The notes under the pieces: generated by a model
Told to the model about the DNA's origin: nothing
Database searches by the model: none
What the model saw: the letters and a program-made list of their open reading frames with translations, nothing else
Program-made: the position numbers and the translations under genes
In this document: positions 1 to 50,883 of the stretch, in pieces
Layout: each line of letters opens with the position of its first letter
Numbering within the stretch: the first letter of the stretch is position 1
From: Candidatus Troglogloeales bacterium
Lineage (GTDB): Bacteria > Nitrospirota > Nitrospiria > SBBL01 > SBBA01
Reading direction: 5' to 3'
DNA: 50,883 nt
Assembly: GCA_005239925.1 (NCBI GenBank)
Contig: SBBA01000218.1
Location: forward strand, 1-50,883

Positions 1-60
1 CAGATCATAGCTCCACAATGGTGTTTCCATATTCCTTGCTTTCTATCGCGTAATCTGGGT

Positions 61-1674
<1,614 letters not shown>

Positions 1675-2445
1675 CTACGCCCCTTTCAACATTGTACTCG
1701 CCTTCACCAGGTCTTCCAGAACATTCACCTCGCAAAATTGGGCCGCCTCTTCGTTCGTAATCTCGACGGTACGTATCCGTCCCCCTTCTTCTAAAAAACG
1801 AAGCTGCTCTAATTGCTCCATTGTCTCCAGATAACTTTGAGGCAGTTTTGCCATCTTCAAAAGAAAACTCCGTTCGTAAAGATAAACCCCGTAGTGCTGG
1901 AAAAAGACCGGATTGGTAATTGCACCTGCTGCCGGGTGGAAGTATGGAATGGGAGAACGCGAAAAGTAAAGCGCCTCCCCTTTTTTATTATGAACCAACT
2001 TCACTGTGTTTTTAGAAAGCGCTTCCTCGGAATTAATGCGCGCCGCAAGGGTCACCACATCGGCCTCTCCCGATGTAATCCACTTTCCTCCCCGTTCAAT
2101 CAATCGGTCTAAAACAGCAGGACTAAAGAGGGGCAGGTCTCCCTGTAAATTAACAACCAGCGGCGCCGAATAGGAGGCCGCGACCTCGGCTACCCGATCC
2201 GTTCCAGTTGGATGTTTGTCCGAGGTAATGGCCACCGAATGGCCCAGTAAAGAGACCGTATCGGCAATCCGTTGGTCTTCCGTCGCGACGATGATTTTAT
2301 CAGGCCGACGCGCTAAAGCCGCCTGATTGACCACATGGGCGATCATCGGTTTGCCGTTTAAATCGGCAAGCGGCTTCCCCGGAAACCGGCTCGAACAATA
2401 CCGGGCGGGAATGACAACGAGGGTTTGTAAGGGTTGATCTGTCAT
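1675..2445 (-). CDS. kdsB: 3-deoxy-manno-octulosonate cytidylyltransferase (CMP-KDO synthetase)
   Basis: 256 aa; N-terminal LVVIPARYCSSRFPGKPLADLNGKPMI motif typical of KdsB; the stop abuts the pyrG start. Confidence 0.9.
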   Translation of the reverse strand: MTDQPLQTLVVIPARYCSSRFPGKPLADLNGKPMIAHVVNQAALARRPDKIIVATEDQRIADTVSLLGHSVAITSDKHPTGTDRVAEVAASYSAPLVVNLQGDLPLFSPAVLDRLIERGGKWITSGEADVVTLAARINSEEALSKNTVKLVHNKKGEALYFSRSPIPYFHPAAGAITNPVFFQHYGVYLYERSFLLKMAKLPQSYLETMEQLEQLRFLEEGGRIRTVEITNEEAAQFCEVNVLEDLVKASTMLKGA

Positions 2446-2467
2446 GATTCGTTAAGCAATAAACGCC

Positions 2468-2905
2468 CTATTCCCAAATTTGAAAACGAACAGGTTTAAC
2501 AGTAGAGATAATCTTAAAGTCCTTGCTGTCCCGAGTAACCAGTATCGCTCCAACCCGATGGCAGCAACGCGCAATTAGGATATCATTAATGAGGGCAAAG
2601 CGCTTCGCTTTAAGCGATGGGTATTTCTTCACAATTTTAAGGCCCACAACCCCTGCCTCTTCCCAATCCTGATACAGTGGGCTGATAATCCGATTGACTC
2701 GCTCGAATGGCTTATAAAAGGCCTGAACCCTTTTTACCGCGAGATGATGTGTACAACCTAAAAGCAGCTCTTGGACAACAACGCTGCAAAAAAAGGTAAA
2801 GGAAATCCGGCGGGCGTATTCAGCCTCGAAACGAATGGCAAATTCTCGATCCTGGAGACACTGAATATAGATATTCGTATCAAAGATATATCTACTGGAC
2901 ATCAA
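2468..2905 (-). CDS. vapC: PIN-domain toxin (VapC-like ribonuclease)
   Basis: 145 aa; IFDTNIYI N-terminus; conserved acidic positions (D in FDTN, E in VQELL, D in INDIL, D in TRDSKDF); overlaps the upstream small antitoxin gene by 14 nt. Confidence 0.8.
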   Translation of the reverse strand: MMSSRYIFDTNIYIQCLQDREFAIRFEAEYARRISFTFFCSVVVQELLLGCTHHLAVKRVQAFYKPFERVNRIISPLYQDWEEAGVVGLKIVKKYPSLKAKRFALINDILIARCCHRVGAILVTRDSKDFKIISTVKPVRFQIWE

Positions 2906-3086
2906 GACCTTCTACGCCGCCCCGTCCCGCACCCTCTTTCCACGCCTTTACTGCCTCTTCTTGAAAAACAGCCAATTCCAAGGCCTTCTGGATCGCTTCG
3001 GTCTCCGACTTCGCCTTAAAAAGTTGCTGAGCCTTCTTAATTGTGGTCTCATCCAACCAGTAATTTTTACGTTTCAGTTGTCCCAT
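2892..3086 (-). CDS. VapB-like antitoxin (small DNA-binding protein)
   Basis: ATG at 3086 is preceded by GGAG 8 nt upstream. The 64-aa product (MGQLKRKNYWLDETTIKKAQQL...) resembles VapB/DUF2191-type antitoxins. 14-nt overlap with the PIN gene. Confidence 0.6.
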   Translation of the reverse strand: MGQLKRKNYWLDETTIKKAQQLFKAKSETEAIQKALELAVFQEEAVKAWKEGAGRGGVEGLDVQ

Positions 3087-3192
3087 GAGTTTTCTCCAAC
3101 TTGATATACGTATATTTTTACAATAAATATGCGTATACGTCAATCTGCAGCTATATCCCTGGTGTGTATATATATCGCTGTTTCTGGGTAAA

Positions 3193-3927
3193 TTATCGGA
3201 TTATCTTCCCGATCCGGTTAAATCGAATCTTATCCATCCAATCGGTCTGTTCCGCATCCCAGGACCAGTAAATGAGAAAGGCCCTCCCCTTAATTTTAGA
3301 GTTCTCCACGAACCCCCAAAATCGCGAGTCAAGGCTGTGATTGCGGTTATCCCCCATCACAAAGTACGACGCCTCAGGTACGGTAATTGGCCCAAAACCG
3401 CCTCGAATCTGGGCGCGGTTCGGTGCCGGCTCATTATCTTCTCTATTGATGTAGTCCTCTTTTTGAGCGATTTCATTGACATAAAGCACCCCATCCTTGA
3501 TGACAATCGTATCCCCTGGAATGCCCACCACCCGCTTGATAAAATCCTTGGACTCGTCTTCCGGAAATCGAAAGACAATCACATCCCCACGCTTCGGAAG
3601 ACCCAATGGAATGACGGTTGTCCATATAAACGGCAGCCGAACACCATAGGTGAATTTGCTCACCAGGATATGATCGCCAATGTTCAGTGTGGGAATCATC
3701 GATCCCGACGGAATTTTAAATGCCTGAACCACAAAGGTGCGAATAAATAACGCCAGAATAATAGCGATAACAAGGGTTTCTGCATATTCCCTAAAGGTGG
3801 ACTTTGTCTTTTCAGACGCTGATTCTGGGAGTTCTATATCTTCAGAACCGCCAGGAAAGCCTCCTGAGGCACCTCGATTCGCCCAACCTGCTTCATTCGT
3901 TTCTTCCCCTCTTTTTGCTTCTCCCAT
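3193..3927 (-). CDS. lepB: signal peptidase I
   Basis: SGSMIPTL catalytic-Ser box and [16 protein letters not shown] box. The only in-frame start (ATG/GTG/TTG) upstream of the TM segment is ATG 3927, giving a 94-nt overlap with lepA. Confidence 0.85.
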
Positions 3928-5627
3928 AATTTCCTTTTCCTTGTAATATCACCTCCGTAACATTTTGCCGTCACATTCTTTTTCATCGCCTTAATGGTCT
4001 CTCGTGCAATCACCTTGGTTCCAATGGCCGCTTGAATCGCCACTTCAAACATCTGCTTGGGAATAGACTCGCGCAATTTCTCGGCGATCTGCTTTCCCCG
4101 TGTATAGGCCTGGTCTTTATCAATCATAAAAGAAAGCGCGTCCACCATTTCGCCATTTAATAAAATGTCCACCTTGGACAGATAGGCCTCACGCAGTCCA
4201 ATCGGTTCATAATCAAAGGAGGCGTACCCCCTTGATAAGGACTTGAGTTGGTCGTAAAAGTCCAGAATAATTTCACCCAGCGGCATTTCATAGGTCAGCT
4301 TCACCTGGTTCATATCCATATATTCAATCCCTTTTTGCGTACCACGACGCTCCTGACAGAGATTGAGTAAAGCGCCTAAAAATTCCTCTCGCGTAACGAT
4401 CATACCCCGAATATAAGGCTCTTCAAAACGAACGATCTGTCCCACAGGCGGCAGCTTTGCCGGGTTATCAATACTTAAAATCTCGCCTTTTTGTGTGGTT
4501 ACGCGGTACACGACCGTAGGCGCCGTGCTGATCAAATCAAGATGATATTCCCGTTCTAACCTCTCCCGAATAATCTCCATGTGTAAAAGGCCTAAAAATC
4601 CACATCGAAAGCCAAACCCCAAAGCCAGTGACGTTTCAGGCTCATAACAGAACGAACCGTCATTAAGGCGCAATTTCCCCAACGCCTCTTTCAGGTCTTT
4701 ATAAAAATTGGCCTCGATGGTATATAACCCGCAGAAGACCATCGGCTTCATTTCCTTATAGCCAGGAATAGGAACCACATCGCCGGCATACATCGCATCG
4801 GTGATGGTGTCCCCCAGCTTGGCCTCCCGAACATCCCGAATGCCTGAAACGAGATACCCGACCTCCCCCACAGAGAGCGACTCCACCGGCTTGGCCTTGG
4901 GTGTATGGACCCCTAGTGCAAGGACCTCGTGTTCTGTTTGTGTTGAGATGAAACGCACCCGCATCCCTTTTCGTATTGTCCCATCCATCACCCGAATTAA
5001 AACAACCGCGCCTTGAAATGTATCAAACCAAGAATCGAAAAGGAGCGCCCTAAGTGGCCCATCAGGCTTGCCTTTCGGGGGAGGAATGGTTTTAATCACG
5101 GCCTCCAGGATGTCTTTGATGCCGATCCCTTCTTTGGCGCTGGTTAAAATCGCCTCTTCCGGGTCCATCCCAAAAAATTCCGACAGTTGCTTACAACACC
5201 GTTCAATGTTGGCGCTGGGGAGATCAATTTTGTTTAATATGGGAATCAGGGTCAGATGGTTCTCATTGGCGAGGGAGGCATTGGCCAGCGTCTGTGCCTC
5301 GACTCCTTGGGAGGCGTCAATCACCAGAATAGCCCCTTCGCAAGCGGCCAGCGACCGTGAGACTTCGTAAGCAAAATCAACATGTCCGGGGGTATCAATT
5401 AAATTAAAGATATAATCTAACCCATTATTGGCTTTATAGCTGAGGCGAACGGCGCGGGCCTTGATGGTAATCCCGCGTTCCCGTTCCAGGTCCATGTCAT
5501 CCAGGAGTTGATCCTTAAATTCACGGGCCGTGATGGCGCCAGTGAGTTCCAGAATCCGGTCTGCGAGTGTGGATTTGCCGTGATCAATATGGGCAATGAT
5601 CGAAAAATTACGAATCTGGTTTTGCAT
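3834..5627 (-). CDS. lepA: translation elongation factor 4 (LepA)
   Basis: [28 protein letters not shown]1 motif. ATG at 5627 chosen over the longer ORF start (5741) because LepA homologues start here. C-terminal [10 protein letters not shown] motif. Confidence 0.95.
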
Positions 5628-5782
5628 AGTGGTGTTTTCCTTTAAACCCCCCATTATAGAAACCGATTGCATCCTTGTCAAAAACCCCCAATCTCCTTTG
5701 CTGTCGCGTAACATGGGTAAGTCTGACATAGAAAGACACACGCTAGAAACGCCGGAGAACTTTTAATATCGAATAGGTGAAA

Positions 5783-5811
5783 TTGACACTTCTTTAAAGG
5801 GTGTGTTAGAT
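5783..5811 (+). promoter_or_regulatory. candidate sigma70-type promoter for yebC
   Basis: TTGACA (5783-5788), 17-nt spacer, TTAGAT/TAGATA; about 50 nt upstream of the yebC ATG. Confidence 0.3.
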
Positions 5812-5858
5812 AAATACCGCTATCCGATGGGGTTTTCCTTTTCAAAAGTGAGGTTGCT

Positions 5859-6611
5859 ATGTCTGGACATTCTAAGTGGGCATCCATAAAACATAAAAAG
5901 GCCATTGTTGACGCAAAGCGGGGAGGGATCTTTACCAAGATTATTCGTGAGATAACAACGGCGGCTCGCATTGGCGGCGGCGATCCCAATGGCAACGCAC
6001 GCCTGCGGATTGCCATTACCAAGGCCAAAGAGGCCAATATGCCCGCAGACAATATTAAACGGGCCATTCAAAAAGGAACCGGTGAACTGCCGGGCGTCGC
6101 CTATGAAGAACTGACCTACGAGGGATATGGGCCGGGCGGTGTGGCCCTTTTGATCCATGTTATGACGGAGAACAAAAATCGTACTGCGGCTGAAATACGG
6201 CACCTCCTTGGAAAGTTAGGAGGAAATCTGGGAGAGTCTGGCTCTGTTGCCTGGATGTTCGATAAGAAAGGATATCTTACTTTTCCAAAAGAGAAGACCG
6301 ATGAAGAAAAGTTGATGACAGTCGCTCTAGATGCCGGCGCAGAAGATATTCGATCGGGTGATCCAGAAAATTACGAGGTGCTTACATCTCCAGCTGATTT
6401 TGAACGCATCAAAGAGGCACTGGTTGCCGCTCATTTTACACCTGTTTTTGCCGAAGTAACCTATCTGCCGCAGTCCACCGTTCCACTCGAAGGGCATGAT
6501 GCAGAGAAGATGCTGAAACTGATGGATGGGCTAGAATCTCACGATGATGTACAGGATGTTGTCGCCAATTTCGACATCTCCGATGACATCATCGAAAAGA
6601 TCAACGCCTAA
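5859..6611 (+). CDS. yebC: YebC/PmpR family DNA-binding transcriptional regulator
   Basis: [32 protein letters not shown] is the canonical YebC N-terminus; 250 aa. Confidence 0.95.
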
Positions 6612-6747
6612 CCCCCGCCGACGGGCGGGAGCGAGTGGAGCCCTCTCGTTGGGCGGGACGCCGCCTGCGGTCGGTCTGGGCATGCGGATGTCGTTACACG
6701 AGAAGTTATCTGCACAAAAACATAGATGTTACTCATACAGAGTTTAA
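6609..6747 (+). repeat. family A mosaic repeat, copy A1 (long form)
   Basis: TAA|CCCCCGCCGACGGGCGGGAGCGAGTGGAGCCCTCTCGTTGG...CATAGATGTTACTCATACAGAGTT|TAA. The left TAA is the yebC stop codon. Aligns by eye with copies at 11699, 14398, 36659, 43144, 43653 and 49594. Confidence 0.85.
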
Positions 6748-6772
6748 GGTGGGCTTAAGCCCGCTACCCAAG

Positions 6773-6877
6773 CGTCATTCCGGCGTGCTTCTAGCCGGAA
6801 TCCAGGGTTACTTCATTGCGGGCAGTGTCGAACGCTTTGGCTCCGACAGCTCTGGATTCCGGCTTAAACATTGCCGG
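6773..6877. repeat. family C palindromic repeat, copy C2 (right arm truncated)
   Basis: Arms are CGTCATTCCGGCGTGCTTCTAGCCGGAATCCAG and CTGGATTCCGGCTTAAACATTGCCGG. Same architecture as 18942..19021. Confidence 0.6.
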
Positions 6878-6895
6878 TCGGGACGCCGACTGCGG
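6874..6895 (+). repeat. family A fragment (GC-rich module only)
   Basis: CCGGTCGGGACGCCGACTGCGG matches the internal module GGGACGCC(G/A)CTGCGGTCGG of long family A copies. It replaces the expected AATGACG end of C2. Confidence 0.5.
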
Positions 6896-6941
6896 AAAAA
6901 AAGTATACGTTAAAACGTGTATAATGATAGAAAAGAGTCTA

Positions 6942-7442
6942 ATGCGCGTTTTAGGAATCGATCCCGGCATGAGGGTAACGGGCTTTGCTGTCCTGGAGGA
7001 AATATCGGGACGACTGTCGCTGATGCAGTCTGGGGAGATCGCCCCTCCCCCACAAATGCGAGATGGGCGATTAAAGTTTCTCTTTACGGAGATTTGTCAA
7101 AAAATTGAGCTGTATCAGCCCACTGTGATTGCATTGGAAGATACCTTTTTTGCCAAAAATGTTAAATCCGCATTAACGCTGGGACAGGCCAAAGGGGTTG
7201 CTCGGCTTGCGGCGGAGATCAATGACCTGCCTGTTTTTGAGTATGCCCCCACCGCCGTGAAGATGGCCGTTGTCGGGTTTGGAGAGGCCACCAAGGATCA
7301 GATTAAAGAAATGGTCTTTCAAATCTTAAAACCCGCTCAACGAATGAATTCAGAACATGAGGCTGATGCCGCTGCGGTAGCTATCTGTCACGCCCACTCC
7401 GCACAATGGCAGGCCAAAGTGGCCGTATCTGCAGTAAGATGA
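6942..7442 (+). CDS. ruvC: crossover junction endodeoxyribonuclease RuvC
   Basis: MRVLGIDPGMRVTGFAVLE start typical of RuvC (ATG 6942; ATG 6924 is an alternative). The stop overlaps the ruvA start (ATGA). Confidence 0.9.
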   Translation: MRVLGIDPGMRVTGFAVLEEISGRLSLMQSGEIAPPPQMRDGRLKFLFTEICQKIELYQPTVIALEDTFFAKNVKSALTLGQAKGVARLAAEINDLPVFEYAPTAVKMAVVGFGEATKDQIKEMVFQILKPAQRMNSEHEADAAAVAICHAHSAQWQAKVAVSAVR

Positions 7443-8044
7443 TTGCCTCCATTAACGGAATCATCACATCCAAATCGCCGGAATCATTGATCGTTGAAAC
7501 GGGCGGTATCGGTTATCAGGTTTTTATTCCGCTTTCAACCTATTACCAACTTCCAGAAATTAAAGAATCGGTTTCACTTTATATCCATACGCATGTTCGG
7601 GAAGACGCCCTGCAACTTTATGGTTTTTTATCGCCTATCGAAAAGCAGATGTTTCTGCTATTAACCAGCGTTTCTGGTGTGGGTCCAAAATTGGCACGCA
7701 ATATCCTATCCGGCATGGATGTTTTAGAGCTGCTCGCGGCGATTCGAAAGGGGGCCATTGAACAACTGCGGGCCATTCCCGGTATCGGCCCCAAGATGGC
7801 CGGAAGACTGGTTCTGGAGTTAAAAGAAAAGGCGATCTCCCTGGACGTGGCAACAACGCAGAAGGTGGAATCGGTGGGTGATGCCGTTTATGAGGATGCG
7901 TTATCGGCCTTAATCAACCTGGGATATCCGGAGCGAGAGACCCGACGGGCATTGGACCGGATTTTAAACGAGGCCAACGCGCCTGCCTATGAGGTCGAAA
8001 TCTTGATTAAACAGGCACTGCGCGTTTTATCCAAGGTAGGTTAA
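7439..8044 (+). CDS. ruvA: Holliday junction branch migration complex subunit RuvA
   Basis: [28 protein letters not shown]; HhH motifs ([16 protein letters not shown]). Confidence 0.9.
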
Positions 8045-8046
8045 AA

Positions 8047-9081
8047 ATGGAAGAGCGTATTTTTTCCGGCCAGACACAAAACGAGGAAAAGCGGATGGAG
8101 GTCAGCCTTCGTCCTGGCTCGCTTTCTGAGTATGTCGGCCAGCATCAAATCAAAGAAAATTTAAAAATATATATCGAGGCGGCCAGGAAGCGGGGCGATG
8201 TTTTGGATCATGTCATTTTTTACGGCCCGCCGGGGTTGGGTAAAACGACGTTGGCCAACATTATTGCACGGGAGATGGGGGTCAATATCAAGGCCACTTC
8301 CGGGCCGGCGCTTGAAAAGCCGGGTGACCTTGCGGCCATTTTAAGTAATCTCTCCGAAGGGGACATCTTTTTTATTGATGAGATTCACCGGCTGCATCCC
8401 ACGGTGGAAGAGGTACTCTACCCGGCGATGGAGGATTATGAGATTGATCTGATTATCGGCCAGGGGCCGTCGGCGCGGACGCTGAAGTTGGCGGTGCCCA
8501 AGTTCACGTTAATTGGCGCCACCACGCGGGCCGGATTATTAACCTCGCCCTTGCGGGATCGATTTGGTGTGATTAGTCGGTTGGAGTTTTATCGGCCCGA
8601 AGAGCTTTGCCGGATTGTGGTTCGATCTGCCGGGATATTACACATCTCGATTGACGAGGCGGCGGCATTGGAAATGGCCACACGAAGTCGGGGGACGCCG
8701 CGTATCGCTAATCGGATCTTGCGGCGTGTTCGGGATTTTGCCGAGGTAAAATCGAACGGCCATATTGATATGCCAACCACATTGCAAGCGTTAACGCAAA
8801 TGGAAATTGATGTCGCAGGACTCGATCGGATGGATCAGAAGTTGCTTCTTTTGATCATTGATAAATTTGGCGGGGGCCCGGTGGGGGTTGAAACGTTGGC
8901 CTCTGCATTGGGAGAAGAAAAGGAAACATTGGAGGATGTTTTTGAGCCGTTCCTGCTTCAAAGCGGCTATCTGGATCGAACGGCGCGGGGACGGGTGGCC
9001 ACCGACCAAAGCTTTGCCCATTTTGGCAAAAAACGTTCTTATGCCATAGGTGGCAGTAAGGAAGCCCCTCGGTTGTTTTAA
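8047..9081 (+). CDS. ruvB: Holliday junction branch migration DNA helicase RuvB
   Basis: Walker [18 protein letters not shown], sensor motifs; 344 aa. Confidence 0.95.
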
Positions 9082-9139
9082 TAGATTGACGAGCATGGCG
9101 TATTACGTTATCTTTCTTACACAAGGAAAGGAAGGAGAT

Positions 9140-9412
9140 ATGGACAAAATATTATCCGCACGTGTGGACGAATCCATTGTTCATCGGATTGGGTTATTGG
9201 CCCGACACTTATGTACATCAAAAAAACGGATTATTGAGGACGCGATTCGGACCTATGCCGCCCAGATTGATGAGGGCAATAGGCTTGATCCGCTTGAACA
9301 GACGTGCGGTGCATGGCGTCGCCGTGAGTCTGCTAACCGGATCATTACTGGTGCACGAAAAGTATTCAGTCAATCAATAGAGCCTCATCGCAGACCAGGT
9401 CTTTTGCCTTAA
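9140..9412 (+). CDS. ribbon-helix-helix (CopG/VapB-like) antitoxin, no adjacent toxin
   Basis: ATG 9140 preceded by GGAAGGAG. MDKILSARVDESIVHRIGLLARHLCTSKKRIIEDAIRTYA is an RHH fold signature. trpE starts 57 nt downstream, so no partner gene is present. Confidence 0.65.
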   Translation: MDKILSARVDESIVHRIGLLARHLCTSKKRIIEDAIRTYAAQIDEGNRLDPLEQTCGAWRRRESANRIITGARKVFSQSIEPHRRPGLLP

Positions 9413-9468
9413 TACAAAGCATTATCCAATTCCAGAGCTTGTAGTGAAGAAGGCATGGTAACACAAGA

Positions 9469-11136
9469 ATGATCACCCCCTCTTTCGAAGATTTTTCCAA
9501 AAAGACCCAGGACGGAAATCTCATTCCTGTCTATCAAGAGATTCTGGCCGATACAGAAACACCTGTCTCTGCATTCCTAAAAATACAAAGAGAGGCCCAT
9601 AACGCCTATCTCCTGGAAAGTGTGGAAGGAGGCGAGAAATGGGCGCGTTACTCCTTCTTAGGCACGAACCCTGCCATTACAATCAAAGGTTTTGGAAACG
9701 TTGTAGAGGTGACTGAAGGGAATCATTGTCAACGTATGACCAATGAAAATCCCTTACAGATCCTAAAAAAAATCCTGTCTCGCTATAAACCCGTTCAGGT
9801 GGATGGCCTTCCCCGGTTTTCGGGTGGCGCTATTGGCTATATCGGTTATGAATGTGTTCGCTTTTTTGAAGCGGCGACGGCCGCACCGGTCGCACCGGCG
9901 ACAGCGGATGGCCCGCTTCCGTTGGTTGCGGAAGAGATGCCGGTATTGTTACACCCATCTGAAAAGGAACAGCCACCACCGGACTTCTTCTTTTTAATTG
10001 CAGATACATTACTCATCTTTGACAACCTTAAGTGTAGGATTAAGGTTGTTTCGAATGCCTTTATCAAAGACGGCAATCTCAAAGAAGCCTATGAAAAGGC
10101 GGTCGCAAAAATCGAGGCCGCACTTCGCTGCTTGGAGGCTCCTCTTCAAAAATCAAATGCGCCTCTTATGTCATCACCCGTGCTACAAGAGGGAAGGGGA
10201 ACGCCGGAGTTGCCCCATTCGAATGTTACTCGTGAGTCGTTTTTAGAATCGGTAGAGAAGGCAAAGGAGTATATTCGTGCAGGGGATATTTTTCAGGTTC
10301 AGGTCTCACAACGGTTCTCTATTCCACTGACATGCGATCCGTTTGCCGTCTACCGAACCCTTCGGAGTATCAATCCCTCTCCCTATATGTATTATCTTCG
10401 GCTTGATGGGCTCCATGTGGTGGGAACCTCTCCTGAGGTTTTGGTTCGGTTGGAAGGCCGACAGGTAGAGGTTAGGCCGATTGCGGGTACCCGTCGCCGT
10501 GGTGCCACCCAAGAAAGAGACCTCGCTATGGAAAAGGAGCTTTTGGCCGATCCCAAGGAACGGGCGGAACATATCATGTTGGTTGATTTAGGCCGTAACG
10601 ATATTGGCCGTGTCTGTGACTATGGCTCTGTGCGGGTGGATGAACTGATGGTGATTGAACGATACTCGCACGTGATGCACCTGGTTTCCAACATTGTAGG
10701 CCATTTACGACAGGAAGAGGATGCCTATTCTCTTTTTGCGGCCTGCTTCCCTGCAGGTACGGTAACCGGAGCCCCAAAAATTCGGGCGATGCAAATTATT
10801 CATGAGTTGGAGCCGACGCAACGCAATTTGTATGCGGGCGCTGTCGGCTACTTTGGGTTTGATGGTAATATGGATACCTGTATTACGATTCGCACGATTG
10901 TTATTAGTAATAACACCGCAACGGTGCAGGCTGCAGCGGGCATTGTGGCCGATTCTATTCCCGCGCAGGAATATCAAGAGACCCTCAATAAAACCAGGGG
11001 GATGCTTCTAGCGATTGAGATGGCCCAGAGTGGCACCGGCCACCCCCCAACGGGGGGGAGCGAACGGACAGCGCCCGCAACCGGCGCCCCGGTCGCCGTC
11101 GGCGTCTCGACCGTTGATAACCGTGAGGAAGTATAG
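9469..11136 (+). CDS. trpE: anthranilate synthase component I, with repeat-derived internal insertion and C-terminal tail
   Basis: Chorismate-binding core ([57 protein letters not shown]). 555 aa, longer than usual. Confidence 0.9.
11043..11112 (+). repeat. family A-derived sequence embedded in the trpE 3' end (copy A2, rearranged)
   Basis: CCCCCAACGGGGGGGAGCGAACGGACAGCGCCC matches the family A left hairpin (compare CCCCAACGGGGGCAGCGAACGGAGCCCTCCC at 43656). It is translated as [12 protein letters not shown]. Confidence 0.55.
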
Positions 11137-11138
11137 GT

Positions 11139-11726
11139 ATGATTTTGATTATTGATAACTACGACTCCTTTACCTATAACCTAGTCCAGTACTTAGGTGA
11201 GATGGGGGAGACGTTGTCCATTTATCGAAATGATGCCATCACACTGGATCAAATCGCATCAATGCGACCCGACCGGATAGTGATCTCGCCTGGCCCATGC
11301 ACGCCAAAAGAGGCGGGGATTTCGGTTGATCTCATTAAAACGTTTGGCAAAAATATTCCGATCCTGGGGGTGTGTCTGGGGCATCAGTCCATTGGGGAGG
11401 CGTATGGCGGCGAAGTGGTACGGGCTGAAAGGTTGATGCACGGCAAGACCTCCATGATTTTACACGATGGAAAATCAATTTATCGTGGCATTCCCAATCC
11501 ATTTGAAGCCACACGGTACCATTCGTTGATTATTAAAAAGGAGTCTATGCCGGACTGTTTGGAAGTTTCATCTTGGACCGAGGCCGGTGAGATCATGGGG
11601 GTGCGTCACAAATCTTTCCCTGTGGAAGGGGTGCAATTTCACCCTGAATCAATTCTGACCCAGGTCGGCAAAGACCTGTTGAGGAATTTTTTGCGTTCTA
11701 ATCCGCCGACGGGCGGAAGCAAATAG
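11139..11726 (+). CDS. trpG: anthranilate synthase component II / glutamine amidotransferase
   Basis: ILGVCLGHQ catalytic Cys box, GVQFHPES. The last 9 codons (NPPTGGSK-stop) lie inside repeat A3. Confidence 0.9.
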
Positions 11727-11802
11727 ACAGCTCCCGTTGGTCGCTGTGGACACGCAGATATCATTACGCAAAAAATGTAGATGTTACCAACAGAGAATCT
11801 AA
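11699..11802 (+). repeat. family A repeat, copy A3 (short form)
   Basis: TAA|TCCGCCGACGGGCGGAAGCAAATAGACAGCTCCCGTTGG...TGTAGATGTTACCAACAGAGAATC|TAA. Closest by eye to copy A7. Confidence 0.85.
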
Positions 11803-11847
11803 GCATTAGAAAAAGATAGAAACGTTTTCTTCTTCCATTACGGAAAT

Positions 11848-12831
11848 ATGGTATCTCAATCTGCATCTCATCGTCTCAAACTCATTTTCATGGGAACGCC
11901 GGAGTTTGCTGTTCCTTCTTTTAAGGCCGTATTTCAATCGGAAGAGGTCATCGCCGTGGTCACACAGCCCGATCGGCCAAAAGGTCGCGGAATGACCCTG
12001 CAACCCTCTCCTATTAAGGAAGAGGCCCTCAGACAGTCCCTTCCGGTTTACCAGTCCGAACGAATACGACAGGATGCCGCCCTAATCAAGACCCTTTCCG
12101 ATCTGGCCCCGGACATGATTGTTGTTGTCGCGTTTGGACAAATTTTGCCGGAGACAGTTCTTAACATTCCTCGATTGGGTTGTGTCAATGTTCATGCCTC
12201 GCTTCTTCCTCATTATCGCGGCGCGGCGCCGATTCAATGGGCATTAATTGACGGAAAAGAAAAAACAGGTGTGACCACCATGATGATGGACAAGGGGATG
12301 GATACCGGCCCTATGCTTTTGCAGCGATCATTGGAGATTCAACCGGAAGAGACCGACATCATGCTTTCGCTTCGTCTGGCGGATTGTGGGGCCGAACTAC
12401 TGGTTGAGACCATGGAACAAATAAAAAAGGGAATATTGACCCCTATTCCACAGAAAGAAAATGAGGCGACATCCATCCGACTCTTAAAAAAAGAGGATGG
12501 TTTAATTCGTTGGGAGGACTCATCTGAGGCGATCTTTAATCGATGGAGAGGGGTTTTCTCCTGGCCGGGGACGACCGCGTATTATGGCGAGGAGCCTTGG
12601 AAAATTCTCGCTATGGAAATAGGGGAGCGGGAAGGAACATGGGGTAGGGCAGGGGAGGTGTTAAACATATCCAAGCGAGGGGTTGAAGTTGCCACGGGAA
12701 TAGGTTATATAGTAATTAGCCAATTAAAGCTGGCCGGGGGGCGGGCTATTTCGCCAAAAGAATACGCGGCGGGGCATCCCCTTGAAAAAGGATCGTTTTT
12801 TATCACAAAGGAGGACTTAGGAAACCCATGA
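11848..12831 (+). CDS. fmt: methionyl-tRNA formyltransferase
   Basis: [41 protein letters not shown] motifs. Confidence 0.9.
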
Positions 12832-13709
12832 ACACATTAAAAACAACATTTTTACTGACATTATTAACACTCCTGCTGGTTTTTGCAGGTCAGGCCTTGG
12901 GAGGCGCCGGTGGAGCAAAGATGGCTTTTATGATGGCCCTCGTGATGAACGGGATCAGCTACTTCTTTTCCGATAAAATCGTTCTGAAAATGTATGGTGC
13001 GAGGGAGGTCACCCAGATGGAGTCCCCGATCCTTTATGGCATTGTTGCCGACTTGGTTATGCGGGCGAAGATGCCGATGCCAAAGGTTTATATCATTGAC
13101 AACCCCGCTCCCAATGCCTTTGCTACAGGGCGAAATCCAGACCATGCGGCGGTTGCGGCAACAACGGGTATTTTACAGTTACTCAGCCGTGAGGAACTCA
13201 CAGGGGTCATGGCACATGAGTTGGCGCATGTGAAACACCGGGATATTTTAGTCGGTTCCATTGCAGCCGTTGTCGCAGGCGCTATTTCCATGTTGGCCAA
13301 TATGGCCCAGTGGGGGATGATGTTTGGAGGAGGCCGTTCCAATGATGATCGGGAAGAGGGCCACGGTAGTATGGTCGGCTCAATTGCCATGATGATTCTT
13401 GCCCCCATTGCCGCAATGCTCATTCAAATGGCCATATCCAGATCAAGAGAATATTTGGCAGATGAGGGCGGGGCTTGGCTTTGCGGAAATCCAATGTGGC
13501 TGGCAAATGCCCTGCGCAAGCTGCATGTCGGTGCGCAAACGGTTCCAATGGATGCGAGTCCCGCAACGGCACACATGTTTATCGTCAGCCCGCTGACCGG
13601 TGGTGGAATGCTTTCCCTTTTCTCGACGCACCCTCCCATGGAAGAACGGGTTGCTCGTCTTGAGGCAATGGTTTATCGTGATGGGCAAATTATTTCACCC
13701 TCTCGATGA
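12828..13709 (+). CDS. htpX: M48 family zinc metalloprotease HtpX
   Basis: [10 protein letters not shown] zinc motif, 4 TM segments; ATGA overlap with fmt. Confidence 0.9.
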
Positions 13710-14392
13710 AAATAAAAATTGCCCCCTCTATTTTATCCGCTGATTTCTCACGCTTGGGTGAAGAGATTCAGGCCGTTGAGGCCGCAGGGGCGGATTTAAT
13801 CCATATTGATGTGATGGACGGCCAGTTTGTTCCCAACCTGACCGTTGGCTCCATTGTCGTCAAAGCCGCCCGCAAGGTAACGCGCCTTCCGTTGGACGTC
13901 CATCTCATGACACTGACACCGGACGCCCTTATCCCGGACTATGTCAAAGCAGGGGCCGATATTATTACCGTGCATTGGGAGGCCTGTCCGCATCTTCATC
14001 GAACCCTTCAGGGCATCAAACGTTTGGGAGTAAAGGCTGGTGTATCCATCAATCCCGCCACGCCGGTTTCGTCCATAACAGACATTGTAGATGAGATTGA
14101 TCTTCTCCTGGTGATGTCGGTCAACCCCGGATTCGGAGGGCAGGAGTTTATCCCTAAGACGATTAATAAAATAAAAATGGCCCGAAAGATGCTCTCACAG
14201 GGCAAATCGCAGTCGGCGTCCCAACCGCTCTTGGAGGTTGATGGCGGGATTAATACTAAAAATGCCAGGCAGATTGCCGCGGCCGGCGCCGATATCTTTG
14301 TCGCCGGTTCGGCCATCTTTAATACGGGTGATTACAAGAAGGCGATTCGAGACTTACGCAATGAGAAGCCTGTTGTCAGAGTAAAGGGTTAA
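13706..14392 (+). CDS. rpe: ribulose-phosphate 3-epimerase
   Basis: [33 protein letters not shown] motifs; ATGA overlap with htpX. Confidence 0.95.
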
Positions 14393-14397
14393 GTGAA

Positions 14398-14533
14398 TTA
14401 GACTCTTTATTGGTGACATCTACGCTTTTACGTAGATAATTTTCTGTATAACGACATTAGTAGACTCAGACCGACCGCAGTCGGCGTCCCGACCACGGAA
14501 GGGCTCTGTTCGCTTCCGCCCGTTGACGGATTA
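14398..14533 (-). repeat. family A repeat, copy A4 (long form, inverted)
   Basis: The reverse complement reads TAA|TCCGTCAACGGGCGGAAGCGAACAGAGCCCTTCCGTGGTCGGGACGCCGACTGCGGTCGG...ATCTACGTAAAAGCGTAGATGTCACCAATAAAGAGTC|TAA. Confidence 0.85.
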
Positions 14534-14536
14534 GCA

Positions 14537-14565
14537 TTGTAGAAACTTGAATGCTTTGATAGAAT
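14537..14565 (+). promoter_or_regulatory. candidate promoter for the retropepsin-like gene
   Basis: TTGTAG, 17-nt spacer, TAGAAT; 40 nt upstream of ATG 14605, which has a GGAGGG Shine-Dalgarno. Confidence 0.3.
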
Positions 14566-14604
14566 CTAAATGAGCAAGACAAAGTTTATCTCCTTGGAGG
14601 GAAA

Positions 14605-14982
14605 ATGGGCGCGACTCACATAACGGTTACAATTCGTAATCCAGCGATGCCGAGAAGAAGTTGGGAGGGGCTCTTCCTGGTGGATACCGGCGCCATTGAT
14701 TCACTTGTTCCACGGACACATCTAAAAGATATTGGCCTCAAACCCAAGGGCCAAAGAATATATGAGCTTGCCGATGGAAGTGAAGTGAGAATGGACATTA
14801 CCACGGCTGATATCGAATTTATGGGAGAGGTGGTGGGAGGAACAATCATTTTTGGAGATAAGGACACTGAGCCTATCCTTGGTGTGACTGCGCTCGAATC
14901 TGTAGGAATTGAAGTTGACCCAAGGAATCAACGTCTCAAACGTATGCCTACTACCCGCCTTAAACTTCTTAAAAAGGCCTGA
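14605..14982 (+). CDS. retropepsin-like (clan AA) aspartyl protease, single-domain
   Basis: 125 aa with the LVDTGA catalytic motif near the N-terminus and an ILGVTALE flap-like region. Confidence 0.7.
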   Translation: MGATHITVTIRNPAMPRRSWEGLFLVDTGAIDSLVPRTHLKDIGLKPKGQRIYELADGSEVRMDITTADIEFMGEVVGGTIIFGDKDTEPILGVTALESVGIEVDPRNQRLKRMPTTRLKLLKKA

Positions 14983-14988
14983 CGGAAC

Positions 14989-15014
14989 CATTCATCCTGG
15001 ATATAGGATGAATG
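14989..15014. terminator. perfect 10-bp hairpin between convergent genes
   Basis: CATTCATCCT-ggatat-AGGATGAATG lies between the protease gene (+) and argJ (-). There is no strong U tract, so function as an intrinsic terminator is uncertain. Confidence 0.45.
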
Positions 15015-15063
15015 TCTGTTCACTGCAATCAGCCAGATGTGACAAGTTGCTTTGCTTGGCGGA

Positions 15064-16272
15064 TTAGCTTCGGTAAGCCGCGTTGATTCTAATATAATCC
15101 TCGCTTAAGTCGGAGGTCCAGAAGGTTGCGGTACCAGCCCCTTCGTGAAGATCAACAGAAAGCATCAGCTCTTTATTCTTAAGATAGGCGTTGACTTCGG
15201 CCTCTACTTCCTTCCCCTGGTGCATCCCTTTTAAGAGGAGCGGTATCTTTCCAAAGGTGATATCCAGCTTGGCAAGATTGATCGCCACTCCAGCGTTGCC
15301 CATTGCAGCGACAATGCGCCCCCAGTTGGTATCCTGTCCAAAGAAGGCCGTCTTAACAAGGTTAGAACGTGCAATCGAAGAAGCAATCTGGCGCGCCGCG
15401 CGGTCATGGGTTGCCCCTATAACCTGAACAGTAATAAATTTGGTGGCCCCTTCGCCGTCTTGCACAATCATTTGAGCAAGCCGGCTGCAAGCCGCCTCCA
15501 AAAGGGCCAGAAATTGTTGATAGGGCTTTCCCTTCTGATTAATAAGGCTTCCCTTTTGCCCGCTTGCAAAAAGGAGAACCAGGTCGTTGGTACTGGTATC
15601 ACCATCAACAGTAATCGCATTAAACGTGCGATGGGTTACCTCACGCAACCCTTCTTGTAAAAGGGCCGGGTCGACTGAGGCATCGGTTGCCAGAAAGGCC
15701 AGCATGGTGGCCATGTTGGGATGAACCATTCCCGATCCTTTGGTGATACCGCCGATTTTAATTCGGCTCTGCCCCACCGGCCCCTCAACGGCAAACTCTT
15801 TCACCATCTTATCCGTGGTCATGATTGCCTCTGCGGCGGCGCGACCATTCTCCTTGGAGAGAGCGGCCGTAAGGCCAGGTAGGGCCTGCTGAATTTTCTC
15901 AACGGGCAACGGCTCTCCAATGACACCGGTTGATGCGACATAGACCAGATGCTCAGGTATCCCCAAGGATTGGGCCGTTACACGAGCCATCCACTTGGTA
16001 TCCTCCATACCCCGTGGGCCTGTTGCTGCGTTGGCATTGCCGCTATTGGCGATAATGGCCTGTCCCTGTCGTTTCCGCAGCCGGGCCTTGTTAAACTGGA
16101 TGGATGACGCGGGGCACCTGTTTTTTGTAAAGACCCCTGCAACCGTACAGGGCGTGGCCGAGTAAATCAAGGCTAAATCCCGTTGCTTATTTTTCTTGAT
16201 TCCAGCCGCTACCCCAGAAGCGGTGATTCCTTTGATGGCCGTAATGCCACCTGGTATTTCATGAATCGACAT
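15064..16272 (-). CDS. argJ: bifunctional ornithine acetyltransferase / N-acetylglutamate synthase
   Basis: 402 aa; PNMATMLAFLATDA self-cleavage site; C-terminal YIRINAAYRS. Confidence 0.95.
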   Translation of the reverse strand: MSIHEIPGGITAIKGITASGVAAGIKKNKQRDLALIYSATPCTVAGVFTKNRCPASSIQFNKARLRKRQGQAIIANSGNANAATGPRGMEDTKWMARVTAQSLGIPEHLVYVASTGVIGEPLPVEKIQQALPGLTAALSKENGRAAAEAIMTTDKMVKEFAVEGPVGQSRIKIGGITKGSGMVHPNMATMLAFLATDASVDPALLQEGLREVTHRTFNAITVDGDTSTNDLVLLFASGQKGSLINQKGKPYQQFLALLEAACSRLAQMIVQDGEGATKFITVQVIGATHDRAARQIASSIARSNLVKTAFFGQDTNWGRIVAAMGNAGVAINLAKLDITFGKIPLLLKGMHQGKEVEAEVNAYLKNKELMLSVDLHEGAGTATFWTSDLSEDYIRINAAYRS

Positions 16273-16312
16273 TTTAAATAACCCCCTGTCCCCTTTTTTA
16301 AGGGGAAATAAA

Positions 16313-17362
16313 TTACGGAAAAAAACCTGGGCTTCTTAACCCCTCTTGTTCATCCCATCCCATTAGAATATTCATGTTCTGAATCGCTTGCCCCGACGCC
16401 CCTTTTACAAGATTATCAATAGCAGACATCAGAATGGCCGTATTGCCTTTGATCGTCGCAAAAACCGCGATATCACAATAATTAGATCCCTTTATATGGG
16501 CGAGATTGGGCGGGGCATTGACTCGTCGTATAAACGGCTCTCCTTTGTATTGCTCTTCCAATATCGTCTCCAATTGAGCTTGCGATAACGCTCGCTTTAG
16601 CGGAAGATAAATGGTCGTTAATATACCACGGTTGACGGGAAGGAGATAAGGCGTAAAAATCACTGTGCCCCCAAAGAGGCTAACCTCCTGTTCGATCTCG
16701 GGGATATGCCGGTGTATACCGATGTTATAGGCCACCAGCCCCTCGTTGACCTCTGAGAAATGGGTCTTATCTGTTGCCGCCCGTCCTGCCCCGGAAACAC
16801 CGGACTTGGCATCAATGATAATCTCGCGTGTGGTATTGACCTCCCTTGATTTTAAAAACGGGTAGAGGGGAAGAAGGGCGCTGGTCGGATAACAGCCTGG
16901 GTTGGCAATCAAACAGGGGCCTGTCCCTGCGGTTGCAATCTTGTGGCGATAGATTTCAGGAAGCCCATACACGGCCTTTTTAAGGAGGTCTGGCTCCGTG
17001 TGTGCGGTCCCGTACCATTTTTCGTAAACCCCATCTCCCTGTAGACGATAGTCCGCCGAAAGATCAATTACCTTTTTTCCCGCATCAATCCACTGTCGTG
17101 TTGAAGCAATGGCCTTGGTATGCGAGAGGGCGGAAAAAATAAGATCGGCCTTTTTGGCTAATTGATCCGGATCGAATTTTTCCAGAGTCAGGTCACACAA
17201 TCCTTTGAGAAAGGGGAGCCGAGATACAAGTGATTCTCCTGCCGACTGCTCGGAGGTAACGCTTGTGATTTCCACTTTTGGATGTCGTATTAAAAGCCGG
17301 ATGAGTTCGGCGCCTGTATATCCCGTTCCCCCGGCAATGGCTACTTTTAACATTCTCTTCAT
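16313..17362 (-). CDS. argC: N-acetyl-gamma-glutamyl-phosphate reductase
   Basis: GGTGYTGAELIRLL NAD motif, ANPGCYPTS catalytic Cys. Confidence 0.95.
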   Translation of the reverse strand: MKRMLKVAIAGGTGYTGAELIRLLIRHPKVEITSVTSEQSAGESLVSRLPFLKGLCDLTLEKFDPDQLAKKADLIFSALSHTKAIASTRQWIDAGKKVIDLSADYRLQGDGVYEKWYGTAHTEPDLLKKAVYGLPEIYRHKIATAGTGPCLIANPGCYPTSALLPLYPFLKSREVNTTREIIIDAKSGVSGAGRAATDKTHFSEVNEGLVAYNIGIHRHIPEIEQEVSLFGGTVIFTPYLLPVNRGILTTIYLPLKRALSQAQLETILEEQYKGEPFIRRVNAPPNLAHIKGSNYCDIAVFATIKGNTAILMSAIDNLVKGASGQAIQNMNILMGWDEQEGLRSPGFFP

Positions 17363-17368
17363 TTTAAT

Positions 17369-17405
17369 AAAAAAAGGGGAAAGCCCTGCATCTACAGCCT
17401 CCCCC
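17369..17405 (-). terminator. intrinsic terminator-like hairpin plus U7 after rpsI
   Basis: The minus strand reads GGGGGAGGCTG-tagatg-CAGGGCTTTCCCC followed by TTTTTTTATT. It ends only 6 nt before the argC ATG. Confidence 0.55.
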
Positions 17406-17437
17406 TTTTTCCACTTCCATAATCTAACAGCAGATGA

Positions 17438-17818
17438 TTAACGCTTGGAGTATTGGAACCGCTTTCTGGCCCCTTTCTGACCGTATTTCTTTCTTTCCTT
17501 TTCACGCGGATCGCGGGTTAGTAACCCAGCGCTTTTTAAGGGAGCCCTCAACGGCGCAGACACTTCAAGCAGGGCCTTTGAGATGCCATGCCGTACCGCC
17601 GACGCCTGTCCCATGATCCCGCCGCCTCTCACATTAACACGAACATCGTACTGTCCTACCGTTTGGGTGACCTCAAAGGGTTGAGCCAGCAGATATTGAG
17701 AGGCCGACCTGGGAAAATACTGGGTAAATGGTAGGCCGTTAACCGTGATAGTGCCGGAGCCCGGCTGAAGGATAATACGGGCAATAGATCTTTTTCTTTT
17801 ACCTGTCGCAAAGTACAT
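17438..17818 (-). CDS. rpsI: 30S ribosomal protein S9
   Basis: ATGKRKRSIARI start region and C-terminal RKKYGQKGARKRFQYSKR. Confidence 0.95.
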   Translation of the reverse strand: MYFATGKRKRSIARIILQPGSGTITVNGLPFTQYFPRSASQYLLAQPFEVTQTVGQYDVRVNVRGGGIMGQASAVRHGISKALLEVSAPLRAPLKSAGLLTRDPREKERKKYGQKGARKRFQYSKR

Positions 17819-17829
17819 TTATGTTTTCC

Positions 17830-18285
17830 TTATTGTTTATTAGGACGGGCTGACTCCAGCCCCTCTAGCACAATGGGGTTTTGACCCTGATGTGGATGTT
17901 TTGGCCCGTTATAGACCCGAAGTTTTTTGGCCATGGCCCTTCCGAGCTTGGTTTTGGGGAGCATGCCGGTAATGGCATAGGTGACTAGTCGCGATGGCTT
18001 TTCCTTAATTAACTTTCCAGCCGTGGTCTCTTTTAATCCGCCGATATAGCCCGAGTGGGTGCGGTACACCTTCTGGGTTAGCTTATCACCTGTTAAGACG
18101 ACATCTGCAGCATTGACCACAACGACATGGTCTCCCATGTCATGGTTTGGCGTAAAGATGGGTTTATGTTTACCACGAAGAATAGCCGCGACCTTGGTTG
18201 CCATGCGTCCCAGCACCAGCCCCTTGGCATCCACAAGAAACCAATCCTTCTTAAAATCCAATGCATTATATGTAACTGTTCTCAT
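17830..18285 (-). CDS. rplM: 50S ribosomal protein L13
   Basis: [45 protein letters not shown]. Confidence 0.95.
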
Positions 18286-18370
18286 TACTTCATCACCCCT
18301 TTAGCAAATTACCACACGCAAAACAGTGTGGAAATATACAATTAAATTTATGAATAAACAACCGCTCATT

Positions 18371-18397
18371 ATTGTATAGATGAATCTTGCTTGTCAA
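18371..18397 (-). promoter_or_regulatory. candidate promoter for rplM-rpsI
   Basis: The minus strand has TTGACA (18397-18392), a short 15-nt spacer, and TACAAT (18376-18371). Confidence 0.3.
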
Positions 18398-18399
18398 TA

Positions 18400-18900
18400 T
18401 TAGGGCTGCTTTTCATACGGTTTCTCTCTAGTCAATTGCCGGTACAGTGTTCGAAATTGAGCGTCCGATAGGGTAGGGTCTTTGAGACGCTCCAAATCCT
18501 CAGGCCGAATGGCAACCGGAACCAACTCGTCAAAGGCCGAGGTGCCAATCGAAATTTGATGAGGGAAAAACCGAAACTGCGGGAGAAGATGGGTGACACC
18601 ATGATTGTATTGGATTGCTAAATCAATCACCATGCGGGCAATCTCTGCAGGAATCTTACTCCCAATGGCAATATTCGGCGGCGGAGTGCCGACACGAAAA
18701 AATTGAGCGTTAATACGATCAATGCCATAATCCACAAATTTTTTCTTGATAACTGGGAGGTCTTCTTTTCGTTCTTTTGCCAGGAATATCTCCACAAAAA
18801 TTTTCTTGTTTTGATCAGGACTCCCCTCTGCAAAAACAGTTCTGGAAAAGACGATAAAGAGTGTTAGTGTGATTGCAGCAACGATTATTTTTCTTGTCAT
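18400..18900 (-). CDS. hypothetical secreted protein
   Basis: 166 aa; clear signal peptide MTRKIIVAAITLTLFIVFSRTVFA; I recognise no family. Confidence 0.5.
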   Translation of the reverse strand: MTRKIIVAAITLTLFIVFSRTVFAEGSPDQNKKIFVEIFLAKERKEDLPVIKKKFVDYGIDRINAQFFRVGTPPPNIAIGSKIPAEIARMVIDLAIQYNHGVTHLLPQFRFFPHQISIGTSAFDELVPVAIRPEDLERLKDPTLSDAQFRTLYRQLTREKPYEKQP

Positions 18901-18941
18901 ATTTTTTCCATTATTAACTGTCTCATAATAGCAATAATATA

Positions 18942-19021
18942 CGTCATTCCCGAATGGTTCTATCGGGAATCCAGCCTCCTTGAAAGCCCTGGATTCCCGC
19001 TTAAAGATTGTGGGAATGACG
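18942..19021. repeat. family C nested palindromic repeat, copy C1 (complete)
   Basis: CGTCATTCCCGaatggttctatCGGGAATCCAG-14 nt-CTGGATTCCCGcttaaagattgtGGGAATGACG. Each 33-nt arm is itself a hairpin. Confidence 0.75.
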
Positions 19022-19097
19022 ACAAGGGGGAACCCTTGATTTATGTGAATTAAATTCTAATACGAGACTGTTGATATTAAGAGCGTTTTAACTCAAC

Positions 19098-19126
19098 TTC
19101 CATTATCATGCATTTATTTATATAAT
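19098..19126 (+). promoter_or_regulatory. candidate promoter for the mscS-like gene
   Basis: TTCCAT, 17-nt spacer, TATAAT (19121-19126); 31 nt upstream of the ATG, which has an AAGGAG Shine-Dalgarno. Confidence 0.3.
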
Positions 19127-19157
19127 ACCCAGCATTCATATCATAAGGAGTATCCCT

Positions 19158-20078
19158 ATGTCATGGTCATGGGTAGAAATCCAAAAATTTATCGTAATGA
19201 CATCAAAAACTTCTCCACCCGTTCTGCAATCGGGGATACGGATTGTACTCATCTTCATCGCGGGATATGTGGGTGTCCGGATTGTCTCGTTTCTCCTGCA
19301 ACAGAAGGAGCGGTTTCTGATTGCCACACGAGAGCCGACTGAGACGGTTCCCGGAACAATAAGAAAGCGGATGAAGACCATTACGGGTATCCTCACGACC
19401 ATTGCGCGATTTGCTATTTGGACCGTCGTCTTTATTACAATGTTGGATCAAATGGGGATCAATATTGCCCCGCTTATTACCGGCGCGGGTATCATGGGTA
19501 TTGCTATTGGGTTCGGGGCACAAACGCTGGTGCATGATTTTATCAGCGGCTTTTTTATGCTGATGGAGGACCAAATCAGCATTGGCGACGAGGCGATTTT
19601 AAATGGCACCAGGGGATGGGTGGAGGCCATTACGTTTCGGACGGTGGTTCTTCGTGACATGGCTGGTGTTGTCCATGTCTTTAGAAACGGCACCATCACG
19701 ACATTGTCCAATATGACCAAGGTCTGGTCGGCCTACGTTGTTGACGTACCGGTATCTTACAAAGAGGATACCGACCGGGTTGTTGAGGTGATGAAGCAGG
19801 TTGCCGAGGAGATGCGCCGAGATCAGGACTATCAAAAGAAGATCATTGAGCCAATCGAGGTTTTTGGGGTCGATAGTTTCGATCCATCTGGTGTCACGAT
19901 CAAGGCCCGTCTTAAAACCATTCCCGCAGAGCAATCGAATATGGGGCGGGAATATCGGCGGCGTCTTAACAAGGCATTTGCTACGCATGGCATTGAGATT
20001 CCCTTTCCGCATAGCTCCATTCATTTTGGTGAGGCAACAAAACCCCTTGAGGTGATCGTCAAACAGGCAGTAAAATAG
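19158..20078 (+). CDS. mechanosensitive ion channel (MscS family)
   Basis: Three TM helices followed by GFGAQTLVHDFISGFFMLMEDQISIGD, the MscS pore/beta-domain signature. Confidence 0.85.
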   Translation: MSWSWVEIQKFIVMTSKTSPPVLQSGIRIVLIFIAGYVGVRIVSFLLQQKERFLIATREPTETVPGTIRKRMKTITGILTTIARFAIWTVVFITMLDQMGINIAPLITGAGIMGIAIGFGAQTLVHDFISGFFMLMEDQISIGDEAILNGTRGWVEAITFRTVVLRDMAGVVHVFRNGTITTLSNMTKVWSAYVVDVPVSYKEDTDRVVEVMKQVAEEMRRDQDYQKKIIEPIEVFGVDSFDPSGVTIKARLKTIPAEQSNMGREYRRRLNKAFATHGIEIPFPHSSIHFGEATKPLEVIVKQAVK

Positions 20079-20229
20079 CGGCCCAAGATATTTCAGGGAC
20101 TTGGGTTCTTGCTCTTCCTCAGCGTTAAGTTCGACGGTAATTGGTGTTGGTAATAGGTAAAGCTTATTTGACTCCAAGATATTAACGAATTATAATCGGG
20201 GTTTTATGGCGCGGTCTTTTTGACTTATT

Positions 20230-21102
20230 ATGATTCGGAGCATGACAGGTTATGGGAGGGCAGAGGGCAGGAAAAAAGGATTTGCTCTTACCGTAGAACT
20301 CCGATCGGTCAATCACCGTTATTGTGATGTCGCCTTAAGACTGCCGAAGCTGTTTACCCCCCTTGAGGAGACCCTAACCAAGCTCTTAAAGCAAAAGATT
20401 AGACGAGGGCATGTTGATCTGATTGTGAGCCTGAATATGCCCCTGGAAACCGGCCCAGAGCTCGACCTTTCCTCGGCGAATATCCACTATAACATGCTAC
20501 TAAGATTAAAGAAGGAACTCGGCTTACCCGGAGAAGTTAACCTTGATCATTTGATGAGGCTAAAGGATTTTATCGTTTACAAAGACCCCCTTCCAATGGA
20601 GAAAGTCGCCTTTCCTGTTATAATTAAGTCAGTAGAGGAGGCGATAGACGACCTTAATAAGGCGCGCACACGAGAAGGACGCGCATTACGAAAGGATATT
20701 GAGGCCCGGATTAAAGGCCTTGTAAAAGTGGTGTTAAAGATTGAGGCCCAACATGAAAAGGGGTTTCACGAACGTCATCAGCGACTCCTTAAAAAGACAC
20801 AGGAACTTACAGGCGGCCTGGCGATTGATCCGCAACGTATTGCACAAGAAGTGGCCCTGCTGTCCAGCCGCAGCGATATTAGCGAGGAGATCTCCCGCCT
20901 GAAGACCCATTTGGTGGAATTTAATCGGCTGCTTTACACCGACCAATCCGTGGGACGAGGGCTAGATTTTCTAACCCAGGAGATTGGTCGGGAGATTAAT
21001 ACACTGGGCGCAAAGGCCAACGACGAAAAAATCGCGTTGCAGGTCGTTGCCATGAAGTGCGAGATGGAGAAGGTTCGAGAGCAGGTTCAGAACATCGAGT
21101 AA
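20230..21102 (+). CDS. yicC: YicC family stress-induced protein
   Basis: MIRSMTGYGRAEG N-terminus and C-terminal EIGREINTLGAKAND...REQVQNIE (DUF1732-like). Confidence 0.9.
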   Translation: MIRSMTGYGRAEGRKKGFALTVELRSVNHRYCDVALRLPKLFTPLEETLTKLLKQKIRRGHVDLIVSLNMPLETGPELDLSSANIHYNMLLRLKKELGLPGEVNLDHLMRLKDFIVYKDPLPMEKVAFPVIIKSVEEAIDDLNKARTREGRALRKDIEARIKGLVKVVLKIEAQHEKGFHERHQRLLKKTQELTGGLAIDPQRIAQEVALLSSRSDISEEISRLKTHLVEFNRLLYTDQSVGRGLDFLTQEIGREINTLGAKANDEKIALQVVAMKCEMEKVREQVQNIE

Positions 21103-21103
21103 G

Positions 21104-21772
21104 ATGGCGACAGGGGTAAGTCCAGAGGCGGAGCGAGGTCAAAGGCACAAGAAGCAGGGACTTCTTTTTGTTGTTTCGGCACCCTCTGGCGCAGGTAAGA
21201 CCACGCTGTGCAAAGAGGTTGTCCCCCGGATTTCCAATCTTGAACATTCTGTTTCCTATACCACGCGCGTACCTCGCGCAGGTGAGGTCAATGGAAGAGA
21301 TTATTTTTTTGTAGATGTTGCAACCTTCCAGTCAATGGCGGATAAAAACGATTTTATTGAATGGGCCCAAGTGCATGGCAATCTGTATGGTACATCGAGA
21401 AAATATTTAACCCGCTGCATGGAGCAAGGGATCGATCTGATCCTGGATATCGATACCCAGGGCGCGGCCACACTAAGAAAATGCAGGGAAGGCACCTATA
21501 TTTATGTTCTTCCCCCCTCTCTTTCAACCTTGAGCCAGCGATTGGTCAACCGACAATCCGATTCGGAAGAAGAGATTGCAAGGCGTCTTCAAAAGTCGCG
21601 AGAGGAGATATTAAACTATCGTGAATATGATTATGTTATTGTGAACGAGGTATTTGAAAAGGCCGTTGCTGAGCTTACGGCCATTATTCTGACACAGCGG
21701 GTTCGTATGGAACAGATCAATCATCATTGGATCGAAGAAACATTTCTGAACCCCAACAATAATCTGTTTTAG
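21104..21772 (+). CDS. gmk: guanylate kinase
   Basis: SAPSGAGKTTL P-loop, SYTTRVPRAGEVNGRDYFFV. Confidence 0.9.
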   Translation: MATGVSPEAERGQRHKKQGLLFVVSAPSGAGKTTLCKEVVPRISNLEHSVSYTTRVPRAGEVNGRDYFFVDVATFQSMADKNDFIEWAQVHGNLYGTSRKYLTRCMEQGIDLILDIDTQGAATLRKCREGTYIYVLPPSLSTLSQRLVNRQSDSEEEIARRLQKSREEILNYREYDYVIVNEVFEKAVAELTAIILTQRVRMEQINHHWIEETFLNPNNNLF

Positions 21773-21813
21773 AATGTTAAAAGGAAAGCGCCACTAAAAA
21801 TGAAAGGAGTCCC

Positions 21814-22218
21814 ATGGATTACGTTTTTTTGCCCGTAGACAGTGAATTTATCAGTACGCCATCCCGATATCGGTTTGCCATTCTTGCCGCGCAGCGCGCG
21901 CGACAAATTATGGAGGGCGATAAGCCTACGGTGAAGACGCGGCACGTCAAACCGACAACGGTTGCCATGGAAGATATTGTCCGTGGGGAATTGAATGTCT
22001 ATGAGGGTAAGGAGGCAGTGCGGTATCAGGAAGAGGCCGCGCGTGCCCGTAAAGATAGAAAAAGCCGATACCTCTCCCCAGAGCGTGAAGAAGAGCTAAG
22101 GAAAGAAATTAAAAAAGATTTAAGCGTATACATTTCAGAAACGGAATCGGGCCGGGACGCGGGGGAAGATACAGATACAATAACGGATACGGAGACAGCA
22201 GAAGCCGACGAATCATAA
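21814..22218 (+). CDS. rpoZ: DNA-directed RNA polymerase subunit omega with long acidic C-terminal tail
   Basis: SRYRFAILAAQRARQIMEG core. 134 aa versus the usual 70-90. Tail ...GRDAGEDTDTITDTETAEADES. Confidence 0.85.
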   Translation: MDYVFLPVDSEFISTPSRYRFAILAAQRARQIMEGDKPTVKTRHVKPTTVAMEDIVRGELNVYEGKEAVRYQEEAARARKDRKSRYLSPEREEELRKEIKKDLSVYISETESGRDAGEDTDTITDTETAEADES

Positions 22219-22225
22219 GGTTCCT

Positions 22226-23467
22226 ATGCAGCGGCTATCCGGAAAGAAAATTCTTTTTGGTATTACGGGAAGCATTGCGGCCTACAAATCAATTCAGCTG
22301 GTTCGAGATTTAACTGCCGCGGGGGCTGAGGTGCAAGTTGTCCTTACCCCCGCAGCACACCAGTTTGTTCCTCCCCTTACCTTACAAATTTTCTCTAAAA
22401 ATAATGTCTACAGCGATCTATTCGCGTCCCGCACCGATGTCCTGCATGTTACCCTGGCTTCGGGATTTGACCTCAATCTTATTGCGCCCGTTACAGCCAA
22501 TTTTATAGCAAAGATGGCCACGGGTATGGCCGATAATCTCCTAAGCACGATTCTTTTATCCTCGTCTGCGCCGGTATTGATCGCGCCAGCAATGGATTTA
22601 GGGATGTGGGATCACCCTGCCGTTCAGAGGAACGTTGCCCTTCTCAAAGAGCGAGGATGTATCATTCTTGATCCGGAGTCGGGCCCCCTGGCCTCGGGAC
22701 TATCAGGTATCGGCCGCATGACCGATCCCCAGAACATTTTCGATAAGACGGTATCTTTGTTACAGGGTTCTCCTCAAACAAAAAAAGACAAGGAAGCCGC
22801 TCCGCTATCCGGAGAGGTTGTTCTTGTAACGGCGGGGCCGACAAGGGAGGCGATTGATCCGGTGCGGTTTATCTCTAATCGGTCTTCCGGAAAAATGGGG
22901 TATGCCCTTGCCCACATGGCCCATGAAATGGGGGCAAGGGTTATTCTCATTAGTGGACCGACGTCACTTCCTGTACCCCAAGGAGTTGAATCGGTATTTG
23001 TGCAGTCTACTGCAGAAATGAAGACGGAGATAGAACGAGTTGTTTCATCTGCATCCATTGTTATTATGTCTGCTGCGGTGAGCGACTATACGCCTTTAGA
23101 CCGATCCAATCAAAAATTAAAAAGAGGGCCTAAGTTGCTGCGATTGATACCGACTGACGATCTTCTCAAAGGGATTGCCAAACAAAAAGGCCAGAAGTTT
23201 CTGGTTGGTTTTGCGGCGGAAACAGAGAATCTTCACAAGAATGCCTGGGCCAAACTTAAGGCAAAGGGACTTGATCTGATTGTAGCCAACGACGTTACAC
23301 AGGAAGGGGCTGGTTTTGATGTCGACACCAATATCGTTAAGATGATTGATGCGACGGGTCAACACACATCACTTCCGAAGATGCACAAGTTGGAGGTTGC
23401 CCGTCATATTCTTAACGAGGTGATTCGCTTAAAAAGTAGGGCCAAAACGGTAAAAATTAAAATGTAG
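22226..23467 (+). CDS. coaBC: bifunctional phosphopantothenoylcysteine decarboxylase / synthetase
   Basis: GITGSIAAYKS flavoprotein N-domain and SSGKMGYALA CoaB domain. Confidence 0.95.
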   Translation: MQRLSGKKILFGITGSIAAYKSIQLVRDLTAAGAEVQVVLTPAAHQFVPPLTLQIFSKNNVYSDLFASRTDVLHVTLASGFDLNLIAPVTANFIAKMATGMADNLLSTILLSSSAPVLIAPAMDLGMWDHPAVQRNVALLKERGCIILDPESGPLASGLSGIGRMTDPQNIFDKTVSLLQGSPQTKKDKEAAPLSGEVVLVTAGPTREAIDPVRFISNRSSGKMGYALAHMAHEMGARVILISGPTSLPVPQGVESVFVQSTAEMKTEIERVVSSASIVIMSAAVSDYTPLDRSNQKLKRGPKLLRLIPTDDLLKGIAKQKGQKFLVGFAAETENLHKNAWAKLKAKGLDLIVANDVTQEGAGFDVDTNIVKMIDATGQHTSLPKMHKLEVARHILNEVIRLKSRAKTVKIKM

Positions 23468-23559
23468 GGACAGCCCCCTGTGGCCGCCCGATAAACACAC
23501 CCTTTATCCCTTCTTTTTGGAGGGAGAAAGATAAAAGGAAAGTCTCAAGCCAATCTATT

Positions 23560-24963
23560 ATGATCATTCCGCTCCTTCTGACCAGCCTCATCTCCGCACT
23601 GATTGCCGCGACACTGGGTTGGGTTATCAGTCAGTCGAGAACCAAGACAAAAATGGAAGAGGCCGTCAGGGTCAGTGAGGCGGATGCCGCCGCCGCAAAG
23701 GCCCTGGAGGAAGAGGTTCGGCGTCAAAGTGATTTAATAAAAGATGAACTGGTTGCCTTGCAGGAGCAATTCAGGGAGGCCGAAAAGGGGAGAATTTCTG
23801 CAGAAACTCATGCCCAAGAATCCGAAAAAAACTTGGCCGAGCAGAAGGCCCTTTTAGAAGAGGCAAAGGCCAAGCTTTCCGACACGTTTCGGGCCTTGGC
23901 GGCAGAGGTGCTTGCCGGAAATAACTCTAGCTTTCTTACGTTAGCACAAGAAAAATTTAAGACGATTAAGGAAGAGGCCGCGGTTGATCTTGATACTCGA
24001 AAAAAAGCGGTGGATGCCGTAATTGGCCCCCTTTCTGAAACCTTGTTGATTTATCAAAAGGAAACCAAGGCGCTGGAAGAGCGACTCCTTCGTGAGCAGG
24101 GTGCGGTCAGTGAGCAACTTAAGGCGTCGGCCTTAACGCAGGCGGCGCTTCAATCCGAGACAACCAAGTTGGTACAGGCCTTAAGGCCCCATCAGATACG
24201 AGGCCGATGGGGTGAAATTACGTTACGCCGTACGGTGGAATTGGCTGGCATGTCCCCTCATTGTGACTTTGTAGAACAGGAAAGTGTTGAGACCGAGCAT
24301 GGACGGCTTCGGCCCGACATGGTGATTAAACTCCCTATGGGCCGTGAAATTGTTGTGGACTCCAAGGTGCCACTGAGTGGTTTTTTGGAGGCCTTGGAGG
24401 TGAAGACAGAAGAAGAACGCACTGCCGCGCTAACCAAATATGCCCGTCAGGTGCATCAGCGCGTTACCGAGCTTTCATCGAAAGAGTATTGGACGCAATT
24501 TGCCTCTTCACCGGAGTTTGTCGTCCTTTTTATGCCCAACGATTCTTTCCTTTCTGCGGCGGTAGAACGGGATTCCAGCCTCATGGAATCGGCCATTACA
24601 AAAAAGGTGGTGATTGCCACGCCCATCACATTAATTGCGTTGTTGCATGCGATTGCGTATGGATGGCGGCAGCAACAGGTGGCCGAGAATGCCCAACAGA
24701 TCAGCGCCCTGGCGCAGGACCTGTCGGATCGCGTGGCTACGTTTGTGGAATATCTGCAAAAGGTGGGTGGGGCGATGGGTAAAGCGGTGGAGTCATATAA
24801 TGCAGCGGTGGCTTCATTTGAAACCAGAATTCTTCCTGCGGCCAGAAAATTCAAGACGCTGGGAGCCAACGGCAAGAAGGAGATAGAGACCATTATCCCC
24901 ATTGGCCAAATCCCTCGGCTAACCAGCGTACCGACTGATGCCCCGTTAAAAGAGAAGCCCTGA
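23560..24963 (+). CDS. rmuC: DNA recombination protein RmuC
   Basis: N-terminal TM and long coiled coil, then the RmuC nuclease-like core (RPDMVIKLPMGREIVVDSKVPL). Confidence 0.85.
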   Translation: MIIPLLLTSLISALIAATLGWVISQSRTKTKMEEAVRVSEADAAAAKALEEEVRRQSDLIKDELVALQEQFREAEKGRISAETHAQESEKNLAEQKALLEEAKAKLSDTFRALAAEVLAGNNSSFLTLAQEKFKTIKEEAAVDLDTRKKAVDAVIGPLSETLLIYQKETKALEERLLREQGAVSEQLKASALTQAALQSETTKLVQALRPHQIRGRWGEITLRRTVELAGMSPHCDFVEQESVETEHGRLRPDMVIKLPMGREIVVDSKVPLSGFLEALEVKTEEERTAALTKYARQVHQRVTELSSKEYWTQFASSPEFVVLFMPNDSFLSAAVERDSSLMESAITKKVVIATPITLIALLHAIAYGWRQQQVAENAQQISALAQDLSDRVATFVEYLQKVGGAMGKAVESYNAAVASFETRILPAARKFKTLGANGKKEIETIIPIGQIPRLTSVPTDAPLKEKP

Positions 24964-25093
24964 CAGGCAAAGCTTGTTGTTAAAGAATCGGTCTTTTTTA
25001 TTTGACAACAGAGCCGCTCTCTATATAGATTGACTGGACTAGAGGGCAACCCATTTTAAATAATCACACAGTATAAAAAAGGAGGAAAAGCCG

Positions 25094-26278
25094 ATGAGAG
25101 CAAAAACATTAAGAAAAATTGGGGCATGGATTATTAGCGTCATCTTACTCTTACCGATTTACCCCATTCATGCCGCAGAAGGGACGCTCTGTAACTTGGA
25201 GAGTGGCACCTGTGGCGTCGGGATGGCGGTAAAAGGTTCCGATCAAGCACCGGTCACCATCATTGCCTATACCGATTTCCTTTCGCCGGTATCAAGCAAA
25301 GCGGTGACCACACTCTATACGATGATGAAGTCGTATCCGGATGATATTCGAGTCGTATTAAAACACTATCCGTCTCTAACAAACGACGAATCGCTCCTGG
25401 CCCATGAGGCCGCAGTAGCTGCGGAGACCCAGGGGAAATTCTGGGAGATGCACGACCAGCTTCTGACGCATCAGGGGAAATTAACCCAGGAAACATTGCA
25501 AGGGTTTGCCCGTCAGATTAAACTTGACATCCAAAAATTTCAAAAAACGCTGGAAACCCATTCCTACAAAAAGATTATTCTGAAACAGGTGCAGGAAGCA
25601 AAGGGATTTGGCGTCACCACCGCACCGACATTTTTTGTAAACGGTCAGAAGTTGGTTGGGGCACGTTCTTTAGAAAACTTTAAACAGGCGATTGACGTGG
25701 CATTAGGCATTGCCCCGCCCTCACCCAGTCAGCCGGTTGTTGCCCCTCCTGCTCCTGCGGCCATCGTTAAGATTGATTCCAAGGAGTCGGCTTCAATCGG
25801 TCCGGATGACGCTCCGGTGGTTATTGTCGAGTATTCTGATTTTCAATGCCCTTTCTGTGCACGGGTTGTTCCGACGCTCAAAAAGATCACCGAGAAATAC
25901 CCGAAGCAGGTTCGGATTGCCTTTAAGCATTTCCCGCTGGATTTTCATCCCAAGGCCAAACCGGCCCACATAGCGGCTATGGCGGCAAAGGAACAGGGAA
26001 AGTTTTGGGAGATGCATGATCGTATTTTTGAGCATCAGAGTGAAATGAGTGAAGAACACCTTGCCGCTTATGCCAAGGAGATCGGTCTTAATATGGATCA
26101 ATTTAAAAAATCGCTGAATAATACCGAGTACCAGAAAGAGATGGAGCAGAATATTGCTGAGGGAAGACAGTTGGGTGTTACCGGGACGCCTACCTTTTTT
26201 GTGAATGGCAAACGTTTGGTTGGGGCCAAACCGTTTGAGGCATTTGTCGAGATTATTGAAGAAGAGTTGAAGAAGTAG
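25094..26278 (+). CDS. secreted tandem DsbA/thioredoxin-fold protein (first domain lacks CxxC)
   Basis: Signal peptide. Two homologous ~170-aa DsbA-like halves joined by a Pro-rich linker. Domain 2 has YSDFQCPFCAR; domain 1 has YTDFLSPVSSK at the same position. Confidence 0.8.
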   Translation: MRAKTLRKIGAWIISVILLLPIYPIHAAEGTLCNLESGTCGVGMAVKGSDQAPVTIIAYTDFLSPVSSKAVTTLYTMMKSYPDDIRVVLKHYPSLTNDESLLAHEAAVAAETQGKFWEMHDQLLTHQGKLTQETLQGFARQIKLDIQKFQKTLETHSYKKIILKQVQEAKGFGVTTAPTFFVNGQKLVGARSLENFKQAIDVALGIAPPSPSQPVVAPPAPAAIVKIDSKESASIGPDDAPVVIVEYSDFQCPFCARVVPTLKKITEKYPKQVRIAFKHFPLDFHPKAKPAHIAAMAAKEQGKFWEMHDRIFEHQSEMSEEHLAAYAKEIGLNMDQFKKSLNNTEYQKEMEQNIAEGRQLGVTGTPTFFVNGKRLVGAKPFEAFVEIIEEELKK

Positions 26279-26346
26279 CCGCCAACGGGCGGCAGCGAAC
26301 GGAGCCCTCCCGTTGGGCGGGACGCCGCCTGCGGTCGGTCTGGGTA
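26276..26346 (+). repeat. family A repeat, copy A5 (left half only)
   Basis: TAG|CCGCCAACGGGCGGCAGCGAACGGAGCCCTCCCGTTGGGCGGGACGCCGCCTGCGGTCGGTCTGGG. The TAG is the stop of the DsbA-like gene. The copy ends 2 nt before the SDR ATG. Confidence 0.75.
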
Positions 26347-26347
26347 T

Positions 26348-27076
26348 ATGGAGATCAAAAACAAAGCGATTTTGATTACAGGGGCGGGGCGACGGATTGG
26401 TAGGGCACTTGCCGTGGCCCTTGCAGCAAAGGGGGCAAAGATTGGCATTCATTATAACCGTTCAAAGGCTGATGCGGAATCTCTTGCCAAAGAGATTGAG
26501 CGTGCCAATGGGCAAGCGACGCTAATCGCCGGGGATATTTCCAATACAGAAGATTGTGCGCGTATCATTGAAGATGCAGTCAAAGGCATGGGTGGTCTTC
26601 AAGCCTTGATTAATAACGCCTCAGTTTTTTTCAAGACCCCCTTGTTTCAGACGACGGAAAAGGAATGGGATCAACTTGTAGATACGAACTTGAAGGGCCC
26701 TTTCTTTTGCTCTCAGGCAGCGGCAAAGGTGCTGCCCGATAACGGCAAGATTATCAATATTGCCGATTGGGCCGCCTTTCGCCCCTATACCGATTATCTT
26801 CCCTATTGCATCTCAAAGGCGGGTCTGATTGCCATGACCGAAGGGTTGGCTCGTACCCTGGCCCCTAAAATTACGGTTAATGCGATCGCGCTGGGGGCGA
26901 TGATTCTGCCGGAAGGATCGGATGATACGGAAAGGGTAAACATCATCAAAAAGACACCCCTCAAACGGATTGGCTCTCCGGACGACGTTGTAAACGCCGT
27001 TCTTTATCTGCTGGAAAGGGGTGACTTTATCACCGGGTCAACTCTGGTGGTAGATGGCGGACAACGGGTTGCGTAA
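26348..27076 (+). CDS. short-chain dehydrogenase/reductase (pteridine reductase/FolM-like)
   Basis: TGAGRRIGRA cofactor motif, NNAS, YxxxK (YCISK). Confidence 0.8.
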   Translation: MEIKNKAILITGAGRRIGRALAVALAAKGAKIGIHYNRSKADAESLAKEIERANGQATLIAGDISNTEDCARIIEDAVKGMGGLQALINNASVFFKTPLFQTTEKEWDQLVDTNLKGPFFCSQAAAKVLPDNGKIINIADWAAFRPYTDYLPYCISKAGLIAMTEGLARTLAPKITVNAIALGAMILPEGSDDTERVNIIKKTPLKRIGSPDDVVNAVLYLLERGDFITGSTLVVDGGQRVA

Positions 27077-27146
27077 GGGCGTTTCTTCTAGAACAGTCAC
27101 AAGATATTCCCTATTATCCTAGTGTAGTGTCGCATAAATAGCTTTA

Positions 27147-27288
27147 GGGCACCTCTAAAAACCGTAGCGAGCGGCCCAAATGCAAGGCGCACGGAGTGCA
27201 GGAACCGCAATGTACGCAGTGTACATGAGGATTCCGAGCACCGCGCAACGCAGTAGTTGGGTCACACAGTAGGTTTTTAGAGGTGCCC
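27147..27288 (+). mobile_element. family B MITE, copy B1
   Basis: GGGCACCTCTAAAAACC...GGTTTTTAGAGGTGCCC, a perfect 17-18 bp terminal inverted repeat. Flanked by TTTA on both sides (27143-27146 and 27289-27292). The interior folds into a long imperfect hairpin. Confidence 0.85.
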
Positions 27289-27311
27289 TTTACTTGCCCT
27301 ACACCTGATTC

Positions 27312-27554
27312 CTACCAGGTTATAATGGTATCTGCACAAAAAATCTTTTCGATCATCTCCTTGTAAGACAGTAGGGGATAATCCGTTCTACCCTTGGCGT
27401 CATCCGCAAGCACGAAAACAGCCATTCCATCTAATTGGACGGACGTTGCATCTTGGATCAGGATGATTTCGATATGGGCTTCTTTGGCCTGATGCCGAAT
27501 AAAATCATTCGGAGCAGGGTTGTTTCGTTTAAGAATGTATAGAATTCGTTTCAT
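27312..27554 (-). CDS. DsrH/TusB-like sulfur relay protein
   Basis: 80 aa; ILIQDA, VFVLADDAKGR and a C-terminal ...DTIITW pattern as in TusB/DsrH. Third gene of an E-F-H-ordered trio. Confidence 0.65.
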   Translation of the reverse strand: MKRILYILKRNNPAPNDFIRHQAKEAHIEIILIQDATSVQLDGMAVFVLADDAKGRTDYPLLSYKEMIEKIFCADTIITW

Positions 27555-27557
27555 GTG

Positions 27558-27902
27558 CTAAAAGGGGATTAAGCATTCTGCCGTCGCAATCTTTTGGGCA
27601 ATCTTGGTTCGATCCAATACCGTAACTTCATATTCACTTTGTAAGTCTAATATTTTGTCATAACTCTCTTGATCAATCAAAAAGACAGATATGAATTTCT
27701 TAAGCATAGCAAGATACTGTTGTGCCATTTCTCCATCAATGGTCTCTTCTATCCTATCCGTTAACAGAAGGGGCGCTTGATTTGCCAAAATAAGACTCAC
27801 TGAATGATTGCATGCAGCCAGGCCTAAGGCAATTCTAACCCCTTCACATGGACGATGACTTTTGATTGGATCTGATTCTATAAAAACAATGATATTTGCC
27901 AT
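27558..27902 (-). CDS. DsrF/TusC-like sulfur relay protein
   Basis: 114 aa; IVFIESDPIKSHRPCEGVRIALGLAA and a C-terminal ...ECLIPF, matching the TusC/DsrF layout. Confidence 0.7.
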   Translation of the reverse strand: MANIIVFIESDPIKSHRPCEGVRIALGLAACNHSVSLILANQAPLLLTDRIEETIDGEMAQQYLAMLKKFISVFLIDQESYDKILDLQSEYEVTVLDRTKIAQKIATAECLIPF

Positions 27903-27915
27903 TATACTTCAACTA

Positions 27916-28233
27916 TCAAGTGAATGTTATAAAGCGATCACATCCCTTGATGAGGTCTGACAGTGCAACTAATCCGGAATAGGCTATTGGGGTGTTATGA
28001 TCGAAGGGAATGCCACGGCGTTGGATACTATAAGCACAAACAAAAAGGTTGACGCCAGATTGGGTCAGAACAGTTATTTCTGGGCAAGATGTACCATGAA
28101 CGCCATCGTCAATTAGGTAGAGATAAGCCTCTATCCCTTGTTGAATTGCCTCCTGGGCTAAATTGACAACAGTTACCCAATTTTTATTCTGAGGTGGGGT
28201 GGCTAACAGTATCCCCAGTTTCTTTTTTTTCAT
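27916..28233 (-). CDS. DsrE/TusD-like sulfurtransferase
   Basis: 105 aa. LFVCAYSIQRRGI aligns with the DsrE/TusD active-site Cys box (ICVAAALRRGV in E. coli TusD). C-terminal GCDRFITF resembles TCDRVVQF. Confidence 0.8.
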   Translation of the reverse strand: MKKKKLGILLATPPQNKNWVTVVNLAQEAIQQGIEAYLYLIDDGVHGTSCPEITVLTQSGVNLFVCAYSIQRRGIPFDHNTPIAYSGLVALSDLIKGCDRFITFT

Positions 28234-28330
28234 CAGTTTTAATCTACCACAGTTACCTTTTTATAGAAAGTGGTGTATACTTAAGGGCGTGGTCTCCGAG
28301 GAGGGAAATCCATTGGGAAAGGAAGCAAAG

Positions 28331-28651
28331 ATGGAAGCTGTTATGGAAAAAGATAGCGATCTCCGTGATAAAATCAAAACTTTTATGGTGAAGTTAGACA
28401 AAATGGAGGAGCGGGTGAAAGAAGTGGAAACCCTTACTTCATCGGTTCCCAAATTGGAAGCCAAACTTTCCAAGGTCATATTGCGGGTTGAAAAGATAGA
28501 GCAACGGGTTGAATCGGATGGTAAGGCGCCTAAACAGGAGGGAAAAACGTTAAATACTCCACCGCCGGTTAAGGCCTTTGTCAGCGGAGCCTCTATCGGA
28601 CTACTTCTGATTGGCGCCATTATCGCAGCCTGGTTTTTGGGGCTCCTTTAG
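28331..28651 (+). CDS. tail-anchored coiled-coil protein, paralogue 1
   Basis: ATG 28331 with an AAGGAAG Shine-Dalgarno (the longer ORF start would overlap dsrE). 106 aa. N-terminal coiled coil (RDKIKTFMVKLDKMEERVKEVE), TPPPVKAF hinge, C-terminal TM helix. Confidence 0.6.
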   Translation: MEAVMEKDSDLRDKIKTFMVKLDKMEERVKEVETLTSSVPKLEAKLSKVILRVEKIEQRVESDGKAPKQEGKTLNTPPPVKAFVSGASIGLLLIGAIIAAWFLGLL

Positions 28652-28676
28652 AGAGTCCGACTCACCTCATTCTTAT

Positions 28677-28836
28677 GGGCGCCTCTAAAAACCGTAATGA
28701 GTGACTCAAGTGCAAGGGCTACTACGCACAGGAGCCCCAATGGTCGCAGTGTACATGAGGATTCCGAGCACCCCAGGCGTCGTTACGCCCGCGCAACGCA
28801 GCAGTTGGGTCGCGCAATCGGTTTTTAGAGATGCCC
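28677..28836 (+). mobile_element. family B MITE, copy B2
   Basis: GGGCGCCTCTAAAAACC...GGTTTTTAGAGATGCCC. Flanks are TTAT and TTAA. The interior aligns with B1 and B3. Confidence 0.85.
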
Positions 28837-28924
28837 TTAAATGTGCTATTAAGAATTGAGGATGAATGGCCGATAAGAGATTGTAGAATAGTGCGTATGT
28901 TTCTATAATCACAAGGAGGAGATT

Positions 28925-29212
28925 ATGGGTGCATCAATCCCTTTAGAGGACGATGTTCGTGATAAGATAAAGACCTTTATGGTTCGGATGGACCAAATGG
29001 AGTCTCGTGTAAAAAGTGTGGAAGCCGTTGCGGCGTCGGTTCCCAAGTTAGAGAAAAAGCTTTTGAGGGTCGAATCGCAGGTTGAGTCTAGGGTATCCAA
29101 TGCAACTTCTTTTAAAACCCCTCCACCGGTAAAGGCCTTTATCAGTGGGGCTTCCATAGGCGTCTTGATTGTCGGCAGCATCGCAGCGGCCTGGCTCCTT
29201 GGCTTCTTTTAG
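28925..29212 (+). CDS. tail-anchored coiled-coil protein, paralogue 2
   Basis: Strong Shine-Dalgarno (AAGGAGGAG); 95 aa. Roughly 60% identical by eye to 28331..28651 (RDKIKTFMVRMDQMESRVKSVE ... TPPPVKAFISGASIG...). Confidence 0.65.
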   Translation: MGASIPLEDDVRDKIKTFMVRMDQMESRVKSVEAVAASVPKLEKKLLRVESQVESRVSNATSFKTPPPVKAFISGASIGVLIVGSIAAAWLLGFF

Positions 29213-29282
29213 ATGAGGCCCGCACTCCATTTCGGCTTAAACCGATTCCTGTAACAACACCCGGATGCTTTAAGCAAAGGGA

Positions 29283-30206
29283 CTAATCCGGTACGGTGTT
29301 GTTTGGAATAGGTGTCAACATCAATCCAATCACCATAAGAATTCCACCGGCAATAAAATATAACGTGAGTTGATCTCCCAAATACAGGTGACTGCACAAA
29401 ACACCAAAGAGGCTGGCCAATACCGTAAAAGAGGCCATCTGAGATGCGCGATACCGCTTCAAAAGAGCCGTTGCAACCGCAAAACAGAAGGCCCCTGCCA
29501 CCATTCCCTGATAGAACAAAGAAAAAAGAAGATAGCCAGGATAAGTCTCTGGAAATGGCTCTCTCAACAGAAAACCCCATAATAGGGTTAGCACTGCTCC
29601 TGCGAACATTTCCCAAAAAACGATCTTAATCGGATCGATTTTATGAATTTGTTTTTTAACAAAGACGATTTTTAGCGCCAGAATCAAGGCGCTTAATAGA
29701 ATCAGGAGGTCTCCCGTTAGAGAAGGCGGATTAACTATTCCACCTGGAGGGTCTAAAGCAATAGTGATGACCCCCAGAAAGGCAAGGATCATTCCTCCTA
29801 TTTTCAGTAGGCTTAAACGATCGTGCAGCAGAAGAAAGTGAGCCAATAGGGCCACAAAGAGGATATGGGTGTTGATAAGAATCACCGCATGAGAGGCCGA
29901 TGTCTTGAAGGCCCCGACATAGAAAAGGCCAATATGGAGTGTAAAGAAAAGACTAATAATAAGATAAATACGATGCGTCCCCAACTCCGGCGTAAAGGAA
30001 CACTTCTTGAAGTACAAATAGGCGTAAAGTGCGCCTGCTGCAAGAAAAAACCGGAACGAGGCCATATAAAGAGGGGCGATTGCATCCGCCCCGACCTTAA
30101 TAAAAACAATATTAGCCCCCCACAGGAAATTGATGGCTACAAGTGAAAATATACAACGGCCATCTACAACCTTCACAAGCCGCTCTTTAAAGTTATTATC
30201 TCCCAT
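29283..30206 (-). CDS. EamA/DMT family transporter
   Basis: 307 aa, about 10 TM segments in two similar halves. Confidence 0.8.
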   Translation of the reverse strand: MGDNNFKERLVKVVDGRCIFSLVAINFLWGANIVFIKVGADAIAPLYMASFRFFLAAGALYAYLYFKKCSFTPELGTHRIYLIISLFFTLHIGLFYVGAFKTSASHAVILINTHILFVALLAHFLLLHDRLSLLKIGGMILAFLGVITIALDPPGGIVNPPSLTGDLLILLSALILALKIVFVKKQIHKIDPIKIVFWEMFAGAVLTLLWGFLLREPFPETYPGYLLFSLFYQGMVAGAFCFAVATALLKRYRASQMASFTVLASLFGVLCSHLYLGDQLTLYFIAGGILMVIGLMLTPIPNNTVPD

Positions 30207-30287
30207 GTCTTATTTTTTGCGTATTTGTCTATAACAAGAGCACAATCCTATCAGCCTTAAGAAGGATATGGAATAACCTTGTATTGG

Positions 30288-31199
30288 TTAATTACTAAGT
30301 TCTTTCAATATCCTCTCTGCGCCATGCCCTAACAATAATTCAGCCACATTAGTTCCTAATATAACAGCTTCACTGGCCAAGGCCGTTTTTTTCTCTCGAA
30401 TGATTTCTGTGCCATCCAGATTGGAAACAAGGGCCTCAATCGAAAGGGTGTCATTGGCTTTTTTTGCAAAAGCCGCAATGGGCACCTGGCAGCCTCCCTC
30501 CAGACGGGCCAATAACGCCCGCTCTGCTTTGATCTCACAGGATGTATCCGGATCATTCAAGAAGGCAATTATTCCCCTTATTTTCTGGTCTGCCGTTCTG
30601 CATTCAATGGCCAATGCCCCCTGACCAATGGCAGGCAGGCTGACGTGCATGGGGATATATTCTGTAATACGATCCCGCCAACCCATGCGATGAAGACCCG
30701 CCGCAGCCAGAATAATCGCATCAATCGCTCCTTCTGAAAGTTTCTTCATACGGGTATTTAGGTTCCCTCGAAGGGGAAGAAAAATCAGATCGGGGCGAGA
30801 TCGTTTTAATTGTGACTGTCGCCGAAGGGAGGAGGTACCAATTCTGCTTCCAGAGGGGAGGTTAGCCCAAGAGATGCCATTGCGTGAAATAAGGGCGTCT
30901 CGTGGATCCTCCCGCTTTGGAATAGCGCCGATGGTCAGTCCATCCGGGATGATGGCAGGCATATCCTTCATGCTATGAACCGCCAGATCGATTTTACCTT
31001 CTAACAGGGCGTCTTCTATCTCCTTTACAAACAGCCCCTTTCCGCCTATCTTTGCCAAAGGCACATCCAGTATCTTATCTCCTTGTGTCTTGATCTTGAT
31101 GATCTCGACCTTCACCCTGCGTTCTGATATTTTTTGAGCCACCCATTCCGTTTGGGTTACGGCCAAAACGGATGCCCTGGTACCAATGCGAACCATCAT
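30288..31199 (-). CDS. hemC: hydroxymethylbilane synthase (porphobilinogen deaminase)
   Basis: RIGTRASVLAVTQTEWV, GDKILD, HSMKDMP, RGNLNTR motifs; ATGA overlap with hemA. Confidence 0.95.
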   Translation of the reverse strand: MMVRIGTRASVLAVTQTEWVAQKISERRVKVEIIKIKTQGDKILDVPLAKIGGKGLFVKEIEDALLEGKIDLAVHSMKDMPAIIPDGLTIGAIPKREDPRDALISRNGISWANLPSGSRIGTSSLRRQSQLKRSRPDLIFLPLRGNLNTRMKKLSEGAIDAIILAAAGLHRMGWRDRITEYIPMHVSLPAIGQGALAIECRTADQKIRGIIAFLNDPDTSCEIKAERALLARLEGGCQVPIAAFAKKANDTLSIEALVSNLDGTEIIREKKTALASEAVILGTNVAELLLGHGAERILKELSN

Positions 31200-32515
31200 T
31201 TCTTTTCTTCCCCCGCTGTTGGCAAATTCTTTGGAGGGGGCGTTTTCACCTCGTCTAAAAGAAAGAGTTTTCGGACCGATTCCATCATCATATTGCCGTT
31301 GGTGGAATGGGCCTCTTCTTTCAGCATGGTCAGTGGGCCATGAAGGAGTTTATTCACAATAGAATGGGTCAGGGCCTCAACCGCCTCGCGCTCTGCAGGG
31401 GTAAGTGAAGCAAGCTTGTCTAATGTTCGGGTGATTTCCGCTTCTCGAATGGTTTCGGCCTTTTCCTTGAGAGAGACAATCATGGGAATGGCATCAAGTG
31501 ACTTGTACCAACGCACCAATTGTTCGGTTTCCTGGGTAATGATCTCTTCCGCCTTAATGGCCTCCACCTCACGCAGTCTTATGTTGGCTTCGACGGAAAG
31601 CTTCAGGTCGTCAATATCATACAAAAAGACGTTATCCATTTTGTTAATGGCAGGGTCAATATTACGCGGAACGGAGATATCAATAAAGAAGATCGGCCTA
31701 TTTTGTCGCGCCGCTATGACCTTGGCGACCTCTTCCGGCCCAATCAGATAATGTGGCGCCCCGGTAGAGCATAAAACAATATCCGATCGAGACATTTCGG
31801 CGACAAAATCCTCAAACCGGACGGGGATGCCGTTATATTCTGAGGCCAATTCCAACGCCCGTTCATAACTGCGGTTGGTTACCAGGATGGAGGAAACGCC
31901 ATTCCCCAGAAAGTGACGCGCGGCCAGCTCGGCCATCTCTCCCGCGCCGACCAGCATGACCGATTTTTGATGTAGTTTTCCAAAAATCTTTTTAGCAAGT
32001 TGCACCGCAACAAAGCTGATTGAAACAGCGTTTTCTGCAATCTTCGTCTCGGTACGAATCCGCTTTGCCACCGAGATTGCTTTTTTAAAGGTTTTGTTTA
32101 AGATCAGGCCAGTAGACTTATGCAACATGGCGAAATCAAAGGCATCTTTTACCTGACCCAAAATCTGAGGCTCGCCGATGACCATGGAATCCAGGCTGGA
32201 TGCCACTCGAAAAAGATGCTTCACCCCATCAGAAGACGCATAAGAGTAAAGGGCACTTGCCAGCGTTTCTTTTAGTGAGGGCTCTGCCCGATTTAAAAAG
32301 AGGTCGCAAAGAAGATGATATCCCTTTTCCGTATCGCCGACGACGGCATACACCTCCACGCGATTACAGGTTGATAGAATCAGCGCCTCCTGAATCAGAG
32401 GGTTCTGTGTTAACTGAAAAAGGGTCTTACTGATTTCTTCTTCTGAAAGCGCAAATCGTTCCCGAACCTCTACTGGCGCGGTGCGATGATTCAAACCAAC
32501 AAGGATGATATTCAT
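31196..32515 (-). CDS. hemA: glutamyl-tRNA reductase
   Basis: GLNHRTAPVEVRE, STCNRVEVY catalytic Cys, GAGEMAEL NADPH motif. Confidence 0.95.
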   Translation of the reverse strand: MNIILVGLNHRTAPVEVRERFALSEEEISKTLFQLTQNPLIQEALILSTCNRVEVYAVVGDTEKGYHLLCDLFLNRAEPSLKETLASALYSYASSDGVKHLFRVASSLDSMVIGEPQILGQVKDAFDFAMLHKSTGLILNKTFKKAISVAKRIRTETKIAENAVSISFVAVQLAKKIFGKLHQKSVMLVGAGEMAELAARHFLGNGVSSILVTNRSYERALELASEYNGIPVRFEDFVAEMSRSDIVLCSTGAPHYLIGPEEVAKVIAARQNRPIFFIDISVPRNIDPAINKMDNVFLYDIDDLKLSVEANIRLREVEAIKAEEIITQETEQLVRWYKSLDAIPMIVSLKEKAETIREAEITRTLDKLASLTPAEREAVEALTHSIVNKLLHGPLTMLKEEAHSTNGNMMMESVRKLFLLDEVKTPPPKNLPTAGEEKK

Positions 32516-32528
32516 ACGAGGGCACCCA

Positions 32529-33365
32529 CTACATCAGGGTGACAAAGATAAAAATGACGCCGACAAATCCAATAATTGCCAGGCGCGCTGCTCGTCTTGC
32601 CCGCCAGCCCACCGTGATGCGTCCCTGCAATACGATAAAATAAAAGAACCAGGCGCCAATGGCCAAGACCTGCTTTGGATTGTTGGAGGACCAGAAGGAA
32701 CCCAGGGCGTACTGCGACCAGAGGGCGCCAGAAATCATCCCCAGCGTAAACAGGGGAAACCCTAAAAATAGCGCCGTTTTATTCCATTGATCCAGAAGAT
32801 CAAGAGAGGGCAATTTGGTATACAGGGCATTAAGTTGTTTTGATTTTAAAAATCCTTCCTGGAGAAGGTACATGATTCCGACCACGGCAGCCATCGCAAA
32901 TGCCACAATCCCCAACAGAGCAAGGATCGTATGAACCCCTAATAGGGCGCCTTTGATGCCAGGAACAATAGGGGAGACCTCCTGAGGCAAAATGGCAACC
33001 GAGATCAAGGAGAGAAAAGCCATGGGCAGAATAAAAGAGCCCATCACGTAAACCTGATAACGAAGTTCCACCAAAAAGAAGACCAGAACAAGGGCCCATG
33101 AAAAGAAAGAGATTGCCTCGTTGAGACTGCTAAACGGCGCTTCCGCCTGCAGTCTCATGAGGAGAGCAACGGTGTGGCAAAGGAAACCCATGCCCGTTGC
33201 AATAAAGGCCAACCGTTGGCTAACTGGAAGGGAGGCTATGCCTTTAGCAGGAGTCGGTTCCTTTGAGAGGGTAGTGACCCTTTGATCCCACAGATTCAGT
33301 AGAAAAAGAAGGCAGCCCAGAAAATAAAAGAGAAGCGTTAATCTGAAAAATAAAATAGGGGGCAT
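32529..33365 (-). CDS. cytochrome c assembly family protein (HemX/CcsA-like)
   Basis: 8 TM segments. Position upstream of hemA as in hemX-type genes. The Trp-rich motif is degenerate (GALWSQYALGSFWSSNNPKQ). Confidence 0.75.
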   Translation of the reverse strand: MPPILFFRLTLLFYFLGCLLFLLNLWDQRVTTLSKEPTPAKGIASLPVSQRLAFIATGMGFLCHTVALLMRLQAEAPFSSLNEAISFFSWALVLVFFLVELRYQVYVMGSFILPMAFLSLISVAILPQEVSPIVPGIKGALLGVHTILALLGIVAFAMAAVVGIMYLLQEGFLKSKQLNALYTKLPSLDLLDQWNKTALFLGFPLFTLGMISGALWSQYALGSFWSSNNPKQVLAIGAWFFYFIVLQGRITVGWRARRAARLAIIGFVGVIFIFVTLM

Positions 33366-33676
33366 TACACACCCTTTAAGGGGCCGTTTTTTAAATATTG
33401 GCTTTTCATATCGGCAAGCCTGGTTTGGTTGGCTAAAATCTTAGAGGTTAATTGAGAAATGGTCTGGTCTTTCGCAAAAATGACAGGGTCTCTGTCATAT
33501 TGTTGAAAACGATTTTCTCCTAACACAGCAAAGTCCTTATTAATTTCCTGCTCTAACGCACTTGTCTTTATAGAAACTTTTACTGCCTCAACCTGCATAA
33601 ACAACCGGTTCGCCATACCCGAAACAACCTGTTGGGCCTTAAGAAGGTTCTTTTTTATTAATTCAGTCAACTTCAT
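33365..33676 (-). CDS. hypothetical small coiled-coil protein
   Basis: 103 aa. Its stop overlaps the hemX-like start (TAATG). No obvious Shine-Dalgarno and no recognised family. Confidence 0.45.
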   Translation of the reverse strand: MKLTELIKKNLLKAQQVVSGMANRLFMQVEAVKVSIKTSALEQEINKDFAVLGENRFQQYDRDPVIFAKDQTISQLTSKILANQTRLADMKSQYLKNGPLKGV

Positions 33677-33723
33677 CTTGATATTATTTATGTCTGATAA
33701 TGTATATTATGTAAATATTTACA

Positions 33724-34890
33724 TTATTCAATATTAGACTCCTCAATTTCAGAAACTTCAGAAAGAAGAACAAGCTCAAACGTTTTTCCATTGGAATTAT
33801 ACTGGAAGTCATTGAAATTAATTTTCTTTCCCCGATCCGTTGTCATGAGTCCAGCTTCAGTGAGTTGATTGAGCGTCGCTGGATAGTGATTATGCCTTAA
33901 ATAATAGAGATTCAAAGAAAACTCAAGGATGTCCTTTTGATTATTTTTTGTAAACAGATTAAATGGTTTTATGGAGTTTTCAACTTTCTCCAGAATGGAT
34001 TCTGTCCCATAAAATGAAGGAATAAAGAATGTGGCCCAAGCAATCAAAATAAAAGGAATAAGAATCGCATTGGTGAGAATCGGATGCGTGAGGACTTGTT
34101 TTACAAGGTTTAATAAAAAGAACCTTCCTCGCTCCGCTGTTAGGTCTTGCCTCTCCCTGATTCTGCCAATAGCCAGCAGCTCTATAAGACACTTGTAGAC
34201 AGGAAATGCCCCCACCCCGGTATGCCGGATAACGCCTTCTACCGTTCTTGTGCCATTAACCCATTGCGTGAGCCAACCATGTTCCTCTGCGTCAATAAAT
34301 TGGGCCAGTGAGTCCCCGCCTGTTTCAGACATAGAAAGCACGCCCTCTTCCTGAGAGGTATCAACCAGTTCAAATACGATTTCCCGATTGGGAATTTTAG
34401 ACAAAAGGATCGGCCACTCCTTCTTCTGATGGGCCTCTTCCATGAGCAGGCACTCAACCGTGGTAGGCAGGTAAAGGTCTTCTCTAAGATAGACCTCCAC
34501 CGGCTCAAATTGATAAGAACCTGATTCCCATGAAAGAACAGAAAAAACAGCCTCCTGGGTTAAGGTCTGGTTCCATTTTTTAACATCCTCTGATGTAACA
34601 TAGGCCAGGTTGATGAAGGTTTCACCAATCGGCGTCCCTTTCGGTGTTGTACGAATAGCCGCCCTGAGCTGAACAATCGATATCTTTTCAGCCAGAATCA
34701 GGGCATTGGATAGTTGCTCGTCCTCATTCCCTGAAAATGCATGGACAACATTTCCCGTAAAGAAGGAGATAGATATGACCTTCCCTCCATCTGAAAAAGT
34801 TAATCGTCCAGACTTCTTTTGGGTGGCAATCAATTGTAAAACATCAGCAATAGCGATGTCTTTTACAGATCCCTCTAATGCGAGTGCCAT
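33724..34890 (-). CDS. DUF4388 (PATAN-like) domain membrane protein with pseudopilin-like C-terminal domain
   Basis: ATG 34890 is preceded by AAGGAGG and overlaps the upstream stop (TGATG). IADVLQLIATQKKSGRLTF is the DUF4388 signature. One TM helix, then LNLYYLRHNHYPATLNQLTEAGL, which resembles the T2SS GspG-type C-domain. Confidence 0.65.
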   Translation of the reverse strand: MALALEGSVKDIAIADVLQLIATQKKSGRLTFSDGGKVISISFFTGNVVHAFSGNEDEQLSNALILAEKISIVQLRAAIRTTPKGTPIGETFINLAYVTSEDVKKWNQTLTQEAVFSVLSWESGSYQFEPVEVYLREDLYLPTTVECLLMEEAHQKKEWPILLSKIPNREIVFELVDTSQEEGVLSMSETGGDSLAQFIDAEEHGWLTQWVNGTRTVEGVIRHTGVGAFPVYKCLIELLAIGRIRERQDLTAERGRFFLLNLVKQVLTHPILTNAILIPFILIAWATFFIPSFYGTESILEKVENSIKPFNLFTKNNQKDILEFSLNLYYLRHNHYPATLNQLTEAGLMTTDRGKKINFNDFQYNSNGKTFELVLLSEVSEIEESNIE

Positions 34891-36659
34891 CAGGAACGCC
34901 TCCTTCTCCAATATAAATCAAAAAGAGAAAACCCATATAAAAAGAGCGCTATAATCAAAAAGGGTACTGACTTTTCAATGGAAAGATGTCCATGCGCCGA
35001 GATGAGAAAACGGTCCCCTGTTAGGATGAGAATAAACAGAAAATAGAAAGGAATCATTAAGGAAAAGGTCAAGCCAGGCTTTTGCAGTACCATTTGCCCG
35101 CCACCCGGAAAGAAAAATAAAGGATAAACGCGTTTGGGAAGAGTTCCACTTTTTTTGGCAATGGACGCCTTTACATCGGCGCCGCATTCTTTGCAAACGG
35201 TATGATTGGAGAATGTCTTTTGGCAACGTTCACAGGTGGCTTTAAAACAGACTGAGCAAATGGAACCAGAAATAGATTGAGAAAAATAAATTGATACACT
35301 AACAAGCCCCATACTCAGGAAAAAAGCAAGGGACATAAACTCAAGGGCTGAAAAGTCACCCACCCAGGCCTGCCATATTTGATCCATATCGCTGCTTCCT
35401 GATTCCCTGATAAGATGAAGCGCCTCTTTCCAGAGATCCAGCGTTGTAAATCGCGCTTCGACAACAGGATATTTCGGATATTCAGAGACCAGTTGAATAT
35501 AATATTTTACCTTCTCAGGATTAATTTGCTTTGTTTCTTTATACTTTTCATTTCCCTCTTTAAAGGCAAGTCGTTCATTATGGACCTGACTGATATTATA
35601 GTGAGCCGCAACATCACTGGGAGCGGCAGCAATAGCCTTTTGATAATAGTCCATCGCCTTTTTAAAATCATCCCGATAAAATGCGATATTCCCCAGGTTG
35701 TTTAAGATCAAGGCCGAACTAGGATTTTTTAGAAGAGCCTCGTCGTAAAATCGCTCTGCGTTAGCAAAATCTTTTCTATTGGCATAGTAGGCCGCTGAGA
35801 GAAAGGATGCCTTCCAATCAACCTCCGCAGGCGAAAATGAAGGCGCGGACCATAAAAATTCGCCCTGTTGATTTTTAACCATCGCATTTAAAAGCTGTGA
35901 CCGTTGCGCCGTTAAAAGGGTAAACGAGGGAATAAGCAACAGGGAGGAGAAAACAAGCCCCATCATCAAACCAATAGCGGCCTTTTTTTCAGCAGGTTTA
36001 TAAAAAAACCAGAAAAAAAACAAGCTAATCAGCAAGAACCAAAAAGGAGGTAACAAAAAGAAAAGCAAAGCTGGAACAAGAGCGATTATCAATCCAATTG
36101 TAATCGGATAAAGTTGTTCCGTGAAATGCTCCTGAAAATAATGAATCCATTGGGGAACATACAACATAAAAACATAAAAAAGAAAGGTAAGTATGCTTGC
36201 GCAAATAGCTAAAAACAAACCAACTCCAAAAATACCAATAGAGGTTGATAAAAACCAGAAATGATTAAAAGAAAGCCGAAGAGCTGCGGCATATTCGTCT
36301 AATGTTTGAAGCATTTCACGTTGGGTTTCAAACCCGGCAATATCAGACAAGAAATAGTGAGGCAAAGGCGATTTAGGAGAAAAGGTAATGGCTTTTTTGG
36401 CCTCCAAAACTGCCGTAGCCGAATCCCCTCTTTCTAAGGCCTCTTCAGCAGAGCGTAAAAGCGTGTTCACAACTAAATCAGAATGTTCAACCCGGTGCTC
36501 TTTTCTCCAAAGATCAAGCTTTCCCCCTTCAACCACCTCTTGAACAAATGGCATCTCCTTAGCCAACAAGCAAGAAGAAGAGAGGACAAAAAACAGCAGC
36601 ACGATTAGCCCAACCCTCCGAGGCTGTATAGCGCTTATTGTAGGTCTATATACGTTCAT
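34890..36659 (-). CDS. polytopic membrane protein with TPR repeats and a Cys4 zinc-ribbon
   Basis: 589 aa. Signal/anchor, about 5 TM, three TPR units (AERFYDEALLKNP...YYQKAIAAAP...), CSVCFKATCERCQKTFSNHTVCKECG, then further TM segments. Confidence 0.65.
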   Translation of the reverse strand: MNVYRPTISAIQPRRVGLIVLLFFVLSSSCLLAKEMPFVQEVVEGGKLDLWRKEHRVEHSDLVVNTLLRSAEEALERGDSATAVLEAKKAITFSPKSPLPHYFLSDIAGFETQREMLQTLDEYAAALRLSFNHFWFLSTSIGIFGVGLFLAICASILTFLFYVFMLYVPQWIHYFQEHFTEQLYPITIGLIIALVPALLFFLLPPFWFLLISLFFFWFFYKPAEKKAAIGLMMGLVFSSLLLIPSFTLLTAQRSQLLNAMVKNQQGEFLWSAPSFSPAEVDWKASFLSAAYYANRKDFANAERFYDEALLKNPSSALILNNLGNIAFYRDDFKKAMDYYQKAIAAAPSDVAAHYNISQVHNERLAFKEGNEKYKETKQINPEKVKYYIQLVSEYPKYPVVEARFTTLDLWKEALHLIRESGSSDMDQIWQAWVGDFSALEFMSLAFFLSMGLVSVSIYFSQSISGSICSVCFKATCERCQKTFSNHTVCKECGADVKASIAKKSGTLPKRVYPLFFFPGGGQMVLQKPGLTFSLMIPFYFLFILILTGDRFLISAHGHLSIEKSVPFLIIALFLYGFSLFDLYWRRRRS

Positions 36660-36779
36660 TAGAGTCTTTGTTGTGACATCTAGGTTTTTTGTGTAGATAA
36701 TTAATTTTCGTGTAACGACATCCGCATGCCCAGACCAACCAACGGGAGGGCTCCGCTCGCTTCCGCTCGTAGCGGATTA
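36659..36779 (-). repeat. family A repeat, copy A6 (inverted, lacks GC module)
   Basis: The reverse complement reads TAA|TCCGCTACGAGCGGAAGCGAGCGGAGCCCTCCCGTTGG...CCTAGATGTCACAACAAAGACTC|TAA. The left TAA is the plsY stop. The right TAA overlaps the ATG of 34890..36659 (TAATG). Confidence 0.85.
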
Positions 36780-37376
36780 AACGCGTTTTTCTTCCCCATG
36801 CAGGAGACGACGAATATTTTCCCAATGGCGAAGATAGACCAAGATAGACAACATCACGGAAAAGACAACAAACTCTATTTCCGGCTTTAAAAAAAACGCC
36901 ACAAAAGGAAGCGCCCCAAAGGCCGCAAGCGCCCCGGCCGAGGAATATTTTCCCCCATACACCCCGGCGAGCCATATTATAAACGAAATGAGGGCAATTT
37001 TGGGAGCGATACCCAAGAACACACCCAGGCTAACGGCAACCCCCTTCCCCCCTTTTAATTTTAGAAAAACTGGAAAGATATGCCCCAGTATAGTCGAACC
37101 GCCTATCAAAAGAACAAACCGCTGTTCTATCTCCAAAAGGAGGGCCGCCATTACAGGGAGCCACCCTTTAATAACATCGGCTACCAAGGTCAGGATCGCC
37201 TCCTTTTTCCCTACCACACGCAGGATATTGGTGGCCCCCATATTGCCACTTCCAGCTAATCTAGGATCAATGCCCCGACAGGCCATCGAAATCCAAAGAC
37301 CAGATGGGATAGACCCCACTAAGTAGGCGGCCCCTATCATGAAAAACAGTAAAAACATCTCCGGCGTTATACTCAT
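36777..37376 (-). CDS. plsY: glycerol-3-phosphate acyltransferase PlsY
   Basis: YLVGSIPSGLW, GSGNMGATN motifs. Confidence 0.9.
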   Translation of the reverse strand: MSITPEMFLLFFMIGAAYLVGSIPSGLWISMACRGIDPRLAGSGNMGATNILRVVGKKEAILTLVADVIKGWLPVMAALLLEIEQRFVLLIGGSTILGHIFPVFLKLKGGKGVAVSLGVFLGIAPKIALISFIIWLAGVYGGKYSSAGALAAFGALPFVAFFLKPEIEFVVFSVMLSILVYLRHWENIRRLLHGEEKRV

Positions 37377-37927
37377 CGGGCCTTAATCAAATCAAACTGT
37401 GCGCCAAATCGAATGAAATACTGCCCTGCCGATATCAACGAAAAGGTAATCGAAATCAGGAGAAGCGCAAAGCCAATCTCATAGAGGTAAAGATCAGAAT
37501 CGGCCATTAGAATAAGAAACCCCAGCGCTACACTCTGGAAAAACATCTTGTATTTCCCCAGGGATTCCGCCGCAATGACCACCCCTTGTAAAGAGGCCAC
37601 CAGACGAAGCCCTGTCACAACAAATTCACGACTAATAATAATAACGGCGATCCATCCCGGAACACGGCCTTCTTCCACTAAAAGAATAAGCACAGAAAAA
37701 ATCAAAACCTTATCGGCAACCGGATCTAAGAATTTTCCAAACGAGGTCACCTGGGATCGCCGACGGGCAATATAGCCGTCAACCCAGTCCGTTAATACGG
37801 CTATTAAAAAAAAGATGGCTAGTAGAATGGAACCGGACAGGGTGCGAAAATACGGGATATAAAAAAAGAGCACCAGGAAGGGAACCAGCAAAAGGCGGAT
37901 CAGGGTCAAAATGTTGGGTAAATTCAT
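37373..37927 (-). CDS. pgsA: CDP-diacylglycerol--glycerol-3-phosphate 3-phosphatidyltransferase
   Basis: MNLPNILTLIRL start (ATGA overlap with the upstream stop); DWVDGYIARR...GKFLDPVADK CDP-alcohol transferase motif. Confidence 0.9.
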   Translation of the reverse strand: MNLPNILTLIRLLLVPFLVLFFYIPYFRTLSGSILLAIFFLIAVLTDWVDGYIARRRSQVTSFGKFLDPVADKVLIFSVLILLVEEGRVPGWIAVIIISREFVVTGLRLVASLQGVVIAAESLGKYKMFFQSVALGFLILMADSDLYLYEIGFALLLISITFSLISAGQYFIRFGAQFDLIKAR

Positions 37928-38841
37928 GACAGCCCTTCGGGTAGAACCGGTTGTTTTGTCTTCCAGCGTTGATGCATCCAGACCCATTGATCGGGATAGG
38001 TTCGGATATGCGCCTCGATTCGGGAGGTAAATAACGCCGTATTGGCCTCAATATTTCTTTTCAAATCTCCCTCTTTAAAAAGGGAAACCGGTTTTTGAAT
38101 CGTGATACAATGGCGATTATCCGGAAGGCGCGTAATAAAAGCGATCATCGTTTTTGCGCTGGATCGAAGCGCCAGTTGTGCTGCCCCTGTAGGGGTATAG
38201 GCCTTTTGATTAAAAAAGGGCACAAAGACGCCATTTACCCTGGTATCTTGATCAATGAGCAATGCAAGCATCTCTTTCTTGCGTAAAATCTCCAGAATTT
38301 TACGGGAAGAAGAAGGCGTCCCTCGATTAATGGTTCCTACCCGAAAAAGGGCACGAAGATGAACAATCCAACGATTAATACGTGCATCATATAAAGGGGC
38401 CGCAATGGCATGAATGGGATATCCTTTATGAGCCAGGGCTGCCCCCATAAGCTCCCAATTGCCAATGTGACCGGTAATCAACAGGACACCCTCCTCCTTC
38501 GCTTGCTGTAGATACTCCTCCCCTTCCCATGAAACCAGCGAGTCGATTTGATCCGGCTTTAAGTACTGCAGCGACAAAATCTCCATTAATGATTTGCCCA
38601 GGTTCTTAAAGCTGTTTCGGATAATGCGATAGGACTGGGAATCAATCTCGGTAACCCCAAAGGCCAGCTTATAATTTTCAAACGAACGGGTGCGATATTT
38701 TTTTGATAAAAAGAAAAAAAGAAGGCCGATCCATCCACCTAGTACCGTCCCCACACGCCATGGAAGCAAACGGGTGATTGCCGACACACCCTTGAGCAAA
38801 ACAAACACAACCAGGCGGGAGACCTGTTTCATGGGACTCAT
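37924..38841 (-). CDS. lysophospholipid / lipid A biosynthesis acyltransferase (LpxL/HtrB family)
   Basis: LLITGHIGNWELMG acyltransferase box. The start is set at ATG 38841 (ATGA overlap with the kdsC stop); GTG 38853 is also possible. Confidence 0.8.
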   Translation of the reverse strand: MSPMKQVSRLVVFVLLKGVSAITRLLPWRVGTVLGGWIGLLFFFLSKKYRTRSFENYKLAFGVTEIDSQSYRIIRNSFKNLGKSLMEILSLQYLKPDQIDSLVSWEGEEYLQQAKEEGVLLITGHIGNWELMGAALAHKGYPIHAIAAPLYDARINRWIVHLRALFRVGTINRGTPSSSRKILEILRKKEMLALLIDQDTRVNGVFVPFFNQKAYTPTGAAQLALRSSAKTMIAFITRLPDNRHCITIQKPVSLFKEGDLKRNIEANTALFTSRIEAHIRTYPDQWVWMHQRWKTKQPVLPEGLS

Positions 38842-39347
38842 CCGTTGGGACACCTTTCCTGTGCCAGAAGGATCATGTCAATTAATTCTCGAACCGCCCC
38901 CTCCCCTCCCCGTTTTTGTGTGACCCAATGCACCTGACTTTTTACGGCATCAACGGCATTGGGCACGGAAACAGAGAGTCCTACGCGACGTAAAATGGGA
39001 AGATCAATCAGATCGTCTCCTATGTAGGCCATCTCTTCGTCCTTGAGTCCATGTTTGATTAAAATTTCACAATAGGTCTCGATTTTATTCGAAACCCCTA
39101 GGTAACATTCTTCGATCCCCAAATCAACGGCCCTTCTTGCCACCGACATCGTATTGCGGGCGGATAGGAATCCCACCAACAATTTCGCCTTCTTCATCAG
39201 GGCAAGGCCCAGTCCGTCGTAGATCGAAAATCCGATCATCTCCTCCCCATTCTCACTGATGTAGACAATGCCATTGGTTAGAACACCATCTACGTCCATT
39301 AACAGATAACGGATTTTCTTTGCCTTCTCGATATTTTGTGTGTCCAT
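38838..39347 (-). CDS. kdsC: 3-deoxy-D-manno-octulosonate 8-phosphate phosphatase (HAD-IIIA)
   Basis: LLMDVDGVLTNG, YIGDDLIDLP, RGGEGAVRE motifs. Confidence 0.9.
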   Translation of the reverse strand: MDTQNIEKAKKIRYLLMDVDGVLTNGIVYISENGEEMIGFSIYDGLGLALMKKAKLLVGFLSARNTMSVARRAVDLGIEECYLGVSNKIETYCEILIKHGLKDEEMAYIGDDLIDLPILRRVGLSVSVPNAVDAVKSQVHWVTQKRGGEGAVRELIDMILLAQERCPNG

Positions 39348-39369
39348 CACGGGTATTTCTATTACTAAA

Positions 39370-39530
39370 GGGCACCTCTAAAAACCGTAGCGAGCACTCA
39401 AGTGCAAGGGCTACTACGCATAGGAATCGCAATGGTCGCAGTGTATATGAGGATTCCGAGCGCCGTAGACGTCATCACGCCCGTGCAACGCAGTAGTTTT
39501 GGGCCGCGCAATAGGTTTTTAGAGGCGCTC
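39370..39530 (+). mobile_element. family B MITE, copy B3
   Basis: GGGCACCTCTAAAAACC...GGTTTTTAGAGGCGCTC. Flanks are TAAA and TAAG. The interior is near-identical to B2. Confidence 0.85.
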
Positions 39531-39584
39531 TAAGTAACCATGCCCAGTATATCATGAAGACAAGTCACCCCTGCAACTGCTTTA

Positions 39585-39601
39585 GCACACCCCTAAAAAC
39601 C
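39585..39601 (+). repeat. solo family B terminal-repeat-like sequence
   Basis: GCACACCCCTAAAAACC compared with GGGCACCTCTAAAAACC; no matching partner end nearby. Confidence 0.35.
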
Positions 39602-39755
39602 TGTTGCGCAACATAAAACCCAATCTGGGTCGAGACGTTCCCTGCCAGATGTACCCCATATTAAACGCAAGCCCCGATCATGTCTGATCCTCCCTCAATG
39701 TCGCTAACACCACTTTGACTTCAAATTCGTTCGTATGTCTCTTTTTGATCTCCAT
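39602..39755 (-). pseudogene. decayed N-terminal fragment of an IS3-type OrfA (HTH_Tnp_1-like) transposase
   Basis: Strong Shine-Dalgarno (TAAGGAG) and ATG 39755 give MEIKKRHTNEFEVKVVLATLREDQT-stop. Downstream, in another frame, comes ..YGVH... This matches the common K(R/K)xSxEFKxKVVLEALxGxxTxxELAxEYGVHPxQI pattern (from memory, no search done). Confidence 0.5.
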
Positions 39756-39783
39756 TTGAACTTCTCCTTAAAAATTATCCTAA

Positions 39784-39889
39784 GAGCACCTCTAAAAATC
39801 TAAAGATACAATTTCCTTAAATCCCCTCATCAGAGGGGGAGTAAGGAAGTCCCCCTAACAAAAGGAACATAGAGGGGGGAGAGGCGCCC
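39784..39889 (+). mobile_element. family B-related short element, copy B4 (subfamily with different interior)
   Basis: GAGCACCTCTAAAAATC...AGAGGCGCCC. The interior CCTTAAATCCCCTCATCAGAGGGGGAG resembles the B5 interior. The flanks (CTAA/TATA) do not match. Confidence 0.55.
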
Positions 39890-39990
39890 TATAGTTATAA
39901 CCTGCCTATCCAAGGCATTATAAAAATATAATGATAATAACTAACAGAACACGTTAAAGTGTCTATAATTCAATATGTTATAAATTTTTA

Positions 39991-40018
39991 TTGACAAAAT
40001 AAATTAAAAGCGTAATGT
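39991..40018 (+). promoter_or_regulatory. candidate promoter for the Fis-like gene
   Basis: TTGACA (39991-39996), 16-nt spacer, TAATGT; embedded in a very AT-rich upstream tract. Confidence 0.35.
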
Positions 40019-40065
40019 AAGCAGATCATATTTTACCGTCTTATTTCTAGAAAGGAGTGTTTCAG

Positions 40066-40509
40066 ATGAGCCAGAAGGTCTATTCCATGCCCAAAGAGCT
40101 TCATTTTATCCCTCATTTTGAGGGCCCACAACAAGCAAATAATATGGAGGTTATGTCCCATTTGAATGGCTATGTCAATACAGAGGACAAGAGTGGATCA
40201 TCCATTAATCGCAGTGTAGGCGATGGGAGTAATGGGCAGGAGCTACATTTCTCTGAACTTTTAGAAAAAAAGATTTTGGACTTCGTGCGAAAGGTAAAAA
40301 CGGGTCGGCCTAAGAATTTGTATAGTTTACTCATCTCCGAATTCGAAAGGCCTCTTTTTAGCCTTGTTCTTCAGGAGATGGATGGGAACCAAATTCGGGC
40401 GGCGGAGCTACTTGGTGTCCACCGAAATACGTTAAGGAAGAAAATAACCGAGCTTCAAATTAAAGTAAAGAAACCTGTAACGAGAAAGAAGGCACTGGAA
40501 GTAAAATAA
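40066..40509 (+). CDS. Fis-family DNA-binding protein with ~50-aa N-terminal extension
   Basis: ATG 40066, 9 nt after AGGAG. The C-terminal 95 aa parallel full-length Fis (LYSLLISEFERPLFSLVLQEMDGNQIRAAELLGVHRNTLRKKITELQI). Confidence 0.75.
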   Translation: MSQKVYSMPKELHFIPHFEGPQQANNMEVMSHLNGYVNTEDKSGSSINRSVGDGSNGQELHFSELLEKKILDFVRKVKTGRPKNLYSLLISEFERPLFSLVLQEMDGNQIRAAELLGVHRNTLRKKITELQIKVKKPVTRKKALEVK

Positions 40510-40542
40510 ATTGAGGCTACCCTGAAGGAGGAGGGGCGCCCT

Positions 40543-41508
40543 CTAATAATCTCGTGAGATGGCATAGTTTGCCACTGCACGAAGCGCTTCTCGATGGGTT
40601 GAGTTTTTAAAAAAATTAAGTTCTTGCTGGGCTTTTGTAACAAAATCCGAAGCGACCTTCTTGGCATAAGAGATTGACCCGTATTTCTCCATTAAAGCAA
40701 TAATCGAAGTGATATCTTTTTTAGCCTTGCTACTCTGAATGAGGTGCAACATTTCTTCTTTCTCTTGTTCGGTGCAGTGGGCGATGAGGTGGATAAGAGG
40801 AAGCGTTATTTTTCCCTCTTTAATATCCTGTCCCAGCGGCTTACCTAGTCGTTTATAATCGGCAAGATAATCGAGCGTGTCGTCTTGAATCTGGAAGGCA
40901 ATGCCGAGATACCGGCCAAAACGAGACAGCGTTTCTGTCTCCTCAGACGATCCTCCTGAAACAATACCCCCTAATTTACATGCGGCTGAAAGAAGCGATG
41001 CGGTTTTGTATTCGATAATTTTGAGATAACGTTCTTCCGTAAGATTAAAATCCATAGTATGCGCCAACTGCCATGCCTCGCCCTCGGTCATTTTGTTGCA
41101 GGTTAAAGAGAGGACGTAGTTCATTTCAACATTTTCCAGGGTGACGATATGCCGTATGGCGCGTGTGTAAAGAAAATCACCGGCAAGGATACTGGCATGG
41201 TTTCCGTACAAGTTTCGAGCAGCCAATCGTCCCCGACGATTTTTTGCATGATCCAAAACATCATCATGTAGCAGTGTGGCGGTATGAATATACTCGACCA
41301 CACATCCCAATAGGAGATACCGTTGGTCAACCACATTGCCCATTTGTGCACTGATAATCAGAAGAAGGGGACGAAGCCTTTTCCCTCCGCTCATCAGGAT
41401 GTAGCGGGTGGTTTCGTTAATGAGGCGTACCTCTGAGTCTAGCCCCCTGTCAATTTCCCTTTCGACGCCATCCAGCGCCTCTTTATAATTCAACCACACG
41501 TTGTCCAT
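40543..41508 (-). CDS. ispB: polyprenyl diphosphate synthase (IspB-like)
   Basis: The two Asp-rich motifs LLHDDVLDH and FQIQDDTLDY. ATG 41508 (the ORF-track start 41511 is TTG). Confidence 0.8.
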   Translation of the reverse strand: MDNVWLNYKEALDGVEREIDRGLDSEVRLINETTRYILMSGGKRLRPLLLIISAQMGNVVDQRYLLLGCVVEYIHTATLLHDDVLDHAKNRRGRLAARNLYGNHASILAGDFLYTRAIRHIVTLENVEMNYVLSLTCNKMTEGEAWQLAHTMDFNLTEERYLKIIEYKTASLLSAACKLGGIVSGGSSEETETLSRFGRYLGIAFQIQDDTLDYLADYKRLGKPLGQDIKEGKITLPLIHLIAHCTEQEKEEMLHLIQSSKAKKDITSIIALMEKYGSISYAKKVASDFVTKAQQELNFFKNSTHREALRAVANYAISRDY

Positions 41509-41631
41509 CAATCTTACCGATTCCCCATGAGAAAATGACTTGAGAGGATATTAGGATAACATGCCGTTTAAGTCAATAGCGTGCCGAAATCCATCTGGTG
41601 TGAGCCAAATACCTAACCGAGTTTGGAAAAA

Positions 41632-41661
41632 TTGACACCTCTTTAGAACGCCTCCTATAAT
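41632..41661 (+). promoter_or_regulatory. consensus sigma70 promoter directly abutting the fabH ATG
   Basis: TTGACA (41632-41637), 18-nt spacer, TATAAT (41656-41661). The fabH ATG begins 8 nt after the -10 hexamer and no Shine-Dalgarno is present. Confidence 0.6.
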
Positions 41662-41668
41662 CAGTTGT

Positions 41669-42673
41669 ATGTTTTCTCACATTATTGGGACCGGGTCCGC
41701 CCTTCCAAAACAGGTTATTACCAATAAAGATATTTCGATACAAATAGGTCTCTCTGAGAATGAAATCGAGAAGAAGACCGGTATTGTGACACGACATTGG
41801 GTGTCGCCCGGAGAAACAACGGTAACTCTGGCCATTGATGCCACCAAGGCAGCCCTTCAATCGGCCAATCTTTCTCCAGGCGAGATTGATTTGATCGTTG
41901 TTTCAACCTCTTCACCGGATATGTTTTTTCCTTCCGTCGCCTGTTTGGTGCAGAAGGAACTCTCGTGTGGTACCGTTCCTGCGTTTGATATCAATGCCTC
42001 CTGTACCGGTTTTTTATATGCCCTTACCATAGGGGATCAATTTCTAAAAAGGGGTAAGGTAAAAAATGCGCTTATTATTGCCTCCGAGGTGAAGTCGGTT
42101 TATTTGAATCGAAAGAACCTCCAAACGGTTTCTTTATTTGGGGATGGGGCAGGCGCCGTGGTTTTATCGAATATCCCTGACGTAGAAAAAAGAAAAAGCG
42201 GCCCAGGCTTGATGATTCGATCAATTCAGATTTTTTCGGGTGGGCCAGGAGAGCAGCTTATTACCCTTCCAGCAGGTGGCTCCCGTTGTCCACTTACACC
42301 AGATACCATTCGAAAAGAACTTCATTTGATGCAAATGAATGGAACGAGACTTTTTCGGCTCGCCATCAACAAGATCGACGAGGCAATCTCTCGTTTATTA
42401 GAAGAAAACAGGATTACTCTTGATGAAATAGACCTCTTCCTTTTTCACCAGGCCAATGCACGTATTCTAGAGGCGGTCTTGAAGAGGAAAAAAATTCCTC
42501 AAGTAAAACATCATATGACGATTCAACAATTCGGAAATACCTCGTCTTCTTCCCTCCCTATTGCATTAAATGACGCCATAAAATCTGGAAGAATAAAACA
42601 AGGAGCCCTAATTAGCCTTTGCGCCTTTGGTGGTGGCTTTACCTGGGGAACGGCACTCCTGGAAATGACTTAA
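41669..42673 (+). CDS. fabH: 3-oxoacyl-ACP synthase III (FabH family)
   Basis: MFSHIIGTGSALPKQVITNKDI aligns residue for residue with the E. coli FabH N-terminus. Catalytic INASCTGF, HQAN and GNTSSSS boxes. Confidence 0.9.
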   Translation: MFSHIIGTGSALPKQVITNKDISIQIGLSENEIEKKTGIVTRHWVSPGETTVTLAIDATKAALQSANLSPGEIDLIVVSTSSPDMFFPSVACLVQKELSCGTVPAFDINASCTGFLYALTIGDQFLKRGKVKNALIIASEVKSVYLNRKNLQTVSLFGDGAGAVVLSNIPDVEKRKSGPGLMIRSIQIFSGGPGEQLITLPAGGSRCPLTPDTIRKELHLMQMNGTRLFRLAINKIDEAISRLLEENRITLDEIDLFLFHQANARILEAVLKRKKIPQVKHHMTIQQFGNTSSSSLPIALNDAIKSGRIKQGALISLCAFGGGFTWGTALLEMT

Positions 42674-42677
42674 AATC

Positions 42678-42696
42678 CCTCCTTAAGAAAAGGAGG
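42678..42696. terminator. 7-bp perfect hairpin between convergent genes
   Basis: CCTCCTT-aagaa-AAGGAGG, 5 nt after the fabH stop and 10 nt before the stop of the minus-strand gene. Weak U tracts. Confidence 0.45.
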
Positions 42697-42705
42697 AAGG
42701 TTATT

Positions 42706-42984
42706 TTAGAGGGCGTGTGCTACCTTCTGTTTGGGTTTGAGGGCAATGTCGGCTAAAACTTTTCTGAAGCGGCTGCTCCAATACTCCCGCTTTTCTTTTC
42801 TCCATTCCAGTTGCTCAGACGCCTCCCTTGCCTCGGGTGAAATGAGGTTTTTCGCTCTTGCTTTTGGAGCTGGCTTAGGCCGCACGGCGCTTTTTGTTCC
42901 TAGCTTCTTCTTTTTAACCATAGAAGCTGTTCCCTTTGGTCTTGCGGAGGCCGCTTTTGGTGATACAGATTTCTTTTTATTCAT
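42706..42984 (-). CDS. small highly basic Lys/Ala/Pro-rich protein (histone H1-like composition)
   Basis: ATG 42984 (the ORF-track start 43023 is TTG). 92 aa: MNKKKSVSPKAASARPKGTASMVKKKKLGTKSAVRPKPAPKARAK... No Shine-Dalgarno seen. Confidence 0.45.
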   Translation of the reverse strand: MNKKKSVSPKAASARPKGTASMVKKKKLGTKSAVRPKPAPKARAKNLISPEAREASEQLEWRKEKREYWSSRFRKVLADIALKPKQKVAHAL

Positions 42985-43143
42985 ATGACCGCTATGGTAA
43001 CCATAAAACAGCTTTATTGTCAATAGGTTGTCTGCGTTTGCCTGCTTTACATATTAAATCTACGTTATTGACAAGGAGAACAAAAGCATGTTAGACCGTT
43101 TATTGCTTGAGACAAGAAAAGTGGCGTGTTTTTTGTGTACGGG

Positions 43144-43256
43144 GTAGACTTTCTGTTGGTGACGTTTATGTTTTTTGCGTAGATCATTTGTATGGCCTTA
43201 TCTTGTCCATAGCGACCAACGGGAGCTATCTATTTGTTTTCGTCCGTGGCGAATTA
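43144..43256 (-). repeat. family A repeat, copy A7 (short form, inverted)
   Basis: The reverse complement reads TAA|TTCGCCACGGACGAAAACAAATAGATAGCTCCCGTTGGTCGC...CATAAACGTCACCAACAGAAAGTC|TAC. Most similar to A3. Confidence 0.8.
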
Positions 43257-43280
43257 GTTGGGTATTATAAGGGATAATAA

Positions 43281-43652
<372 letters not shown>

Positions 43653-43655
<3 letters not shown>

Positions 43656-43767
43656 CCCCAACGGGGGCAGCGAACGGAGCCCTCCCGTTGGTCGGTCTAG
43701 GCCTACCGATGTTGTTACACAAAATGATCTACGCAAAAAACGTAGATGTTACCAGCGAATAGTCTAA
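43653..43767 (+). repeat. family A repeat, copy A8
   Basis: TAG|CCCCAACGGGGGCAGCGAACGGAGCCCTCCCGTTGGTCGG...ATCTACGCAAAAAACGTAGATGTTACCAGCGAATAGTC|TAA. The TAG is the glnB stop. The copy fills most of the glnB-glnD spacer. Confidence 0.85.
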
Positions 43768-43801
43768 GTAAAAATTTACCCCTAAAGGAGATTATACTGT
43801 T

Positions 43802-46363
43802 GTGGGGAAGGCTGATTTTCTTTCTGAACTCACCTCCTTTTATCAATCCAAAAGAAAGGAAATCTATTCCCTCCACCTTGCAGGCGCCTCTGGCCTTAGC
43901 ATTGTTACCGCTCTCTCTGATTTAATCGATCAAATCGTTCTTAAAGCAATCGATTATCTTTCTCCCGACGCCCTGCAAGGCTGGGGCGGTGCCTTGGTCG
44001 CCATTGGTGGATATGGAAGAAGAGAACGCTCTCCCTCCTCCGATATCGACCTCATGCTCCTGATACCGACAGGTGACACCCAGGCAGCAACCCAATTTGC
44101 TAATGAGCTGCTTTGTCTTTTATGGGACATGAAACTTACCGTAGGCCACAGCTTTCGAACCATTAATGACTGTGTGGAGACCGCAAGGCAAGATACCATC
44201 ATTGCCACCTCAATGCTGGCGGCCAGATATATTGCAGGAAACCAGGGCCTTTTTGATCGCTTTCATAAAACCTTCTTTTCAAAAGTCGCTTATAAAGATC
44301 AAAGGGTTCTATTGGAGTACCATGCAGACAGCGGGGAGAAAGCAACGACGCCCTATTTACAGGAGCCGAATATCAAGACCAGCCCCGGTGGTCTTCGTGA
44401 TATTCACCGGATGAAATGGATTGCCCTGCCCCGCTACCGCACCAGTAGTTTGTCGGAGCTTTATCAGTTGGGAAAACTGGCCTCTTTGGAACACCAGGGG
44501 TTAACTAAAGCACAAGACTTCCTCTGGCGCGTAAGAAACACGTTACATTTCCAAAACGCAGATGACCATCTGACCATTGAACGACAAGAAGAGATTGCAC
44601 CGTTATTGCAGTTTTGCGACCGGCGCGATTTTATGCGCCAGTATTATATCTCTGCTGGAACTATTGCGGCAGTCAGTGCACGATTTATCCGGGACGCGAC
44701 ACCTAAAACCCCTTGGTATTTTGTTTCGCGTTGGTTGAAACGCCAGATTGATCCGGATTTTTATATTCTTGATGATGCAATCTTTCCGACGACATCGGAT
44801 CTCCATCACTTTTTTGAAAAGGATGAAAATTGTCTTCGACTGTTTCTTTTAGCAAAGGAACACAAGAAGGTTATTCCAGGATCGGTGATGGAAGCGCTTT
44901 CCGGTCAAACGGCAGGAAACAACTTGCCACAAACCTTGTGGCCCCTGTCGAATAGAGCCCTCTTTCGTCGATTTCTGTCTACCCCAGGGCGAATTGCCAC
45001 AACGCTTCGGAAGATGCATCAAACCGGCGTGCTCTGGCGGATCATACCAGAGTTCTCCCGCATCTATTGCCTGGTGCAGGAGTCTCGTTCCCATTTTTAT
45101 ACAACGGACGAGCATACCTTTCGTACCATTGAGGAGGCGGAAAATCTGATGGAGGATCAGGGCCTGCTGGGCACTATGTATGCTGAAATCCGACGAAAAG
45201 ATATTTTGCATCTTGCCCTTCTTTTACATGATATCGGCAAGGGGATGGGAGGCGACCATAGCCAACATGGCGCAAAGATTGCGCAATCGGTCTCCTCTCT
45301 TCTGGGGTACGACGAAGAGGAACGCGCCCTGTTGACCTTCCTGGTGGATCGCCATCTGCTTTTTTCGGATGTTGCCTTTTATCGAGACTTTACGAACGAA
45401 CCAATTCTTCTAACCTTTGCAAGAGAGGTAGGGCGACCTGAGACATTAAAAATGTTGCTAGTATTAACCGTTGCCGATATCCGGGCCGTTGGCCCTGGGA
45501 CATGGACCAGTTGGAAATGGGATTTACTCTTGAAATTGCATGAAGAGGCGTTGGAGGCCTTAACCGGTGGAGGATTGTATACAAAAAGGGACGAGATGAC
45601 ACGTGCGCGTCTTGTCGAGGCCACACAGGGAGAATATCCCGACGTCTGGCGATCTGATCTTTTAAAGGCATTAACCCCTCGGTACCTGTCGGTGATGCCC
45701 TTTGATAAAATTAAGACCCACATAGCCGCCTTTTATCGTCTTTTCACCAAGCGGGTTCAGGTTACGGCCCACTACAATATAGATTCAGAGAAAACAGAAT
45801 ATACCCTCTACACAACCGACGCACCTGGTCTTTTTTTAAAGGTAACCGGCGTTTTGGTTGCCCATGGGCTTAATATTATTGGCGCAGATATTTTTACCCA
45901 AAGTAACGGGATGGTCGTAGACATCTTTTCCGTGACTGATCCAAATATGAGTGGGCCACCCAGGTCGGAACAGATCAATGCGATTGCATTGGATATTCAG
46001 CACGTTGTAGAGGGCGTAGAATCCATTGAAGCCCTTTTAAAAAAAGGAGGGCGGTATCCCCGTAGTACTGTTCGTGTAGACACCAAAATACCGGTGCAAA
46101 TCGAGGTGGATAATGAAAGTTCCCACGCCTTTACGATTATTGATATTTTTGCCCCTGATTTTCCGGGGCTACTCTACCGGATTGCCCAAACCCTCTTTGA
46201 TTTAGGGCTGTCCGTCCATTCCGCCCGTATTGCCACCCGGCTAGATCAGATCGTAGACGTGTTTTATGTACAAGCCAACCAAGGAAAGATTACCCACTTG
46301 GAAGAGATCAAGCGAATCAAATCTCACCTCAAAGGGGATATTGAAAGGATCCTGCCTAAGTAA
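43802..46363 (+). CDS. glnD: [protein-PII] uridylyltransferase / uridylyl-removing enzyme
   Basis: GTG start. Nucleotidyltransferase (GGYGRRERSPSSDIDL), HD domain (LLLHDIGKG) and two C-terminal ACT-like domains. Confidence 0.9.
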   Translation: MGKADFLSELTSFYQSKRKEIYSLHLAGASGLSIVTALSDLIDQIVLKAIDYLSPDALQGWGGALVAIGGYGRRERSPSSDIDLMLLIPTGDTQAATQFANELLCLLWDMKLTVGHSFRTINDCVETARQDTIIATSMLAARYIAGNQGLFDRFHKTFFSKVAYKDQRVLLEYHADSGEKATTPYLQEPNIKTSPGGLRDIHRMKWIALPRYRTSSLSELYQLGKLASLEHQGLTKAQDFLWRVRNTLHFQNADDHLTIERQEEIAPLLQFCDRRDFMRQYYISAGTIAAVSARFIRDATPKTPWYFVSRWLKRQIDPDFYILDDAIFPTTSDLHHFFEKDENCLRLFLLAKEHKKVIPGSVMEALSGQTAGNNLPQTLWPLSNRALFRRFLSTPGRIATTLRKMHQTGVLWRIIPEFSRIYCLVQESRSHFYTTDEHTFRTIEEAENLMEDQGLLGTMYAEIRRKDILHLALLLHDIGKGMGGDHSQHGAKIAQSVSSLLGYDEEERALLTFLVDRHLLFSDVAFYRDFTNEPILLTFAREVGRPETLKMLLVLTVADIRAVGPGTWTSWKWDLLLKLHEEALEALTGGGLYTKRDEMTRARLVEATQGEYPDVWRSDLLKALTPRYLSVMPFDKIKTHIAAFYRLFTKRVQVTAHYNIDSEKTEYTLYTTDAPGLFLKVTGVLVAHGLNIIGADIFTQSNGMVVDIFSVTDPNMSGPPRSEQINAIALDIQHVVEGVESIEALLKKGGRYPRSTVRVDTKIPVQIEVDNESSHAFTIIDIFAPDFPGLLYRIAQTLFDLGLSVHSARIATRLDQIVDVFYVQANQGKITHLEEIKRIKSHLKGDIERILPK

Positions 46364-46371
46364 TCCCCCTT

Positions 46372-47823
46372 TTATTCTACCGAGTAACCGGACTCGCCAT
46401 GTTCAGAAAGATCCAAACCGGTTTTTTCGACTTCCTGCGTAGGCCTCAATCCAATCAGTGCTTTTACGATGTAAGCCAGAACCGTTGTCGCAACAACGGA
46501 CAGGATGATGGTTAACCCCATCGCCTTTAATTGTTCGATCCAGAGCGTTTGACCCACAACGTCTTTTAGATTGGTTAAAAGATTGGGATTGACTTCCGGT
46601 GTCGCAAAAACGCCGGTGAGAAAGGCCCCCAGGGTGCCGCCAACGGCATGAACCCCAAAGGTGTCCAAGGCATCGTCATAGCCCAACCAATGCTTTAGCT
46701 TGTAGCAGGCAAAGAAAGGCACTAGCCCGGCCAGTATGCCAATGATGACCGCAGACCCCGGCGTGACAAAGCCGCATCCCGGCGTGATCACCACTAACCC
46801 TGCCACTGCCCCAGAGCAAAAACCCAATACACTCGGTTTTTTATTCATAATATATTCCGCCATGGCCCAGGTAAAGGAGGCGACTGCGGCGGCCAGGGTC
46901 GTGGTCGTAAACGCATTGGCGGCAACACCATCCGCTGCAACGGCGCTACCGGCATTAAAGCCATACCAACCCACCCACAGCATCCCGGTGCCGACCATAC
47001 AAAGCACCATGCTGTGCGGGGCCATTTTTTCCTTTCCGAACCCTAAGCGTTTGCCTAAGATCAGGCAAAGCACCAACGCAGACCATCCCGAAGACATATG
47101 CACGACGGTTCCCCCGGCAAAGTCGATTGCCTTAATGGAGGCGTCGGCATTCCATACCCCGTTCATCATGCCGGTAATACCCCAGACCATGTGGGCCAGG
47201 GGAAAATAAACGACGAGCATCCATAGGCCGAGAAAAAGCATCAAGGCGCTAAACTTCATACGTTCGGCGATGGCGCCAATGATCAAAGCGGGCGTAATGA
47301 TGGCAAACATCAGTTGGTACATGGCAAATACGTTGTGTGACACCCAATAGGCATAATTCGTGTTAACAGCAGAGGTGACCCCTTTTAAAAAGGTAAAATT
47401 CAATCCGCCCAAAACAGGCCCCCCAACGTCAAATACCAAACTGTATCCCACGGCCCACCATAGAATACTGACCAAACCAGCGAGCCCTAAGCATTGGGCT
47501 AAAACGGACAAGACATTTTTTGTCCGAACGAGTCCCCCGTAAAAAAGGGCCAGGCCGGGCAACGTCATAAAGAGCACCAACAACGACGATGTCATCATCC
47601 AACCATTGTGGCCTGGGCCTGCACCGCCGATGTTGGAAGTGATCTTGGCATCTACAGCGTCGGAACCCCGTGCGCTATTATTCATATAGGCTTCCAAATC
47701 GGCTATTCTCTGTTCAATCGATGGGTCTGATGGGGCTTCTTCCGCCTTGACCCAGTGTAAGTCCACAGTAGCCAGCCCTAATACAGCGAGCACCAGTAAA
47801 AGCCACATCTTCATTCGTTGCAT
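46372..47823 (-). CDS. amtB: ammonium transporter (Amt family) with signal peptide
   Basis: 11 TM; DFAGGTVVHMSSG and GVHAVGGTLGA signature boxes. Confidence 0.95.
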   Translation of the reverse strand: MQRMKMWLLLVLAVLGLATVDLHWVKAEEAPSDPSIEQRIADLEAYMNNSARGSDAVDAKITSNIGGAGPGHNGWMMTSSLLVLFMTLPGLALFYGGLVRTKNVLSVLAQCLGLAGLVSILWWAVGYSLVFDVGGPVLGGLNFTFLKGVTSAVNTNYAYWVSHNVFAMYQLMFAIITPALIIGAIAERMKFSALMLFLGLWMLVVYFPLAHMVWGITGMMNGVWNADASIKAIDFAGGTVVHMSSGWSALVLCLILGKRLGFGKEKMAPHSMVLCMVGTGMLWVGWYGFNAGSAVAADGVAANAFTTTTLAAAVASFTWAMAEYIMNKKPSVLGFCSGAVAGLVVITPGCGFVTPGSAVIIGILAGLVPFFACYKLKHWLGYDDALDTFGVHAVGGTLGAFLTGVFATPEVNPNLLTNLKDVVGQTLWIEQLKAMGLTIILSVVATTVLAYIVKALIGLRPTQEVEKTGLDLSEHGESGYSVE

Positions 47824-47892
47824 ATCCAGCCTCCTTATTTGATGTCTAAAATCAGTATGATCCAGCCCCTACCGATTTTTATGCGTGCAGCC

Positions 47893-47921
47893 ACTCTACA
47901 AATTTGAAGAGGGTAAGTCAA
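47893..47921 (-). promoter_or_regulatory. candidate sigma70-type promoter for amtB
   Basis: The minus strand has TTGACT (47921-47916), a 17-nt spacer and TAGAGT (47898-47893); about 70 nt upstream of the ATG, which has an AAGGAGG Shine-Dalgarno. Confidence 0.35.
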
Positions 47922-48019
47922 CAGATCGTTATTGAGTAACATGAGTAACGACCCATAGACATAGACATTCTTTCTGGTTAAGAACGGAGAAGAGAGGGCA
48001 AGGAAGCAAGTGGGGTAGG

Positions 48020-48361
48020 TTAGGCCGAGAACGATTCGCCGCAACCACAGCTTCGTTTGGCATTAGGATTGATAAATTTAAAACCGCCTCCAACTAAGTC
48101 ACGGGAAAAATCAAGCGTCATTCCTCTGAGAAACGATGCGCTTTTGGGATCAACAATCACACGAATCCCTTCCATATCAAACGATTGATCCTCGGTCATG
48201 GCTTCCTTCTCGAAGGTGAGCTTATAGGACATACCTGAGCATCCTCCGACAACGACACCCACGCGCAGGAAGGTCTCTCCAATCTGCTTGGCTTGAATAA
48301 TACCTTTGACCTCTGCAATAGCCGTTTCGGTTAAAGTTAAAATATTGGCTGTTTGTTCCAT
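48020..48361 (-). CDS. iscA: HesB/IscA family iron-sulfur cluster insertion protein
   Basis: 113 aa; GGCSG and C-terminal CGCGESF. Confidence 0.85.
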   Translation of the reverse strand: MEQTANILTLTETAIAEVKGIIQAKQIGETFLRVGVVVGGCSGMSYKLTFEKEAMTEDQSFDMEGIRVIVDPKSASFLRGMTLDFSRDLVGGGFKFINPNAKRSCGCGESFSA

Positions 48362-48402
48362 GTTTTATCCTCCATTATAAATTATGAGCGATCTCCTACC
48401 GT

Positions 48403-49581
48403 CTATACCGAGAACATCTCGTATAAAGGCGACATCAGGCGCAGTCGTTTGACTGTTTCAACAACCCGTCTTCCGACATATTCCACTTCTTCTTCTGTAT
48501 TAAATCGGCCCAGTCCAAATCGAATCGAAGAATGTGCTAGATCACTTTCTATCCCCAACGCCCGCAAGACATAAGATGGCGTGGGCGTTGCCGTGGTGCA
48601 GGCTGACCCTGATGAAAGAGCCACCTCATTCATCGCCATTAAGAGCGACTCTCCCTCCACGTAGGCAAAGCTAATATTTAGATTGTGGGGCAGCCTTTCC
48701 GTCGGGTGCCCATTTAAATAGACCTCATCTAAACCATTCCAAATGATTTCCTGTAAACGATTCCGAAAACGGGCCAAACGCGCGCCTTCCTGCTCCATTT
48801 CTTCTTCGGCAATTTCACAGGCCTTACCAAAGCCGACAATCCCAGGGACATTTAGCGTGCCCGAACGGATGCCTCCCTCCTGTCCACCGCCGTCTATAAG
48901 GGGAGCCACACGGACACGCGGATTCTTTTTTCGAACATAAAGGGCGCCAACCCCTTTCGGCCCATACATCTTATGGGCCGATAAAGACATGAGATCAATC
49001 CCCATCGCATTCACATCAATGGGTATCTTCCCCGCCGCCTGCGCCGCGTCCGTGTGAAAAAGAACCCCCTTCTCTTTGGCAATCTTACCAATTTGAGCTA
49101 TCGGGTGAATCACCCCAATCTCATTATTGGCGATCATGATAGAGATTAAAATGGTCTGATCCGTAATTGCCGCCAAAACAGCCCCTGGATCAACAAGGCC
49201 ATCGGAATGAACCGGAAGATATGTGACCCTCATTCCCTGTTTCTCAAGCCGTAGAGCCGTATCTAATATGGCTTTATGTTCCGTGACCGCCGTAATAACA
49301 TGATTCCCTTTGTCACGGTAGGCCTCGGCAATCCCTTTTAAGGCAATATTGTTGGACTCGGTTGCGCCGCTGGTGATGATAATCTCTTTGAGATCGCAAT
49401 GAATCAGATGGGCAATTTGTCCACGGGCCTGTGCCACTACCTGCTCAGCCTCACGACCAAAAGAATGATTACGACTGGCCGCATTCCCAAATTTCTCCGT
49501 GAAGAATGGCATCATGGCAGTCAGTACACGTGGGTCAACCGGCGTGGTGGAATGATGATCCATGAAAATAGGGGTTTTCAT
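48403..49581 (-). CDS. iscS: cysteine desulfurase (NifS/IscS family)
   Basis: PLP-Lys box [12 protein letters not shown] and catalytic loop SSGSACTT. Confidence 0.9.
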
Positions 49582-49593
49582 TAGGCTTTCCCC

Positions 49594-49725
49594 TTAAGAC
49601 TCTCTGTTAATGACATCACTATTTTTTGTATAGATCATTTTCGTGTAATGATATCCGCATGCCTAGACCGACCAACGGGAGGGCTCCATTCGCTTCCGCT
49701 GGCGGATCCGCCCGTCGGCGGATTA
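49594..49725 (-). repeat. family A repeat, copy A9 (inverted; left arm partly duplicated)
   Basis: The reverse complement reads TAA|TCCGCCGACGGGCGGATCCGCCAGCGGAAGCGAATGGAGCCCTCCCGTTGGTCGG...CAGAGAGTC|TTAA. The left TAA is the iscR stop. The right end lies 12 nt from the iscS ATG. Confidence 0.85.
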
Positions 49726-50148
49726 AACAAGGAACACTTCATCGAGGCTTTCAGAGTACATTTTCTCAATGGTAATATTATCGAGCATGGCCGTAATCTT
49801 CATCTCAATCTTTTGGAGCGGCCCCTGCACCGAGCAATGTTCCAACTGTGAACAGGCGTGGTCACCATCGCAGCACCGTGTAATGTGGATGGGGCCTTCA
49901 ATAGCCCGAATAATGTCTGAAATGGTAATTTGGCTGGGCGGTCTTTGAAGCATATATCCTCCCTTGGGGCCGCCATAACTCGTGATGATGCCTTTTTTCG
50001 TTAATTTCTGAAGTATTTTTGCAAGCAACGGGAGGGGGATATGGTAGACCTCGGATATGGTTCTAGCGCTTGCCAACCCCTCCCCTTGAGAGGCAATAAA
50101 ATTAACCGCCATGAGGGCATAATCTGTTTTTTTCGTGAGTTTCAACAT
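49723..50148 (-). CDS. iscR: Rrf2 family transcriptional regulator (IscR-like)
   Basis: MLKLTKKTDYALMAVNFIA winged-helix N-terminus (ATG 50148). A Cys cluster (CCDGDHACSQLEHC) could ligate an Fe-S cluster. Confidence 0.8.
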   Translation of the reverse strand: MLKLTKKTDYALMAVNFIASQGEGLASARTISEVYHIPLPLLAKILQKLTKKGIITSYGGPKGGYMLQRPPSQITISDIIRAIEGPIHITRCCDGDHACSQLEHCSVQGPLQKIEMKITAMLDNITIEKMYSESLDEVFLV

Positions 50149-50191
50149 TTTCGTTTGCCTACCGATGGCGGAAGCGAACATAGAGATGTAA

Positions 50192-50300
50192 GGGTACCTC
50201 TAAAAACCCCCTAAATCCACCTTGTCAGGGGAACTTTTGCCACACTCTCCCTTGATAAGAGGGACAGGAGGATCAAGTTTTTAGGTTTTTAGAAGTGCCC
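50192..50300 (+). mobile_element. family B-related short MITE, copy B5
   Basis: GGGTACCTCTAAAAACC...GGTTTTTAGAAGTGCCC, flanked by a perfect GTAA/GTAA duplication (50188-50191 and 50301-50304). Confidence 0.75.
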
Positions 50301-50397
50301 GTAATTAAAACAGTTTAATATATCCGACCATTTTGATCTGATATGAATATAATATCCTACTTACAGGGTTGTCAAGAACTTATTTTATATAGATTTT

Positions 50398-50883
50398 CTA
50401 TGGGGCCACAGAATATTGTTCCGACGTGGATGAGCTAGTAAGGGTAGCCGTGGAAACGAAATGTCGTTTCATGCCCAGTTCTTTATGAGAAAAACCCAGG
50501 GCCAGCCCTAGAAGCTGTGGTAGATGGAGCACCGGCATATTAAGTCCTGTCTCACTCCCCTGCCCTTCTTTAATCTTTTCTGCAGCTCGTTCCTGATAAA
50601 TATCAAGACTCATATGGCAAAGAGGACAAGGTGTAACCATCACATCCGCGCCCTTTTCTTTGGCTTCACCGACATGAGTACCCACCATTTTCAAGGCAAT
50701 CTCTTCCTTTTCTAAAAGAACAGGAAAACCGCAACATTTCACACGCCCGTCATAATCAACCGGTGTTGCCCCCAATGCCTTGATAAGTCGCTCTAAAGAG
50801 GTGGGATTGTTCCATTGATCAAACCCGGTGGCCGATTCTGGACGCAAAATATAACAGCCGTAAAACGGCGCAATGGAAAGATC
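50398..50883 (-). CDS. HdrB-like CCG-domain protein (partial, N-terminus outside the window)
   Basis: KCCGFPV and [11 protein letters not shown] Cys-rich CCG motifs. The frame stays open to the window edge (..[13 protein letters not shown]..). Confidence 0.7.

Follow-up and report, generated by a model that had tools for sequence, protein, structure and literature searches.

The question raised by this stretch of DNA from an uncultured Nitrospirota genome (Candidatus Troglogloeales bacterium; 50,883 nucleotides, referred to below as the window) is what kind of sequence recurs between its genes, often starting at the stop codon of the gene upstream: a mobile element, or an RNA structure that selection keeps in place? 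The repeat, designated family A, is a previously undescribed non-coding, hairpin-rich sequence of 105-140 bases that has spread recently.

Copies of family A

In the window, family A is represented by seven full copies, a half copy and four fragments (Table 1). Repeat finding, nhmmer and a covariance model each recover all eight copies independently, at the places given in the original prediction, with nhmmer E-values of 1e-23 to 1e-33 for the full copies and covariance scores of 97-124 bits for the eight. (That prediction had counted eight full copies, while marking the one at 26276 as a half, and had listed fragments at 6874 and inside trpE; both loci stand, trpE contains two fragments, and a hairpin module in rpe had been missed.) The family has no match in Rfam, plasmids, phages or public contig scans, in line with the earlier remark that the sequence family was not a recognised one. 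Chance similarity or an assembly artefact is a negligible prospect: nothing speaks for it except that the source is a metagenome-assembled contig, eight copies at such scores speak against it, and independent assemblies refute it, the iscR-iscS copy being confirmed in a Logan assembly (L001) and its ortholog seen in a JGI assembly (L003). Full copies number 7 per 50.9 kb here versus 1 per 44.5 kb in the sister organism; 18 kb of sequence from relatives at about 64% identity contains none. A classical MITE family bearing terminal inverted repeats (TIRs), family B, shares the window.

Table 1. Family A in the window. Extents include the border trinucleotides at both ends; scores are from the covariance model.
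Feature	Position	Strand	Score (bits)	Description
c1	6609..6748	+	102.9	Full copy with HM; left TAA is the yebC stop
5'-truncated copy	6876..6942	+		HM, variant right hairpin and tail; terminal TAA overlaps ruvC ATG (TAATG)
trpE-internal fragment	9877..9963 (approx.)	+	14.9	Left and central part of element; nhmmer E = 1.9e-5
trpE 3'-terminal fragment	11040..11136	+	22.9 (E about 1e-3)	Element-derived gene end
c2	11699..11803	+	98.7	Subfamily-2, without HM
HM unit in rpe	14205..14228	-		Single 18-nt unit, in frame, antisense; encodes ..SQSASQP..
c3	14398..14533	-	116.4	Full copy with HM, antisense to both neighbour genes; right end 5 nt past rpe stop codon
c4	26276..26347	+		Half copy (H1, core, HM, start of centre); left TAG is stop of DsbA-like gene; right side fused to pteridine reductase gene ATG
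c5	36659..36779	-	115.4	Full copy occupying the entire plsY-TPR gene spacer; left TAA is the plsY stop, right TAA overlaps next ATG (TAATG)
c6	43144..43256	-	97	Decayed subfamily-2 copy in divergent spacer upstream of glnB
c7	43653..43768	+	111.8	Full copy in glnB-glnD spacer; left TAG is the native glnB stop
c8	49594..49725	-	113	Full copy in Rrf2/iscR gene-iscS spacer; left TAA is the iscR stop; 12-nt duplication of H1

Architecture

Read 5' to 3' on the strand that is co-oriented with the upstream gene, family A opens with TAA or TAG, followed by a hairpin, H1 (TCCGCC-GACG-GGCGGA), by AAGCGAACG and by the left arm of a long stem, GAGCCCTCCCGTTGGT. Then come HM, an optional hairpin unit of 18 nt (G[G/T]CGG-GACG-CCG[C/A]C), a variable centre, a further hairpin, HR (ATCTACG-CAAAAAA-CGTAGAT), the right arm of the long stem (ACCAACAGAGAG) and the end of the element, TC-TAA. 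The local hairpins therefore number three (H1, the optional HM and HR) rather than the two first described. The description of the family as TIR-less is correct for the very termini, which on direct reading of the sequence are not inverted repeats, but it overlooked a subterminal inverted repeat that forms the long stem: its core, CTCCCGTTGGT, lies about 27-45 nt from the left end and pairs with ACCAACAGAG, 5-15 nt from the right end. HM is optional, as had been said, and is also an independent unit, found in frame in rpe and as tandem arrays in a relative; it has been independently gained and lost, and expands in tandem. The original description gave both borders the same trinucleotide, apart from a TAG on the left of two copies; TAA/TAA is present in six of the eight copies, TAG/TAA in c7 and TAA/TAC in c6. 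The left flank reads YTAR at 9 of 10 sites, and the right end reads YTAA. No small ORF is conserved across the copies, in which indels shift the frames.

One alternative built on these borders is a conventional MITE, moved by a DDE transposase that duplicates a 3-bp TAA (or 2-bp TA, or 4-bp YTAR) target, with the long-stem arms (GAGCCCTCCCGTTGG / CCAACAGAGAGTC) as the recognised inverted repeats and H1 as an added 5' passenger module. It can draw on the TAA or TAR on both sides of six of the eight copies, on 4-bp flanks that are identical in c2, c3 and c8, on a real core-tail inverted repeat of 6-11 bp (best kept in the L003 copy) and on the coexistence of family B in the window. It is nevertheless unlikely: every full copy includes H1 even though the left arm is set about 27 nt into the element, and no solo H1 hairpins were found behind other stop codons; nothing resembling a duplication flanks the stem arms, the borders of c7 and c6 mismatch, and the inverted repeat, besides being short and imperfect, has been lost in c1. 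Classical MITEs (Correia/NEMIS, ERIC, family B) resemble family A in size, in being non-coding, dispersed and co-transcribed with their neighbours, and in the fold-back stem. They have terminal inverted repeats and a clear target duplication, whereas the inverted repeat of family A is subterminal and imperfect, and its 5' module asymmetric.

Conservation of base pairing

Compensatory changes between copies occur in the hairpins, in support of the original prediction. Overall, 83.9% of cells are paired, versus 35-45% with slid partners, and seven pairs are changed on both sides, where shuffled data give 2.5 +/- 1.2 (1 of 500). In H1 the paired fraction is 95.7% and four of the six pairs have compensatory changes; a 14-sequence set follows the same trend. 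The hairpin of the 5'-truncated copy (GTATACG-TTAAAA-CGTGTAT) can be read directly as having kept its pairing through a C-G to A-T change. (Template-switch repair can also generate compensatory changes in short palindromes, without selection.) Counts of G.T versus A.C have no strand asymmetry that would mark one strand as the folded one, so that folding as RNA and folding as DNA are indistinguishable.

Docking at stop codons

At five of the eight left edges the border trinucleotide is the in-frame stop codon of a gene co-oriented with the element (yebC, the DsbA-like gene, plsY, glnB and the Rrf2/iscR gene), confirming the original prediction. The chance that at least five of eight edges would fall on a stop codon is P = 0.001 relative to random TAA/TAG sites (background: 46 TAA/TAG stop codons and 340 other TAA/TAG sites, the latter in intergenic DNA outside elements, on both strands of the window), a bias drawn from small numbers, since only about 12 independent sites are known. 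The landing places are almost always directly behind stop codons, or in frame within genes, and the proposed position 3' of TAA/TAG in a fixed orientation is supported. Insertion exactly 3' of a stop codon, even within a 1-nt stop/start overlap, leaves both reading frames intact. Where TG follows the 3' TAA of the element, the downstream start codon is rebuilt, behind a purine-rich AGAGAG. The resulting TAATG fusion is found at the right ends of c5 and of the 5'-truncated copy, and also 12 nt beyond c8.

Such boundaries could also be occupied by an RNA element whose main role is a function between cistrons, which selection maintains and which multiplies by recombination instead of transposition; it might stabilise 3' ends, provide a processing site, or act as a cassette for translational uncoupling and re-initiation. 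Seven of the eight copies are sense to the downstream gene, the spacers of glnB-glnD, iscR-iscS and plsY-next gene are filled by copies (as noted originally), the right end provides AGAGAG plus TAATG, and the hairpins are maintained. Liang, Rudd and Deutscher are said to have found in 2015 that REP hairpins near stop codons affect mRNA decay and translation termination. On the other hand, folding z-scores for the element overall are weak (-1 to -2.6), Rfam contains no relative of it, there is no conserved small ORF and no strand asymmetry in the wobble pairs, some copies lie within coding sequence, and c3 is antisense. Comparison with relatives, described below, bears on the same question.

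Copies within coding sequence

All three sense frames of the family A consensus are open, and copies that land in coding sequence, or become fused to it, are therefore translated (in TrpE, TrpG and Rpe). The internal insert of TrpE adds 26 amino acids in frame 3 of the element; it is absent from all seven TrpE homologues compared, and shorter in the TrpE of the sister organism. The C-terminal extension of TrpE consists of 31 amino acids of element sequence in frame 2 (PPTGGSER...), and its ortholog in L006 is rearranged, with two tandem HM units. The trpG gene runs 25 nt (8 codons) into c2, as had been claimed. Rpe gains 4-6 amino acids, and at the matching place L006 has a tandem HM array, interrupted by a scaffold gap. 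This recalls the Rickettsia palindromic elements (RPE), 100-150-nt palindromic repeats that are open in several frames and form in-frame internal insertions and 3' extensions of conserved proteins (PMC3184786). The two are unrelated in sequence, and most family A copies are intergenic and docked at stop codons.

Presence and absence in relatives

Empty orthologous sites, for which a search had been proposed, exist for c1/6876-6942, c2, c6 and c7, in three sister-organism contigs and one further relative. The yebC-ruvC junction is TGATG in both relatives (L006, L037) versus TAA-[330 nt]-TAATG here. L006 lacks c2 at the 3' end of trpG, which reads GAG TCT TAA TAA, and lacks c3 together with the adjacent aspartic-protease gene; L003 has a clean empty site for c6. 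At the c7 locus L003 has a glnB-glnD spacer of only 26 nt and L004 has none, with the GlnB C-terminus unchanged; because the L003 spacer resembles the first 25 nt of c7, it may be a deletion remnant and not a never-occupied site. Copies c4 and c8 are common to relatives, yet the orthologous copies differ by several indels: the c4 ortholog (L007 12717-12798) is without HM and retains more of the right part, and the c8 ortholog (L003 6292-6429) has HM and ends in TAATG. Other material is specific to the relative (a segment upstream of fabH; the HM array in rpe).

Copies have thus been gained or lost between organisms with 85-90% protein identity, the direction of change being set by an outgroup only at yebC-ruvC and, less cleanly, at glnB-glnD. 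The empty sites, and the indels between shared copies, imply that family A is recently mobile or rapidly turning over, and so bear out the prediction of a proliferating non-autonomous element. They weaken its other proposal, a selectively retained RNA structure: the repeat is missing from housekeeping operons in the sister organism, orthologous copies vary by gain and loss of modules as well as by indels, and a primary role as an RNA element is now very unlikely.

Known systems and a possible mobiliser

The original prediction had looked to IS200/IS605 derivatives (PATEs) or to RAYT-mobilised REP elements, and neither assignment is established. Like IS200/IS605 elements and PATEs (their ORF-less derivatives), family A has very termini without inverted repeats, hairpins near both ends, fixed-orientation insertion 3' of a short specific sequence, and a 3' end that resembles its own target; some IS200/IS605 members use T-rich ...TAA targets. 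Unlike theirs, its end hairpins are dissimilar in sequence, stem length and loop, guide/cleavage-site pairing is not recognisable, and the TAA on both sides may be a duplication. The hairpins lie 1 and about 20 nt from the ends, compared with 19 and 10 nt in IS608 (PMC3201880). No transposase of any kind, TnpA and other Y1/HUH genes included, was found in the 51-kb window or in the relatives' contigs (44.5 kb for the sister organism).

With REP/BIME sequences (REPINs) family A shares short G+C-rich hairpins, a mosaic build with optional modules, an extragenic, co-transcribed position just 3' of genes, and presumed mobilisation in trans by a single-strand HUH enzyme. H1 and HM might accordingly be REP units for a RAYT (a domesticated Y1 transposase), with a BIME-like block of 105-140 nt spreading. 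H1 and HM have the GACG loop in common, with arms swapped; HM occurs singly, as tandem arrays and in two covarying versions; HM-like hairpins directly follow stop codons in other metagenomic contigs (L026, L028) and, in a high-GC organism (L027), are arranged as REPIN-like inverted pairs. Yet most of the 29 HM pattern matches are coding coincidences in high-GC DNA, the hairpins of family A are 14-16 nt long instead of 20-40 nt and have no conserved GTAG-type head in front, the spreading unit is a whole one-orientation composite and not a singlet or inverted doublet, and no RAYT gene was seen in the window or the relatives' contigs; a REP/BIME origin is distinctly unlikely.

Mycobacterial interspersed repetitive units (MIRU) are 40-100 nt long (Supply et al. 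1997, summarised in PMC3184786). They too occupy intercistronic operon spacers in one orientation relative to transcription, with ends that overlap flanking stop and start codons, empty and filled sites between relatives, and G+C-rich internal inverted repeats; their variable tandem copy number has its counterpart in the 18-nt HM unit. They belong to a different phylum and have no sequence relationship to family A, which is dispersed as a whole, has no conserved internal ORF, and has three distinct hairpins plus the long stem.

Taken as a whole, family A is probably a lineage-restricted, non-autonomous, mosaic DNA repeat that was mobile very recently. An enzyme encoded elsewhere and acting in trans would place the element, always the same way round, 3' of a (Y)TAR site. 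The inserted copy, with its own 3' TAA and the preserved TAA of the 5' border, would regenerate targets, and composite clusters like the one from c1 to 6942 could be accounted for in this way. A single-strand, hairpin-recognising enzyme of the HUH/Y1 type is the leading, though tentative, candidate for the mobiliser; a 3-bp target duplication is an equally good explanation of the TAA at both borders. Selection would then retain mainly those copies that are harmless to genes and promoters, namely those at the 3' boundaries of genes. Stabilised 3' ends and uncoupled or re-initiated translation are plausible side effects at the mRNA level, and not what the element exists for. Family A is a new mosaic repeat family, REP-, MIRU- and RPE-like in behaviour; it adds a family to a well-known class of short mobile repeats in bacteria and does not represent a novel type of system.

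Copies, gene borders and stop codons

The predicted family is recovered on both strands by repeat finding over the whole window, and its consensus is reproduced when all eight loci are read directly and aligned. Searched with a profile HMM trained on them, the full copies score E = 1e-23 to 1e-33, the half copy c4 E = 4e-12 and the trpE-internal fragment E = 2e-5; a weak fragment at 11045 is also found. A covariance model gives every full copy 97-124 bits. The flanking genes are those originally named: yebC, ruvC, trpE, trpG, fmt, rpe, plsY, glnB, glnD, iscS and the genes of a DsbA-like thioredoxin protein, a pteridine reductase and an Rrf2/IscR regulator.

Family A copies and other features of the window and of related contigs
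Feature	Contig	Position	Strand	Context	H1 variant (stem kept)
c1	window	6609		yebC-ruvC	
c2	window	11699		trpG	
c3	window	14398	-	rpe	CCGTC-AACG-GGCGG
c4, half copy	window	26276		DsbA-like/pteridine reductase	
c5	window	36659	-	plsY	CCGCT-ACG-AGCGG
c6	window	43144	-	upstream of glnB	TTCGCC-ACG-GACGAA
c7	window	43653		glnB-glnD	GCCCC-AACG-GGGGC
c8	window	49594	-	iscR-iscS	
Fragment	window	6876-6942			
Fragment	window	~9880-9976		inside trpE	
Fragment	window	11040		trpE 3' end	CCCCCC-AACG-GGGGGG
9-nt tandem repeat CGGCCGCAC, 2.4 copies	window	9878-9899		element-derived TrpE insertion	
Family B (~150 nt)	window	27142-27290, 28672-28838, 39365-39530			
Palindromic repeat	window	6749-6873		between c1 and truncated copy	
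pyrG (CTP synthase)	window	61-1674	-	655-1674 N-terminal synthase domain; 61-609 GATase domain	
AsrC-like match	window	5553-5617	+	inside lepA coding region	
amt (ammonium transporter)	window	46372-47823		between glnD and iscA-like gene	
Site without amt	L003	4702-4720			
DNA methyltransferase and HNH nuclease genes	L006	6168-7618		between trpG and fmt	
Counterpart of the preceding	window	11803-11848			
Clan-AA aspartic protease gene	window	14605-14982			
HM array in rpe	L006	10026-10190			
HM-like unit	L026	1007-1034		3 nt after TGA stop	
Two tandem HM-like units	L028	775-820		after probable TAA stop	
GCGAC-TGCG-GTCGC hairpins	L027	8830-9006		adjoining GGGACGCCGACTGCGGTCGG	

The proposed coincidence of the left edge with stop codons holds. 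In c1, c4, c5, c7 and c8 the preceding gene, co-oriented with the copy, terminates in frame at the left trinucleotide, and trpG does read into its element, passing an out-of-frame TAA and stopping 25 nt inside c2. Chance would hardly place at least five of the eight left edges on stop codons (P = 0.001, calculated from 58 genes with 46 TAA/TAG stop codons, and 4,092 nt of non-element intergenic DNA with 340 TAA/TAG sites on both strands). In the antisense copy c3, too, the right end comes 5 nt after the rpe stop. Of 10 sites, 9 have YTAA or YTAG as left flank (c4, with GTAG, is the exception), and the polarity of the element relative to this flank is constant; insertion is in this sense orientation-specific, 3' of a fixed tetra- or pentanucleotide. 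The right end is YTAA, so that the upstream stop is kept intact and, where TG follows, the downstream ATG is rebuilt behind AGAGAG.

The border trinucleotides are TAA/TAA in c1, c2, c3, c5, c8 and the copy on L003 (a contig of a sister organism, below); they differ in c7 (TAG/TAA) and c6 (TAA/TAC). TAA/TAR on both borders, found in 6 of 8 copies, fits a 3-bp duplication and a target joined to an element-borne TAA equally, and the empty sites described below are compatible with both. The TAA/TAA borders are what a DDE-type MITE generating a 3-bp duplication would leave. Against this stands the lack of inverted repeats at the termini of Family A (TCCGCC... / ...GAGTC), a defining feature of such DDE derivatives. 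If Family A is a mobile non-autonomous repeat, an origin of this kind is unlikely; its parent IS would have ends GAGCCCTCCCGTTGG / CCAACAGAGAGTC.

Empty and filled sites in related organisms

The window is one entire 50,883-nt contig, part of an NCBI MAG (reads SRR6943130), and is represented among proteins from both NCBI and Logan. GlnD, TrpE and TrpG assign it to Nitrospirota, the best named relatives being Candidatus Manganitrophaceae and 'Nitrospiria' (~53% identity for GlnD, 60-68% for TrpE). A GlnD-based scan found no close relative among species-representative genomes. Three contigs of JGI metagenome 3300045502, 44.5 kb in total, are syntenic with the window: L003 (GlnD 88% identical), L006 (TrpE 85%, TrpG 87%, YebC at least 90%) and L007 (RmuC at least 90%). 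Their common sample and similar divergence lead us to infer that they belong to one organism, the sister organism R. L037, from Hainich groundwater, is a further relative (YebC at least 90%), and L004 and L005 are more distant (~64% GlnD identity).

Sites empty of the element are seen in these relatives at yebC-ruvC, the trpG 3' end, c6 and the c7 region. At yebC-ruvC, R and L037 have a 1-nt stop/start overlap (...AATGCT TGATG CGTGTA...) where the window reads ...AACGCC TAA (330 nt) TAATG CGCGTT..., the insert consisting of c1, an unrelated repeat and a 5'-truncated Family A copy. In R, trpG ends GAG TCT TAA TAA AGG; in the window this becomes CGT TCT AAT CCG CCG... and TrpG therefore gains NPPTGGSK. 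The flanks of c6 align cleanly with R, where the 113-nt copy is missing. C7 lies exactly 3' of the native glnB stop, since the GlnB C-terminus (..GEQAL) and TAG are unchanged. The glnB-glnD spacer is absent in L004 and 26 nt long in R, where it resembles the first ~25 nt of c7 and might therefore be a deletion remnant.

Other copies are shared, with differences. The iscR-iscS copy has the optional 18-nt hairpin unit HM in R and ends in TAATG; its counterpart in the window is without HM and carries a 12-nt duplication of H1, the left hairpin. The copy between the DsbA-like and pteridine reductase genes is without HM in R and keeps 35 nt of the right part that is lost in the window. At two sites the left module alone is kept in one of the two organisms. 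Both trpE insertions are common to the window and R. R alone has ~100 nt of subfamily-2 sequence upstream of fabH, and one copy where L007 ends. Neither profile HMM nor covariance model detected a Family A copy in 18 kb from the ~64%-identity relatives. The window has 7 full copies in 51 kb, R has 1 in 44.5 kb. All this makes Family A a young family, confined to its lineage and active in the recent past, or at any rate one in fast turnover.

Gene content differs at some of these loci as well. C3 is missing from R along with the adjacent aspartic protease gene, which is found in the window only; amt is absent from R; and R has DNA methyltransferase and HNH nuclease genes between trpG and fmt.

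Anatomy and folding

Family A was originally described as a two-hairpin element with no inverted repeats. Its termini are indeed not inverted repeats; folding and pair counting add further hairpins and an inverted repeat that is subterminal. H1 (TCCGCC-GACG-GGCGGA) lies 1 nt after the stop codon that forms the left border, and its G+C stem of 5-6 bp closes a GACG loop. HM, formerly the 'optional module', is also a hairpin (GGCGG-GACG-CCGCC), with the loop of H1 between swapped arms; a covarying version, GTCGG-GACG-CCGAC, exists. The right hairpin HR (ATCTACG-CAAAAAA-CGTAGAT) has a 7-bp A+T-rich stem and a CAAAAAA loop, lies ~20 nt from the right border and shares no sequence with H1; c8 and the 6876-6942 fragment have compensated variants, the latter with C-G changed to A-T. 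The sole inverted repeat, core CTCCCGTTGGT and tail ACCAACAGAG, begins ~27 nt inside the left end and forms a long-range stem (CTC..GTTGGT with ACCAAC.GAG) that in the R copy reaches 11 bp (GCCCTC/GAGGGC) and that c1 has lost. A conserved central hairpin was considered and rejected, since c7 and the L003 copy are alone in keeping the TCGG...CCGA pairing.

The hairpins carry compensatory changes. When eight full copies are aligned with MAFFT, 83.9% of cells pair vs 35-45% with slid partners, and 7 pairs are changed on both sides vs 2.5 +/- 1.2 in shuffles (1/500). H1 is 95.7% paired, with compensatory change in 4 of 6 pairs, and the inner helices of the long stem are 74-96% paired. A model-fitted alignment of 14 sequences, biased to the structure by construction, gives the same picture. 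Whole-element folding energies lie just 1-2.6 sd below those of shuffles. G.T and A.C counts are symmetric, so that either strand might be the one that folds, and it might do so as RNA or as DNA. That Family A is primarily a selected RNA element is improbable; as a side effect it probably influences mRNA stability and translational coupling.

Element sequence within genes

In the consensus each of the three sense frames is open, as derived manually from the copy alignment. TrpE of the window has 555 aa vs 486-521 aa in homologues; a 26-aa internal insertion coincides with the HMM match (element frame 3) and a 31-aa C-terminal extension with the 11040 fragment (frame 2). The 9-nt tandem repeat lies within the internal insertion. 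TrpE of R has both additions, shortened or rearranged, its C-terminal extension containing two tandem HM units (..GRDADCGRDADCG). Rpe of the window contains one antisense HM unit (..KSQSASQP..), 4 aa more than PDB 1rpx, and rpe of R has the 18-nt unit tandemly arrayed in frame (SASRPQ repeats), with an N run interrupting the array. The array in R is a coding minisatellite that broke the scaffold or assembly. The HM units in TrpE and Rpe and the tandem arrays in R indicate that HM is separately gained, lost and expanding.

An HM pattern scan of metagenomes gave 29 hits, mostly coding coincidences in high-GC DNA. One HM-like unit follows a stop on L026 (whose sample also yielded L004, the 64% relative), and two follow a probable stop on L028. 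High-GC contigs (L027, also L018, L021, L031 and L032) have hairpins GCGAC-TGCG-GTCGC adjoining GGGACGCCGACTGCGGTCGG; on L027 two of them, 115 nt apart, form a REPIN-like inverted pair. The likeness of these hairpins to HM may be convergent.

Relation to known elements

The statement that the family is not a recognized one stands: Rfam gives no match at gathering thresholds and none at E <= 1 overlapping a copy. No sequence relatives appear in plasmid, phage or public contig collections, and the exact 22-nt core pattern is absent from genome_contigs, viral_contigs and metagenome_contigs (the last evidently without the element-bearing JGI sample). The only match of the c1 frame-1 ORF among 1.84 billion proteins is to the unrelated middle repeat. 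No transposase-like gene was found among the scanned ORFs of the 50.9-kb window or in the Pfam tables of L003, L006 and L007, and a literature search yielded no relevant description of REP/RAYT in Nitrospirota.

The two assignments first suggested, to IS200/IS605 derivatives (PATEs) and to RAYT-mobilized REP elements, do not fit in simple form. In IS608, one TnpA serves similar subterminal imperfect palindromes whose distance to the cleavage site is ~19 nt on the left and ~10 nt on the right (PMC3201880). The end hairpins of Family A, in contrast, are unlike each other and lie 1 nt and ~20 nt from the borders; together with the possible TAA duplication this argues against simple membership. 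On the other hand, orientation-specific insertion adjoining a short target is as in IS608 (PMC3201880), the termini are not inverted repeats, and the hairpins are kept by compensation. Granted mobility, an HUH/Y1 enzyme (PATE- or RAYT-like) is thus a possible, if doubtful, mobilizer; excised single-strand circles would leave junctions ...GAGTCTAA|TCCGCCGACGG. The REP/BIME unit is a 20-40-nt imperfect palindrome with a GTAG-type head, occurring as singlets or inverted doublets, whereas H1 and HM are 14-16 nt long without a conserved head, HM forms direct tandem arrays and Family A disperses as a 105-140-nt composite. An integron attC site is rejected on two counts: attC has an inverse core site RYYYAAC 5' and a core site GTTRRRY 3', behind cassette genes, and Family A has the reverse order (GTTGG ... 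CCAAC), next to syntenic housekeeping genes (yebC, glnB, iscR, plsY).

In behavior, the nearest described elements include REP/BIME mosaics, MIRUs (oriented intercistronic units that overlap stop and start codons and vary in tandem number) and RPE-type repeats, which become protein segments (PMC3184786). Homology to MIRU/RPE is unlikely, because the phylum differs and all searched collections gave no hits; the resemblance is functional. A MIRU-like small ORF bridging stop and start is rejected because indels shift frames between copies, H1 as a pre-existing terminator or REP target because no solo H1 stands behind any other stop codon, and a promoter or terminator cassette because such content is nothing beyond chance. 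Where testable, the defining features of IS200/IS605 derivatives, REP/RAYT, classical MITEs and attC are lacking in Family A, orientation-specific insertion excepted. Family A is a new family, an unusual variant within a well-known class and no new kind of system.

Proposed mode of insertion and retention

Family A is very probably a mobile non-autonomous repeat, its segment being present or absent between close relatives, 3' of (Y)TAR and in a single polarity. A trans-acting enzyme would insert it at TAR sites; each copy would keep the TAA of its 5' border and bring a 3' TAA, regenerating targets, and this may account for the yebC-ruvC composite and the doubled tail of c8. Purifying selection would then remove copies hitting coding frames or promoters, so that copies survive at the 3' borders of genes, at stop/start overlaps and in protein loops that tolerate them.

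A more adventurous and rather unlikely proposal makes Family A an 'operon-safe' transposon, built to invade stop codons and stop/start overlaps. Docking 3' of TAA/TAG with its own terminal TAA and a purine-rich restart signal, it would let the upstream gene still terminate and the downstream gene still initiate; it could colonize essential operons and, because all three frames are open, even coding sequence. Mechanistically, single-strand insertion at TAR might be guided by the element's own hairpins, with regenerated targets giving nested arrays.

Other features of the window

Family B is a classical MITE, as its perfect 18-bp terminal inverted repeats (AGGGCACCTCTAAAAACC ... GGTTTTTAGAGGTGCCCT) show; one copy has a sub-threshold Rfam match to the Xanthomonas sRNA sX9 (29.7 bits vs gathering 44). 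The third, unrelated palindromic repeat has arms CCGGAATCCAG / CTGGATTCCGG and is present elsewhere, since P0241, a metagenomic ORF of 69 aa, is a match at 79% identity to its translation (..HSGVLLAGIQGY..SSGFRLK..). PyrG is split into two parts separated by stops and a frame change (frameshift, pseudogene or assembly error). The match inside lepA to AsrC, the antisense RNA of rseC, is sub-threshold (28.5 bits vs gathering 111) and probably due to chance.

Significance

With Family A, a narrow and hardly studied Nitrospirota lineage gains a repeat family of clear limits. The natural before and after sites are unusually clean (a TGATG overlap becomes TAA-element-TAATG), the glnB-glnD and iscR-iscS spacers are precisely occupied, and the element is translated in TrpE, TrpG and Rpe. 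Such repeats break assemblies and mislead gene callers (extended TrpE and TrpG, the rpe scaffold gap in R), and a model built from Family A can flag them. The family opens the questions of how small repeats enter operons without polar damage, how repeats turn into protein segments and how an 18-nt hairpin unit becomes a coding minisatellite. If docking at stop codons is mechanistic and not just survivorship, it would constitute a principle of target choice undescribed for bacterial elements.
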